Assembly: GCF_006345805.1 (NCBI RefSeq)
Contig: NC_043010.1
Location: forward strand, 59,210,001-59,274,000
Length of the DNA stretch: 64,000 nt
Direction: 5' to 3'
Source: Octopus sinensis
Taxonomy: Eukaryota
The notes below the pieces were generated by a model. The model was not told the origin of the DNA and searched no databases. It saw nothing but the letters and a program-made list of their open reading frames with translations. Shown one piece after another: positions 1 through 64,000 of the stretch; positions within the stretch are counted from its first letter, which is position 1; the number at the start of each line of letters is the position of its first letter. Made by a program: the position numbers and the translations under genes.

Positions 1-432
1 AAGACATGTTCTAATCTCATATCAGCTTTTGCTTCTTTATTCAGTTGCAGAAATCCAAGCGCAAAATACCTACTGTGTACAGATCAGACCTAAATATAAG
101 CTCTACATTTTTGGAGCATATTCCTTTTTAAGGTTTTATAGATAATTGTTTTCATATTAAAGAATGTAGTTATCTCATCCCAGCTTCATGGATTACCTAG
201 CTGCTAATGTGTTTTTCAGTCTTGTAAATACATTGAAACAAGTTATTTGATTTATGCTTTCAGTATACCATCATGAAGTAATACATTCTTATTTCCTATT
301 ATTTCAATGATAACTGTATATTTTAATCTGTAGTTCATTTCATGTTACAATTGTTCAATGAATTTGTATTTCTATTTTAGGTTCAAACAACATATCTTGA
401 TAGCCTGAAGTGTACTATCACTCCAGAACAGC

Positions 433-3351
433 ATGTTCCTGTCGTTGTCCATTGTATTATCAATGGTCCAGTGTGTGCTGACCATAGACCTTACCTACCA
501 TGTGGAAGAAGAAAGAAGTCCAGGAACATATGTAGCAGACATTGCTGCCGATTCTAAACTTTTAGACAATGTTAAACCATCTGACCAACATTTGATAACA
601 TTCAGTCAATTCAAACGAAAGGTGGCACAGTTATTTAACATCACCAAAACAGGTAAACTGTACACTGCTCAGACACTGGATGCAGAAGATCTCTGCACAT
701 TCAACAAAGAATGTTCCAGAACTATGAAGGTTGTTGTCAATAAAGGAACCAGTGTTTCAAAAATATTAAAAATCAAGATAGTAATAGAAGATATCAATGA
801 CCATGAACCAAAATTTCCTATGAGAAATGTCAATATGCTGTTCAGTGAAGACATTGGTAAAGGTGCAAAAAGATCAATACCCAATGCTATGGACAAAGAT
901 GTAGGATTTCAAAATTCCTTAATACAATATAAATTAAAATCAAAGAATGGAGAACCATTCTCTCTATCAGTGTCTAAAAGAGCTGATGGTATTTCTTCGC
1001 TTAATATAGTTTTAAAAGAATCATTAGACAGAGAAATCAAAGATACGTATTTATTACAGGTCATAGCTAAAGATGGAGGTTCACCAGCAAAACAAGGGAT
1101 TTTGAATATAAATATTTCTGTAATAGATGTTAATGATAACCCACCAGAGTTTTCTAAACCTCTATACAATATATCCATACAAAGTACACATCATAAGTCT
1201 AAACCCATCATTGTTTTGTCTGTAACAGATGCTGATTCTGGTGAAAATGGTAAAATTTTTTTTCATTTCAGTCCCAAGACATCAGATCTAGCAAAAAGCT
1301 ATTTTCAGTTAAATGAAACCAACGGGAATATTTTATTAAGCAAATATACTAGTCTGAGTAAAAAAAAAACCTACGAATTGTTTATAGAAGCCAGAGATGG
1401 GGGCACTCCACCCTTTAGTTCCATAGCAACAGTTCTGGTAAATGTTATCAACCAACACAATAATCCTCCATCTATTGATATTGATTATGTTTCTGCAATC
1501 AATGACAACACAGCTACCATTTCTGAAAACATCAAAGTCGGTAGTTTCATTGCTTATGTGATGGTCACTGACAATGATGTGGGACAAAATGGAGAGGTCA
1601 GCTGTGATATCAAACATGATACGTTCAAACTACAGTCAATGGGATCTAAAGAATATAAAATCATTCTAAACAAACCAGTGGACAGAGAAACACAAGGACA
1701 CTATAACATTCCTGTCTCTTGTCAAGATAAAGGATTACCTCCTCTTAAAAGTGTTAAAAGCCTCTCTATCCAAGTGACTGACATCAACGATGTACAACCA
1801 CAGTTTACCAAAGATACATTCCAATTCCTCACCTACGAAAACAAAGATAAAGACTTCCCTATTGGTTTTGTCAATGCCACTGACCCTGATCTTGGATCTG
1901 CTGGACAACTCACATATTCTCTGCTGCGTAAAGAAAAATCCAATCTCCCATTTCTCATCACCAGTTATGGCTTCATTTCAGCGACCATGTCATTGGACAG
2001 AGAGAAACAAGATGTGTATAAGTTTGAGGTTTTTGTCAAAGATAATGGAAGCCCATCTCTGAATGACACAGCGAATGTTGTTGTTGAGATTCTAGATCAA
2101 AATGACAATGCTCCGTATTTTACATATCCTAGTAGTGACCCTTACACGCTAAATGTGCAGTACCATCCGCAGAGTAAGAGTGACATCACAGTTTTGAGAG
2201 CCTCTGATGGGGACAGTGGAAACAATGCTTTCCTCAGATATGCAATCATACAAGGAAATGATAAACAGTTGTTTAGTATGAACTCACACAGTGGTGCTTT
2301 ATCCTTCTCCAGACAAGTTTATCTAAATGATGCTGGAAGTTATGGGCTGGTGTTTGTTGTGAAGGACAGTGGTAGTCCAGTTCAGTCGTCAACAACTAGT
2401 GTCACTTTGGTATTGGCTGTTAGTAACGAGACGTCACCAATGTCGAAAAGTGGACCTTTACAATCTTCAGGTCGGGTCCATATGACATGGGTTATTATCA
2501 TTGTATCATCAGCAGTAATAATATCAGTGGCTATTGTTGTTTCTATAACGCTGTGTATTATGAAATGTATTAAACACAGAGATAACACAGCTGCTTCCAC
2601 AAAGAATACAGCCTACCAAGGTAGAGCAGAGATGAAACAATTGTTGTACCAGACTAACACTTCTGTTGCTATGTCGAGGAATGCAGAAGAGATGGTGAAG
2701 CGGAATATCTATTCTGAGAGATCCAAGAGTGAATGTTATGCAGAAGGTCAGCTACAGAACAAATATGAATCTTCAGTTCAGTCGAGAACTTTACCAAAAC
2801 CTACCCCAGTAAGTGGAAACATTAATATTTTCTCTCTGTAAAAGTGAACAATGAAATCTCTTTGAATATGTTTTAACTTCAATAATACATTCCAATATTA
2901 AATTGTTCTCTTTCCATGTTGATTGTAACTTCCATTGTTTGGTGTCTTCTCACATTTCTTTATCGTTTGTTTGTCAACAGAAATACTGTCAACCTGTTGT
3001 GGTGACATCAAGTGATGATGCTGTGGAAGATAATGCTACTATGGTTTGTAACTATACATCAGATACAATGTCATCCAAGAGAAGTGGTAGACATGGAGAC
3101 TTGAAACATTACGAAGAAATACCAGGAGTATCAGGTTAGCAACTGCATTAGCAATACTTTGCAAATAATGTTAAGAAGTACAAATTGCAGTACACTGTAA
3201 AAATAATGTCACCATTTTTTCCATGTATTAACATATTGATATCTTGGCAAAATCTATTTTCATTTGAATTTCAGAGCAAAGTTTATATAAAAACAACGAT
3301 GCATCTACTTCGAAAGATTCCAGTGAAGAAACACCAGTGAAACATGTCTAA
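433..3351 (+). CDS. PCDH: Protocadherin gene 1 (6 EC + TM + cytoplasmic tail), join(433..2808,2981..3134,3275..3351), ~868 aa
   Basis: Signal peptide; cadherin motifs (DINDHEP, LDRE, DxD, DGG, DxNDNxP); EC1 C-X5-C (CTFNKEC); TM VIIIVSSAVIISVAIVVSITLCI. Acceptor ttttag|381, donor CCA|gtaagt 2809 (phase 0), acceptor caacag|2981, donor G|gttagc 3135 (phase 1), acceptor ttcag|3275, frame open to TAA 3351 (...SSEETPVKHV*). Same layout in all paralogs. Confidence 0.93.
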
Positions 3352-3979
3352 TCCAAATACTGAACTCATCTGACTACTCTGTGAATTTACAACATATTCC
3401 AATCATTACACATGCAATCTCAAAATGAACACTCATTATTATACATACTGGATAGTGCTATATAAATGTAATGACAGGGTTGTCAACAATTAAGCTGTTA
3501 TTCTGATAAGTAAACAGAAGTTACGCAAATGAATACATTTCCTATGTGTCTATATGTTCCTGTTTTATCATCATATTATGTTTGGTTTATATCAGTATCA
3601 AGCAATATATCTTTACACTTAATGAAAAATACATTTTATTAAACGGCAAAACTCTGTTCTTTTTTTTTTTGCCAAATGTTATTCATTTAGGAATTCTGTG
3701 ATTGCCACAAGATTATTGCTCCTTGAAGATAGATATAGTTCATCTAATCTCCCCCAGGATTTGTATGGCACTTCTTGTGTAGACCATGAAAATCAATGTC
3801 AATCCTAATAGATCTTTATTTAAATACTCTCAGAATTTACTTTTCTTTTTATTCTTTTGATGTTTATAAAATATATTACCAGTTAAGTAGAGTAATCTGG
3901 TTAATTTATTACACATTCGTCACAAATTTGTATCTCTCTGCCCATGTCCAGTATCATTATTTCTGTTATTGCTATTCTA

Positions 3980-4120
3980 CATTCTGAGTTCAAATTTCAC
4001 TGAAGTGTACTTTGCCTTTCATCCTTTCGGGCTTGATGAACTAAGTACCAGTTGCATACGGGGTTTGATTGACTCGCCTCCTCCCCACAAATTTAAGGCC
4101 TTTTTCATATAACAGAAAAG
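3980..4120 (+). mobile_element. SINE fragment (family best seen at 31080-31310; further partial copies ~17525-17630 -, ~29435-29650 -, ~45570-45750 +, ~46255-46440 +, ~53310-53450 +, ~63490-63620 -)
   Basis: B-box-like gagttcaaat followed by shared core actttgcctttcatcctttcggg...taagtaccag found repeatedly on both strands. Boundaries approximate. Confidence 0.65.
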
Positions 4121-4438
4121 ATTTAGTATTATTATTATTATTATTATTAACATTATATATTAATATAGATATGATGCTATAAATCTTTTGTAAATGTTAG
4201 TAATCGCAGCTTCTTTATTTCATTTAATTTAACTATATGCAATATGTAAGTATAAATATGTATGAATTTAAATAAGGAAATTAACATTAGACTCAAGAAA
4301 ATATAATTAAACATTAAGATAATTATAATTTTCAGTAATCTTCATGTGAATAGATGAACATTACACAATCTCACTTTCTTCCTTATGTTAGTCTAAGGTA
4401 TTTTGCTTACTGAAATCAATATTAAATAGGGTATCTCC

Positions 4439-4878
4439 ATTGGTCTTCTGTTTAGATCATTCAACCAATCAGATTCTCACTGAAACATAGAAAGAAATCA
4501 CTGACAAAGATTACCATCCACATTACTGATGTTATTAAACCAGACACTAATGTTTAACAATAGAATATTGCATTTACACAAACATATATATATATATATA
4601 TCTATATATTTAAATAATCATTGATACCAGGAAACAAACATCCTCTTTAAAGATAAATACATTATCAGATGGACGTACTCCCACAAAACATTCAACTTCA
4701 GTGAGACATGCAACCCTCTCCTAGCAGCAGACTCTCTGCCTGACGTGCTACACTACTCCATCACCATAACAGCCATTGTCACACCATTACAGCAGCACTT
4801 ACAATGGATCTTTCTACAACAATACATCTTTCTCTTTCTCACTGAATAACCAATGATATAATTATTAAAAAGGTAAGT
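4439..4878 (+). promoter_or_regulatory. Putative promoter + non-coding leader exon for gene 2 (module copy A)
   Basis: ATTGG 4439, CCAAT 4465 (21 nt spacer); 167 nt conserved block 4706..4872 containing TGACGTG; ends AAG|GTAAGT. Repeated once per unit; the downstream large exon has an acceptor ~50 nt before its ATG. Confidence 0.75.
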
Positions 4879-6464
4879 TTCCATTTAATCTCTTTTATAA
4901 TCTTATAATGTTTTATTTTATATGATGAATAATTACTTAATCGTTAAGATATTCTAGCATAGTTAATATTAACAGGAGAACAAAGACATAAAGCAATAAT
5001 TCACACATATTCCTCAGTATTGTTGAGAATATTGTTTTATACCCCAATTAATTAAATGAAATTGGTTAAAATGTCCCATAGTTAGACAATATTATTTGTA
5101 TGCTTATAACATAGTGCTGCGATGTCTGTGTGTTTGTGTGTGTGTTTTTGTTGTGCGGAAGATGTTATATTGTTTATATAGTAGATGGTTAAATGAAAGT
5201 TATGTCAAGGTGTTAGATATAAAATATGCAGAAGTATTCTACAGTATCTTTAAATTTGGGTTTAATCTATCACTTGCGAGCAGTGGTGTAATAATGGTGG
5301 GGTATACATTTTAGTGAACAGTAATGGTGGACAAATTAAGATTCACAGCTGCCAAGCAGTGACTAGAAATGTTGGCATGTCGTAGGTGGCTGTAAAATTG
5401 CAAAGACTTAATGTAGAAAATATTGATATTGCATGTGTTTGTGTCCAAAGCATATTTGTAAGTCATAGTAACATTTTATTTCTTTTTAAACATGACTCTC
5501 CTATTTTTCTTCCCCTTATAAATTCTTTGTAGTCACAATTTTGAATTGTTTTTTATGCTGTCCATTCCAATATTTAGTTATGAATTTTTGGGGGGTTTTT
5601 TTGAGATTAAAGCTATAATTTTACAGAAATGGAAGTTGATGTATATTTTGAATATTATGTCTACAATTAAAATTGAAAGCTATTCATCATCATCGTCATT
5701 ATGATTATTATCATTATCACCATCATCAACATAATTATTCTCTTGCCATTCTTCTGATCTGAGAGATTCATTATTTAACAGTGCTACTCCACAGAGGCTA
5801 GTATAAAAAGCATATTTATAAAATGACCATTGTGAACCTATTTTGAAACTTAGATTCTACAATTTCATTTTTGATATTCTTTTCTTTCATCATTACTTTT
5901 CTTTCTGAATCTTTAAAATGGTTCTATTTTCAATTCCAACCTGGTCCTATTCAAATCTTTATTACTGAACTGTCTTTGCGAACATTATCAAATATGATAG
6001 TTTCAGAACAATGACTTTTGCCATAAATCTCAGAATTTTTGGAACTTTTTTGATATACATGAACATTGAATGATACGTGCAGTGATTCACTGATTGCTTA
6101 TATTTGATAGGGGTTTATAGAAACTAGAGTTAGACTCATATTTTTGAGGAAGCAGAAACATTCTTCTTTAATATAAAAGCTACAAATATTTCTATGAATT
6201 GTCTTCAAACTTGAGAAATATTACAAATTGTGTGTTGTAAACAGATATAAATATGAGGTTAGTGGTTATTGATAAAATATACTTAAAATTCAGACAGACT
6301 GTTCTAGTGTGACTCCCTTTAAAGAGATGATGTTTACATACAAACAAATAAAATTTAAATTGAACAGTATAGGGTGACTGTTAAAACTGTCTTGAAAGCT
6401 GTGAAGTACGAGTATTCATATTTAAAACAGGATCAGTGTAAGATTTTGCACCAACCAATTATGG

Positions 6465-6678
6465 CCATTGCCAGCCCACTCTGGCCCCTGTGCTGGTGGC
6501 ACATAAAAAGCACCCACTACACTCTCGGAGTGGTTGGTGTTATGAAGGGCATCTAGCTGTAGAAACACTGCCAGATCAGACTGGAGCCTAGTGCAGCCTT
6601 CTGGCTTTCCAGGCCCCAGTTGAACCATCTAACCCATGCCAGTATGGGACACGGACATTAAACGATGATGTTGATGAT
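6465..6678 (+). mobile_element. Retroposon 3' end with (GAT)n tail (RTE-like LINE 3' UTR family; other copies ~7510-7753, 8740-8950, 9320-9470, 20350-20530, 37500-37816, 40040-40210, 46040-46245)
   Basis: Shared tggcacataaaaagcaccc...gtggttggcattaggaagggcatccagctgtagaaac...ccaacccatgccagcatggaaa..ggacgttaaa(gat)n; the same sequence ends the LINE fragment at 9573-10695. Confidence 0.75.
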
Positions 6679-7764
6679 TTGTGCAAAGGTAGTAATAGAT
6701 TGTTTGATATCCAATATCCAATGAAAGAAATCTCTCTTGTCTTTTAATGCTATTTAATTTAGAATACCCCCATTGTACACAGTTCTATATCAATAATATT
6801 GATAGATTAAAAGATTAAAGTTGTTGTATAAAGATTAAAGATGTTTGTTCTGTATAATCTATTAACTCTACCAAAGTTAATATGTTTTATATTTAACTCT
6901 CTAAATAACCAACTTGAAATGCTGTTATCGTTTGTTAAGATGCTTAACAAAGAGGTGGGGTTGCATCAATTTCAAAAGACCAGAGGTGTCTGGCATGGCT
7001 GGATCTGGCCTGCAATGTTTAGTCTCAGCCAGGCTCTCTTCCTCCCGTTACCTTACTTCCCCCCACAAACCACCTCCTTCCTGCACCTCCTCTCCCTTCC
7101 TTCTATTGCTCTCCGTCATCAACTCCTCGCTTACCTGCTATCACCCTCAATGACCTATGCCCTCCTCTACTGCAACCCCTACCCCCTGAGCCTCTCCCAT
7201 ATTTTTCTCCTTTATTTGCTACAGTTACTTCATCTTGCCAATTCACTCAGCCTAACCCTCTACATCACCTCACCTATTCTCACCACCACAAGGGCCCTGT
7301 TCTGATGCATCTTTGCCATCACCTCTCTCTTTATCTCACACTCCTTTGTTTTCCAGCTGGAGTGGCCATGTATCTACTCTACAGCAAGACACCTATATCT
7401 GTCCCCATTATACCTTAAATCTTTCAACTAGCACAAAGCTACGACCCCTCAATATTACTCCCAGCTCTCAGTTGAGGTGGTTTTGCTTTTCAAGGTACTT
7501 GATGACCCTGTTGATGCTGGTGCCACATAAACATTTCCAGAGCTGGTACAAGTAAAAAGCATTGGTGCTGGTGCCACATAAAGAGCGCCCAGTACACTCT
7601 GTAAAGTGGTTGGGGTTAGGAAGAGCATCCAGCTGCAGAAACCATATCGAAACAGACAATGGAAACTGGTGTGGCTCCTGGTCTCGCCAGCTTCTGTCAA
7701 ACCACCCAACCCATGCTAGCACGGAAAGCAGATGTTAAATGATGATGATGATGTTTTGTAAAAC

Positions 7765-7795
<31 letters not shown>

Positions 7796-9572
7796 CAAAA
7801 TGGGACAAGAACGCAAAACATCCAGTTAGACGATACGAAAAACACAGACGGGTCATTCGAAGCCTTTAATCTTCAGTAAAGAACTGGATCATCCTCGCAA
7901 TTTTGGCTGATTAATCTTGATATATATACATATATCATCATCATCATCGTTTAGCGTCCGCTTTCCATTCTAGCATGGGTTGGTTATGCAACTGTCTAAG
8001 GGATAGATATATCCGTAGGCACTCAGTATGTATAGTCCTTATCCTTATTAAAAGGTATATATATTAAAAGGTAGTAGGTAATTTAAAGGTAAAACCGTGG
8101 TTTAATATATAGAGAGAGGATAAGAAATGGAGCAATAATTAATAATCAGAAGAGGATCATTGGTGTTTTAAAGTCATTGTTTAATTAAATTATATATATA
8201 TATATCTCATTAGTATTCATTTAGAGATGGAGTCTAATTAGAATCATGATTCTAGAGTCGGAGCCTGACTAGAGTTGTGATTCCAGTTCTGATTAGTGGA
8301 ATCAGTGGACCTTGGGTGATACCAGAAACGAATTTTATGAATTAATGTACAGAAAGTTGGGACCTATTTTTCCTTCACTTTGTATACACCAAACTAAATT
8401 TTTTTTTTTAAAAATTTTGGGGGGTTTTTTTCCTTCAGTTTTTGCTGTATTTGTTCCCCTTAAGTTTACACATGTTTGTCCAAGTGGATTCTAAATGATA
8501 GGGGAATGATATTGAAAAGTTTTACATCTGAAACATTGCAAGCTTTCTATCAAACATTTCTTTTCTGAAGGACTCTAGGCATTCATTGAGATAACTTCTA
8601 TTTCTCTTGTCACTCTAAAGACTCTTAAACAATAAGAATCTATATATATATAGCATGTGGATGAGTTGTTCCTAGTGAACACCTCATGTTCTTTCCCTTC
8701 TTTATTTTTTATAAATTTAAAATGTATAATTGAATAGTCGTGGCTGGTACCTGTGTTTTGTAACTGGTGCTTGTGCTGGTGGTACGTAAAAAGCACCTAC
8801 TACACTATTGCAGGGCATCCAGCTGTAGAAACCTTGCCAAATCAAACTGGAACCCCCCCCCCCCCCCGTTTACCAGTTTTCAGTCAAAACCGTCCAACCC
8901 ATGCTGGCATGGAAAACGGACGTTAAATCATAATGATGATGATGATGATGGTGCCTTTGACCTACAATATGAATAGAGTTACTTGGAAAAATTCTCACTC
9001 TAGCCTGTTATAACTGGTCCAGTCCACAAACCCAAATGAATCTGAGACTCCTGTTCCAGGAACACAGACTGTAAGAAGGATTCTTTGGTGCAAACTTGCA
9101 AGAATTGTACTCATAAATTCAACGTTGCTATTTCTTCTTCAAATATTTGCCTTGATAAGGGACATAACTCATATGCATCTAAATAAATATTGACATCAAT
9201 TGTTTTTTCTTGGTTTTTAAATTGATATCTTCATTCAAGTGGATTCGTAATAAGCCATTAGTTGATGTGTTGAATTATTCTTTCTTCTGTTTTATGCATG
9301 ATAACTATTACAATATATCAGCTGGGTGGTTGGTATTAGGAATGGCATCCAGCCGTAGAAATACTGCCAAAACAGACAAATCTGATGTAGGTTTCTGCCT
9401 GACTGGCTCCTGTCAAATCGTACCCCAGTTGCCAGCATGAAAGCCAGACCGTAAACGATGATGATGATGATATAGGAAGTGAAATTATGTTACAAAATTA
9501 GCCTTTTATATTCTAATTATTTCTTATGCATTATTTTTATCTTTTTATGTCAGTTGGAACTGGGAACTGGGT

Positions 9573-10695
9573 AGATAGTTTTTGTGTGTGGCAGATGCAC
9601 AGGGACAATAAACACTGAAAATGTGCAGAGAACAGCTTCCGTTACATGCCAGGGAGAAAAACTAGAAGTAGTTGATAGCTTCTGTTACCTAGGGGACCAA
9701 GCCAGAACCGGGGGTAGATGCTCTGAAAGTGTAGCTGCTAGAATAAAAATAGCCTGGGCAAAGTTTGGAGAGCTCCTACCTCTGCTGGTAGCAAAGGACC
9801 TCTAGCTCAGGGTGAAAGGTAGACTGTATGATGCATGTGTACAAATAGCCATGCTACATAGGCTGTGACTACTGAGGACATGCGTAAGCTTGCAAGAAAT
9901 GAAGCTAGTATGCTCCACTGGATGTGTAATGTCAGTGTGCACACACGGCAGAGTATAAGTGCCCCGAGAGAAAAGTTGGACATAAGAAGCATCAGATGTA
10001 GTGTGCAAGAGAGACAACTGCAATGGTATGGTCTAGTGCTGTATATGGATGAGAGCAGTTGTGTGAGAAAGTGTCACACCATAACTGTGGAAGAAACCTG
10101 TGAAAGAGGTAGACTCAGGAAGACATGGGATGAGGTGGTGAAACCTGATCTTTGAACGTCAGGCCTCAGGGAGGCAATGACAAGCAACTGGGACCTTTGG
10201 AGATATATTGTGTTTGAGAAGACTCGGCAAGCCAAGTGAGACAGTAGCTGTGGCCTATGCTAGTGTTGCATAACTTGCCCATTTAAGAGTACCCTTCAAT
10301 CATTGGGCAATATCCTGTGCTTGAGAAGACCTGTTGAGTCAAGTGAAATCATTGTTGTGGATGATGCCAGGGCCATCTGACTGGCCCCTGTGCCGGTGCA
10401 CATAAAAAAGCACCATTTGAGCGTGGTTGATGCCAGTCCCACTGGACTGGCCCCTGTGCTGGTGGCACATAAAAAGTACCATTCGAGCATGGTCAATGCC
10501 AGTACTGCCCAACTGGTGCCTGTGCTGGTGGCACCTAAAAAGCACCCACTACACTCTCGGAGTGGTTGGCATTAGGAAGGACATCCAACTGTAGAAACCT
10601 CGCCAAATCGGATTGGAGCCTGGTGCGGCCTTCCGGCTTGCCAGTCCTTAGTCAAACCATCCAACCCATGCCAGCCTGGAAAGCAGACGTTAAAC
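9573..10695 (+). mobile_element. 5'-truncated, decayed RTE-clade non-LTR retrotransposon (post-RT region + 3' UTR with internal repeats)
   Basis: Translates to ...LEVVDSFCYLGD...ARIKIAWAKFGELLPLL...KGRLYDACV...EASMLHWMCNVS...LQWYG...RGRLRKTWDEVV, typical of the RTE RT C-terminal region; contains stops and frameshifts. Confidence 0.85.
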
Positions 10696-10999
10696 CTCCC
10701 ATCCTGTATCATCACTCTCAGCATTTGAACATTGATTCTCTCATGCTGGCATGAATGTGTGTGCGTCTTCTCCAGTTTCACATGTCTCTAACCATCCCAG
10801 TCCTTTATGTCATCTCCTCTATGAGCTTCAACATCCTGAGATTAGACTTCATCACACCACACCTTTCTACAGTTCCCCTTGTCCCCAGGTTCCATCCTGA
10901 ACTTCTTTATACAGCTGTCAAACTCCATATGCATTACATTCCTGTACCAGTGCAGGCTTCTCTCCTGCTTGCTATATCTGATTATTCTTATATCTAGTT

Positions 11000-11580
11000 A
11001 TTTCCATCATTCTCTAACTTCACCTTGCTTCTATCAAAAGTGTCCATTTACAACCAGCCAAGGACTTTCTCAGCTTGTATGTCTTCCTTCTTTAAATTGT
11101 CTTCTGCTTCTTGGTCCATCAAGCTCTTGCTCTGAACTCACAATCACTCATCTCTACTTGGGGATATATTCTTCATCAAGAAAAGACTTAGCATTTACTT
11201 AGAACCATCAGCCTATCCTGTTTCTTGATTACAATAAAGTCTTTCTGGTTTGTATGTTCACATGATTGGTAACTGACCAGGTAACAAATCACTTTACTGA
11301 ATTTAACGAGGAAAGTAGTTTGGCCGTTTACATCAAAGAACTCTACAACTCTTCATCCATCCTCATTTCTCACAGCATTCCCATTGCTTCCATGTACACC
11401 ACAGAAGCGATCATGGTATTACCCAATTTCCCATTATAATCTCCACTTGTAATTATGAGGTCACCATCATTCATCACCAAGAGCGTTAGTAGGAAGACGT
11501 CTTAGAAATGAGCCTTTCATTTGACAGACCAGTGTGTGGAGTATAACTGCTGTTGTCTTGTCTATGATTAGCTGAAGCTT
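11000..11580 (-). mobile_element. Decayed AP-endonuclease region of an RTE-like LINE
   Basis: Reverse strand gives fragments SYTPHTG, LIITSGDYNGKLG, GVHGSNG, RNEDG, VVEFFD, TNQKDFIV, resembling APE motifs (YAP, GDFN.HVG, RN.EG, QIDYIL). Confidence 0.65.
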
Positions 11581-11823
11581 AATTATTTTATTTGCTATTT
11601 TCTTTGTAATTAACCTTGGCTTAATTATTCTATGTTTACTTTTATGATAATTATTTCTATATATTTTCTTAAAATAGTATTATGTATCAGAGATAACAGA
11701 CCTATGAGTGTTTTAATCTATTTTGAAATGAGATTGTAATAATTTATGAAATATATTTCTCCTTTAGGTTCAATCTACTTATCTACAATTCTTTAATCAG
11801 TAACAACAGGCAGCAGCAACAAA

Positions 11824-14800
11824 ATGCTCCTGTCATTGACCTTTGTATTGTCGCTGGTCCACTGTGTCCTGACCATAGACCTCACCTACCATGTGGAAGA
11901 AGAAAGAAGTCCTGGAACATATGTAGCAGACATTGCTGCCGATTCTAAACTTTTAGACAATGTTAAACCATCTGACCAACATTTGATAACATTCAGTCAA
12001 TTCAAACGAAAGGTGGCACAGTTATTTAACATCACCAAAACAGGTAAACTGTACACTGCTCAGACACTGGATGCAGAAGATCTCTGCACATTCAACAAAG
12101 AATGTTCTAGAACTATGAAAGTTATTATAAAGAAAGTGGCAACATTCACAAAAATATTAAAAGTCAAAATAGTAATAGAAGATATTAATGACCATGAACC
12201 AGAGTTTCCAGAAAAACAAATCACTCTACATTTTGAAGAAGGTGATGGGAGAGGAATGAAAAAATCAATTCCAAATGCCATAGACAAAGATGTGAGTTAT
12301 CAAAATTCTTTCATTGAATATAAACTTAAAAAATCTGATGATTCATTTTCCCTGACAGTTTCTAAAAGAGCTGATGGTATTTCATCATTAAAGATTGTTT
12401 TAAAAGAAAAATTAGACCGAGAGATAAAAGAGAAATACAATTTAGAAGTTATTGCTAAAGATGGAGGTTCTCCATCTAAACAGAGTGTGTTAAATGTTGA
12501 GATTGTTGTTGAAGATGAGAATGATAATCCACCTGTATTTTCAAAACCCCTTTATAATATTTCCATTAGAACTACACACGATAAGACAAAACCCATTCTT
12601 ACTTTGTCAGTGACAGACAAAGATATTGGATCCAACAGTAAAATTACTTTCCATTTCAGCCCCAAAACTTCTGATTTGGCAAAGAAATATTTCGAATTGG
12701 ATAAAAAGATTGGCAAAGTATTTTTATCTAGAATTTCTAGTTTGAATGAAAAAAATACTTTTGAATTATTTATAGAGGCCAGAGATGGAGGTAAGCCACC
12801 ACTCAGTTCCATAGCAACTGTTCTGATAAATGTTATCAACCAACACAACAATCCTCCATCTATTGATATTGATTATGTTAATGCAATCAATGACAATACA
12901 GGTACCATCTCTGAAAAGATCAAAGTCGGTAGTTTCCTTGCTTATGTGATGGTCACTGACAATGATGTGGGACAAAATGGAGAGGTCAGCTGTGATATCA
13001 AACATGATACATTCAAACTACAGTCAATGGGATCTAAAGAATATAAAATCATTCTAAACAAACCAGTGGACAGAGAAACACAAGGACACTATAACATTCC
13101 TGTCTCCTGTCAAGATAAAGGATTACCTCCTCTTAAAAGTGTTAAAAGCCTCTCTATCCAAGTGACTGACATCAACGATGTACAACCACAGTTTACCAAA
13201 GATACATTCCAATTCCTCACCTACGAAAACAAAGATAAAGACTTCCCTATTGGTTTTGTCAATGCCACGGACCCTGATCTTGGATCTGCTGGACAACTCA
13301 CGTATTCTCTGCTGCGTAAAGAAAAATCCAATCTCCCATTTCTCATCACCAGTTATGGCTTCATTTCAGCGACCATGTCATTGGACAGAGAGAAACAAGA
13401 TGTGTATAAGTTTGAGGTTTTTGTCAAAGACAATGGAAGCCCATCTCTGAATGACACAGCGAATGTTGTTGTTGAGATTCTAGATCAAAATGACAATGCT
13501 CCGTATTTTACATATCCTAGTAGTGACCCTTACACGCTAAATGTGCAGTACCATCCGCAGAGTAAGAGTGACATCACAGTTTTGAGAGCCTCTGATGGGG
13601 ACAGTGGAAACAATGCTTTCCTCAGATATGCAATCATACAAGGAAATGCTAAACAGTTGTTTAGTATGAACTCACACAGTGGTGCTTTATCCTTCTCCAG
13701 ACAAGTTTATCTAAATGATGCTGGAAGTTATGGGCTGGTGTTTGTTGTGAAGGACAGTGGTAGTCCAGTTCAGTCGTCAACAACTAGTGTCACTTTGGTA
13801 TTGGCTGTTAGTAACGAGACATCACCAATGTCGAAGAGTGGACCTTTACAATCTTCAGGTCGGGTCCATATGACATGGGTTATTATCATTGTATCATCAG
13901 CAGTAATAATATCAGTGGCTATTGTTGTTTCTATAACGCTGTGTATTATGAAATGTATTAAACACAGAGATAACACAGCTGCTGCCACAAAGAATACAGC
14001 CTACCAAGGTAGAGCAGAGATGAAACAATTGTTGTACCAGACTAACACTTCTGTTGCTATGTCGAGGAATGCAGAAGAGATGGTGAAGCGGAATATCTAT
14101 TCTGAGAGATCCAAGAGTGAATGTTATGCAGAAGGTCAGCTACAGAACAAATATGAATCTTCAGTTCAGTCGAGAACTTTACCAAAACCTACCCCAGTAA
14201 GTGGAAACATTACATTTTCTCTCTGTAAAAGTGAACAATGAAATCTCTTTGAATATGTTTTAACTTCAATAATACATTCCAATATTAAATTGTTCTCTTT
14301 CCATGTTGATTGTAACTTCCATTGTTTGGTGTCTTCTCACATTTCTTTATCGTTTGTTTGTCAACAGAAATACTGTCAACCTGTTGTGGTGACATCAAGT
14401 GATGATGCTGTGGAAGATAATGCTACTATGGTTTGTAACTATACATCAGATACAATGTCGTCCAAGAGAAGTGGTAGACAAGGAGACTTGAAACATTACG
14501 AAGAAATACCAGGAGTATCAGGTTAGCAACTTCATTTGCTATTTTCTACCTGGATATCACCTCAAAGATAGACCTGTATTATGAAGAATTACTAAAATAT
14601 ATATAAATTTGTTAATGAATAAGTATTACATTTATATTCCAGATTCTCATGCATGCAAGAAGTCATTCTTAAACTTATATTTTACATCATTTCCACATTA
14701 TTCAGTTTGCCTGGTGACATATTCCAGAACATGATTATCTTATTAGTTCCATTTGAAATGTTTTTTTATCAATTTGATTCTAATATTATGATATGAAGAA

Positions 14801-14947
14801 CTCAAAAACATATTTTCTATTGTTATTCCAAATCAAAATTAAAAAAAGAAAAAAACATAATATTTTTGTATCTAAATTCCAGATCAAAGTATATATAAAA
14901 ACAATGGCACCTCTACATCAAAAGATTCCAGTGAAGAACACCAGTGA
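11824..14947 (+). CDS. PCDH: Protocadherin gene 2, join(11824..14196,14368..14521,14883..14947), ~863 aa; most divergent EC2-EC3; last exon has a 1-nt deletion
   Basis: 805 aa ORF with the same motifs; acceptor ctttag|11768; donor gtaagt 14197; paralogous small exons. Last exon reads DQSIYKNNGTSTSKDSSEEHQ* because gaagaaacacca is gaagaacacca here. Confidence 0.92.
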
Positions 14948-15525
14948 AACATGTCTAATTATTTTATCAATGAGACATAACTACATTTCTCTATGTAAAT
15001 GTAAAGACAATGTGATAAATACAGAAACGCTACTGACACACATTCTGTGTTTTCTGAACTCTACATAGTATTGCAGATTTCCAAAGGACAGAGTTTTCTG
15101 AAAAGCATCCACATTTCTCCAGTTAAATGCAACATTCTATAATTTAAACTGATATGAAACATTTCAAATTTAATTGAAGGTTTTATGTAATTTATAAGGC
15201 TTCTTACTCTATTTTTAAGTTAGTTCAAATGAAAAACCAAAATTACCAGATTTTTATTGCAATTCTGATATAATGCTCCAAATATAATTCTATAAACTAA
15301 AACCGGGTTACAAACAAAACAAATAGTGTTCAAAACTTAGTAATTTTAATTAAATCATTAGCACTAATATTTTATAATGCTTTACAAAAAATAAACTGAA
15401 AACTTATTCTAGTTATTAGCATTAAGGTGGAGGAAGACATGATCAATACCAAATTCTTTTGTTTGTTTGTTTTTGTGGGGTTTCTTGCCTCTTCAAAACA
15501 AATCACTGTAAAAACAGAACTCTTC

Positions 15526-15963
15526 AGTGGCTTTCGGTCGTAATCATTCAACCAATCAGATTCTCACGAAAACAGAAAAATTCATTAACAAAGATAAGCT
15601 TTCACATTACTAGTGTTATCAAATTAAGCAATTATGTTATGTTTCACTGACTAATTTTTTAGCTATTTTAATATTTATCTATCTATCTATCTAATATATA
15701 TATGTAAATAGTAAACATCATCTTCAAGGATAAATACACGCAGTCTATTATCAGATGGATGTACTCCCACAAGCATACAACTTCAGTGAGACATGCAACC
15801 CTCTCCTAGCAGCAGACTCTCTGCCTGACGTGCTACACTACTCCATCACCATAACAGCCATTGTCACACCATTACAGCAGCACTTACAATGGATCTTTCT
15901 ACAACAATACATCTTTCTCTTTCTCACTGAATAACCAATGATATAATTATTAAAAAGGTAAGT
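15526..15963 (+). promoter_or_regulatory. Putative promoter + leader exon for gene 3 (copy B)
   Basis: AGTGG (variant) 15526, CCAAT 15552; block 15791..15957; donor GTAAGT 15958. Confidence 0.75.
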
Positions 15964-16615
15964 TTCTATTTAATCTTTTATAATCTCATTTGAAATAATA
16001 AATCTCACTAAGTCTATAAGACATTGTACTTACACATTTGATATTTACAAGGGAACAAAGACATTGAACAATAAGCCACAAGTATTTTTTAGTAATGTTG
16101 CCCATATTGTTTTATATTACAATCAGTTGGATGAGGTTGATTGAAATATCTAATGCTTTGTCTGCTTTCGGTTGAAACAATATCCTCTGTGTCTGAATAA
16201 TATTTGTTACATATATTGATCAATAACAATAAGGAGCAATCTTTAAATGTAGTTTTATAACGATTCATCATTTTTGCCTTTTGTAAGATCTTCTTTAGTG
16301 ATGTAACTGTTTCCATGGTATAAAATATTAAGAAACAGGCCATAATATGTTTAATGCTATAATATATTACAGAATATATATATATATATATATTATTAGC
16401 AGTAACGTGGTGAAGATGTATATGCATTTGTGGTTGGGGATAATGGAGGTCAGATTCAGGGTTGTTGTGAAATGAACGGAAATGGAAAAATGTGTAGAAT
16501 TTTTAATTAATATTATACAGTTGAAGTGTTCAGTTTTAATGTAAGTAAAATACTTATATACTTAAATATATATATACTCAAGTTGAATATACATACATAT
16601 GTATGTATGTATGTA

Positions 16616-16650
<35 letters not shown>

Positions 16651-16981
16651 GTATATAAGTTGATTTTAAAATATATATATTTGATCACATTTCAATTTTT
16701 GTGTGGTCATAAAGACAATATTTTTTACACAGAAATTAGCGTTTTTTTTTATTTATTTTTTTTTTTTTTCATCTGGTCTTTGTGTGACTTCCTTCAGCAT
16801 AAATTTTGCTCAGCTTTGCTTTATATTTTGTTTTATAAATATTTGATTATTTTTAATTTATTGATAACTAAATTTTACAATTTCGTTTTTGGATTTGGTT
16901 TGCAAAATTCTTTATATGAGTTCGTGTGTTGAAGCATATTCTGTTGTGTCTGGGGAGAGTCATTTTCTTTTTGTGCCTTAT

Positions 16982-17159
16982 AATTTAACGCAATCACTGG
17001 TAAAATTTCCACTTATTTATTTTTATTTTCCTAAAATTCTCTTTGTGTCTTGCAACCTTTTCAATAGCCAAGACTATTGAAAAGGTTGGAAGACACAAAG
17101 AAAATTTTAGGTAAATAAAAATAAATAAGTGGCAATTTTACTGCTGAGTGTGTTAAATT
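16982..17159. repeat. Long imperfect inverted repeat (~85 bp arms, ~6 nt loop); foldback/MITE-like
   Basis: ccacttatttatttttattttcctaaaattctctttgtgtcttgcaaccttttcaatag / ctattgaaaaggttggaagacacaaagaaaattttaggtaaataaaaataaataagtgg. Confidence 0.85.
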
Positions 17160-18619
17160 TTTAAAGTTATAATGCTTATAAGTAGATATTCGGCATTATA
17201 GGAGGGTTTTTTGTTTTTTTGTTTGTTTTGTTTTCTTTTTTTTACTTTATTTGCTATTACTGGGGAAGTGATAAAGACAACTTTTTAAAACCTTTAAATT
17301 TTCTCCTGGTTGAGTAATTCCAAACATAATTTAGTGATGACAAAGTTTAATGCAAAGATAATGAAAATGCAGTCATGAAAAATAATCGGAAAAAGTTTGG
17401 CAGATGTGGAAGTTGAAGTATGCCCCTGTGTGAGCAGCTTCCACAAACCTCTAACGAAGCATTATATGTACAACATGTACATAAGAACAGACAACTTTTC
17501 TTTTTTCTACTGAAATTTTGGTGGAGGGGGCTAGTCAATTAGATCGACCCCAGTACGAAACTGGTACTTAATTTATCGACCTTGAAAGGATGAATGGGGA
17601 AGTCGACCTCAGCGGAATTTGAACTCATAACTTGTATTTACAAAGTTGCTGACTGGGGACACCTTTGGGAGATCTGGTTGCTAGTCATTGACTAATTTTA
17701 TGGTTCAGAGACTCAAATATTTGACAAGATTATTATGGAGTGATGTTGCCAGTACAACTGTAAGAGTGGAAAGTTTGTTAGAGGTAAATAAAAGGCAATA
17801 GTGAGGAATAATAGCTAAACTTCAAGTTTGAAAAAAACTGTGTGTCAAAAGCATTGATTAAAACGAAATGCATATGGGAAATGTGAAATGTTTAGAATCA
17901 AGAGAAAAATGTGTTTGGATTGTATAATATATTTTTGAAATGGATAAAAATATAACTCCAAGAAAAATGACTAAAATATAGAAAACCTAATGCCACTTGA
18001 GCCAAGAGAGAGATAAAGTGATGGATGCCTTGACAATGGAACACTTGTTAAATGTCCAGGATTGATTACTCAGTTAATGGAAAGATAAAAGTAAAACAGT
18101 GCCAGTGAATTAATCAGACTAAGTAAAGAACCACTCTTGGATGATTGTTGTGACTTCATCACCATCACCAAATTTAAGCAGTCAATCAGGGATTAATGAC
18201 AAAGATCTCAAATTGATTTACTAAATCTCACTGAATTTGTGAGACATTATCCTACGATGATGATGATGATCCAATATTAGCAAGAGAATAATAATTTTCT
18301 TGTAATTTCAGTAATGTTTTCCCTATCATTTCATATCATAATTAATTGGGTGATATTGATTGAAATGTTTTATACTAAGACTATATTCAGTTAGAACAAT
18401 AATATCTACCTATTAATATTTGTTAGATATATTGATCAATAACAATAGTCTAAAAATCATCATCATTGTTTCACGCCTGCCTTCCATGCTGGCATGGGTG
18501 GTAGTGCTATAATGTTTGATAGGATGTTTTATCTGTCTAGTAAATGCTATGCAAAATAGGTTAAGATGTTTTGGTATACAATATGAAGAAGAATTCGACT
18601 ATGTTTAAATGTTGTTAGA

Positions 18620-20530
18620 GTTAGGGAAGAATTCTATACAGTGATCCCAGTGCAAGTTAATGGACAAGAAAAGGTGCAGTTGAATCACAAGAAGGTTAAT
18701 GGAGAAAGTAGTGTTCGGATGTGGAAAGTGTACAGGGGTAATAAACACTGAGGGACACACGGGAAATATATTTTCTCAGATGCCCCAGAGACTACCTTGA
18801 AGTAGTAGATAGAGTTTGTTACCAAGGTAACCTAAGTAGCAGTAGAAGAGGATACTCTGAAAATATAGTTAGTAGAATAAGAGTAGGATGGAGGAACTTC
18901 AGAGAGCTCTTGCCTTTGTTGCCAATGGAGGCTCATTCTTTAAGAGTGAAAGGCAGATTGTATTATGATTCAGCCCTTGTGGCCAATAAAAAGAATTAAT
19001 TATGATTGTATATGAACAGCAACACTACATGGGAGTGAGATGTGGACCCTGAATGCAAAAGATATATTATAAAGATTAGAGAGGAGGGAAGCTAGTAAGC
19101 TCTGTTGTATTTTTTATGTCAGTGTGCATGTGTGACAATATGTTAAGGTATTGAGAGACAAATGGACATAAAAGCAATCCAATGTAGAGCGTAAGAGAGA
19201 AGACGGCGCTGGCTTTTGGCCACGTGAAACATAGATGTGGACAGCTGCATAAAGGAATGCTGATTACTCCAAAGTGGTTGGAACTTGTGGAAGAGGGAGG
19301 CCCAGAAAGACATGGGACAAAATATTGAAGGCTGATCTCAAGAAGCTAAGACTCAGGAGTAGATGACAAAGGGACCAAGATGATTGATGATTCATTGTGC
19401 TCGAAAAGACCTGTCAATCACAACGAAAAGATGATGTCCTAAAAGCATTCTGTTCATGCTTGTAACCCATGATGCCCTATCAAGCAGCCCTCACATCATA
19501 TTCCCCCAACACCCAGCCTTCCCCATCACTCCTCTGTCTTTGATGCCACTTTGCATCTGTAAACATCTGAGAGCAGAACTGACATATGTTACTCTGCCCT
19601 ATTTCTTTGTACTACCAATTATCCCTTTGCCCCCTTGAACCACTTCCATCCTTTCTCTTACATTATCCTCCCTTCACTATTTTCACTGATCACCTCCTTT
19701 CTGTATCTCCTCTGGCATTCTCCATCTTGATACCTTGCATATCTGCTACCATTCTCCAATGGTCTCTCATATCAGCTTTCAAGTCCCACTCACCATAGTT
19801 ACCTTATGCATGCCTACAACTTGCACAATATCCCCCTGCCTTCTGATCTATCATCTTTCCTTAGCTACTTCTCTTTCACCTTAGCCCCTTTCCATACTGG
19901 GATTTCCCATCAACCACACCTACCCTTTATTCATCACTCATTACACTCACCTCTACCGCTATCGAAAGCCATTTATTACTCTCTCTCTCTCCCTCTGTCT
20001 CCCTCCTCAGACTTTTATGAATCTACCCACCCTCCCCTTCCCTGCTGATCCACTGTCTGTAACCTCTTTTATGTTCACCTTGTGCCTTGTGTTTGCTCTG
20101 GTATCCCATCACTACTATTTCTATCTTTTTCCCAGCTTCTCCTACCCATTCTTATATCACGTCAGGTAGTGATGTATCTCCTCCGCAGCAAGACACCTGT
20201 GTTTGTCCCTCTGTCATACTTCAGCCTCTCAACACCTAGCATATAATGCCAGCCCCTCCCCTCAAATACACCTTCTCTCACACTTAGTCATGGAAGCTTT
20301 TTCCTTTCCCCTCTTCTTTCTCTGTCTTTCAAGTTACTTGCGTATCTCACTAGTGCCAGTGGCACGAAAATAGCGCCTAGTGTACATTGGTTGACATTAG
20401 GAAGGTCATTTAGTGACAGAAACCATGTCAAAGCTAACATTGGAGCTCGATTCAGTCCTGCAGCTCAGCAGGTCTTGTCAAACCATCCAACCCATACCAG
20501 CGTGGAAAACGGACGTTAAATGAGGATGAG
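18620..20530 (+). mobile_element. Decayed RTE-like LINE 3' part with pyrimidine-rich 3' UTR and tail
   Basis: Homologous to 9573-10240 (gaagtagtagatagagtttgttacc, agagtgaaaggcagattgtat, cccagaaagacatgggac); same insertion site as 38480-40210. Confidence 0.8.
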
Positions 20531-20805
20531 TGTGGAGACTGTTAGCAGCAATCAGGGGAAGTTATGGATATATTTTTAATTAGGGATGACGATGGACAAA
20601 GAGTAAAGCTGCAGAGAAATTAATTGAAATGGCAGAATGTTGTTTAGAATCTGTAATAGAATACAAGTGAGGTATTAATATGATGGGAGTGAAGATTTTC
20701 TACTTAATTTGTAGTATTGACTGTAGAAAGATGAAGCATAATCCGTTGAAGGCAGGAAGATGTGGAAGATGAAGTATGTTTCTGTGTGAGACAGCTTCCA
20801 CACAA

Positions 20806-21203
20806 GTGGAGATGCAATGGCCCAGTGGTTAGGGCAGCGGACTCGCGGTTGAAGGATCACGGTTTCGATTCCCAGACTGGGCGTTGTGTGTGTTTATTGA
20901 GCCAAAACACCTAAAGCTCCACGAGGCTCCAGCAGGGGGTGGTGGCAACCCCTGTTGTACTCTTTTGCTCCAACTTTCTCTCACTCTTTCTTCCTGTTTC
21001 TTGTCCCCAACTTCCTATGCAACCCCTGAGCCTGGATGCGCATTCATCCATCCATCAATGCTCTCGGTGTCGGTGGGGTTGACCTGCTTTCTCTTCTGCG
21101 GGTTTTACGAATAGCAAAGGACCACATTTCGGATTTCTCCCACTACAGAGGCACGATCTTGCGAACTCTGTGACGAAGACCGCTTCGCTCAACAAACGAA
21201 CAA
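20806..21203 (+). mobile_element. Intact tRNA-derived SINE with 15-bp target-site duplication
   Basis: A box tggcccagtgg, B box ggtttcgattcc, A-rich aacaaacgaac tail; flanked by direct repeats acagcttccacacaa (20791-20805 and 21204-21218). Confidence 0.9.
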
Positions 21204-21884
21204 ACAGCTTCCACACAATACTAACTAATGTAAGGACAGATAACTCCTCTTAGCATGGATGCTGACTGGGTGTAGCTTTGGAATTCTGTCATTTGTAGAA
21301 AGAATGATTTCTCAGTATTTTATAAATATTGTTTTTTACAAAGTGGTAAGATGCATTGCCAATGAATTGAGAGTTTAATCTTAAAGAGTAAAGTCTTTCA
21401 CAGAGTCACAAGCTGAAAGAATGAAATGTAAAGGAATGCCATTTTAAAGCTGCTTCAGTTGGGAGTCAGAGTGGAAATAGTGTGAGGAATGGCAATGAGC
21501 TCAGGGAAGATTTTTACTAAGGTGTCAACGAAATTAAATGTCAATTAAAACTGTTTTCCTCATTATTATCTTTATTTTGGGTTTTGAATCAATTCTTTAA
21601 GAATTCAGGAAGAGGGTATGAGATGTGTTGAGCCTGCCTGTTTGGCATCATTAATTTGATGCTCACTTACGTGGCATCAGACACTTTGTCTCCAGGACCT
21701 TCTGGCACTATGAAAATTCTGTTTTTATTCTGGCTGACAACTAATTTGTAATCACAATAACTTAATTATTCAACTACTAAACTTCATTAAACTTTATTTC
21801 GCTTTTTATAAATGATGGCTGGTGAAAGAGTAATGAAACATGGAAAAGAAAGACTTTTTCACAATGGATTTATGTATAGATAGA

Positions 21885-22041
21885 CACAGGTATGGCTGTG
21901 TTGTAAGAAGCTTGCTTCTCAACCACATGGTTCTGGGTTCAATCCCTCTGCGTAGCAGCTTGAGTGTCTTCTACTATAGCCTTGAGCCAACCAAAGCCTT
22001 GTGAGTAGATTTGGTAGATGGAAACTGAAAGAAGCTTGTTG

Positions 22042-22073
<32 letters not shown>

Positions 22074-22610
22074 TAAATGACCCCGAATGCTACAAACATG
22101 TTTCTGTCTCCATTTATGTGTTTATTTTCTTTAGACATAGGTGAAGTAAGGGGACATGTTTGTGGCAATTAGGGTCATTTAAAACATTTTCATTGTTTCT
22201 CTCATTCTCTCCCCCTTCCCTCCCTCTCTATCTTTCCTTCCATCTCTCTCTCTCTCTCTCTCACTCAACAGGAAAGGCATCCAACAGCAGAAAATCTGTT
22301 TCAACAAACTCCATCCAACCCATGGCAAAGTGGATATTAATCAAGGTTGATATACATACGCATGTGTTTGTGCCTCCTTGTCTTCACATGGACGTCACAT
22401 GACAGTTGTGAGTGTCACAGTCGAAAAGAAGTGTCATTCATTTCCAATATTCAGTAAAACATGTCTGGCAACGGGGGAGATGTTGCCTTGCTTGGAGACG
22501 GGTGAAGAAGACTGGCAACAGGAAGGTTATCTGGCTGCAAAACGTCTGTCACAATTACCTTCTCCCAACCTATGCAAGTATGGGCACTTGGATGTTAAAA
22601 TAACACTGAG
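21885..22610 (+). mobile_element. Older, interrupted tRNA-derived SINE (same head as 22635) with microsatellites
   Basis: tggctgtgttgtaagaagcttgct...ggttcaatcc...ccaaagccttgtgagtagatttggtagatggaaactgaaagaag then (TA)n; remainder fragmented. Boundaries approximate. Confidence 0.65.
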
Positions 22611-22634
22611 GAATCTATTAATGTAGATTATATA

Positions 22635-23060
22635 GGCGTAGGAGTGGCTGTGTGGTAAGTAGCTTGCTTACAAACCACATGGTTCCGGGTTCAGTCCTAC
22701 TGCGGTGCACCTTGGGCAAGTGTCTTCTGCTATAGCCTCGAGCCGACCAAAGCCTTGTGAGTGGATTTGGTAGACGGAAACTGAAAGAAGACCATCGTAT
22801 ATATGTTTGTATGTATATATATATATATATATGTGTATGTGTGTGTGTATGTATATGTTTGTGTGTCAGTGTTCGTCCCCCGAACATCGCTTGACAACCG
22901 ATGGTGGTGTGTTTACGTCCCCGTAACTTGGCGGTTTGCCAAAAGAGACCGATAGAATAAATACTAGGCATCCAAAGAATAAGTCCTGGGGTCGATGTGC
23001 TCGACTAAAGGCAGTGCTCCAGCATGGCCGCAGTCAAATGACTGAAACAAAAGAGTAAAG
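22635..23060 (+). mobile_element. tRNA-derived SINE with internal (TA)/(TG) microsatellite
   Basis: ggagtggctgtgtggtaag (A box), gggttcagtcc (B box), accttgggcaagtgtctt body, A-rich 3' end gaaacaaaagagtaaag. Confidence 0.8.
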
Positions 23061-23335
23061 GGTACATCATGTAAATGGATGATTAATAGATGAAAACCTA
23101 TTTATTGATGCAAAAGCTGAGTGGTTCAAGAAGTGGAAGATCATAGCAGACATGAATTCCTCCTCATACCACTGAGACTAGTTGTTTCTAAGATGAGAGA
23201 TTCTAGGATCAAAATTGATAGAGAGATGTAAGAAATATTTTGCAGTATTATATAATTGATGAAAATATATTTCCTTTTTCAGGTTCAATCCTCAACACAC
23301 TTGTGCATCTTTAACAAACATACAACAACAACAAC

Positions 23336-26300
23336 ATGTTACTGCCATTGACCTTTGTATTGTCGCTGGTCCACTGTGTCCTGACCATAGACCTTACCTA
23401 CCATGTGGAAGAAGAGAGAAGTCCAGGAACATATGTAGCAGACATTGCTGCCGATTCTAAACTTTTAGACAATGTTAAACCATCTGACCAACATTTGATA
23501 ACATTCAGTCAATTCAAACGAAAGGTGGCACAGTTATTTAATATCACCAAAACAGGTAAACTGTACACTGCTCAGACACTGGATGCAGAAGATCTCTGCA
23601 CATTCAACAAAGAATGTTCCAGAACTGTGAAAGTTATTATAAAGAAAATGGAATCATTCACAAAAATATTAAAAGTCAAAATTGTAATAGAAGATATCAA
23701 TGACCATGAACCAGAGTTTCCCAAAAGACAAATTTCTCTAAAATTTTCAGAAACGGATGGAAAGGGCACAAAACAATCAATACCAAATGCCATGGACAAA
23801 GATGTTGGATTTCAAAATTCCTTAATACAATATAAATTAAAATCAAAGAATGGCGAACCATTCTCTCTGTCAGTGTCTAAAAGAGCTGATGGTATTTCTT
23901 CTCTGAAAATAGTTTTAAAAGAATCCTTAGACAGAGAAATCAAGGATACATATTTATTACAGGTCATAGCTAAAGATGGAGGGTCACCAGCAAAACAAGG
24001 TATTCTAAATATAAATATCTCTGTGACAGATGTTAATGACAACCCACCTGTATTTTCTAAACCTCTATATAATATATCCATACAAAGCGCACATCACAAG
24101 TCTAAACCCATCATTGTTTTGTCTGTGACTGATGCTGATTCTGGGGAAAATGGTAAAATTACTTTCCACTTCAGTCCAAAGACATCAGATATAGCCAAAA
24201 GCTATTTTCAATTAAATGAAAGCAATGGGGACATTTTTGTAGGTAAATATTCTAATTTGGGTAAAAGGAAAACATATGATCTATTTATAGAGGCCAGAGA
24301 TGGGGGCAGCCCTCCTCTCAGTTCCATAGCAACTGTTCTGGTAAATGTTATCAACCAACACAATAATCCTCCCTCTATGGATATTGATTATGTCTCTGCA
24401 CTCAATTATAACACAGGTACCATCTCTGAAAACATCAAAGTTGGTAGTTTCATTGCTTATGTGATGGTCACTGACAATGATGTGGGACAAAATGGAGAGG
24501 TCAGCTGTGATATCAAACATGATACATTCAAACTACAGTCAATGGGATCTAAAGAATATAAAATCATTCTAAACAAACCAGTGGACAGAGAAACACAAGG
24601 ACACTATAACATTCCTGTCTCCTGTCAAGATAAAGGATTACCTCCTCTCAAAAGTGTTAAAAGCCTCTCTATCCAAGTGACTGACATCAACGATGTACAA
24701 CCACAGTTTACCAAAGATACATTCCAATTCCTCACCTACGAAAACAAAGATAAAGACTTCCCTATTGGTTTTGTCAATGCCACTGACCCTGATCTTGGAT
24801 CTGCTGGACAACTCACATATTCTCTGCTGCGTAAAGAAAAATCCAATCTCCCATTTCTCATCACCAGTTATGGCTTCATTTCAGCGACCATGTCATTGGA
24901 CAGAGAGAAACAAGATGTGTATAAGTTTGAGGTTTTTGTCAAAGATAATGGAAGCCCATCTCTGAATGACACAGCGAATGTTGTTGTTGAGATTCTAGAT
25001 CAAAATGACAATGCTCCGTATTTTACATATCCTAGTAGTGACCCTTACACGCTAAATGTGCAGTACCATCCGCAGAGTAAGAGTGACATCACAGTTTTGA
25101 GAGCGTCTGATGGGGACAGTGGAAACAATGCTTTCCTCAGATATGCAATCAAACAAGGAAATGGTAAACAGTTGTTTAGTATGAACTCACACAGTGGTGC
25201 TTTATCCTTCTCCAGACAAGTTTATCTAAATGATGCTGGAAGTTATGAGCTGGTGTTTGTTGTGAAGGACAGTGGTAGTCCAGTTCAGTCGTCAACAACT
25301 AGTGTCACTTTGGTATTGGCTGTTAGTAACGAGACATCACCAATGTCGAAGAGTGGACCTTTACAATCTTCAGGTCGGGTCCATATGACATGGGTTATTA
25401 TCATTGTATCATCAGCAGTAATAATATCAGTGGCTATTGTTGTTTCTATAACGCTGTGTATTATGAAATGTATTAAACACAGAGATAACACAGCTGCTTC
25501 CACAAAGAATACAGCCTACCAAGGTAGAGCAGAGATGAAACAATTGTTGTACCAGACTAACACTTCTGTTGCTATGTCGCGGAATGCAGAAGAGATGGTG
25601 AAGCGGAATATCTATTCTGAGAGATCCAAGAGTGAATGTTATGCAGAAGGTCAGCTACAGAACAAATATGAATCTTCAGTTCAGTCGAGAACTTTACCAA
25701 AACCTACCCCAGTAAGTGGAAACATTACATTTTCTCTCTGTAAAAGTGAACAATGAAATCTCTTTGAATATGTTTTAACTTCAATAATACATTCCAATAT
25801 TAAATTGTTCTCTATCAATGTTGATTGTAACTTCCATTGTTTGGTGTCTTCTCACATTTCTTTATCGTTTGTTTGTCAACAGAAATACTGTCAACCTGTT
25901 GTGGTGACATCAAGTGATGATGCTGTGGAAGATAATGCTACTATGGTTTGTAACTATACATCAGATACAATGTCATCCAAGAGAAGTGGTAGACAAGGAA
26001 ACTTGAAACATTACGAAGAAATACCAGGAGTATCAGGTTAATAACTACATTGACAATATTTTAAATCTTTTATCTCGTGAATGATCAACATTTTATTAGC
26101 AACATTTTCTGACAAAGAATTCATTTACTTTTTTGCTTAAGTGATTTTTACTGACTTTTTGTGATTATAACCTCCAGAATTGTTATTACATCTTTCTCAT
26201 TAAGCAATTAATTAAGGAAATCTGCAAGTCTGTGATTTTGTAATGCCTGTTTCCAATCTAAATTCCAGATCAAAATTTATATAAGAATAATGATGCAACT

Positions 26301-26345
26301 ACGTCGAAAGATTCCAGTGAAGAAACTCCAATCAAACATGTTTAA
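23336..26345 (+). CDS. PCDH: Protocadherin gene 3, join(23336..25711,25883..26036,26269..26345), ~868 aa
   Basis: 806 aa ORF; acceptor tttcag|23283; conserved splice sites; last exon DQNLYKNNDATTSKDSSEETPIKHV*. Confidence 0.93.
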
Positions 26346-26855
26346 TACTCCATGTAAATACAAGATATAGACTCTTCAGTACACACACACACACACACAC
26401 ATTTTGCTATATACGCTATATAAGAATACTGATCATCAAAGGCAAAAAGATAATATAGATAAGTTATTTTTTTCTTTTTTAATTATCCCTTGATTGCAAA
26501 ATAGGTGGGGTTTTTAGTATAATGAAAGAATATTTATTACACTCAATAGTACACCAAATTTTCTATGTTTTATTGATAATAATAACCAGAGATTATATTC
26601 TATATGGTTAGGCATGTTTACTCTGTCCTTTGCAGGGCTTGTGTAATTCTCCTTCTGATGGTGTAAAAGTACATAAGGGAGATTTTTTATTTATCCATGA
26701 GATGAAGTTACCTGACATCTTTGGAGTATTATTATTAACTATAAATGCTTTATAACTTAAGCTGGCAGCCACTGTGGGAAAGCATGATCATCACAACCTC
26801 TAAATATATGACCATGTTCATCAGGGAAAGAAATCAATATGAAGGGAGCAGCTTC

Positions 26856-27279
26856 ATTGGTCTCCTGTTTCGATCACTCGACCAATCAGATTCGGGATAA
26901 AACACACAACAATTCACTAACAAAGCCAAGCCTTCACATCACTAATGTTATTATCCCAAACAGTTATGTTCTGTTTCAGTATAAACAAAATTCTAGCTAT
27001 TTAAATATATATCCATGTAAATAGTAAACATCTTCTTTGAGGACAAATACATGCACAGAATACTATTAGGTGGACGTACTCCCACAAAACATACAACTTC
27101 AGTGACACATGCAACCCTCTCCTAGCAGCAGACTCTCTGCCTGACGTGCTACACTACTCCATCACCATAACAGCCATTGTCACACCATTACAGCAGCACT
27201 TACAATGGATCTTTCTACAACAATACATCTTTCTCTTTCTCACTGAATAACCAATGATATAATTATCAAAAAGGTAAGT
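26856..27279 (+). promoter_or_regulatory. Putative promoter + leader exon for gene 4 (copy C)
   Basis: ATTGG 26856, CCAAT 26882; block 27107..27273; donor 27274. Confidence 0.75.
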
Positions 27280-28099
27280 TTCTATTTAATCTTTTATAAT
27301 CTCGTCTGATATATTAAATCTTACTGAATCTGTAAAATATTGTTCTAGCATATTTAATACTATCAAGAGGACAAAGAGAATGTGTTTAATTTTTAAACAT
27401 TATCTCTTACAGAAACAATATTGTGTCTGTCTACATAATGTAGTTTTATAGTGTTTGTTTTTATTATAAGATGTTATGTTGTGTCTCCACAGTAGGTCGT
27501 ATGTGAAAGATATGTTAAGATGTTTGACATAAACTGTCATGAACTTGCTACAGTGTCATTAAATCCATTAGTAATTATGAAGTAATGGTGTGTTAATGAT
27601 TTTAATCTGAGTAAATGGTGAACAGACTAGGAGTCACGTCTATCAAATAAATAAATGGAAACCTAAATAAAGTGCTGAAGGAAAATGCAGTTTAATGTTA
27701 TTTTTTCAGTTGGAAACATAGATTTAAATATTTAGATTTTATTTCACTGTTGCCATTGTTTATGCTTATTTCCTGAAAATTCTTTTTCATTCTTCAGTCC
27801 TTAAATTTTGGTTCTTAGATAATGGATATTCTATTGCGTTTTCTCATCGTTACATAAACGAGCAAAGAACACAATCATTAGTTAGATGATTCTGTTTATT
27901 CAAGGTCTAGTTATTTTCTCTGAGTTTCAGATTCTTCTCTATCTTATGGTAATATGTATACCTTGGTTGTAGGTTAATAAAAGTTGGGAACACATGGCAA
28001 AGAAATTTCTGCAAGAATTAGTTGAGGTAAACAATTAGTTATAATGTTTAGAATAGTGTCTAAGAATTGAAATAGAGTGGTAATAAAAAGGGGAGATAG

Positions 28100-28205
28100 A
28101 GAAAGACAAGTAGTAGCAGTAGTAGTAGTAGCACCACCACCAGCAGCAGTAGCAGTAGTAGTAGTAGTAGTAGTAGTTGCAGCAGTAGCAGAAGGAGCAT
28201 AAGTA
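28100..28205. repeat. (GTA)n/(GCA)n trinucleotide microsatellite
   Basis: Directly visible gtagtagcagtagtagtag... Confidence 0.9.
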
Positions 28206-29023
28206 GTTGGGTGAGGATATTATTTGATGATGGTCAGTATTTGTGTTGATGAACATGTGTAATTAATAGGCCTTAGTGTCTTAAAAAAAAAAAGAAATTT
28301 TGCTACTTAATTCATTTAATCATGCTGTTCCCCTTGCATTATTTTTGGGACAGTTCTTGTACATAATGGCCTTAGTGCCTTAAAAAAATTTGCTGCTTAA
28401 TTAATTGGCAGCTTTCAATATGATTTAGTATGTAATTCTGTAGAGTAACATTGATATTCAGATAGAGAGAATATTTGCTGTACGGAAATGAAAAGCTAGC
28501 TTTTCAGGACCAATATATTTTCTGATTTTAAAGAAAATGGTATGATCATGCCTGCATCATTATCTATGCTAGGAGGATGAGTTGAAAAGTTTATATAATG
28601 TTTATATTATAGGACTTTTTTCTCGTGTTCCTTTCTGTTGAAGAGCATAGGCTTGAAACATAAAAGACTTTCTCATCTTCCCATATGTTAAATGAATACA
28701 CCTATTTGTTGTTTATACACCTGTCTTCATATTTTTTTTTGTAAATTGCAACTCTCTCTATATATATACATATATATATATACCAATTATATACGTTTTA
28801 TTTATTATTTTGCACATTACTTAATCATCATTATATTTTCTATCTTATATTTAATCTTTCTGTTATATGTAATTTTCTAGATGGTGTAATTTAATTTTTC
28901 ATTTTGAATTGATAAAAGATGTTTTCTTTTCTAATTTATATATATATATTATATTTTGTGAAATTTGATTCAGTATTTCTAAATTGAGTTTTTCCCTGTA
29001 AGTTTGGAATAATATTCCCTCAT

Positions 29024-29025
<2 letters not shown>

Positions 29026-29078
<53 letters not shown>

Positions 29079-29084
29079 GTATGT
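29026..29084. repeat. (TA)n microsatellite
   Basis: More than 20 uninterrupted TA units. Confidence 0.95.
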
Positions 29085-29989
29085 AAAACCAAGGAAACAA
29101 CACAAATGCGTCCTGAGTTAATGTAGGGAAAATCTTAAAGATGTGTCATTGACTTTTGAAATATACAAAATTTAAATATCTAATCAAATTAATTATGCCA
29201 ATTTCATACGTTAACTAAGCAGGAAAGTACACATGTATTTACACATTTGCATTCACATATATTTTACATATAACATATATATACCTATTTAGGCAAAATG
29301 AAAGACACGTTACTGGTATCTAACAGCACTTATTGTTCTTTGCTAAAACATGTGAAGTTCTGACTGCTCTCAGAAGGTTGCTGTGAGAGTGAAGCATCAG
29401 GTCACCAGTTGTTATAAAATGAGGAATAAGAATAATGGTTTCAAATTTTGGCACAGGGCTAGCAGTTTTTGAAGGGAGGAGGGAGTCAATTCCATCAACC
29501 CCGGTACCTGACTGCTACTCATTTTACCAACCCTGAAAGGATGAAAGGCAAAGTCAGCCTTGTTGGATTTGAACTTGGGACGTAAACATGAATGAACTGC
29601 CTCTAAGCATTTTGTCTGGTATTCTAATAATTCTGCCAGCTTACCATTTTAATGAAGAATAAGAATAATAAGGAGAGAGAGAATTGTTACTAGTTGTAAA
29701 ATATGAACGTTAAGGCAAAACTAAAATGTTTTCTTGATCAAGCTATGTTGCTTCTCATTCCTGAGCCACTTCACAAAGTGTTCTGGTGCATTTTTCACGG
29801 TAGAAGCACTAGAGAAGTTGTTATATGCATGATAAGACAAGACTGAAGCAGCTTCTCCAACCGGTAACGTTCCCACTCATCAGCCAACAGGTTTACTGTG
29901 TGCAGATTGTATTTTATCATGGCAGGCACCAGCAAAAGTGAGATTGCCTTGTACCCTGCAAAAAAAGAAGGGATCTTCACTACACTATG

Positions 29990-31525
29990 TTGTCTCTGTT
30001 TGTTGAGGGCAATGTGACCGAGTGGGATGATGAGAGGGTGATTGCAAATGAATCAGAGTGAGAGAAAGAAAGAAAAGAGAGTTTGATTGGAGGAAAATAG
30101 TGATTGGGGTGATGTTGTGGGGGAATAGGTAGAGATGGAAGTGACAGCACGAGAGGAGTAACGAGGAAAGATAGTAAAGGTAGGGTTTAACGACAGAGGT
30201 ATATGTTTGCCAGCAAAAGGAAAGCACAGGTGATGGAGAGTCAAAGAAGTGGCCAGTGGCAAGGGAGTGTGATGGATAGCAAGTAGATGAAAGGAGTGGT
30301 AGTGCAAGGGAGAGAGAGAGAGAGAGCATGAGTGATGAATAGTTGAGAAAGTGATGGAAAGAGAGTGATGAACATTAATAAAAGATTAACGAGAGGTAGA
30401 GGGAGAGACGGTAGATAAGCACAAGAAGGTAATTGGAGAGATACATAACCCCAATAGGCCCAGTGTAGGTCCTCACTACTTATGCATCATGATGGGAGTG
30501 AAACACTGAACCACGAGGGGCACTGTATGTTTACTGATAAGAAAGTATGGGTGTAGTTGTAGAAATGGTAATTGGTAAGTGTGATGGGTGGCATAATGAA
30601 AAGAATAAGAGAGAGAGTAACAGAGATGAGAGAATTCAAATGATATCAGATGGGGGCTTAGCAGAAACAAAACGGGCAAAGGATCTAAATATATTACATA
30701 TCTCAACTTCCATTGCTCCAAATCCATCTTAATATAGATTTTGCCAAACTTGTACAAGTGGTTGGATTTTCTCCAGCATTGCACGTTGCCAGGCAACACA
30801 GTCCTTTGTCATCTCTGTGAAATGCAACATCATGATCTTCCAAATCTGCAGGCCCAGCTCACTTTGAGCTCTCAGTACTTGCTCATACATCTGTCCTCCA
30901 TATTCGTTGCTGGCCCATACAAGTGCAGTTGTTTCACGTGCAAATTACATCTGATCTCTCTTCTACTCAGCTTTTCTCTCAGCTCGTTTGTACTTTGGTG
31001 TCCATACATATTAACATAATATATCCAAAAGAGCATGTTTGTTTTATTTCTTTTCTGGTTTTTGAAAATCCTCTATATTTATGTCTTTATTGCCCACATG
31101 GGACAAAACATAGAGAGGACAAACGAGGACAGACAAATGGATTAAGTTGATTACATTGACACCAGTGCATAACTGGTACTTATTTAATCGACTCCGAAAG
31201 GATGAAAGGTAAAGTCAACCTCGACGGAATTTGAACTCAGAACGTAACAGCAGACAAAATACTGCAAAGCATTTCGGCTGTCGAGCTACGTTTCTGCCAG
31301 CTCGCTGCCTCTCTATGCAAAGTTTATAGCTCACTGCCATGCAGCATTGCACTTGGCACACAAGCACCATGCACTCTGCCTATCACTCTGAAGAGAAGCT
31401 CTTTGGTGCCAGCAGAGATAATAGTATCATGATCATTATTTAACATAGATACTCTAATTTTAGAGCACCCCCCACCACAGCAAAGTAAGTCACCTAGTTA
31501 ATAGAAACTATCGACTACTTCTAGG
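29990..31525 (-). mobile_element. Decayed RTE-like LINE 3' part on the minus strand, interrupted by a SINE
   Basis: Reverse complement starts cctagaagtagtcgatagtttctattaactaggtgac (LEVVDSF..LGD), matching the 9660 region; purine-rich 29990-30700 corresponds to a pyrimidine-rich 3' UTR. Confidence 0.7.
31080..31310 (-). mobile_element. tRNA-derived SINE nested in the LINE remnant
   Basis: Reverse complement ggcagcgagctggcagaaacgtagc...gttctgagttcaaattcc...ctttcatcctttcggagtcgattaaataagtaccag...gtgggcaataaaga. Confidence 0.8.
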
Positions 31526-31681
31526 AAAGAATTTGAGTGTGTATATATTTCAATGTACCTGCCTGATAAATTATGAAAAAAAAATATTCATTATTAATAA
31601 AAATTGATTATATATTTTTATTTTAGGTTCATATATAGGCATATCTGGACATCCTTTGGTGAACTGTCAATGAACAACAAT

Positions 31682-34600
31682 ATGTTCCTGTCGTTGTCCA
31701 TTCTATTGTCAATGGTCCACTGTGTCCTGACCATAGACCTTACCTACCATGTGGAAGAAGAGAGAAGTCCAGGAACATATGTAGCAGACATTGCTGCCGA
31801 TTCTAAACTTTTAGACAATGTTAAACCATCTGACCAACATTTGATAACATTCAGTCAATTCAAACGAAAGGTGGCACAGTTATTTAATATCACCAAAACA
31901 GGTAAACTTTACACTGCTCAGACACTGGATGCAGAAGATCTCTGCACGTTCAACAAAGAATGTTCCAGAACTATGAAGGTTGTTGTCAATAAAGGAACCA
32001 GTGTTTCAAAAATATTAAAAATCAAAATAGTAATAGAGGACATCAATGACCATCACCCTGAATTTCCAAAAGCTCAAATTTCTTTGAAGTTCTCTGAGAC
32101 AGATGGAAAAGGCACAAAACAATCTCTGCCAAATGCTATGGACAAAGATGTAGGATTCGAAAATTCATTAATACAATATAAATTAAAATCAAAGAATGGA
32201 GAACCATTCTCTCTGTCAGTGTCTAAAAGAGCGGATGGTATTTCTTCTCTTAATATGGTTTTAAAAGAATCATTAGATAGAGAAATCAAAGATACATATT
32301 TATTACAGGTCATAGCTAAAGATGGAGGTTCACCAGCAAAACAAGGGACTTTGAATATAAATATCTCTGTAACAGATGAAAATGACAACCTACCAGAGTT
32401 TTCTAAACCTTTATATAATATATCCATACAAAGCACACATCACAAGTCTAAACCCATCATTGTTTTATCTGTAACGGATGCTGATTCTGGTGAAAATGGT
32501 AAAATTACTTTCCATTTCAGTCCAAAGACATCAGATCTAGCAAAAAGCTATTTTCAGTTAAATGAAACTAGTGGAAGCATTTTATTAAGCAAATATACTA
32601 GTCTAAGTAAAAAAAAAACTTATGAATTGTTTATAGAAGCGAGGGATGGGGGCACTCCACCCTTTAGTTCTATAGCAACAGTTCTGGTAAATATTATCAA
32701 TCAACACAACAATCCTCCATCTATTGATATTGATTATGTTTCTGCAATCAATGACAACACAGCTACCATCTCTGAAAACATCAAAGTCGGTAGTTTCATT
32801 GCTTATGTGATGGTCACTGACAATGATGTGGGACAAAATGGAGAGGTCAGCTGTGATATCAAACATGATACGTTCAAACTACAGTCAATGGGATCTAAAG
32901 AATATAAAATCATTCTAAACAAACCAGTGGACAGAGAAACACAAGGACACTATAACATTCCTGTCTCCTGTCAAGATAAAGGATTACCTCCTCTTAAAAG
33001 TGTTAAAAGCCTCTCTATCCAAGTGACTGACATCAACGATGTACAACCACAGTTCACCAAAGATACATTCCAATTCCTCACCTACGAAAACAAAGATAAA
33101 GACTTCCCTATTGGTTTTGTCAATGCCACTGACCCTGATCTTGGATCTGCTGGACAACTCACGTATTCTCTGCTGCGTAAAGAAAAATCCAATCTCCCAT
33201 TTCTCATCACCAGTTATGGCTTCATTTCAGCGACCATGTCATTGGACAGAGAGAAACAAGATGTGTATAAGTTTGAGGTTTTTGTCAAAGACAATGGAAG
33301 CCCATCTCTGAATGACACAGCGAATGTTGTTGTTGAGATTCTAGATCAAAATGACAATGCTCCGTATTTTACATATCCTAGTAGTGACCCTTACACGCTA
33401 AATGTGCAGTACCATCCGCAGAGTAAGAGTGACATCACAGTTTTGAGAGCCTCTGATGGGGACAGTGGAAACAATGCTTTCCTCAGATATGCAATCATAC
33501 AAGGAAATGATAAACAGTTGTTTAGTATGAACTCACACAGTGGTGCTTTATCCTTCTCCAGACAAGTTTATCTAAATGATGCTGGAAGTTATGAGCTGGT
33601 GTTTGTTGTGAAGGACAGTGGTAGTCCAGTTCAGTCGTCAACAACTAGTGTCACTTTGGTATTGGCTGTTAGTAATGAGACATCACCAATGTCGAAGAGT
33701 GGACCTTTACAATCTTCAGGTCGGGTCCATATGACATGGGTTATTATCATTGTATCATCAGCAGTAATAATATCAGTGGCTATTGTTGTTTCTATAACGC
33801 TGTGTATTATGAAATGTATTAAACACAGAGATAACACAGCTGCTGCCACAAAGAATACAGCCTACCAAGGTAGAGCAGAGATGAAACAATTGTTGTACCA
33901 GACTAACACTTCTGTTGCTATGTCGAGGAATGCAGAAGAGATGGTGAAGCGGAATATCTATTCTGAGAGATCCAAGAGTGAATGTTATGCAGAAGGTCAG
34001 CTACAGAACAAATATGAATCTTCAGTTCAGTCGAGAACTTTACCAAAACCTACCCCAGTAAGTGGAAACATTAATATTTTCTCTCTGTAAAAGTGAACAA
34101 TGAAATCTCTTTGAATATGTTTTAACTTCAATAATACATTCCAATATTAAATTGTTCTCTATCCATGTTGATTGTAACTTCCATTGTTTGGTGTCTTCTC
34201 ACATTTCTTTATCGTTTGTTTGTCAACAGAAATACTGTCAACCTGTTGTGGTGACATCAAGTGATGATGCTGTGGAAGATAATGCTACTATGGTTTGTAA
34301 CTATACATCAGATACAATGTCATCCAAGAGAAGTGGTAGACATGGAGACTTGAAACATTATGAAGAAATACCAGGAGTATCAGGTTAATAACTATTATGT
34401 TGTTTTTTTTTTTATCTTGATATCACCTCAAATATATAATTATCTTTAGAACTATTTCCAAACTATACAGAGTTGTGTGTGAGTACAAATTACTAATTAC
34501 ATTTCCGTTTCTGATCCTCATTCATGTAAGAATTCAATTTTGAAACTTTGCTTTCTCATCCCTTCCAATAATTTATTTTGCATAGTTACATATTCAAAAA

Positions 34601-34777
34601 CATTCTTATTTTATGATTTTCGATTTAAATTTTGGGAACCAATTTAATTCAAACATGATTATATGAATAACTTTAAAAATATTTTCTATCTTAATTTCAG
34701 ATCAAAGTATTTATAAAAACAATGATACATCAACATCAAAAGATTCTAGTGAAGAAACACCAGTGAAACATGTCTAA
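31682..34777 (+). CDS. PCDH: Protocadherin gene 4, join(31682..34057,34230..34383,34701..34777), ~868 aa (alternative in-frame ATG at 31670)
   Basis: The ORF-track start (31604) lies in the intron upstream of acceptor ttttag|31627; ATG 31682 is homologous to the other starts; last exon DQSIYKNNDTSTSKDSSEETPVKHV*. Confidence 0.92.
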
Positions 34778-35274
34778 TGTTTTTATTGTTACACCCATTT
34801 TTTTGTTTTTTTCTTTACTGTCTATAAAACTGCAGATTCCAAATAACAGTTTGCTAAAAAGCATCAACATTTCTCCAGTTAAATATGATATTCTGTAATT
34901 CTACAGACTTAGAGTTTCATATTCAACTGAAATAATTAATGTAATTCATAAGGATTATTATTATAATATTTTTAAGTTAGTAAATGAAAAATCAGAATAA
35001 TCAGATTTTTATTGTAATTCTGAAATGTACGCTCCAAATAGTATAATTCTATAAATTGATACAAGGTTAGAAGCAGAACAAATATTGTTCTGTGATTTAA
35101 AAGTTTGGTAATTTTGATTAAAACCTAAGCACTGATGTTTTCTACAACTTTACCAAATATAAAGTAAAAACAATATCTAGTTATCTGCATTAACCTGGAG
35201 GAGGGCATGATTAACACCAGATTCTTTTTTTACTGCCTCTTCAAAACAAATCTATGTAAAAAAAGAACCTCTTC

Positions 35275-35681
35275 ATTGGTCTTCTGTCACGATCATTCAA
35301 CCAATCAAATCCACAATAAAACATAGAAAAAATTCACTAACAAAGCTAAGCACTCACATTGCTGATGTTTTTAAGCCAAACAATTATGTTCTGTTTCACT
35401 CTGTAATATTGTAACTGCTCAAATATATACCTAAATAACAAACATCATCTTTAAGGATAAATACACACAGGATATTATTAGGTGGATGTACTCCTGCAAA
35501 CATACAACACATGCAACCCTCTCCTAGCAGCAGACTCTCTGCCTGACGTGCTACACTACTCCATCACCATAACAGCCATTGTCACACCATTACAGCAGCA
35601 CTTACAATGGATCTTTCTACAACAATACATCTTTCTCTTTCTCACTGAATAACCAATGATATAATTACTAAAAAGGTAAGT
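35275..35681 (+). promoter_or_regulatory. Putative promoter + leader exon for gene 5 (copy D)
   Basis: ATTGG 35275, CCAAT 35301; block 35509..35675; donor 35676; lacks the 9 nt ttcagtgac that precedes the block in other copies. Confidence 0.75.
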
Positions 35682-36529
35682 TTCTATTTAATTTTTTTAT
35701 AATCTCATTTTTGTAATAAATCTCACTGATTTAATACATATAGTATTTACTTAATACATATGGTATTAACAAGAGAACAAAGACATTGAACAATAATCCA
35801 CACGTATTTTTCAGAAATGTTTCCTTTATTGTTTTCTACCACGATTAATTGAATGATGTTGATTCAAATGTTTATTACATATCTTTTATTCAACTGGAAC
35901 AGTATTCTTTGTTTCTGTATGATATTTGTTACATAGATTGATCAATAGCAATAGAAAGCAGTCTGTAAATGTAGAATGTCTAATCATTTTACTTTAAGAT
36001 TTTTTGCTTTATAAATATATAGTTGATCTACTTCTATGGTTGATGGCATATGAAATTTTGGGTATAAAATATTAAGAAACATGATACAATATGTTTAAAC
36101 ATCGTTACAGTGCATAGATTGTTAGCAGTGACATGTTGGATGTGTGTAGACATTTCTAGTTGGGAATAATGGAGGACAGGTTGAGAGTCGGAGTTGCTGA
36201 GCTATTAATGCAAATGGCAGAATGTTGTAACGAATCTTTAATTAATCTAATGCAGATGAAGATTTCAGTTTTAATGTTAGTAACATACTTAAGTTGAATT
36301 GTAGAAATATATATCATTTTAAAATATACAAATAGTCACATTTCAATTCTTATCAGGACATAAAGACAATATTGTTTTTACATAGAAATTTTTTTCTAAT
36401 CTTTTTGTGATTTCTTTCAACACAATTTTTACTCAGTCTTGCTTTAGATTTTCTTTTATGAATGTTAGATTATTTTTAATGTACTCATATCTAAATTATG
36501 GTCTAGATTTTTGAAGTAATTATCTATAG

Positions 36530-36870
36530 GTGCATGGCTCAATGACTAGAGCGATGGGCTCAAAATCATAAGGTAGAGAGTTCAATTCCCAGACCAGGCT
36601 GTGTGTTGTGTTTTTGGGCATGGCACTTTATTTCACGCTGCTCCAGTTCACTCGGTTGTAGAAATGAATTGTGACATCAATGGTGCCAAGCTGTATCATG
36701 GTCCCTTGGCCTTTCCCTTGGATAACATTAGCAGTGTGGGAAGGGGAGGCTGGTATGCATGGGCGACTGCTGGTCTTCCATAAACAACCTTGCCTGGACT
36801 TGTGCCATGGAGGGGAAGTTTCTAGGTGCAGTCCTATGGTCATTCATGACTGAAGGGGGTCTTTACCCTT
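36530..36870 (+). mobile_element. tRNA-derived SINE
   Basis: A-box-like tggctcaatgactagagc, B-box-like gagttcaattcc; absent from the paralogous interval near 16900-17180. Confidence 0.7.
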
Positions 36871-38479
36871 TTGTCCTATGCCTATAAAGAGATATTAGGT
36901 ATTATGGGAGAATTTCTTTTTTATTTTATGTATTATTACTGGAAAAGATGTAAAGACAATTTTTTAAAACCTGTAACTTTTCATAGAGACATGAAAGATA
37001 ATCGGAAGGCAGGGAGATATGGCAGTGGAAGTATGCTTCTTTGTGGACCAGTTTCCACAGAAGTCTAATAAATGATATGTACATAAGAACAGGTAACTCA
37101 TATTAACAAAGATGCCAACTAGGGAGACTTTTGGGGGGACTGGTTGCAGGTCCCTACTTTTATGTGTGATTCAGAAACTCAAGCATTTGAAAAGATTATA
37201 ATGGGAGTCAGATTGGAGCCTGAGGCAGCTCCTCACTTCACCAGTTTTCAGTCAAACCATCCAACTCATGGAAAATGGATGCTAAATGATGATGCTGATG
37301 ATGAATGTTGCCAATGCATCTGTAAAAGTAATACGTTAGGGGTGGGGGGTAAACAAAAAGCAAGAGTAGGAAACAATAGAGAACCTTCAACTTTGGAAAT
37401 AGCTTTGTGATGTCAAAAACACTGGTGTAACAGACAGTGTAAGAAGTTTGTGATGAGGATGAAAGATGGGAATCAAGAGAACAATAGGTTTGGATTCTAT
37501 AAGAGGGAACATAAAAAGCACCATTCGAATGTGGTCATTGCCAGTGCCACCTGACTGGCTTCTGTGCCGGTGGCACGTAAAAAGCATCATTCAAGCATGG
37601 TCGATGCCAGTAGTGCTTGACTGGCCCTTGTACCTGTGTCACGTAAAAAGCACCCACTACACTGGCAGAATGGTTGGCATTAGGAAGGGCATCCGGCTGT
37701 AGAAACCTTGCCAGATCAGATTGGAGCCTGGTACAGCCTCTGAGCTTGCCAGTCCTCAATCAAACCGTCCAACCCATGCCAGCATGGAAAATGGACATTA
37801 AATGATGATGATGATGCTATTTCTGAAATAGATAGAAATATCACTACATGTCGGCATTGAACAGGAAACCTAATGTGACAAGAACCAATGGAGAGAGATG
37901 AGGTGACAGAAGATATGATAATAGGATACGTGTTAGATATTCAAGACTGGTTACTGAGTTACTGAAAGTATAAAACTGGAACAGTGTCACCGAATTAATC
38001 AGACTGTATAAAGAACCACTCTTTTTTGATGATTGCTGTGACTTCATCATCACCAAAATCAAATTGCAAATCTTTTCTCAGGGATAAATAACAAAAGTCT
38101 CATGTTGATTTACTAAATCTCATTGAATTTCTGAGACATTATTCTAACATAATTAATGTTAACAAGAAAATAATAATCCCTGTGTAATTATAGTAATGTT
38201 GTCCTTGTTGTTTTATATATTTAATTGGATGATGTAGATTGAAATGTTTTATTCTTTGACTATATTCAATTAAAGCAATATTATCTGTGTTTGTGTAATA
38301 TTTGTTAAATGAATTGATCAATAACTATTGTCTAAAAATGTATTGTTATAATGTTAATTTCATTTCGTTGTAAGTAAGACTGAATGTTGCATCTGTATAG
38401 TAAATGGTATGCAAAATAGGTCAAGATGTTTGGTATAGGATATGAAGAAGTAGGCTACAGTATGTTTAAATGTTGTTAG

Positions 38480-40210
38480 GGAGGAATTTCATATGGTGTG
38501 CCAAATGCAAGCTATGGACAAAGAAAAGATGCAGTAGAATACAAGAAGGTTAACAAAGAAAGTAGTGTTCCGATGCGGAAAGTGTACAGGGGTAATAAAC
38601 ACTGAGGGACACACGGGAAATATATTTTCTCAGCTGCCCTAGAGACTACCTCAAGGTAGTAGATAGAGTTTGTTACCTTGGTAACCTAAGTAGCAGTAGA
38701 AGAGGATATTCTGAAAATATAGTTACTAGAATAAGAGTAGGATGGAGGAACTTGAGAGAGCTCCTGCCTTTGTTGCCAATGAAAGCTCATTCTTTCAGAG
38801 TGAAAGGCAGATTGTATTATGATTGTGTACGAATAGAAATGCTACATGGGAGTGAGATGTGGACCCTGAATGCAAAAGATATATTATAAAGATTATAGAG
38901 GAGGGAAGCTAGTGAGCTCTGTTGTATTTTTGATGTCAGTGTGCATGTGTGACAATATGTTTAGGTATTGAGAGACAAATGGACATAAAAGCAATCCAAT
39001 GTAGAGCGTAAGAAAGAAGATGGCACTGGCTTTTGGTCATGTGAAACATATAGATGTGGACAGCTGCATAAAGGAATGCTGATTACTCCAAAGTGGTTGG
39101 AACTTGTGGAAGAGAGAGGCTTGGAAAGACATGAGAAGAAATATTGAAGGCTGATCTCAAGATGCTAAGACTCAGGAGTAGATGACAAAGGGACCAAGAT
39201 GATTGATGATTCATTGTGCTCGAAAAGACCTGTCAATTACGAGAAGATGATGTCCTTAAAGCATTCTGTTCATGCTTGTAACCCATGATGCCCTATCAAG
39301 CAGCCCTCACATCATATTCCCCTCACACCCAGCCATCATATCACTCCTCTATTTATGGCACTCTTCTGTGACTGTAATCACTTGAGAACAGAAGTGATAC
39401 ATATCACTCAGCCCCATTTTTATGCACCACCAGTTATCTCTCTCCCACTTGAACCACCTCCATTCTTTATTCTCATTATCATTCCTTCTCACAGTATTTT
39501 CACTCATCACCTTTTTTGTACCATCAGTCATCTCCTCTGACATACTCCATCTTGACACCTCACATATCTGCTATCATTCTCAATGCTCTCTCATATCCAC
39601 CATCATACCCCACTCACTATAGTCCTCCACCATTATGTCCTTCTCTACCTCCCTCCTCAATGCTCATACAACTTGCACAGCATTTCCTTACCTCCTCTTC
39701 TATCATCTGTCCTGAACAGCTTCTCTTCCACACCTCACCCACTTTACATACAGGTATTTCCCTTCAACCACACCTAAATCTTGTACCTTGAGTTCATTCT
39801 GACACACAGTCACTATCATCTTTATCTTCTTCCCAACTTCTCCCGCCCACCCTTATATAATGCAGGGTACCTATGTATCTCCTCATTAGCAAGACATCTG
39901 TGCTTGTCCCTCATTCATCCTTTAGCTTAACAACTAGCATAAAGCCACCCATCGTCTCAAAAACTCCCCGTCCCACAATTAGACACAGAAACTTTTTCCC
40001 CTTTTCCTTATCTGCCGTTCAAATTACTTGTGACTTCACTGGTGAGAGGGGCTCGAAAATAGCACCCAGTACAGGCTGCAAAGTGGTTGGCATCATGAAG
40101 AGCATCCATCGGTAGAAGCCATATCAAGAGCTAACATTGGAGCTTGATGCAAATTTGTGGTTCAGGAAGTCCTGTCAAAAAATAAATGTTAAATGATGAT
40201 GATGATGATG
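38480..40210 (+). mobile_element. Decayed RTE-like LINE 3' part, paralogous insertion to 18620-20530
   Basis: Same 5' flank (atgtttaaatgttgttag) and same 3' flank (gattgttag/gactgttag after the (GAT)n tail); central ~750 nt highly similar. Confidence 0.8.
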
Positions 40211-41203
40211 TGTGTAGATTGTTAGTAACAATGAATCAATTCTTTAAGAATTCAGGAAGAGGGTATGAGATGTTTTGAGCCGCCTGCCTCTTTGGCATCA
40301 TTAATTTGATGCTCACTTATATGGCATCAGACACTTTGTCTCCAGACCCTTCTGACACTGAAAATTTTGTTTTCTATTCTTGTCGACAACTAATTCATAA
40401 TCATAATTACCAACCTTTATTAAACTTTCTGCTTCATTTTGTGTATATGATAGCAATTGAAATATTGACGAAACATGGAAAGGAAAGAATTTTCTCTCAG
40501 TGGATTTTCTATGTCTTTGACTAAGTAGAATTAACTCAGAATTTCAATTTTAGCCCTTTTAGCAGAAAAACTGGGGAGAGAGGACAGTGGGGGAGAGAAG
40601 AATGAAAATGTATTAAATTACCCCAATTACACAAACACATCTCTTTCCCTCCCCCTCATCTCTCTCTCTCTCTATTTATGTGTGTGAGTATATTTCTCTT
40701 TAGGTGTGTACGGGGAGAGGGAAAGTGTTTATATCAGTCTGTTTCAAGTAATAAGTTATGATCTGTCTCTCTCTGTCTATCTATCTGTCTGTCTGTGTAA
40801 CATGCACATGTATGTGTGTGTGTGGGCGTGAGAGTGTGTACCTCCAGTGTCAAAAATTACAGTCATGTCTTGGGTTCCATGTCCAGTCATCTATGCCAAA
40901 TCGTCATCATTCAAAAGCTCAATCCAGTTGACATACTCAATAAAGATAAGGTGCTTTTGGAACCATTTTTATTTCCATACTTTGGTTCTTCTTGCACAAT
41001 AAAGATGGATTAAAGATATTTGTAATTTGGATGAATGGTCTTAAGGAAAGAAGGTCAACGTGTAGCAAATATTTTGCAATATCAATGTACATTACAGTAT
41101 TTTAAATGATTTTATGTCTTATAATAATTCATGAAAATATATTTCATTTTCAGGTTCAATCCTCTACATACATGTGCATCATTAACAAACATATAGCTTC
41201 AAA

Positions 41204-44200
41204 ATGTTACTACCGTTGTCTACTTTATTGTCACTGGTCCACTGTGTGCTGACCATAGACCTCACCTACCACGTGGAAGAAGAGAGAAGTCCAGGAACCT
41301 ATGTAGCAGACATTGCTGCCGATTCTAAACTTTTAGACAATGTTAAACCATCTGACCAACATTTGATAACATTCAGTCAATTCAAACGAAAGGTGGCACA
41401 GTTATTTAATATCACCAAAACAGGTAAACTGTACACTGCTCAGACACTGGATGCAGAAGATCTCTGCACATTCAACAAAGAATGTTCCAGAACTGTGAAA
41501 GTTATTATAAAGAAAATGGAATCATTCACAAAAATATTAAAAGTCAAAATAATAATAGAAGATATTAATGACCATGAACCGGAGTTTCTCATAAAGAATG
41601 TTAATATACAGTTTGGTGAAAATGATCGTAAAGGTTCTAAAGTATCAATACCAAATGCCATAGACAAAGATGTTGGATTTCAAAATTCCTTAATACAATA
41701 TAAATTAAAATCAAAGAATGGAGAACCATTCTCTCTGTCAGTGTCTAAAAGAGCTGATGGTATTTCTTCACTTAACATAGTTTTAAAAGAATCATTGGAC
41801 AGAGAAATCAAAGATACATATTTATTACAGGTGATAGCTAAAGATGGAGGGTCACCAGCAAAACAAGGTATTTTGAATATAAATATTTCTGTAATAGATG
41901 TTAATGACAACCCACCAGAGTTTTCTAAACCTCTGTACAATATGTCTATACAAAGTGCACATCACAAGTCTAAACCCATCATTGTTTTATCTGTAACGGA
42001 TGCTGATTCAGGTGAAAATGGTAAAATTACTTTCCATTTCAGCCGAAAGACATCAGATTTAGCAAAAAGCTATTTTCAGTTAAATGAAACCAGTGGAAGC
42101 ATTTTCTTGAGTAAATACTCCAAGTTGGAAAAAAAGAAAACCTATGAATTGTTTATAGAGGCCAGAGATGGGGGTAGTCCTCCAATCAGTTCCATAGCAA
42201 CTGTTTTGGTAAATGTCATCAACCAACACAATAATCCTCCCTCTATGGATATAGATTATGTTTCTGCAGTCAATTATAACACAGGTACCATCTCTGAAAA
42301 CATCAAAGTCGGTAGTTTCATTGCTTATGTGATGGTCACTGACAATGATGTGGGACAAAATGGAGAGGTCAGCTGTGATATCAAACATGATACATTCAAA
42401 CTACAGTCAATGGGATCTAAAGAATATAAAATCATTCTAAACAAACCAGTGGACAGAGAAACACAAGGACACTATAACATTCCTGTCTCCTGTCAAGATA
42501 AAGGATTACCTCCTCTCAAAAGTGTTAAAAGCCTCTCTATCCAAGTGACTGACATCAACGATGTACAACCACAGTTTACCAAAGATACATTCCAATTCCT
42601 CACCTACGAAAACAAAGATAAAGACTTCCCTATTGGTTTTGTCAATGCCACTGACCCTGATCTTGGATCTGCTGGACAACTCACATATTCTCTGCTGCGT
42701 AAAGAAAAATCCAATCTCCCATTTCTCATCACCAGTTATGGCTTCATTTCAGCGACCATGTCATTGGACAGAGAGAAACAAGATGTGTATAAGTTTGAGG
42801 TTTTTGTCAAAGATAATGGAAGCCCATCTCTGAATGACACAGCGAATGTTGTTGTTGAGATTCTAGATCAAAATGACAATGCTCCGTATTTTACGTATCC
42901 TAGTAGTGACCCTTACACGCTAAATGTGCAGTACCATCCGCAGAGTAAGAGTGACATCACAGTTTTGAGAGCGTCTGATGGGGACAGTGGAAACAATGCT
43001 TTCCTCAGATATGCAATCAAACAAGGAAATGATAAACAGTTGTTTAGTATGAACTCACACAGTGGTGCTTTATCCTTCTCCAGACAAGTTTATCTAAATG
43101 ATGCTGGAAGTTATGGGCTGGTGTTTGTTGTGAAGGACAGTGGTAGTCCAGTTCAGTCGTCAACAACTAGTGTGACTTTGGTATTGGCTGTTAGTAACGA
43201 GACATCACCAATGTCGAAGAGTGGACCTTTACAATCTTCAGGTCGGGTCCATATGACATGGGTTATTATCATTGTATCATCAGCAGTAATAATATCAGTG
43301 GCTATTGTTGTTTCTATAACACTGTGTATTATGAAATGTATTAAACACAGAGATAACACAGCTGCTGCCACAAAGAATACAGCCTACCAAGGTAGAGCAG
43401 AGATGAAACAATTGTTGTACCAGACTAACACTTCTGTTGCTATGTCGAGGAATGCAGAAGAGATGGTGAAGCGGAATATCTATTCTGAGAGATCCAAGAG
43501 TGAATGTTATGCAGAAGGTCAGCTACAGAACAAATATGAATCTTCAGTTCAGTCGAGAACTTTACCAAAACCTACCCCAGTAAGTGGAAACATTAATATT
43601 TTCTCTCTGTAAAAGTGAACAATGAAATCTCTTTGAATATGTTTTAACTTCAATAATACATTCCAATATTAAATTGTTCTCTATCCATGTTGATTGTAAC
43701 TTCCATTGTTTGGTGTCTTCTCACATTTCTTTATCGTTTGTTTGTCAACAGAAATACTGTCAACCTGTTGTGGTGACATCAAGTGATGATGCTGTGGAAG
43801 ATAATGCTACTATGGTTTGTAACTATACATCAGATACAATGTCATCCAAGAGAAGTGGTAGACAAGGAGACTTGAAACATTATGAAGAAATACCAGGAGT
43901 ATCAGGTTAGTAACTACGTTGACAATATTTCTCTTTGACATCATTTCATAAGCAGATATTTATTCAACATTTGCTTACGGTAAATATCATTGTCATTGGT
44001 AATCCCTTACATTGTCCATTAGTTGTAACTTCTATTGACCATCCTTTATATATGTAGGGCAATGCAGAATCCAGCCCCCAGTCATAAAACAGGTGTTTAT
44101 TGCTGAGAGGAAAATGAGGCATTGTGCTCCTCACTTTGTACTGCTTTGTATCCTCACATTTATCGCTGAGCTGTTCAGTTTGTGATTGCCTTAATATTGG

Positions 44201-45098
44201 GGCTCCATCATAGATGATCCATCCACACTTCTGTTGAGTATTTGCTCACATTTCCTACTAGAACCTAGTGATGGCACATTTTTATTGAGATTTACTTTAT
44301 GTACATCTTTGGACAACTTTCTCCTCCTTACGTAACTTCACTGAACAATCGTTTCTGTAGGTGGGCTTAAATGCACACATGATTCCAAAACTTGTGCATT
44401 TTCAGCTGAAGAACTAAAGATATGTCCCATGCTCATAAGAAGATAGGCTAAATTTCAACCTAAGTGAAACCAAAGTTTTTACATCAACAAGCGTAAACAT
44501 GGCCCAGTTATTCAGATCTATGGATAAATGGTGGAAGATGCAAAACACTTTCGGTAGTTAGGTAGTCACCTACCACAAAACAAGTATTGATAATAAATTG
44601 AGTCAGTGCAGCTTTTGGTTGTCTCAGAAGATGGGTACATGAAAACCATGAGCTGGGACAAATAACTGAACTTATGACACAGTTACTGTGCTGACTCTTG
44701 TATGGCTTTAGAATCTGGACAAGTTATTGTCCATATCTTCATAAAGTGAAAGTATATCACCAGTCTTAGGAACATCTGGCTTGGCAGAACAGATGAGGAA
44801 TATCAGAAAGTTCAAGTAAGCTAATATTGTGTTCTCTGATACCAGGATTAATAAATATAATAATGTTACCAATACTTAATAATCAGTTTACATTTATATT
44901 CAGTTTGTTAAAAATATAAGTACTCAGAATTCAGTTTTTATTATATTCTTTTTTCCATGTGCTTCTTACAGACCAAACATTTAAAGTATTTTGTAAAATT
45001 GACTTTGTATTGAAATTTCAGATCAAAGTATATATAAAAACAATGATACATCTAAATCAAAAGATTCCAGTGAAGAGACACCAGTGAAACATGTCTAA
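41204..45098 (+). CDS. PCDH: Protocadherin gene 5, join(41204..43579,43752..43905,45022..45098), ~868 aa
   Basis: 802 aa ORF; acceptor tttcag|41154; last intron expanded to ~1.1 kb by a LINE-like remnant; last exon DQSIYKNNDTSKSKDSSEETPVKHV*. Confidence 0.92.
44100..44820 (+). mobile_element. Old LINE (RTE-like) remnant in the last intron of gene 5
   Basis: Degenerate translation ...ETKV...VEDAKHFR.LGS...SAAFGCLRR...ESWT resembles the FxYLGS / AFGxL / LLYGxExWT motifs; present only in this paralog. Confidence 0.55.
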
Positions 45099-46999
45099 AT
45101 TAATCAGCTGTTGAAGCAACGACGACCTTTTGCTATGTGAATAGATGAACAGTCATATTAGTACACACACACACACACAGACTTAACACACTCATTACTT
45201 ATTAATCTGTGCTATATAGTAAAGACAGGCTGTTGATAAATTAGCAATAATTCGGATAAATAAACACAAAGTTCTGCAAACCATTAGCTTCCCTTCGAAT
45301 CAATGTAAGCTTCTGTATTGTAATTATATTTATTTTACATGAATTACTAGAAATATATATCTACACTTCTTGAAACCATGCCTTATTTTAAACACAAATA
45401 TATTGTTTATAACAATAGTTTATCATCATCATCATCATCACTATCAGTTCTCAATGAAATAGTACCAGTCATGTTCTGGGTTTCATTCAGTCAGCTGTTT
45501 CATCAAATTTATGCTTTTGTCAATATGCTAGACATTGTTATTATTATTAATATTTTTGTTATTAAGGCAATGTGCTGACAGAATCCTTAGAGAACTGGAA
45601 AAAAACTGCCTCTGCAATATTTGTTCTTACTCTTAATCCCGCTGGGATTAACTTTGCCTTTCATTCTTTTGTGTTGATAGAATAAAGTAGCAGTCCAGTC
45701 CTGGAGTTGATGATACTGACTAACTCCTTCCCTTCTGCCTAAATTAGAAACCAGTATTTTTATTACTATTATTTGAGAGTTTGCTCTGAAACAGCGTACC
45801 ATCAGCTTTCCTTCTCAACCACTCTTACCCCTTCCAGTATATTGTTGGGCAGCCACTTATCCCTTCTGTACCAAGACACCTATGTTTGTCCCTTTAGTTT
45901 TGGCATAAAGCCACCACCCCCACCTTTGGCATAAAGCCACCACTTTTGAATACTCTTCCTCACTTGGTAGCAAGAGCTTTTCCTTTTTCTTTTTCTGTTC
46001 TTTTTTATCTACTTTGTGAGTCATTTAGCAACCTGACTCATGCCAGTGGCACAAAAAAAGGCACCCTGTACACATGGTAAATTGGTTGATCTTAGGAAGG
46101 GGCATCTAGTCACAGAAACCCTGCCAAAGCTGATGCTGAAGCTCAGCATAGCCCTACAGCTTGCTGGATCATGTCAAACTATCCACTCATGCCAGCACGG
46201 AAAACAGACATATAATGAGGATGATGATAATGAGGATGATGATGAAAGGATTGGCAAAATGCTTCTGAGTAGTGTTTATATGTATTTAGTTACATCCCCT
46301 TACAATCTGAGTTCAAATCCTGACTACATCAACTTTAGATTCCTTCCTTCTGATGTTTATGTACCATTCTAATATTGGGATTGATGTAATTGACTATACT
46401 CTATACCAAAATTCTGAAGTTTTGTGCTGAATTTAGAAATCCTTATTAAGGTAGAGGATTTGCAGAATCTACTGGTTGCTAGGACATAAAACCCTGCAGT
46501 TTTTAGATGCAACCCTTTACATTCTGAAATCAGTCTAATCAAAACCGTTTTTGCTTTCATTCTCAATGTAAGTACCAGTTAGGGACCTGGCTTCAAAATA
46601 ATCTTTCTCATTTTTACTACCTCAGAATCTGTGATTTAATATACAAATCATTAGTATGTGGCTGTTTCTTGAAATGAAATTATAATGTTTAATCGATAAT
46701 AATTCTTTATTTCATAAAAACCTAACAATGAACAATATTTCTACTAAATTACAAATCTCAATCTTATATATTCTCGTGACAAAGTAGAAGTTTTCATATT
46801 GAAACATTCATGTAAACACAAATTTAGAATTACTAACACTGAATTTCTAGGAGTAATATATTTCAGCATAAAAACTGTTTATTAATGCCAGTAATCCACA
46901 TGGAAATGGATCAACATCACACTATCTCACTTTCTTCAATGATTAAATAATTTCTAATCTGTTTTAGTTAACCAAATCAATATCAAAGAGAAGATTGCC

Positions 47000-47432
47000 A
47001 TTGGTCTTCTGCTTAAGTCATTCAGCCAATCAGATTCCCACTGAAATATAGAATAAAATCACTAACAAAGAGAAACATTCACACTACTGGTGCCATTAAA
47101 CCAAGCAGTTATGTTTAACTATAGAATATTGAAGCTATTTGAATATAGATGTGTGTGTGTGTGTGAATAACAGTAAACAAACATCATCTTTGAGGATAAA
47201 TACATGCACAGAATATTATTAGATGGACATACACTCAGAAAACATACAACTTCAGTGACACATGCAACCCTCTCCTAGCAGCAGACTCTCTGCCTGACGT
47301 GCTACACTACTCCATCACCATAACAGCCATTGTCACACCATTACAGCAGCACTTACAATGGATCTTTCTACAACAATACATCTTTCTCTTTCTCACTGAA
47401 TAACCAATGATATAATTATCAAAAAGGTAAGT
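47000..47432 (+). promoter_or_regulatory. Putative promoter + leader exon for gene 6 (copy E)
   Basis: ATTGG 47000, CCAAT 47026; block 47260..47426; donor 47427. Confidence 0.75.
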
Positions 47433-49693
47433 TTCTCTTTAATCTCTTTTATAAATCTCATTTGATGCAATAAATCTCACTGAACTTGAAACAATATTGT
47501 TCTAACATATTTGATGTTGACAAGAGAATAAAAGAATTAATATAATACACTCATATTTTATGGTAGTGTTGTTCATATTTTTTTATGCCATAATTAATTG
47601 GATGACGTTGATAAAAGTATTTCATATTTCAACTTTATTCTGTTGAAACACTAACATCCATGGCTGTAGAATATTTGATGCATGAACAGATTAATAACAG
47701 TAGGCAGCTGTCTGTATAACGTAGTGTAGCAGTGTTTTTGTTCAGAAGATGAAATTTTGTGTCTGTATTTATGGAAAGTTACAAAAAGTTGTTTGATATA
47801 GAATATGAAGAAATATACTATAGTCTTTTTAAATCTGTTTTATAATTTGTGGATTCATAGCATTGATGCAGTAACATTGTGTTACAGATTTTTAATGTGG
47901 AATAATGGTCAATAGCAAAGGAAATTAGTGAATAGAAATGGTGGCTTGTTGTAGAAAAGACAAGGACTAGTTTAGTGTAGAAAAGGCAGAATGCTGGCAA
48001 TATCTTTGTATGTTTCCTTTAAATATATTTATGTCTAAATCATAGTAATTTTTAATGTTTTTAAACTTAATTTTTTTGTATGTGTGTGATTTAATTATTT
48101 GTGTAATTTCTGTCTAAAATTTCAGTTATATATATTTTTTGTCAAATATTTCCAATGATGAAATTCTGTTACAGTATGTGAACATTTAAAACCCAATATT
48201 TTACAGAAGTTAACGATCAAGTGTATTTTCAATACAAATTTAATAGATCATATTGAAAGCAATCTGTCTTTAGGAGGATTTTCATCACTGTAAGGCATGT
48301 CTGATGAGTTGGAAATTTCTAATTTTGCTTAGTTATTACGGAAGGACTTGGTGCTTTTTTATTATTATTGTATTCTATGACCCATTGTAACGTTTCTATT
48401 TAAATTATAATGTTCTATGTATAAATATGTTTTTATATAATTTGCATAAACTGCCACTTTTTATAATCTGTAGTCATCAAAATTTACTTAATCTATAACA
48501 CATTAGCTATTTTTTCTCATACGATCTTTAATCTTCAATATTAGTCAATACATGTCATTTTCTAATCTTTATTAGTTGGCTATTTCTGAGAAACAAGGAT
48601 AAACACTTATGTTTAAGAAAACTATTGCAAGCAGACTTTTAATTACATGAAACTATATTAAATTTTATAGTTTATTTCTGAATTCATTTCTTTAGATATG
48701 GGCTTTTATTGTGATTTTATTTTCATGATTATTACTTCTATTTAGACCTGGTTTTAATTATACATTAATTACTTCTTTATCTTTTAAATATAATCACCGA
48801 TAACACGTTTAGTTTCAGAACAAAACTTCACACTCGTAATTATAGGAGTTATTTTAATGTACCAGAACATTGAGAGATGTGGTGACTCAGTTATACATAC
48901 AGCAGTTCTTTTTATATATATGCATAGGAGAAAACATAAGATTCTTTCTTTCTTACAAAGAGAAAACCTTACCCTGAGGTTCACATCCTCCAATGCAAGT
49001 TGTCATAAATGAGTGCAGCCCTTGCATGGGCTCTTTTTCCAATGAGTTCCCATGTCTAAGTCTCTTGCCTCTGTCAAGAGCCACAACTTTGCTAACACAG
49101 AAATTTTCAAAGAAGATGACCCCTGATGTGTGATGGAAAGCAGAATGATTCCAGTAGACGTGTCCCTAGAGAATACACATATCAGATTAATGAATATAGA
49201 AAGAAATATAAATTTGTCAAGTTCATTGTATATTTCATTTTAGGGGTGAACTGTGGGAAAACTTTTGACTGAGTCAGAGAGATTTCATTAGCTATATTTT
49301 TTCTTGACCAAACCTGAGGGATTTCTTTAACTATTGTTTGGTGTTTCAGTATATAAATTTAGGGAGTGTACAAGAAAAGTAATTGTGTTTCACATATCAA
49401 ATTTCAATATTAGCTAGACATTTTATTGAACAACATTCTTGTAGTTTTATGAATAAGAGATTTTTTATATTATGGGAAGGTCATGAGTATTACTAATTCT
49501 TCAATAAAGTTACCTAATACCAACTTAGTAATTCAGATATTATTATATTTTAGAGTGCTGGCCTGGTGCAGTTTTCCTTTCCAAATCTGTAAATATATTT
49601 ACTTGTCTGATAATAAGAATTTAAGAAAGTATATTTCTGTTTTAGGTTTATTCTTCAACTCTCCTGAACACCTTTATCTGGTTCCAACACAAC

Positions 49694-52600
49694 ATGTTAC
49701 TGTCGTTGTCTATTGCATTGTCGCTGGTCCACTGTGTCCTGACCATAGACCTTACCTACCACGTGGAAGAAGAGAGAAGTCCAGGAACCTATGTAGCAGA
49801 CATTGCTGCCGATTCTAAACTCTTAGACAATGTTAAACCATCTGACCAACATTTGATAACATTCAGTCAATTCAAACGAAAGGTGGCACAGTTATTTAAC
49901 ATCACCAAAACAGGTAAACTGTACACTGCTCAGACACTGGATGCAGAAGATCTCTGCACATTCAACAAAGAATGTTCCAGAACTATGAAGGTTGTTGTCA
50001 ATAAAGGAACCAGTGTTTCAAAAATATTAAAAATCAAAATTGTTATAGAAGACATCAATGACCATGAACCAAAATTTCCTAAGATTAAAATCAATATGCA
50101 GCTTGCAGAGGATATTTCAAAAGGTTCAAAAAGATCGTTACCAAATGCCATAGACAAGGATGTAGGATTTCAAAACTCATTAATACAATATAAATTAAAA
50201 TCAAAGAATGGAGAACTATTCTCTCTGTCAGTGTCTAAAAGAGCAGATGGTATTTCTTCTCTTAAAATAGTTTTAAAAGAATCATTAGACAGAGAAATCA
50301 AAGATACATATTTATTACAGGTCATAGCTAAAGATGGAGGGTCACCAGCAAAACAAGGAATTTTAAACATAAATATTTCCATAACAGATGTTAATGACAA
50401 CCCACCTGTATTTTCTAAACCTCTATACAATATGTCTATACAAAGTACACATCACAAATCTAAACCCATCATTGTTTTATCTGTGAGTGATGCTGATTCT
50501 GGTGAAAATGGTAAAGTTACTTTCCATTTCAGTCCAAAGACATCAGATGTAACAAAAAGCTATTTTCAGTTAAATGAAACCAGTGGAAGCATTTTATTAA
50601 GGGAATATTCAAAATTAGGGAAAAAGAAAACTTATGAATTGTTTATAGAGGCCAGAGATGGAGGTATTCCTCCTCTCAGTTCCATAGCAACTGTTCTTGT
50701 GAATGTCATCAACCAACACAACAATCCTCCTTCTATTGACATAGATTATGTTTCTACACAGAATCACAACACAGCTACCATCTCTGAAAACATCAAAGTC
50801 GGTAGTTTCATTGCTTATGTGATGGTCACTGACAATGATGTGGGACAAAATGGAGAGGTCAGCTGTGATATCAAACATGATACATTCAAACTACAGTCAA
50901 TGGGATCCAAGGAATATAAAATCATTCTAAACAAACCAGTGGACAGAGAAACACAAGGACACTATAACATTCCTGTCTCCTGTCAAGATAAAGGATTACC
51001 TCCTCTTAAAAGTGTTAAAAGCCTCTCTATCCAAGTGACTGACATCAACGATGTACAACCACAGTTTACCAAAGATACATTCCAATTCCTCACCTACGAA
51101 AACAAAGATAAAGACTTCCCTATTGGTTTTGTCAATGCCACTGACCCTGATCTTGGATCTGCTGGACAACTCACATATTCTCTGCTGCGTAAAGAAAAAT
51201 CCAATCTCCCATTTCTCATCACCAGTTATGGCTTCATTTCAGCGACCATGTCATTGGACAGAGAGAAACAAGATGTGTATAAGTTTGAGGTTTTTGTCAA
51301 AGACAATGGAAGCCCATCTCTGAATGACACAGCGAATGTTGTTGTTGAGATTCTAGATCAAAATGACAATGCTCCGTATTTTACATATCCTAGTAGTGAC
51401 CCTTACACGCTAAATGTGCAGTACCATCCGCAGAGTAAGAGTGACATCACAGTTTTGAGAGCCTCTGATGGGGACAGTGGAAACAATGCTTTCCTCAGAT
51501 ATGCAATCATACAAGGAAATGCTAAACAGTTGTTTAGTATGAACTCACACAGTGGTGCTTTATCCTTCTCCAGACAAGTTTATCTAAATGATGCTGGAAG
51601 TTATGAGCTGGTGTTTGTTGTGAAGGACAGTGGTAGTCCAGTTCAGTCGTCAACAACTAGTGTCACTTTGGTTTTGGCTGTTAGTAACGAGACATCACCA
51701 ATGTCAAAGAGTGGACCTTTACAATCTTCAGGCCGGGTCCATATGACATGGGTTATTATCATTGTATCATCAGCAGTAATAATATCAGTGGCTATTGTTG
51801 TTTCTATAACGCTGTGTATTATGAAATGTATTAAACACAGAGATAACACAGCTGCTGCCACAAAGAATACAGCCTACCAAGGTAGAGCAGAGATGAAACA
51901 ATTGTTGTACCAGACTAACACTTCTGTTGCTATGTCGAGGAATGCAGAAGAGATGGTGAAGCGGAATATCTATTCTGAGAGATCCAAGAGTGAATGTTAT
52001 GCAGAAGGTCAGCTACAGAACAAATATGAATCTTCAGTTCAGTCGAGAACTTTACCAAAACCTACCCCAGTAAGTGGAAACATTAATATTTTCTCTCTGT
52101 AAAAGTGAACAATGAAATCTCTTTGAATATGTTTTAACTTCAATAATACATTCCAATATTAAATTGTTCTCTTTCCATGTTGATTGTAACTTCCATTGTT
52201 TGGTGTCTTCTCACATTTCTTTATCGTTTGTTTGTCAACAGAAATACTGTCAACCTGTTGTGGTGACATCAAGTGATGATGCTGTGGAAGATAATGCTAC
52301 TATGGTTTGTAACTATACATCAGATACAATGTCATCCAAGAGAAGTGGTAGACAAGGAGACTTGAAACATTACGAAGAAATACCAGGAGTGTCAGGTTAG
52401 TAAATGTATTTGCTATATTTTGCTCCGAAATTGTCTGAAATGTAAATATTTATTGACAACTAAATTTAAAAGTCTATAATACTGTCCAATATTTGGTTAT
52501 TAGTTTATGTATATACATAAATGTATCCCCTTGTTATTTCAAGAACACTTTGTAGTTATTTGTTCGAGCAATATGTTTGTATCTTCCCTTTTATAATGTT

Positions 52601-52856
52601 TGAAAGAATTTGACAAAATGTTATCTCTCTGATTTCATATATCTGACAAAATGCCTCTTTCCAGAGATGGACCTTTTGATATATACTGTTCTGATGGCAA
52701 GGGTGGGGTTAATATCGTAGAAATTGATGTTCACTTCCATGATTTTGTAAATTTTATTTATTTATTTTCTGTTTCTCAGATCAAAATATTTATAAAAACA
52801 ATGATAATTCTACATCAAAAGATTCCAGTGAAGAAACACCAGTGAAACATGTATAA
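49694..52856 (+). CDS. PCDH: Protocadherin gene 6, join(49694..52069,52242..52395,52780..52856), ~868 aa
   Basis: 802 aa ORF; acceptor ttttag|49646; last exon DQNIYKNNDNSTSKDSSEETPVKHV*. Confidence 0.93.
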
Positions 52857-53477
52857 TAATAATATTAGCAAAACAGCAACTATTTTCCCCTTTGTGACTG
52901 GAAAACATAGTGCTTAGTACACAACCACCATCTCAACTTTATTTTTGCTACACCGTATTGTGTATACATAGGAAGACTGAGTGTTACAAGATTAGCTACA
53001 AAAATATTATTCCCTTATTGGAAAATGAATTTATATTGAAAAATGCGCACACACACACCACACACACACACACATTAGAGAAAATATTTCTGCTACCATA
53101 TTCTGATTTTTGAGAGATAGGTCCAAATATATATCTAATTCTAAATGTTACTAATGCTTTCTGGAACTCTACAAATGCCACACATTATTTTTTTTTTCAC
53201 TTTTACTATAATATGAAGCATTCAGGCTACTAATAAAGATATCAATTTTAAAAGTAGTCAACCAACAAAATGAAATGTTCTTCTGTATTTAGTTACATTT
53301 CTCTACATTTTGCATTGAGTTCTGTCAGTGTCAACTTTGCCATTCAGTCTTTACAGAGTTAAAAAAAATAAAATACCAGTAAAATACAGGGTTTGCTATA
53401 ATCAACTGTGCCCCTCCTCACCACAAAATCTGAGGCTTGTGCATTCTTAAGAAATCAATATTATACAGAACATCTTC

Positions 53478-53922
53478 ATTGGTCTTCTGTTTAGCTCATG
53501 CAGCTAATCAGATTCTCATTAGCACAGAAAGAAATTACTAAAAAAGAGAAGCAGTCCCGTTATTAATGTTATTAAACCAAATAATTATGTTGAGCAATTG
53601 ACTATTGCAGTTATATAAAAATGTATCTATATCTGTACGTGTATGAAAATAGTCATTGACAATAGCAAACAGACACCATCTTTAAGGATAAATACATGCA
53701 GACTATTATTAGATGGACATACTCCCACAAAACATACAACTTCAGTGACACATGCAACCCTCTCCTAGCAGCAGACTCTCTGCCTGACGTGCTACACTAC
53801 TCCATCACCATAACAGCCATTGTCACACCATTACAGCAGCACTTACAATGGATCTTTCTACAACAATACATCTTTCTCTTTCTCACTGAATAACCAATGA
53901 TATAATTATTAAAAAGGTAAGT
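53478..53922 (+). promoter_or_regulatory. Putative promoter + leader exon for gene 7 (copy F)
   Basis: ATTGG 53478, CTAAT (variant) 53504; block 53750..53916; donor 53917. Confidence 0.75.
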
Positions 53923-55502
53923 TTCTATTTAATCTTTTTATAATCTCGTTTGATATAATTACTCCTTAGTATTAAATCTATTTGGACATATTGAATACAA
54001 AGAATAGAACAAAGAGATTGAACAATAATTCATTTATAATTTTTCAATAATGTTCATATGGCTTTTTTTAAAAAAATTAATTGAATATTATTGGTTAAAA
54101 TTTTTAGTATTTTGCATTTATTCCATAGAAACAGCATTATTCATGTCTTTGTAATATTTGATTTATATATTGATCAGTAACAAAAAGTCTATAATGTAAT
54201 ATTATAATGTTGGGCTGCTTTTGTTGTAAGGAAGATATAATATTGTAAGTATATAGTCGATGCTATACAGAAGGTATCTTAACTTGTATGATACAAAATG
54301 TGCAGAATGATGCTACAATATCTTTAAACCTGTTTATAGCATGGTAGATTGTAAGCAATTATGAGGCAAAGGTTTGTTACAATCTTGGGCTAAGGATAAT
54401 GGCTGATGTTTCATAGCTATCAGAAAGTGAATAGAAATGACAGAATGTGGGAAAAGAATTTCATATCCTTCTGTTAAGTACCAGCTCTGTTTTGAGTTGT
54501 AATAATTAAAAAATATTTTCATACTCAATTAGAAATAAATTTTTTAACTTTTGTTAAAAGTATCTGATAATTTCATAACATCTGTGAAGTACGTTTTGAA
54601 AGGAAATTTATCATGATCTTCATCCTTTACGTATGACACATATTTTCACTTATCCATGCATGTGTTTATAAATATGTCAAGATTTTATGATATGATATTA
54701 TACCTTGCCTAAATGTATTGTGATTAGATTATATCAAGCAGTCTTTTTTTTTTAATGTTCTATTCAATATTGACTAATATTTTGGGGCCACCTGGTGTTT
54801 GTTTTGTTTTAAATTTTTATTTATTGCAACCATAACTTTTCCCATATTTTCTGGACAAGTTATATAAGTTCAGTACAAAACCGAATAAACTGTTCTTGGT
54901 GTGTCTATGAGTGTTTGGATGTGTTGTTGTTCTATCGGTCAGTTGTGAAAAAGATTTCTAATGTTCATGTATCCAGACGTTTCCAGATTGTCAGAGATGT
55001 TGTTTCGTTGATTTGTACTTACATTATCTCATGTTTGTATCCGAAACATTTTGATTTCATTGTATGCTATTTTGGATATGGGGATTAAGATTTTCAACAA
55101 ATCCGTATGAATTAGTTTCTTTTTATGTACGTATTAAAACATCATTTATTTCATCTACCCTAAGTAAGCCAAAAATTAGGTTAACCCCAGCAGTATTGCA
55201 ATTTTCTTGAATCATATATAAAGCATTGACCAGTTACCTATGACTTGCAGGTGGTTTGTTGGTGATATATATCTTATTAATCATTATTAAGTGATAGACA
55301 TCAGAAATGGGGAAAGGCCAAATACGATGTGTTGTTACATTTAATTACGTTTCTTTACAAATCCCATAAAAGTCAATAAAATAAAAACAGGTTAATATGA
55401 ACTTTCTTTATAACATACATTTTCTGTAAATTTGTCCTGCTAGCAATTATAACTGCTAATATCTGAAAGAAATTGTTGTGTGACTATTTTTATGAACAAA
55501 TT

Positions 55503-55860
55503 CCCTGTGGGATGAAGTTAAAAGAATAGACAGAGAACACCAGTGGGAAATACGAAAACTAAAAGAAGCAGCACATATGCTAGGACACAGCAACCTCCTA
55601 AGCAGACCAAGTGCTGATATGAGCAGCATATGGGAACCGGTATTAAGGAATGATAGGAAAATATTAGATAAGTAAACCCTAAAATTCACTCCATAATTGC
55701 CACGGGCATATGGTGTAGTGATTAAGAGCGCAGGCTACTAACCCCAAGATATAATAATAATAATAACATCGAAAAGTACCTTAGTAATGAGAAACCAGGT
55801 TTGAAATTTCCCCCAAGACACCTGATGAAGGCTGGAGGGTATATCAGCCGAAACATTGTT
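55503..55860 (+). mobile_element. Penelope-like element 3' fragment (GIY-YIG C-terminus + terminal region with hammerhead-like core)
   Basis: LWDEVKRIDREHQWEIRKLKEAAHMLGHSNLLSRPSADMSSIWEPVL resembles PLE endonuclease C-termini (W..V.I.D.E..W..RK.KEA...S.IW.P.L); CTGATGA-A-GGCTG..CAGCC-GAAAC at 55822-55854. Confidence 0.7.
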
Positions 55861-56800
55861 GATGAAAGGTTCCAGTGTGATGGAGAGACAAAGAGTCAGA
55901 AACAAAAGTGTCTTGTTGTAGAGGAGGTACATGGTTACCCAGCCAGAGAGAGAGAGAGAGAGAGTGATCAGGAATGAGGAAAGAAACAGGTGTGCTGCTG
56001 TGGAGGAGATACCTGGCTATCCAGCCTGAGGGAAGAGCAAGACAAAAAGGGAGAGAGAGTATGGGGGACAGCAAGAGCACAAGAGAGAGAGAGCAGGAGA
56101 GAGACGGTGGTGAAGTGCTGGCACATACTCACAAGGAAACAAGGATCAGAATATAAATGGGTAAAGGAAGAGAGAGAGGCAGGTGGTGGCAAGTACCTTC
56201 AAGGTATAGAGGTCATAATATAAGTAGCAGGGTATTACCAAAGAAGCATAAGGGCCAAGAGTAGTGCAGTGGCTGGTGAAAACCTGGGTATATAGATGGG
56301 GTAGGGGACAGTGGGATAGCAATGATACAGGGAGCAGAGCCATGAGGACAGGATTGGAGAGTGAGAGATAAGCCTAGTGTATGAAGGGGTAGGGTGTGTG
56401 GAAAGTTTTATTACATGTGGTTGGAACATATTGTGCTTCTAGAACGCAGTTTTGCTGATGTGGGTAAGTTTTCTTAACCCTTTCATTACCAAAACCAGCT
56501 CTGGCTCTGTTGTACAAATATCTTGTTTTCATAAGTTTTGAATTAAAATCTTCCACTAAACCTTAGTCACAATTTATGTTCCTAACATTAGCTGAATGAT
56601 AACTAGGTTATTTTACTAAATTGTTTGTTATATTTGAAAGTAATTGAAAGAAACAGAGAGCATCTCAATGGAAATACGGGAACAAAAGGGTTAAGAACCT
56701 CCTATCACCAGACATCTCAGTCCATTGTCATCTCCTTCATAGGGCCCAACATCCTGAGATCGGTCCTCACCACTTCATCCCATGTCTTCCTGGGTCTCAT
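55860..56800 (-). mobile_element. RTE-like LINE 3' UTR fragment on the minus strand, split by a MITE
   Basis: Purine-rich on + strand; 56750-56795 is the reverse complement of cccaggaagacatgggatgaagtggtgaggaccgatctc (PRKTWDEVVR). Confidence 0.6.
56478..56690. mobile_element. piggyBac-type MITE
   Basis: TTAA at both ends (56474-56477, 56691-56694); terminal CCCTTT...AAAGGG imperfect inverted repeats; no ORF. Confidence 0.8.
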
Positions 56801-58012
56801 GTAGTGAGACATGAGTTAATTTCTTAATAAACATCAAGATATTTAAGATCTGGTATTTGGCTGCAAATCTAAATTTCCAATGAGTTTCTCTAGTGGTTGT
56901 GAGGCAAGGGTAGAGATCCCATAGTTGTATGAATGCTGTTTTCTGATCGGCATTAATTCAGCAATGTTTTGTTGTCAGGACAAACAACTGATGTGTTTAG
57001 ATCTCTATGTCTTCTCAGGAACTGATTTTTGCCTTTCGAAACTCGCATTTCACCACTTGGTCACGTGTATCCTTCCATGGCCAGCAGTGATTGAATGGTT
57101 CGGGTGTAGCACGACTGTGTTATGTCACCACAACAAAATAGTGCTGACATGTCTCACTACAGACTGACAACAAAGAGATTATACAAAATATGTGTAATGC
57201 TGTATGATTATGAGTGCTGGGTAATAAATGTTGATGGCCTGAGTTGGTGAGAAAGAAGTAAATTCCATGTTGGTTGTGCATTGTGACTCTGAATGGAAGA
57301 CAGTGAAAAAGAACTAAACATTAAAGTTGCATGTATGGAAATAAATTGATTGATGAACAAGATGTAATTTATCAAAGATTGCCTACATCATTTTGACCCA
57401 TCCTGTCATAAAAGGTAATCTGTTCAGATCAATATTTTTAGACAACTGTTGAACAGAATATACAAGCACACCAAATCATTTAAGTTGACAGTTTTTAAAT
57501 TTTTTAATTTGTTATTCGTAAACTATGTTAAGAAGAAAAAAAGATAATAGAAGTCATAGTTGAAAGACATGCTTCTGTGTCATCAAAATCAAATAATATG
57601 CAGTTAGATCCTATGTGATCTGTCATCCTCATGGATCATATACAATCTGATTACATGTTGTACGATTTTGACAATATACAAACTGATAAATTAGATACAG
57701 AACTATTTTTTCAGCTAGTAACTTAGTATATTTTACAATAACCAGATTAAATACATATCCTCATATGTAATTACTCAATTTCTTTAGTGGTGTAGCATGT
57801 ATTTCTTTTGAATATATGATCGCATTTCTGCTTTTGGATACTAAATTCAGAATGTTAGCAATTGTTTTTCTTTTTCTCCATTCAAATCTATTATTATTGT
57901 GCAATTCTGAATCATATCAGCCCAAGTAATGAAAATATTAAAGTTGTATTTCTTTTTTCAGACTCAATCATCTGCATATCTGGAAATCTTCACCTTGGAC
58001 CAACAATTCAAC

Positions 58013-61000
58013 ATGCTCCTGTCATTGTCCATTGTATTGTCACTGGTCCACTGTGTCCTGACCATAGACCTTACCTACCATGTGGAAGAAGAGAGAAGTC
58101 CAGGAACGTATGTAGCAGACATTGCTGCCGATTCTAAACTTTTAGACAATGTTAAACCATCTGACCAACATTTGATAACATTCAGTCAATTCAAACGAAA
58201 GGTGGCACAGTTATTTAACATCACCAAAACAGGTAAACTGTACACTGCTCAGACACTGGATGCAGAAGATCTCTGCACATTCAACAAAGAATGTTCTAGA
58301 ACTGTGAAAGTTATTATTAAGAAAATGGATAGTTTCACAAAAATATTAAAAGTCAAAATTGTAATAGAAGACATCAATGACCACGAACCAGAGTTTCCTA
58401 TAAAGAATGTGAATATACAGTTTGGTGAACATGATCGCAAAGGTTCTGACAGATCAATACCCAATGCTATGGACAAAGATGTTGGATTTCAAAATTCCTT
58501 AATACAATATAAATTAAAATCAAAGAATGGAGAACCATTCTCTCTATCAGTGTCTAAAAGAGCTGATGGTATTTCTTCTCTTAAAATAGTTTTAAAAGAA
58601 ACATTGGACAGAGAAGTCAAAGATACATATTTATTACAGGTGATAGCTAAAGATGGAGGGTCACCAGCAAAACAAGGTATTTTGAATATAAATATCTCTG
58701 TAACAGATTTGAATGACAACCCACCAGTATTTTCAAAACCTCTGTATAATGTATCCATACAAAGTACACATCATAAATCCAAACCCATCATTGTTTTGTC
58801 TGTAACAGATGCTGATTCTGGTGAAAATAGTAAAATTTCTTTCCATTTCAGTCCAAAAACATCAGATGTAACAAAAAGCTATTTTCAGTTAAATGAAACC
58901 AATGGAAACATTTTATTAAATAAATATACAAGTTTGGGGAAAAAGAAAACCTATGAATTGTTTGTAGAGGCCAGGGATGGAGGCAGCCCTCCACTCAGTT
59001 CCATTGCAACTGTTTTGGTAAATGTCATCAACCAACACAATAATCCTCCCTCTATGGATATAGATTATGTCTCTGCACTCAATTATAACACAGGTACCAT
59101 CTCTGAAAACATCAAAGTTGGTAGTTTCATTGCTTATGTGATGGTCACTGACAATGATGTGGGACAAAATGGAGAGGTCAGCTGTGATATCAAACATGAT
59201 ACATTCAAACTACAGTCAATGGGGTCTAAAGAATATAAAATCATTCTAAACAAACCAGTGGACAGAGAAACACAAGGACACTATAACATTCCTGTCTCCT
59301 GTCAAGATAAAGGATTACCTCCTCTTAAAAGTGTTAAAAGCCTCTCTATCCAAGTGACTGACATCAACGATGTACAACCACAGTTCACCAAAGATACATT
59401 CCAATTCCTCACCTACGAAAACAAAGATAAAGACTTCCCTATTGGTTTTGTCAATGCCACTGACCCTGATCTTGGATCTGCTGGACAACTCACATATTCT
59501 CTGCTGCGTAAAGAAAAATCCAATCTCCCATTTCTCATCACCAGTTATGGCTTCATTTCAGCGACCATGTCATTGGACAGAGAGAAACAAGATGTGTATA
59601 AGTTTGAGGTTTTTGTCAAAGACAATGGAAGCCCATCTCTGAATGACACAGCGAATGTTGTTGTTGAGATTCTAGATCAAAATGACAATGCTCCGTATTT
59701 TACATATCCTAGTAGTGACCCTTACACGCTAAATGTGCAGTACCATCCGCAGAGTAAGAGTGACATCACAGTTTTGAGAGCCTCTGATGGGGACAGTGGA
59801 AACAATGCTTTCCTCAGATATGCAATCATACAAGGAAATGATAAACAGTTGTTTAGTATGAACTCACACAGTGGTGCTTTATCCTTCTCCAGACAAGTTT
59901 ATCTAAATGATGCTGGAAGTTATGAGCTGGTGTTTGTTGTGAAGGACAGTGGTAGTCCAGTTCAGTCGTCAACAACTAGTGTGACTTTGGTGTTGGCTGT
60001 TAGTAACGAGACATCACCAATGTCAAAGAGTGGACCTTTACAATCTTCAGGTCGGGTCCATATGACATGGGTTATTATCATTGTATCATCAGCAGTAATA
60101 ATATCAGTGGCTATTGTTGTTTCTATAACACTGTGTATTATGAAATGTATTAAACACAGAGATAACACAGCTGCTGCCACAAAGAATACAGCCTACCAAG
60201 GTAGAGCAGAGATGAAACAATTGTTGTACCAAACTAACACTTCTGTTGCTATGTCGAGGAATGCAGAAGAGATGGTGAAGCGGAATATCTATTCTGAGAG
60301 ATCCAAGAGTGAATGTTATGCAGAAGGTCAGCTACAGAACAAATATGAATCTTCAGTTCAGTCGAGAACTTTACCAAAACCTACCCCAGTAAGTGGAAAC
60401 ATTACATTTTCTCTCTGTAAAAGTGAACAATGAAATCTCTTTGAAATGTTTTAACTTCAATAATACATTCCAATATTAAATTGTTCTCTTTCCATGTTGA
60501 TTGTAACTTCCATTGTTTGGTGTCTTCTCACATTTCTTTATCGTTTGTTTGTCAACAGAAATACTGTCAACCTGTTGTGGTGACATCAAGTGATGATGCT
60601 GTGGAAGATAATGCTACTATGGTTTGTAACTATACATCAGATACAATGTCATCCAAGAGAAGTGGTAGACAAGGAGACCTGAAACATTACGAAGAAATAC
60701 CAGGAGTTTCAGGTAAATAACTATATTGATCATGTTTTACTTTGATCTCATCTCAAATGTAAACTTTAACGTCAACTAATTTGTAATTTAGTTTGAGTAA
60801 TATCATCATCATCGTTTAACGTCCGTATTGTTTTTATACTTGGGGAAACATGAAACATTATGAAAAAATACCAGAAATATCAGGTTAGTAAGTAAATCAG
60901 TAATATTTTTGTTATTATATCATTTCAGATATAGAGATTTAATAGCAATTATTCATAGAAAATATTATATGCTCAAATAGGGTGTTTGAAAGAAATTTGG

Positions 61001-61249
61001 GAATTAATATTGATATATTTTACAATAATTTTCAAGAAATGTTGATTTTCTTTCTGTTCACATACTTCTAAATATATTTATCTGAATGTCTTTTTTTCCC
61101 TTTGTTTGCAAATATATACAAACAGGTCCTATTTTTAATACTGTATAGTCCTATTTTGTTTCTAAATTCCAGATCAAAATATTTATAAAAACAATGATAA
61201 TCCCACATCAAAAGATTCCAGTGAAGAAACACCAGTGAAACATGTATAA
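58013..61249 (+). CDS. PCDH: Protocadherin gene 7, join(58013..60388,60559..60712,61173..61249), ~868 aa
   Basis: The ORF-track start (57929) is intronic; acceptor tttcag|57962; homologous ATG 58013; last exon DQNIYKNNDNPTSKDSSEETPVKHV*. Confidence 0.92.
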
Positions 61250-61827
61250 CTATATTATTGATGAGACATAATTTCTAATTCCTATATAGATATAGGATAG
61301 AGATCATTCAGTACACATATCAATATAGACATCTCTCTTATCTCTTCTGTTCATTCCCAAAGACTGAAGGTTACATAAATCCTCACCATTTCTCAGATAA
61401 ACATGAATTTCTCTCAATAAATAGAGTTCATTCTGATTCTTAATGAGATATTTCAGTGTAATAATATTAAGCTTATATAGATTTAATATAGATTTTAATA
61501 TAGATTTAAAAACTGAAATATCATCTCCACATAATTTTATTTCTCTCTGTAAAATATAACATAGAAATTTATTAACATCTATTAACTATAATGAAGATAC
61601 AAACTGAAGAAATATTGTCCTCTCATTTCCAAATTTGGTATTGTAGACAATGACTTCAAAATAGTTAAATAGTTTACAAAAAATGACCTAAAAAATTATA
61701 TCTAGTTATCAATATTATTTGTGTCCTCAAGAAAGTTACGAATGTTATACATCCTGTGTTCCCCTATATTAAAGCCTCCTGCTTACTTTTTTTTTTTTTT
61801 TAAATCAACATTAAAACAAATATTGCC

Positions 61828-62243
61828 ATTGGTGTTCTGTCTAGACCATTCAACCAATCAGATTCTCTTCAAAACATAAAAAGAAATCACTGACAAAGAT
61901 AAGCCTTCCCATTACTGATGTTATTAAATCAAACAATTATGATTAACTATAGGTTATTGTAGCTATTTGAATATGTAAATGTTTATGTAAACATCATTTT
62001 GAAGGATAAATTCATGCAAAATATTATTAGATGGATGTACTAATAACATTGAACATACAACTTCAGTGACACATGCAACCCTCTCCTAGCAGCAGACTCT
62101 CTGCCTGACGTGCTACACTACTCCATCACCATAACAGCCATTCTCACACCATTACAGCAGCACTTACAATGGATCTTTCTACAACAATACATCTTTCTCT
62201 TTCTCACTGAATAACCAATGATATAATTATTAAAAAGGTAAGT
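61828..62243 (+). promoter_or_regulatory. Putative promoter + leader exon for an eighth protocadherin beyond the window (copy G)
   Basis: ATTGG 61828, CCAAT 61854; block 62071..62237; donor 62238; no cadherin exon follows within the window. Confidence 0.7.
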
Positions 62244-64000
62244 TTCCATTTAATCTTTTTATAATCTCATTTGATAAAATAAATCTCACTGAATCCCTTT
62301 AGCTATTGTTTTAACATATTTGATATTAACATGAGAACAAAGAGATTGAACAACATGAACAATATTTCCTACATATTCCTCAGTAATGTTATCTAAATTG
62401 TTTTATCTCAAAATTAATTGAATGATATTATTTAAGATGTTTAATATTCAGACTTAATTCCATTGAAGCAGTATTATGTTTCTCTATAATATCTGGTACA
62501 TGTATCGATAACTAACAATAGAGAACAGTTTACTTAATAAAGTGTTATAGATGTGTTTGTTTTACTGTAAGAAAGATGTAATCTTGATGGTATATGAGGG
62601 CTATGTATTAAAGGATTTAATACAAAGCATGCAAAAACATGCTACAGTTCTTAAATATATCTGCTAACAGTATATAGATTGTAGTAGAAATGAGTCAGTG
62701 GTATGTTAGACATTAGGCTGGACATAGAACCACTAGGAAGGAACAAAAATGGTGTCGTGTATTGCTAAAGTTCAGCAGTTTTAGAAATTGGTGAAATATA
62801 TAGGATAGCATTGAAATATATATGTATTTTATGCATTTTCTCCCATGCTCAAGCATTTTAATTTATTTATAAGGACAATAAAAGTAAGCAAAATTTAAAG
62901 GTAAATTTAATATTCAAGATACTCCAACAAAATATTTATCTTTATTATTATCATTATTCAGTTTTATGAAATATTAAAAGATTTAATATTACAAGAACAT
63001 TATTTTCGTTTCATTGGAATACTGTGTATACCTACTCTAAAACTGTGCATTCATTGTCATCGTTGTCATCATCACCATCATCATCAATGTCTTCTTCACC
63101 ATGATCCATGTTTTGAGATAACGAATATTATTTCTATCATAGGCTATTGTATTGTAAGTGAAAGATGTTGCATAGCATTGAAATATAGAAATATAATTTA
63201 TTTCAAAATTATATTTTCATTTTCCCTTTTTGCATAATTTTTTTTAATGGGTTCTACTCTTTACAGGAAGATAATCTGTGTATGTGTCAGTAAATGATAG
63301 GATGTGTGTGTGTGTGTGTGTTGTGTTGAACAGTAATACAAGGTGTTACTCATAGACAAAACATTGACGTAATAGCAAATGTACTTCCAACCAATGTTCA
63401 TCTATTGTTAGAGCCCCACAATTGAGTTTGGATTTGGACTCTTACTGTACTATTACATCTCGAACTAGTATTCTATTATATTGACCTCAGTACTTGACTG
63501 GTATTTTATTTTATCGACCCCAAAAGGATGGAAGGTACAGTTGGCTTTGAACTCAATGTAAAGAGCCACAACAAATACCACATGGCACACACCAATGAAT
63601 CTGCCAATCCACCATGCTACCCTGAATGTTACTTTAATAGCTTCAAATTCTATTTACATTTATCTTTCTGTAATATTCTTAATGTTCCTATCATTGTCCC
63701 TACTAAGCTTTTAAATGTTCCAATTTTAGAATATGTACTGCCGAAGTTAGTACACTAAGCTTTTAAATGGACAATAGAATAATTGTAGGCTCCATGAAAA
63801 AAACACAAAAAAACTTCAAATCCATAAGAGATACAGCAATAAAGGCTCACGAAAGCCTATGTGTTCGACTGTAACATTATTCAATACAAATTCAATTTAT
63901 ATGGTACTTTTTAAGATCAATAAGACCACTAGCATAGCTGGTGGGGATGGGGGTGATCCGCACCAGGTGGCACTTTTGGGTCTGCTTTAGGCAGTGTGTT

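Follow-up and report, generated by a model that had tools for sequence, protein, structure and literature searches.

Missing EC3-side calcium ligands at the EC3-EC4 junction of clustered octopus protocadherins suggest a one-calcium hinge

Calcium ligands at described cadherin junctions

Canonical cadherin junctions take five carboxylates and one Asn from the side chains of the upstream repeat, according to the residue roles known from cadherin structures. In terms of motifs, xEx, DRE and DxNDN lie upstream of the junction, and DxD and xDx downstream (PMC5120219). The closest described departure is EC5-EC6 of PCDH15, for which an altered XEX, an absent DRE, the linker PPNNQ and near-intact downstream motifs are described; one Ca2+ is bound, at site 3, and three crystal conformations have substantially different orientations (PMC7547225). 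The EC9-EC10 junction of PCDH15 is described as Ca2+-free and L-shaped, without the upstream motifs and the downstream DxD and xDx (PMC5120219). Among mouse clustered protocadherins, Pcdh-alphaC1 is described as having an incomplete Ca2+ ligand set at EC3:EC4 (PMC8901172, PMC7339444, citing Thu et al. 2014) and as alone among the clustered isoforms in failing to aggregate cells (PMC8901172, PMC7339444).

We analysed a 64,000-nucleotide window of the Octopus sinensis genome (coordinates below are positions in this window), in which seven open frames of 808–840 codons on the + strand code for six-repeat protocadherins. They are full-gene duplicates arranged in tandem, all oriented the same way (+), and each gene is followed on its 3' side by two tail exons of its own. 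The gene 1 protein has a Pfam Cadherin_2 match at EC1 and five Cadherin stretches, a transmembrane helix and a cytoplasmic tail, and its best PDB match is a protocadherin (E 1e-85). We regard the locus as an octopod cluster of full-gene duplicates because the nearest named proteins over EC3-EC4 are those of Octopus (93–96% identity) and Argonauta (up to 89%). Coleoid clustered protocadherins are likewise described as having their six EC repeats in a single large exon, as standing in tandem as full genes with tail exons of their own, and as homogenised between neighbours (PMC9068888, PMC6339937). The alignment in the Styfhals supplement (PMC6339937) prints degenerate octopus and Lottia linkers without comment there.

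433–2808, + strand: large first exon of gene 1, with signal peptide, EC1-EC6, transmembrane helix and start of the cytoplasmic tail (Cadherin_2/Cadherin matches; tblastn with P0003, 95% identity; ORF 409–2841)
1138–1449, + strand: EC3 repeat of gene 1 (motif positions; predicted beta-sandwich, mean pLDDT 88)

The cytoplasmic exons of gene 1 lie at 2981–3133 and 3268–3348, and matching exons are found 3' of each gene. In the last exon of gene 2, 21 of the 27 codons match (14876–14938), and a weak additional piece resembling exon 2 occurs at 60844–60882.

The octopus junction between EC3 and EC4 resembles PCDH15 EC5-EC6 in its lost xEx and DRE, in the Asn at linker position 4 and in its essentially kept downstream DxD and xDx, but PCDH15 EC5-EC6 retains the site-3 Asn at linker position 3 (PMC7547225). 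PCDH15 EC5-EC6 is moreover an elastic tip-link element of an unrelated lineage, whereas the octopus hinge would lie inside the EC1-EC4 recognition unit. Upstream motifs are lost as well in PCDH15 EC9-EC10 and in Drosophila N-cadherin; EC9-EC10, however, has also lost the downstream DxD and xDx, both of which are invariant at the octopus junction (PMC5120219). The likeness to alphaC1 is one of description, and alphaC1 is a single exceptional isoform, whereas the octopus loss is the hallmark of an entire expanded clade. The antiparallel EC1-EC4 dimers of vertebrate clustered and delta-protocadherins have the same fold and domain order, with paralog divergence likewise centred on EC2-EC3, but six delta-protocadherin structures show three Ca2+ per linker and a near-linear EC1-EC4, as described in PMC7082078.

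Ligand loss in seven paralogs and across relatives

An EC3-EC4 query gave 596 matches, of which the best 120 were taken and 118 counted (the listed relatives below). Left out were P0048, a canonical Fat-like fragment with no EC1 match, and P0002, which has a degenerate linker and is misaligned downstream. In 7/7 paralogs, 0/6 of the EC3-side side-chain Ca2+ ligands of the EC3-EC4 junction are present, and the upstream xEx, DRE and DxNDN of a canonical three-Ca2+ junction are missing from all seven. The features concerned are the following.

1171–1194, + strand: end of EC3 strand A, reading ISIQSTHH in gene 1, with Ser at the xEx Glu position (codon 1183); Glu at this register in 0/118 listed relatives
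1339–1368, + strand: EC3 E-F loop, SKYTSLSKKK in the place of DRE/LDRE; the most variable segment of EC1-EC6
1450–1470, + strand: EC3-EC4 linker of gene 1, NQHNNPP in the place of DxNDNxP; position 4 is Asn, not Asp
12838–12858, + strand: degenerate EC3-EC4 linker of gene 2, as in gene 1
24353–24373, + strand: the same linker in gene 3, as in gene 1
32699–32719, + strand: the same linker in gene 4, as in gene 1
42221–42241, + strand: the same linker in gene 5, as in gene 1
50711–50731, + strand: the same linker in gene 6, as in gene 1
59030–59050, + strand: the same linker in gene 7, as in gene 1
1570–1578, + strand: EC4 DxD motif (site-3 ligands), kept in 118/118 listed relatives
1723–1731, + strand: EC4 xDx motif (site-3 ligand, Asp codon 1726), kept in 118/118 listed relatives

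Elsewhere the motifs are as expected: the DxD (1228) and xDx (1396) of EC3 itself are canonical in gene 1, and so are the EC1-2, EC2-3, EC4-5 and EC5-6 junction motifs in all seven paralogs. The preliminary description had stated that EC3 lacks its Ca2+ ligands for the EC3-EC4 junction in every paralog, while its DxD and xDGG and the other junctions are canonical. Both statements hold in all seven, the first for side-chain ligands only, as the backbone carbonyls of the linker remain. The description made no mention of the retained DxD and xDx of EC4.

Among the 118 listed relatives, none of the five EC3-side motif checks was kept in 108 and one was kept in 10. A Glu stands one position off the xEx register in 51, a D-x-E string occurs anywhere in the EC3 E-F loop in 4, and the site-3 Asn at linker position 3 is replaced by His (56), Gln (42), Arg (8), Glu (5) or Lys (4). 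At the other four junctions, each ligand position is kept in at least 107. The loss is not chance or an assembly error, because 108 of the 118 listed relatives are without the EC3-side motifs while the other junctions are kept. It is true that the seven paralogs are homogenised and so are not independent observations, which would suit an error of sequencing, pseudogenes or an accident local to a single duplicated gene. However, the open frames of 808–840 codons are accompanied by downstream exons, pN/pS is <0.5 in all regions, and the same degenerate state is found in Octopus, Argonauta and the cuttlefish Acanthosepion; this explanation is refuted by the cross-species survey, and we give it practically no weight.

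A-to-I editing is a common means of RNA recoding in coleoids and might restore the ligands in the mRNA. All seven genes have the Asn codons AAC or AAT at linker positions 1 and 4, and at 1450 and 1459 a single A-to-G change would give Asp. On the other hand, changing Ser to the xEx Glu and His to the site-3 Asn is beyond A-to-I editing, and gastropods and bivalves share the same Asn. The 40 rows listed from four sequencing runs, with 18 more beyond the listing, include no A>G at 1450 or 1459 (contigs, with an RNA source assumed, a comparison insensitive to rare editing). We consider restoration by editing very improbable. Both AAT and AAC are used among the paralogs for the Asn at position 4 (1459–1461 in gene 1), an Asn that is also found in PCDH15 EC5-EC6.

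A query over EC3-EC4 favours look-alikes, and therefore a second search was made with EC1 alone. Representatives were taken at 50% identity, and 82 full ectodomains were retained from 150 (50 fell outside 440–1300 aa, and 18 more were without full coverage or were non-protocadherin). Searches from queries in the mollusc clade returned mostly Fat, CELSR and vertebrate PCDH11X/beta, and gave 12 vertebrate controls and 10 extra rows. Trees were made without EC3. The coleoid clade is fully supported (19 rows, SH-aLRT 100) and includes Argonauta, O. bimaculoides and Acanthosepion. In the EC1-only set it has 17 members, two of them named (Argonauta, O. bimaculoides) and the others placed by the tree; 17/17 are without the DxE loop and 17/17 have Asn at linker position 4.

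A further set of 24 has a milder loss, with xEx in 23, the first linker Asp in 22, DxE in none and Asn at position 4 in all 24. Named proteins in this milder state are those of the gastropods and bivalves Patella, Lottia, Candidula, Haliotis, Gigantopelta, Solemya, Potamilus, Crassostrea, Saccostrea and Mizuhopecten, and from these motifs we infer two Ca2+ at the junction. The remaining 41 EC1 representatives are mostly canonical, with the fourth linker Asp in 36. Other proteins of Patella, Mactra and Tegillarca are canonical at EC3-EC4, as are 12/12 of the vertebrate sequences checked. The survey of relatives that the preliminary description had proposed found the loss in nearly all close cephalopod relatives checked, and a milder form in gastropods and bivalves.

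In a tree of 96 rows, all named mollusc proteins fall into one well-supported clade of 62 rows, 50 of which are without the fourth Asp; the basal fork of this clade stays open. A single, stepwise origin of the loss in molluscs is plausible from these distributions, and the history may have run from three ions to two and then to one. Octopus is described as having seven-EC protocadherin genes (PMC6339937), and we stop short of a claim for every coleoid protocadherin because the seven-EC octopus genes were not identified in the sample. The gastropod and bivalve paralogs, some partially degenerate and some canonical, are natural controls.

Two observations are added here. P0182 (910 aa, seven EC repeats) is intermediate, with xEx and the first linker Asp kept, DYD in the loop and Asn at position 4; the first tree placed it, weakly supported, as the sister of the coleoid clade, and it had no firm place in the second. 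An N-glycosylation sequon in EC3 strand A (1168–1176) lies five residues ahead of the lost xEx and is found in 114/118 listed relatives. By junction state in the 96-row set, the EC3 sequon is present in 19/21 rows with full loss, 18/33 with partial loss and 5/42 canonical rows (counts uncorrected for kinship).

The EC3 E-F loop has a variability of 2.90 bits, as against 1.18–1.44 for the same loop in EC2, EC4 and EC5. Its net charge is +4 in 6/7 paralogs, but over the 118 listed relatives it lies between -3 and +5, with a mean of +1.2. For the EC3 D-E-EF region, pN/pS is 0.33 (pooled Nei-Gojobori counts, 21 non-independent pairs), and positive selection on the loop was rejected at this resolution. 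The preliminary description had seen the loop as a basic, variable surface; it is variable indeed, but basic only in this subfamily, and a basic surface was rejected as a family trait. Once freed from ligand duty, the loop most likely drifts under relaxed constraint, and because relaxed constraint accounts for its variability, no new recognition surface is needed. The EC3 E-F loop of certain vertebrate dimers is described as touching the partner EC1 only minimally (PMC7082078).

Calcium count and the angle between EC3 and EC4

The side chains that EC3 would contribute to Ca2+ sites 1 and 2 are lost, and EC4 retains the three aspartates of site 3. A single Ca2+ is likely bound at site 3, and EC3-EC4 likely works as a flexible hinge. 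By analogy with PCDH15 EC5-EC6, a flexible junction with one Ca2+ is the reading we hold to be likely. The pattern of partial Ca2+-free linkers, in which the upstream motifs are lost and the downstream site-3 motifs are kept, is the one found at EC3-EC4. The EC4 DxD and xDx aspartates are kept in 118/118 listed relatives and 24/24 of the milder set, and the three positions in 17, 16 and 17 of the 17 coleoid members. The top of EC1 and the base of EC6, which face no junction, are without the corresponding motifs, and because these are missing there the retention in EC4 suggests a site in use. Site 3 may nevertheless be weak or empty, because its Asn at linker position 3 is replaced, unlike in PCDH15 EC5-EC6. 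The commonest missense change in PCDH19 epilepsy affects the same linker Asn. With N340S, the change at the matching Asn, PCDH19 EC3-4 melts at 40.7 C instead of 52.4 C (PMC5115871). A further point against the one-Ca2+ reading is the Glu that stands one position off the xEx register in 51 of the listed relatives.

All six EC3-side side-chain ligands are gone, the site-3 Asn included, and this would agree with the strongest form of the preliminary reading, in which the junction is wholly free of Ca2+ and held in one sharp kink, as in PCDH15 EC9-EC10 or Drosophila N-cadherin, and forces the dimer into a new geometry. The downstream DxD and xDx that such a junction would also have lost are, however, kept in every listed relative, and PCDH15 EC9-EC10 has lost its own. 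The junction is thus probably not Ca2+-free, and we regard the fixed kink as improbable. The likening to Ca2+-free linkers in the preliminary description was probably wrong on this account.

AlphaFold2 models were made from the same 118 listed relatives, with no ions and with one control junction, EC2-EC3. For EC3-EC4 the pTM was 0.54 and the rmsd to 27 listed protocadherin chains was 5.8–8.4 A; for the control, at equal pLDDT, the pTM was 0.74 and the rmsd to 35 listed chains was 2.0–4.0 A. The EC3-EC4 model lies about 7 A from the straight vertebrate EC3-EC4, which would suit a kink, but it is unlike PCDH15 EC9-EC10 too (rmsd 10.6 A), and in both comparisons its angle is of low confidence. 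Among the top 50 entries of a VIA-align comparison, no solved angle matched the model below 5.3 A rmsd. The low pTM shows that the model leaves the EC3-EC4 angle open, and it speaks neither for motion nor for a given kink. Of the kinked or flexible hinge proposed earlier, the non-rigid part is favored by the analogy with the PCDH15 linker and weakly by the prediction, while a fixed kink is not supported by the model.

Even with sites 1 and 2 gone, EC3-EC4 could also be rigid and near-straight, if one Ca2+ and a protein-protein interface made of the invariant linker Asn, the conserved EC3 G strand and EC4 strand A held it in place. The Asn at linker position 4 is invariant (118/118 listed relatives, 17/17 of the coleoid clade, 24/24 of the milder set), and the F-G strands are the most conserved part of EC3 (0.98 bits). 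Together these could form a fixed, Ca2+-independent interface. The EC1:EC4 contact positions considered below are also kept, and they need an EC3-EC4 junction compatible with the EC1-EC2 angle. Against this, PCDH15 EC5-EC6, the solved linker with this pattern, shows several orientations, and AlphaFold2 recovered the straight arrangement for EC2-EC3 and not for EC3-EC4. We consider rigidity rather unlikely; if it holds, the loss matters little for a dimer of vertebrate type.

Dimer geometry and paralog divergence

In vertebrate dimers, the C-F-G face of EC1 is described as packing with A-B-E-D of EC4, and A-B-E-D of EC2 with C-F-G of EC3, around a conserved central hydrophobic pair between the EC1 G-strand and the EC4 B-strand (PMC7082078). 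The positions of this pair are kept in the octopus proteins, as judged by alignment to PCDH10 only, and the paralogs diverge over a span that covers much of the vertebrate interface.

763–765, + strand: EC1 G-strand Ile, aligned to PCDH10 Leu88; I/V/L in 118/118 listed relatives
1546–1557, + strand: EC4 B-strand Phe (1546) and Tyr (1555), aligned to PCDH10 Val359 and Leu362; Phe in 115/118 and Tyr/Phe in 118/118 listed relatives
721–1518, + strand: span of paralog divergence, from the EC1 F-G hairpin to EC4 strand A; pS 0.27–0.58 inside as against 0.025–0.084 outside

The kept EC1:EC4 positions and the divergence over the interface span favor, indirectly, a retained head-to-tail dimer; in the consensus, EC5 too is aromatic where EC4 has its Tyr. 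The molecules would then pair through EC1:EC4 and EC2:EC3 with the one-calcium hinge kept roughly extended, and we lean slightly toward such a vertebrate-like dimer. An altered dimer geometry, which the preliminary description had taken the hinge to imply, is a tentative possibility, and weak or absent homophilic binding is quite unlikely. Mouse alphaC1, with its incomplete EC3:EC4 ligand set and its failure to aggregate cells, speaks against the vertebrate-like dimer. A prediction of the EC1-EC4 homodimer without an alignment scored 0.00 and was counted neither for nor against any of these.

Linkers that are partially Ca2+-free have been described before, and so have the protocadherin clusters of coleoids. 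No report of EC3-EC4 ligand loss in cephalopods was found in the literature searched, the key octopus papers lying outside that search. A partial Ca2+-free linker as a clade-wide trait inside EC1-EC4, milder in other molluscs, was likewise not found in the literature searched and is apparently new. Cephalopod protocadherins are widely assumed to be homophilic identity tags like those of vertebrates. A PDB search with the gene 1 protein found no structure of a cephalopod protocadherin, and a literature search found no binding study. The clade-wide loss therefore calls the identity-tag assumption into question, at the same junction as the ligand defect of the non-aggregating alphaC1 and the linker Asn of PCDH19. 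Vertebrate protocadherins keep this part of the molecule rigid for cell recognition, and its octopus counterpart is likely flexible, to judge from its motifs.

More tentatively, the whole expanded coleoid repertoire (168–288 genes per genome) might descend from a mollusc lineage that dismantled the EC3-EC4 clamp stepwise, with hinged or novel recognition as the outcome. If so, cephalopod neurons would recognize each other in one of two ways: by a hinged EC1-EC4, in which the EC1:EC4 contact, near-constant, is uncoupled from the EC2:EC3 contact, which varies, or by a dimer arrangement that has not been seen in vertebrates. The likeness to vertebrate clustered protocadherins would then be a convergence of genomes and not of structures.

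The boundary of homogenisation is sharp across the seven genes (433–60388): pS is 0.025–0.084 over strands A-E of EC1 and again from strand B of EC4 on through the tail. The pattern resembles what gene conversion would leave if it passed over the presumed specificity region. Among the paralogs, gene 2 (11824–14196) diverges most in EC2-EC3 (81% over EC1-EC4); its EC2 has a one-residue deletion and its E-F loop is non-basic.

Follow-up and report, generated by a model that had tools for sequence, protein, structure and literature searches.

A 24-gene octopod protocadherin array with near-identical constant parts and a variable tract predicted to form an antiparallel trans-binding surface

The clustered protocadherins (Pcdhs) of vertebrates, organized in alpha, beta, and gamma groups, carry six EC repeats and the TM in one large exon and use one promoter per isoform, features in common with the octopod array described here. 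A further shared feature is that EC4-6 are homogenized and EC2/EC3 escape conversion (PMC4978886, citing Noonan 2004). Vertebrate clustered Pcdhs are reported to pair promiscuously in cis via EC5-6 (PMC8901172); in their dimers, the loop of EC1 that bears position 106 in the present array contacts the A-strand loop of EC4 (PMC5001838), and subfamily specificity is described as being set by EC1:EC4 salt bridges (PMC5106212). The cephalopod Pcdh expansion is considered independent of the vertebrate clusters (PMC4978886, PMC10084454). Coleoid tandem sub-arrays, as reported by Albertin et al. 2022 (PMC9068888) and Jiang et al. 2022 (PMC9795677), likewise consist of head-to-tail multi-exon full-gene duplicates without shared constant exons. 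For these sub-arrays, whole-gene trees had prompted the suggestion of "homogenization through gene conversion" (PMC9068888), and an octopod Pcdh burst was dated by whole-gene JC distances in a study whose main text does not contain the term "gene conversion" (PMC9795677). Tandem arrays with conversion proposed for cephalopods, and the escape of EC2/EC3 in vertebrates, are therefore already known. The coleoid accounts are not known to give domain boundaries, homogenization of the first exon, a cross-genus test, or EC1-EC4 covariation; all four are given here. Domain-restricted conversion or interface covariation was not found in the literature searched on cephalopod Pcdhs, although Albertin 2015, Wang and Ragsdale 2017, Noonan 2004, and supplements may mention domain-level variation. 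A vertebrate-like neuronal barcode role of cephalopod Pcdhs has so far been argued mainly on gene number. Non-clustered delta-type Pcdhs, described as lacking cis pairing (PMC10084454), provide the closest sequence matches to EC1-4 of the array, the top PDB matches being the protocadherins 6vg1 and 6vg4 (Pcdh-10; E 1e-85 and 4e-82). Antiparallel EC1-4 binding has been deduced for non-clustered Pcdh families (PMC5001838), and delta-type genes are dispersed (PMC6339937), in contrast to the octopod array of 24 genes under concerted evolution.

The window analyzed here is a stretch of 64,000 nucleotides from Octopus sinensis, in which an earlier note had seen seven near-identical full genes with a variable middle segment. 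This is confirmed, and the array extends to 24 near-full protocadherin genes, plus fragments, arranged head-to-tail on one strand of the source genome over ~257 kb. The window holds seven of them (genes 11-17), each with one long ORF. Pfam Cadherin_2 (PF08266) and Cadherin repeats (PF00028) are matched in the two window genes that were scanned, as expected of protocadherins, and the nearest named proteins are from Octopus and Argonauta. Ectodomain and TM share one large exon, as in vertebrate clustered Pcdhs, followed in the window genes by an intron of 170-172 nt and an exon of 154 nt; wherever a gene is fully modelled, it has four exons.

381..3351, + strand: Pcdh gene 11, first in the window; large exon 381-2808 (ATG 433), 172-nt intron, exon 2981-3134, last exon 3275-3351; its non-coding first exon and promoter lie left of the window
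11768..14958, + strand: gene 12 (variable class B); large exon 11768-14196 (ATG 11824), exon 14368-14521, last exon from 14883, 1-nt gap near 14936
23283..26345, + strand: gene 13; large exon 23283-25711 (ATG 23336), exon 25883-26036, last exon 26269-26345
31627..34777, + strand: gene 14; large exon 31627-34057 (ATG 31682), exon 34230-34383, last exon 34701-34777
41154..45098, + strand: gene 15; large exon 41154-43579 (ATG 41204), exon 43752-43905, last exon 45022-45098
49646..52856, + strand: gene 16; large exon 49646-52069 (ATG 49694), exon 52242-52395, last exon 52780-52856
57962..61249, + strand: gene 17; large exon 57962-60388 (ATG 58013), exon 60559-60712, last exon 61173-61249
61828..62237, + strand: gene 18, with promoter and non-coding first exon inside the window and the coding exon beyond its right edge

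With its closely related, complete multi-exon genes in head-to-tail order, the locus conforms to a coleoid tandem Pcdh sub-array. Every gene has its own cytoplasmic exons, in contrast to the vertebrate clusters, and the 154-nt exon and last exon are present as own copies in 22 of 24 genes, genes 23 and 24 having diverged 3′ ends; judged on gene layout, there are no variable exons spliced to shared constant exons as in vertebrate alpha and gamma clusters. As regards the earlier proposal that the locus achieves the same code without shared exons, the pattern parallels the homogenization described inside vertebrate variable exons (PMC4978886) and is no replacement for shared constant exons.

Homogenized and variable tracts alternate along each gene, as exemplified by gene 11:

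481..723, + strand: homogenized N-terminal part of EC1 (aa 17-97); dN 0.000, dS 0.086 among the seven genes
724..1536, + strand: variable tract, aa 98-368 (EC1 FG-loop region, EC2, EC3, start of EC4); dS 0.57, dN/dS 0.21 over aa 98-362
748..750, + strand: codon 106, in the EC1 beta6-beta7/FG loop by alignment to Pcdh-alpha7; its charge co-varies with codon 366
1528..1530, + strand: codon 366, in EC4 directly after the conserved A-strand Glu; partner of codon 106
1537..3134, + strand: homogenized tract (rest of EC4, EC5, EC6, TM, cytoplasmic part, 172-nt intron, 154-nt exon); JC distance 0.006-0.013

Nucleotide diversity among the seven genes, taken in 60-nt windows, is 0.01-0.016 at aa 31-90 and 0.10-0.38 at aa 91-370, falls to 0-0.026 between aa 371 and the end of the 154-nt exon, intron included, and reaches 0.6 past that exon. 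Accordingly, dS over aa 363-792 is 0.033 versus 0.57 over aa 98-362 (0.034 versus 0.54 for constant and variable parts in 23 array genes). The resulting ~17-fold contrast indicates stronger homogenization than in Xenopus groups, for which ratios of 2-5-fold are tabulated (PMC4978886). The non-coding intron of 170-172 nt is ~99% identical (JC 0.012). A right-hand boundary at aa ~363 had been proposed; it lies nearer aa 368, residues 363-368 being variable (N366K in gene 12). The constant tail does run through the 154-nt exon as stated in the earlier note, but a further last exon of ~25 codons is not homogenized (median aa identity 0.85).

The orthologous array of Argonauta shows the same tract boundaries as that of Octopus and a constant sequence of its own. 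Protein identity in the constant region amounts to 0.993 within the source Octopus genome, 0.988 within 22 Argonauta rows, and 0.895 (maximum 0.907) between them; the respective values for the variable region are 0.845, 0.728, and 0.766. In a constant-region tree (FastTree, clade support 0.84-0.96), the 22 Argonauta and the 36 Octopus sequences each form one clade. The variable-tract tree (a quick IQ-TREE) contains two classes with both genera in each, and monophyly of Argonauta is rejected for this tract (p-AU 1.15e-7). None of the 40 near-fixed genus differences falls within aa 98-368, and 69 of the 70 variable columns shared by both genera lie within aa 97-366. The same profile is found in a second, eight-gene array of the source genome that is 74% identical to the first (pS from EC1a to EC6: 0.04, 0.38, 0.40, 0.31, 0.26, 0.05, 0.035, 0.03), and the O. 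vulgaris protein set has the constant/variable pattern of the source genome. Of the 5253 pairs formed by other octopod Pcdhs, 563 score at least 0.93 in EC5-6 and below 0.75 in EC2-3; the reverse pattern does not occur. Conversion that spares EC2/EC3, as known from vertebrate clustered Pcdhs, is also a feature of this locus. Concerted evolution of the constant parts, claimed in the earlier note, is strongly supported by the 17-fold dS contrast, the genus-specific constant sequence, and the trans-generic variable lineages, and ongoing gene conversion likely keeps the first exon, the N-terminal part of EC1, and the EC4-to-cytoplasmic region ~99% identical.

Two explanations would dispense with conversion. 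A recent duplication burst (8-14 Ma type) followed by fast adaptive divergence of EC2/EC3 would suit a whole-exon JC distance of only 0.06, the kind of distance from which such a burst was deduced for one octopod Pcdh cluster (PMC9795677). It is already largely refuted and very improbable: synonymous rather than non-synonymous sites hold most of the variable-tract divergence, the variable lineages and 69 variable columns are common to Argonauta while constant parts are genus-specific, and long introns and promoters are 20-27% diverged. Collapse of the constant tracts during assembly or polishing, raised beforehand as a possible refutation, is barely credible. Base accuracy may be imperfect, given 1-2 nt indels scattered in genes 3, 5, 7, 12, and 19, and the read-level check was made with Logan contigs. 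However, both the O. vulgaris and Argonauta protein sets repeat the pattern, and of the 80 sites that vary within the constant coding tracts, 59 fall on third positions and 33 are common to several copies (GC3 0.35-0.36 versus 0.245). In a DNA-type run, constant-tract contigs have depths of 736 and 623 compared with 15-22 for four intronic contigs, which is a hint, the run possibly not being independent of the assembly.

Homogenization extends to a non-coding first exon situated 2-10 kb upstream, a further difference from the vertebrate clusters:

4439..4471, + strand: paired inverted CCAAT-like boxes in the core promoter of gene 12, with a putative promoter function
15526, 26856, 35275, 47000, 53478, 61828: further copies of the paired boxes
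4706..4872, + strand: homogenized 167-nt non-coding first exon of gene 12; RNA-type contigs begin near 4687
15791-15957, 27107-27273, 35509-35675, 47260-47426, 53750-53916, 62071-62237, + strand: other copies of this exon, by sequence comparison

Of the shared promoter module per gene proposed earlier, an invariant part exists; as a new observation, this part is a spliced 167-nt non-coding first exon, 99.4% identical across the array, whereas the core promoter is diverged (73% identical). The copy of the module that ends at 62237 is part of gene 18, which follows gene 17. One RNA-type contig joins the first exon to the coding exon, splice sites 381 and 3134 of gene 11 are supported by RNA-type contigs (3134 as a loose end), and the 171-nt intron of gene 12 is spliced out in two of three RNA-type runs. 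These transcript data are Logan contigs from runs assumed to be of RNA type and give splice joints only. The promoters of vertebrate clustered Pcdhs each carry a CSE (CGCT core)/CTCF element. The promoters of the array have paired CCAAT-like boxes and may lack such an element: among 23 promoter modules of 580 nt, searched with simple patterns, the CGCT core occurs in one and the CTCF pattern in none.

A second new observation is that the two ends of the variable tract co-vary, positions EC1-106 and EC4-366 bearing complementary charge. Linkage between EC1 loop and EC4 start reaches an r2 of 0.49 in 20 class A genes, as opposed to 0.05-0.08 for other domain pairs. D366 accompanies K/R106 in 13 of 13 array rows and D/E106 in 1 of 19; in 103 other octopod Pcdhs, the figures are 52 of 52 and 1 of 33. 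Within the array, genes 3, 4, and 9 combine R106 with D366, and gene 20 has the opposite arrangement, D106 with K366. In a mean-field DCA of these 103 proteins, based on a shallow alignment (Neff ~49), 106/366 ranks first of 53,281 pairs, and EC1-EC4 and EC2-EC3 together account for 19 of the 30 highest-ranked inter-domain pairs (10 expected). Independent contrasts yield 9.7 complementary changes versus 0, of 15 (p~0.002). Plain MI over EC1-EC6 places the pair 16th of 107,111, with no enrichment of EC1-EC4 pairs in the top 200, and the EC1-EC4 r2 amounts to just 0.11-0.14 when Argonauta is taken by itself. Since EC1 type also weakly tracks signal peptide/5′UTR (p=0.0015) and EC3 (p=0.0015) within the array, part of the EC1-EC4 linkage reflects shared descent. 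An EC2-130/EC3-307 pair is high in MI but lacks a clear residue pattern and is not claimed, and a 113/407 charge pair, with three swapped rows in 140 that likely represent one event, is not counted. The covariation fits the antiparallel EC1:EC4/EC2:EC3 trans-dimer of vertebrates with its charge-pair specificity, the octopod interface being a prediction from sequence.

Within the variable tract, the sequence resembles a mosaic of short, shuffled cassettes (dN/dS ~0.2), likewise a new finding. Linkage within the tract is short-range; four-gamete failures are partly explicable by recurrent mutation at dS ~0.5. Positive selection was not found in sliding windows of 15 codons, none of which exceeds a pN/pS of 0.47. 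Identity between class A variable tracts goes up to 94%, with a median difference of ~15% of residues, and the EC2 DE loop, a specificity element in vertebrates, is near-invariant in the array; isoform-level discrimination may therefore be weak. The earlier claim of variable recognition domains gains its first direct sequence support from the charge covariation, but the tract is apparently shuffled by conversion and shows no amino-acid excess.

It seems probable (roughly 0.6) that the 24-gene array combines converted, near-identical parts with an old variable tract that begins at the EC1 FG loop, runs into the start of EC4, and would form a vertebrate-like antiparallel trans-binding surface. 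Long conversion tracts would sweep the constant parts, the variable tract would tolerate only short cassettes, and selection would preserve the match between the EC1 loop and its partner in EC4. With EC5-EC6, TM, and cytoplasmic parts identical, isoforms could pair freely in cis and signal equally, and an own promoter per gene could permit separate, possibly combinatorial expression and hence a neuronal self/non-self code. Specificity might operate by class (EC1:EC4 charge types combined with EC2/EC3 cassettes) and not strictly by isoform. Alternatively, conversion is real but its boundaries are a neutral, self-reinforcing accident in which the diverged middle blocks conversion, one conserved antiparallel interface serving redundant or class-level adhesion (dosage) with no isoform code. 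The low dN/dS and the small residue differences among class A isoforms suit this explanation, and the antiparallel EC1-4 interface is thought to be older than the Pcdh family split (PMC5001838), so that covariation need not imply a code. It is nevertheless rather unlikely, as Argonauta and the second array have these boundaries too, the EC5-6/EC2-3 asymmetry among octopod pairs is one-sided, and several 106/366 charge types are maintained within one array and across genera. Binding of another partner by the variable tract, be it a heterophilic ligand or in non-neural/immune recognition, is quite improbable. Conversion-shuffled cassettes are typical of immune and antigen families too, yet charge complementarity between EC1 and EC4 within one gene would be expected for a homophilic antiparallel dimer and not for binding to a foreign ligand. 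Non-neuronal octopus cells are reported to express ~13 Pcdh genes each, but Pcdh expression is higher in neurons (PMC9712504).

An extension of the favored antiparallel-surface reading, which we put forward tentatively, is that octopods independently evolved a conversion-run neuronal self-recognition code. Here, long tracts would unify first exon, cis-pairing domains, and tail, and short tracts would reshuffle ancient EC1-loop/EC2/EC3 cassettes, the 106/366 charge pair being kept matched by selection; CCAAT-box promoters rather than CTCF elements would choose isoforms, and the published "recent burst" would partly be a conversion artefact of an array predating the Octopus-Argonauta split. Each octopus cell is reported to express ~19-21 Pcdh genes, of which some are broadly active and others vary by cell type; these counts do not show stochastic choice (PMC9712504). 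Domain-restricted concerted evolution has arisen again in a separate expansion; whole-gene distances misdate such Pcdh clusters, and short-read or 5′-end expression counts are unassignable to genes through the constant tracts. The array yields testable predictions at the residue level (trans interface, charge-swap pair, class structure), and it contains natural isoform pairs that differ solely in the variable tract; genes 11, 14, and 16, for example, belong to one EC1/EC4 class but have different EC2/EC3, whereas genes 12 and 13 differ from gene 11 in class.

The protocadherin (Pcdh) array is a real feature of the 2.7-Gb Octopus sinensis genome (G000) and comprises 24 near-full genes on a single strand in 334 kb around the window (G000:C14:59,210,001-59,274,000), which itself holds genes 11-17. 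A search of this genome with the constant region returned at least 25 near-full matching places (97-100% identity) inside about 270 kb and, at 74%, at least 14 others, which lie some 1.1-1.5 Mb beyond or on small contigs; among the matches listed, the closest named proteins belong to Octopus vulgaris, O. sinensis, O. bimaculoides, and Argonauta hians. Genes consist of four exons. The first is non-coding and precedes the ATG by 2.3-10.2 kb; the large second exon encodes EC1-EC6 and TM, preceded by the signal peptide and followed by 82 cytoplasmic residues; an intron of 170-172 nt then leads to a 154-nt exon, and the last exon spans about 25 codons (3′ exon structure modelled in 22 of the 24 genes).

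The earlier note had proposed that the constant parts of these genes are homogenised while the recognition domains vary, and divergence within the array bears this out. Among the seven window genes, dS amounts to 0.086 for aa 17-97, 0.57 for aa 98-362, and 0.033 for aa 363-792, with dN at 0.000, 0.117, and 0.003; for 23 genes (the divergent gene 24 omitted) the respective dS values are 0.073, 0.54, and 0.034. The short intron has JC 0.012 (22 genes). Protein constraint cannot be the source of such low synonymous and intronic divergence. The last exon has diverged (amino acid identity 0.85). GC3 is 0.35-0.36 in the constant tracts versus 0.245 in the variable tract, a difference that would run in the direction of GC-biased conversion. 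Conversion is probably the process behind homogenisation, as already suggested for cephalopod Pcdh sub-arrays, which are published as full genes without shared exons (PMC9068888, PMC6339937); sparing of EC2/EC3 from conversion has been published for vertebrates (PMC4978886).

Assembly or polishing collapse is a very unlikely source of the identical tracts. The 80 variable sites of the constant coding tracts are mostly third positions (59/80), and 33 of them are common to at least two genes. In the DNA-type run X1, constant-tract contigs reach depths of 736 and 623 versus 15-22 in four intronic contigs, a contrast that serves as a hint only, since variants are lost in contigs, and X1 and the source of G000 may be related. 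Comparative data from Argonauta and O. vulgaris are the strongest argument against an artefact: constant regions are 0.993 identical within G000 and 0.988 within Argonauta, versus 0.895 from one to the other, and the variable tract gives 0.845, 0.728, and 0.766, respectively. This comparison used 22 Argonauta rows (one being half of a fused model whose other half is absent from the set), 12 from O. vulgaris, and the 24 G000 genes; the main protein cluster contributed 15 of its 24 members as listed, and cluster rows named O. sinensis were omitted as possible duplicates of G000's genes. The constant tree separates the genera completely (22/22 Argonauta, 36/36 Octopus), and none of 40 near-fixed genus differences falls in aa 98-368, while 69 of 70 columns with variants common to both genera lie in aa 97-366. 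The variable tree resolves two deep classes of 44 and 14 rows (SH 99 and 98), each containing both genera, and rejects Argonauta monophyly (p-AU 1.15e-7, 60 rows). The variable lineages are therefore older than the genus split, and the constant parts have been re-homogenised separately in each lineage. The same profile and boundaries recur in a second G000 array (eight distinct genes, a biased pick from nine stretches chosen by constant-region matches). A comparison of other octopod Pcdhs (5253 pairs) gave 563 pairs whose members resemble each other in EC5-6 and differ in EC2-3, and none with the reverse pattern. Other octopod subfamilies (the Pcdh groups L028-L035, P0018 with 29 rows, and P0051 with 21 rows) are EC2/EC3-variable and EC5/6-constant to differing extents, one group being constant from the EC1 loop and from EC4 onward and another in EC5-6 only.

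Within the variable tract of the 20 class A genes, site linkage (148 informative sites) drops from r2 0.20 at 1-15 nt to 0.11, 0.08, and 0.07, arriving at the independence level (0.055-0.058) by 120 nt, and 73-78% of mid-range pairs fail the four-gamete test. Near-identical cassettes of 15-20 residues recur in differing contexts and in both genera. We read this pattern as short-tract shuffling, to which recurrent mutation may contribute. Windows of 15 codons give no direct sign of positive selection in the tract, pN/pS reaching at most 0.47; it is highest in the EC1 loop, EC2 A/B strands (aa 121-150), EC3 aa 286-300, and the start of EC4.

Linkage in class A climbs again at 650-820 nt, and among amino acid sites the EC1 loop and EC4 start reach r2 0.49 versus 0.05-0.08 for every other domain pair. 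Residues 106 and 366 covary in charge. In 59 array rows, where the pair was first seen, K/R106 occurs with D366 in 13/13 cases, and D/E106 with K366 in 9/19, N366 in 9/19, and D366 in 1/19. The pair was then tested on outside rows of a 140-row alignment (7 window genes, 115 of the 120 listed matches, and 18 cluster members). Outside the array (103 rows, Neff 49), K106 accompanies D366 in 52/52 and acidic 106 an acidic 366 in 1/33; for charge anticorrelation, the pair comes third of 7881. The pair ranks 16 of 107,111 by plain MI-APC over EC1-EC6 and first of 53,281 by mean-field DCA over EC1-EC4, where 106-368 is third and 19 of the top 30 inter-domain pairs join EC1-EC4 or EC2-EC3 (10 expected). 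On a tree built without both loops, 15 independent pairs gave 9.7 same-way changes and no opposite one (median p 0.002). The second array agrees, with K106 and D366/E368 in 6/6 and E106 and A366/K368 in 2/2. Against this, the EC1 type in the array also weakly follows the signal peptide and EC3 (p=0.0015 each), and domain-level linkage is weaker in Argonauta alone. An approximate alignment to Pcdh-alpha7 places residue 106 in the EC1 beta6-beta7 loop and 366 directly after the EC4 A-strand Glu. As the two are four domains apart on one chain, cadherin geometry would allow contact only across an antiparallel dimer, and trans binding is probably antiparallel. In vertebrate dimers the EC1 beta6-beta7 loop contacts the EC4 A-strand loop (PMC5001838), and EC1:EC4 salt bridges keep heterodimers out (PMC5106212). 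The variable tract thus covers EC2 and EC3 together with those portions of EC1 and EC4 that match each other.

Judged from sequence, the array would work like the vertebrate clustered protocadherins, yet it lies outside those clusters. Identical EC5-6 would leave cis pairing free, as reported for vertebrates (PMC8901172), and a self/non-self role is conceivable. Octopus brain cells express a mean of 19 Pcdh genes, and neurons 21 (PMC9712504), which is compatible with this mechanism and not specific to it. An 8-14 Ma Pcdh burst was dated by whole-gene JC distances (PMC9795677); as tract values of 0.009 and 0.152 underlie a whole-exon JC of 0.060 in the present array, which may differ from the cluster dated there, whole-gene dates mix two clocks. 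Among the papers listed by the literature searches, none reports the domain-level pattern or the covariation for cephalopods.

The claim of a shared promoter module held in part. A first-exon module with splice donor is present in 23/24 genes, and among contigs from three runs presumed to be RNA, one splice record joins window 4687-4870 to 379-723; what is invariant is therefore a transcribed exon of 167 nt (median identity 99.4% over 23 genes), while the core promoter upstream, with paired inverted CCAAT-like boxes, is only 73% identical. In these runs, gene 12's 171-nt intron is skipped in two, and a loose contig end at 3134 runs on into last-exon sequence. Each promoter may be used separately. 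A CGCT core occurs in 1/23 modules and a simple CTCF pattern in 0/23. The hexamer TGACGT, which we take to be CRE-like, is found in 23/23 first-exon modules (e.g., window 4740-4746).

Further features of the array and its flanks are as follows.

G000:C14 59,072,037; 59,086,655-59,087,345; 59,345,657-59,346,117; 59,363,120-59,364,695: gene fragments on both flanks, several constant-region pieces still 98-99% identical to intact genes
G000:C14 59,081,796-59,083,886; 59,089,672-59,091,894; 59,105,821-59,107,743, minus strand: ORFs of 640-740 codons, presumably resembling non-LTR retrotransposon reverse transcriptases
Window 6461-6697, 7565-7753, 8762-8955, 10357-10695, 37509-37840: dispersed high-copy first-intron repeats, presumably SINE-like, with very high depth in X1
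Window 15050-21871 and 34809-40507: sequence following gene 12 and gene 14, with the promoter and first intron of gene 13 and gene 15, respectively; several kb align at 71-80%, marking an old sister duplication
Window 14883-14958: last exon of gene 12, ending early with one base missing near 14936

Contigs of another run, X9, insert an A near 14936, so the gap may be an assembly error or reflect paralog reads. Genes 5, 7, and 19 (G000:C14 59,146,406; 59,174,629; 59,285,114) lose their reading frame to single-base deletions, gene 3 has a shortened 154-nt exon leading to an early stop, and gene 1 lacks 108 nt, in frame, from its cytoplasmic part; these lesions denote either pseudogenes or base errors. 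Gene 24 at the array edge (G000:C14:59,352,328) has kept an EC1 and a distal tail of its own, and O. vulgaris and Argonauta carry apparent orthologs; its EC4-EC6/TM is nonetheless homogenised with the rest of the array.

Follow-up and report, generated by a model that had tools for sequence, protein, structure and literature searches.

The question raised by this locus is why a non-coding element of 167 nt recurs, almost without change, once for each gene of an octopus protocadherin (Pcdh) array, and whether it is an exon, a promoter or a by-product of sequence homogenization. The window, i.e., the whole stretch of 64,000 nucleotides from Octopus sinensis that was analyzed (NC_043010.1, positions 59,210,001 to 59,274,000), contains seven Pcdh open reading frames of 802-834 amino acids, two of which were scanned and both matched Pfam Cadherin and Cadherin_2. 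They are part of a protocadherin supercluster on C14 near C2H2 genes, a neighborhood also described by Albertin 2022 (PMC9068888). The excerpts of that paper, to which, as for all papers cited here, our statements refer, depict coleoid Pcdh sub-arrays as head-to-tail series of multi-exonic, closely related genes on one chromosome and suggest homogenization by gene conversion together with duplication of whole genes that share no exons. Both the arrays and the proposal of gene conversion were known before. What is new is that neighboring sub-arrays each possess a homogenized leader of their own and that these leaders are homologous.

One leader copy per gene

The initial annotation had listed seven copies of the element, each exactly 167 nt up to the splice donor GTAAGT, and all of them match. 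They represent the invariant 3' part of a non-coding leader exon, correspond to copies 12-18 of an array of 23 and lie on the + strand at 4706..4872 (donor at 4873), 15791..15957, 27107..27273, 35509..35675, 47260..47426, 53750..53916 and 62071..62237, the gene belonging to the last one beginning past the window end. Three copies are identical (the 15791 copy has the same sequence as that at 4706) and four carry one substitution apiece, exactly the diagnostic SNPs that had been named, at leader position 161 in copies 14 and 16, 160 in copy 15 and 73 in copy 18; the claimed distance of 0-1 base from the consensus is correct. That the element occurs nowhere else in the window agrees with a blastn search at word size 7, in which the best stray match had E = 0.10. 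Inner motifs of the 4706 copy include TGACGTG (4741) and TGTCACAC (4777), and the leader contains three short uORFs, all ending within it. An Rfam scan of window positions 4200-5100 gave no real match (best E = 0.94), and RNA folding of the leader was no better than that of shuffles (z = +0.23).

In the genome, all 24 scored matches to the leader (counts that are lower bounds) fall within C14:59.09-59.34 Mb, 23 of them full and one partial, on a leader-bearing stretch of ~240-245 kb that constitutes a single protocadherin array, array A; as had been maintained, the element is not a dispersed repeat or transposable element. Across the 454 kb that were fetched, the 23 leaders strictly alternate one-to-one with 23 gene starts. 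Ten of the 23 are identical, and nucleotide diversity (pi) over the 23 genomic copies is 0.0054, with four segregating substitution sites, versus 0.19-0.49 further upstream than -20 and 0.35 for intron positions past +30, so the flanks are indeed far more diverged. The edges are graded (pi 0.042 at -20..0 and 0.058 in the first 30 intron nt), and the mean identity of the array A flanks is 65%.

As to which gene owns the leader, A-type leaders stand ahead of genes with an A-type EC1 only; behind those A-type tails that lie at the 3' end of the array, the leader is diverged or missing. In array E (see below) every gene has a leader ahead of it and the last gene has none behind it, and in array B the first gene is without a B leader and two leaders follow the last gene, 73 kb ahead of the next gene. 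A Pcdh remnant lies 5 kb upstream of the first A leader. Broken Pcdh remnants with tails 98-99.6% identical to the array were seen at C14:59,072,038, 59,086,656-59,087,345 and 59,345,657, with two long LINE-like ORFs near the first remnants, and on account of the first two of these places the polarity argument that no Pcdh lies upstream of the first leader was dropped.

The leader is a spliced 5'-UTR exon

All seven Pcdh genes of the window have an acceptor 48-56 nt ahead of the ATG, as the initial annotation had stated. Behind the 4706 leader, intron 1 (4873..11767, +) leads to a large exon (11768..14196, +) comprising a 56-nt UTR, the ATG at 11824, a signal peptide, EC1, EC2-3 and the EC4-6/TM/cytoplasmic part. 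Intron 1, from leader to acceptor, measures 2,219-7,325 nt in the six units that the window contains in full, in agreement with the 2-7 kb given earlier, and over the whole array the leader lies 2-10 kb upstream of the ATG.

Splicing was followed in contigs of sequencing runs from other organisms, in which the leaders are collapsed and only units 16 and 17 of array A are covered; RNA status is on record for X20 and was assumed for X6, X14 and X18. In unit 16, RNA contigs jump from 47428 to 49690, just ahead of the ATG (X6 at 55x, X18 at 5x), the support consisting of one contig per run with sides of 28 and 35 nt and unknown letters between. This joint is absent from the DNA run X11 and is not among the joints listed for X14. 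In the unit 16 runs, the depth of the leader bin is 37-1709 versus 0.7-37 in the following intron bin. In unit 17, X6 and X20 contigs depart from the genome at the donor as loose ends, whose best alignment, when compared with the regions upstream of the fetched plus-strand genes, is to the exon-2 UTRs of array A (24/27 and 24/30 letters). The leader depth in X6 (1257) is near that of the Pcdh constant tract (910-1295). Because RNA contigs join the donor to a Pcdh ATG exon and the DNA run does not, the leader is a spliced 5'-UTR exon of protocadherin genes; it is transcribed and array-specific, and its reading as an exon is solid. The anticipated splicing from this donor to Pcdh acceptors is thus borne out by the joint in X6 and X18 and by the loose ends in X6 and X20, and from the proposed first exon/core promoter the spliced leader (47428>49690) can be retained, whereas the core promoter is not supported, since RNA extends further upstream.

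The same RNA-like runs also contain GT..AG joints for two further introns besides intron 1, so that the genes consist of four exons. In unit 16, the large exon (49646..52069, +; ATG at 49694) is joined (52069>52242, GT..AG) to exon 3 (52242..52395, +), which encodes a homogenized part of the cytoplasmic tail, and the coding part of exon 4 spans 52781..52857 (+; stop at 52855-52857). An alternative donor at 52041, 28 nt upstream of the main one at 52069 and likewise joined to 52242, is used in three RNA-like runs and would frameshift the cytoplasmic tail. Units 5, 7, 19 and 23 of array A fail the intact-frame filter and contain either assembly indels or pseudogenes.

RNA upstream of the leader and candidate promoter elements

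RNA contigs reach at least 20-36 nt upstream of the 167-nt block, often hundreds of nt and in some cases >600 nt, with similar depth per unit. They begin at 47224 in X14 and at 47240 in X18. In X6 they cover 53088-53712 at 17-31x, in the 3' UTR/promoter interval 52858..53749 (no strand assigned), and much of 45105-47232 at 16-37x, versus 0-5x in intron 1 of these two units past its first ~300 nt (this initial bin has 37x in unit 16). One X6 contig (32.6x) links an upstream stop codon with the CCAAT region that follows it, and in X20 a contig continues for 358 letters on the upstream side of 53673; the cover of X14 and X18 is close to nil (0-1.2x) between the previous last exon and the leader. 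Since these contigs carry no strand, single-molecule or 5'-end information, the RNA may come from long 3' UTRs that overlap, from read-through splicing or from antisense transcription, and in many molecules the leader may not be the true first exon. The possibility raised in the initial annotation that the element belongs to the upstream 3' UTR applies in part, namely inasmuch as RNA is continuous from the upstream last exon in one deep run.

One way to read this continuity, which we consider rather unlikely, is a read-through joint: the last exon of the upstream gene would run into the leader, whose donor would splice to the next gene, giving rise to chained bi- or polycistronic RNAs, and the leader would then act as a coupling inside the RNA no less than as a first exon. 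The high cover upstream of the leader against the low cover of intron 1 in X6 and the long X6 and X20 contigs are in line with such RNAs, and PMC9712504 notes that PCDH gene models had been fused by read-through transcripts and needed manual correction. However, overlapping tandem transcripts would look alike in unstranded contigs, and the continuity stems from one deep run and one X20 contig and is not seen in X14 and X18. Chained RNAs of this kind would, moreover, be predicted NMD targets.

A better promoter candidate than the leader, applicable to array A only, is an inverted CCAAT pair ~250 nt upstream, which may have an NF-Y role. ATTGG-N20/21-CCAAT is found 234-278 nt upstream of the leader in 19 of the 23 array A units, and the other four have a pair with a shorter spacer (one unit) or a single retained box (three units). 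In the window, ATTGG-N21-CCAAT occupies 4439..4469 (no strand), further pairs are located at 26856, 35275, 47000 and 61828, and one CCAAT box is changed ahead of the leaders at 15791 and 53750. The inverted pair was not found in arrays B and E. Among 41 matches to ATTGG-N19-22-CCAAT, 20 were set aside as a coding coincidence at ~ATG+1979, and 2 lie elsewhere. The transcription start would lie ahead of the 167-nt block, perhaps at a distance of 60-100 nt behind the CCAAT pair.

At the other end of the leader, ATTAAA finishes 3 nt ahead of the donor in 14 of the 23 copies (window positions 4864-4869 and the equivalent positions of the other copies), and the two most frequent leader SNPs change it. 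A composite poly(A)/donor site was considered; X6 has no cover beyond the donor, yet contigs lose short tips.

Homologous leaders in other sub-arrays share a motif core

Arrays B (C14:59,516,673-59,875,900) and E (C14:60,493,413-60,728,400) each have a uniform leader of their own, as well as their own constant tails. The 39 leaders of array B (pi 0.011) are 168-nt blocks ending at the donor and are uniform even ahead of genes whose EC1 are just 61-72% identical. The array E leader (24 copies examined, pi 0.014) contains a CAG/CAC-rich insertion, and its uniform tract also takes in 150 nt on the upstream side and the first 160 nt of the intron. A core profile built from six of these leaders detected 99 cores for 106 plus-strand gene starts (cores per gene starts in five stretches: 67/66, 0/1, 1/1, 5/11 and 26/27), none for six minus-strand genes and none in a reversed-sequence control. 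The minus-strand genes form a group of six Pcdh genes at C14:58,560,001-58,640,000 without a leader-core match. Twelve representative leaders share TGAC(T), CCATCAACATA, TTGTCACAC, CAGCAG, ACAATGGATT and the donor, and the motifs are kept in diverged, unconverted copies of array D and in singletons. We tentatively label TGACTCA/TGACGT as AP-1/CRE-like and TGTCA as TALE-like. With a 22-nt degenerate pattern, matches were obtained in array A, in one diverged copy and at one stray site only; a 16-nt pattern gave 126 matches versus 7 in the control, and among the 100 listed, 84 fall in the C14 cluster and 16 elsewhere.

Between arrays A and B, 40 of the 46 nt of a core that was picked by blast after the fact match, as compared with 70 of 160 fourfold sites that differ (P = 8e-6). 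Over the whole leader, the 101 matches between A and B are modestly above those of shuffled sequences (mean 86.9, maximum 99 in 200 shuffles). These sequence comparisons suggest that purifying selection on a short core is likely, added to conversion.

Two further observations concern leaders outside array A. Array B leaders (L068-L103) contain an ATG 6 nt ahead of the donor. For the nine genes computed out of 19, this ATG is predicted to share the frame of the Pcdh ORF with no intervening stop in two, to share it with a stop in one and to be out of frame in six; paralogue-specific translational control by this ATG is possible. Furthermore, up to four leader-like exons, two of them weak matches, at C14:59,874,429, 59,875,690, 59,893,979 and 59,908,854 lie upstream of the lone gene at 59,949,024, the interval being free of Pcdh, and may be alternative first exons or remnants of lost genes.

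The leader might also be a functional analogue of the conserved sequence element (CSE) of vertebrate Pcdh promoters, in the sense that a distal enhancer would select genes stochastically in each neuron from among equal promoter-proximal elements, a tentative idea that we find more doubtful than convincing. It would fit with the single copy per gene, with the motif core conserved at 99 matches for 106 plus-strand genes, and with the divergence of EC2-3 between homogenized tracts (see below), which resembles that in vertebrate clusters (PMC4978886). On the other hand, no CGCT box is present in the leader and just 1 of the 23 regions from -400 has one, a crude regular expression for a CTCF-like pattern matched none of the 23 leaders, and the leader is transcribed and far from the ATG; in addition, PMC9712504 reports that a neuron has ~21 PCDHs, part of them ubiquitous and others specific to cell types, and its excerpts report no stochastic choice. 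The initial comparison with a CSE of the vertebrate type can therefore not be upheld for a spliced element 2.2-10 kb upstream of the ATG that is devoid of a CGCT box and a CTCF-like match; by membership the leader is not a CSE, and by function it may be CSE-like.

Homogenized tracts and probable gene conversion

The leader is near-invariant, as the initial annotation had stated, and it is not the only such block: each unit contains three homogenized tracts, the leader, EC1, and EC4 through intron 2 plus exon 3 (~1.6 kb), and the latter two are almost as uniform as the leader. In 19 of the 23 genes (four with broken frames were dropped), silent diversity amounts to 0.079 in EC1, 0.36 in EC2, 0.42 in EC3, 0.024 in EC5, 0.031 in EC6 and 0.014 in TM plus tail. 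EC2-3 are diverged, with pN of 0.08-0.11 and pS of 0.36-0.42, and the tails are 99% identical among flanks that are ~65% identical. Homogenization takes place at the DNA level, because silent and intronic sites are uniform too, and from this pattern we infer gene conversion. All four leader SNPs are common to copies with unrelated flanks and cluster no better on the flank tree than shuffled labels, in a test of low power on a star-like tree and with a gap included in one label. Conversion would persist where copies stay alike and stop at flanks rich in indels and microsatellites. Two genes past the array (C14:59,352,328-59,364,695) have A-type tails (99% and 97%), a diverged EC1 and a diverged or absent leader, and these mixed tracts imply that conversion domains differ by tract.

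In the runs X6, X2 and X3, which are independent and stem from other organisms, 53750-53907/8 is a single contig with 0 differences, its depth being 98x in X2 and 156x in X3 versus 2.5-8x for flank pieces, although contig depth is a rough guide only to copy number. The leader is the same in these three close organisms and different in the more distant host of X20, where it is diverged and still spliced (19 substitutions plus 9 gap letters in ~200 nt); among the 18 of these 19 substitutions that are listed, none falls in 53779-53804 or 53816-53866. Identity in close organisms was rejected as proof of selection, since the coding tract is likewise without fixed differences at the six sites checked: six apparent coding differences are unit-16 variants (four of them in ≤2/23 copies), and the other organism has the array consensus.

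Because the coding tracts are homogenized at silent sites too, near-identity alone is no proof of function, and the leader could be a neutral conversion island, uniform only since identical copies convert each other and of little function beyond the donor. Silent diversity is almost as low across EC5 to the tail (0.014-0.031), the array E tract extends beyond the leader on both sides, the X20 homologue has accumulated changes, and the leader lacks RNA structure, all of which would suit such an island. Nevertheless, we consider it unlikely: the diversity of the leader (0.005) is below that of silent sites, two arrays have blocks of equal length (167-168 nt) that both stop at the donor, the motifs are kept in unconverted array D copies and singletons, and the listed X20 substitutions spare two inner segments.

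Considerably less probable is that the RNA upstream of the leader is antisense, made from a bidirectional promoter at the inverted CCAAT pair, which is present in 20 of the 23 units, or within the leader. The continuous unstranded RNA would permit this, and PMC7811963 describes such a mechanism for a mammalian Pcdh-alpha antisense lncRNA, but the coverage meets the upstream last exon at about the depth of that exon, for which a long 3' UTR is the simpler explanation. Readings as an assembly or polishing artefact, a transposon fragment or a spliced-leader (trans-splicing) RNA gene, although polishing can homogenize repeats, assembly frameshifts occur in 4 of 23 genes and a short exon plus donor looks similar to a spliced-leader gene, are largely refuted and very improbable, given that three independent runs yield the leader with 0 differences, that its depth in X2 and X3 is well over ten times that of flank contigs, that full copies outside the array and an Rfam match are missing, and that the leader depth in X6 is close to that of the Pcdh constant tract and not higher, as spliced-leader donation predicts.

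The reading we prefer, and hold to be quite probable, is that each Pcdh gene of the array has a spliced non-coding leader, that repeated gene conversion likely keeps the copies nearly identical and that the motif core of the leader is likely under purifying selection. The core (TGAC[T/G], CCATCAACATA, TTGTCACAC, CAGCAG, ACAATGGA) would bind regulators that treat the genes of a sub-array alike, and each gene would place a variable recognition cassette between a leader and a tail that are constant. A bolder version, speculative and in our estimate quite unlikely, is a plug-in system in which ~100 genes carry their variable EC1-3 cassette between constant leader and tail, with one leader type per sub-array, and in which read-through or the firing of any of the equal promoters delivers an identical donor to the next or a more distant cassette. 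If true, recognition molecules would be chosen per neuron through a 5' exon that is constant, which mirrors the vertebrate design with the variable exon first and the constant exons last.

Implications and comparison with known systems

The excerpts of the cited papers make no claim on promoters or choice in independently expanded cephalopod Pcdh arrays. The arrays can be approached through the leader type that marks each sub-array, the core that these leaders share, the CCAAT pair as a promoter candidate and the diagnostic SNPs, which together offer a regulatory handle, and the leader would provide neuronal adhesion genes with a common regulatory front end. A single guide, probe or primer would reach a whole sub-array, and its genes can be distinguished only by EC2-3, the exon-2 UTR and the 3' UTR. 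For these genes, both counts from short reads and dates derived from distances are biased, because tails are 99% identical amid flanks of ~65% identity; the 'recent burst' dated from paralogue distances (PMC9795677) may partly be an effect of conversion. The excerpts of PMC9068888, PMC6339937, PMC9795677, PMC9712504, PMC13218726, PMC7811963 and PMC4978886 do not describe the leader, although the annotation of PMC9712504 may already draw it as 5' UTR.

Arrays of SL RNA genes also repeat a short exon that ends in a splice donor. The octopus leader differs from these in being far longer, in occurring once per gene, in lacking an Rfam match and in that the junctions seen lead to Pcdh exons only. 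Variable sDscam cassettes splice to shared 3' exons, we know of no invariant leader in sDscam, and the protein family is unrelated to Pcdh. The chelicerate sDscam 5' cassettes (PMC6339937) are likewise tandem units of recognition molecules, each with its own promoter. The coleoid sub-arrays of PMC9068888 show the same arrangement as the array studied here, and leader exon, array-specific leaders, shared motifs and domain-level tracts are not described in the excerpts of that paper.

The closest comparison is with vertebrate clustered protocadherins. Like the leader, the CSE is one conserved non-coding block per gene with cluster-specific variants (PMC7811963, PMC4978886). It is, however, a short CGCT/CTCF site ~200 bp upstream of the ATG (same sources), whereas the leader is a 167-nt spliced exon 2-10 kb upstream, near-identical over its full length and without CGCT; the CSEs of some fish and frogs also lack CGCT (PMC4978886). 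Vertebrate alpha and gamma genes splice to shared constant 3' exons, whereas each octopus gene has its own converted copy of the constant part. In vertebrate clusters, EC2-3 escape conversion and EC5-6 are homogenized (PMC4978886), and with its EC2-3 diverged between homogenized domains, the octopus array is convergent with the specificity domains of the vertebrate clustered Pcdh.
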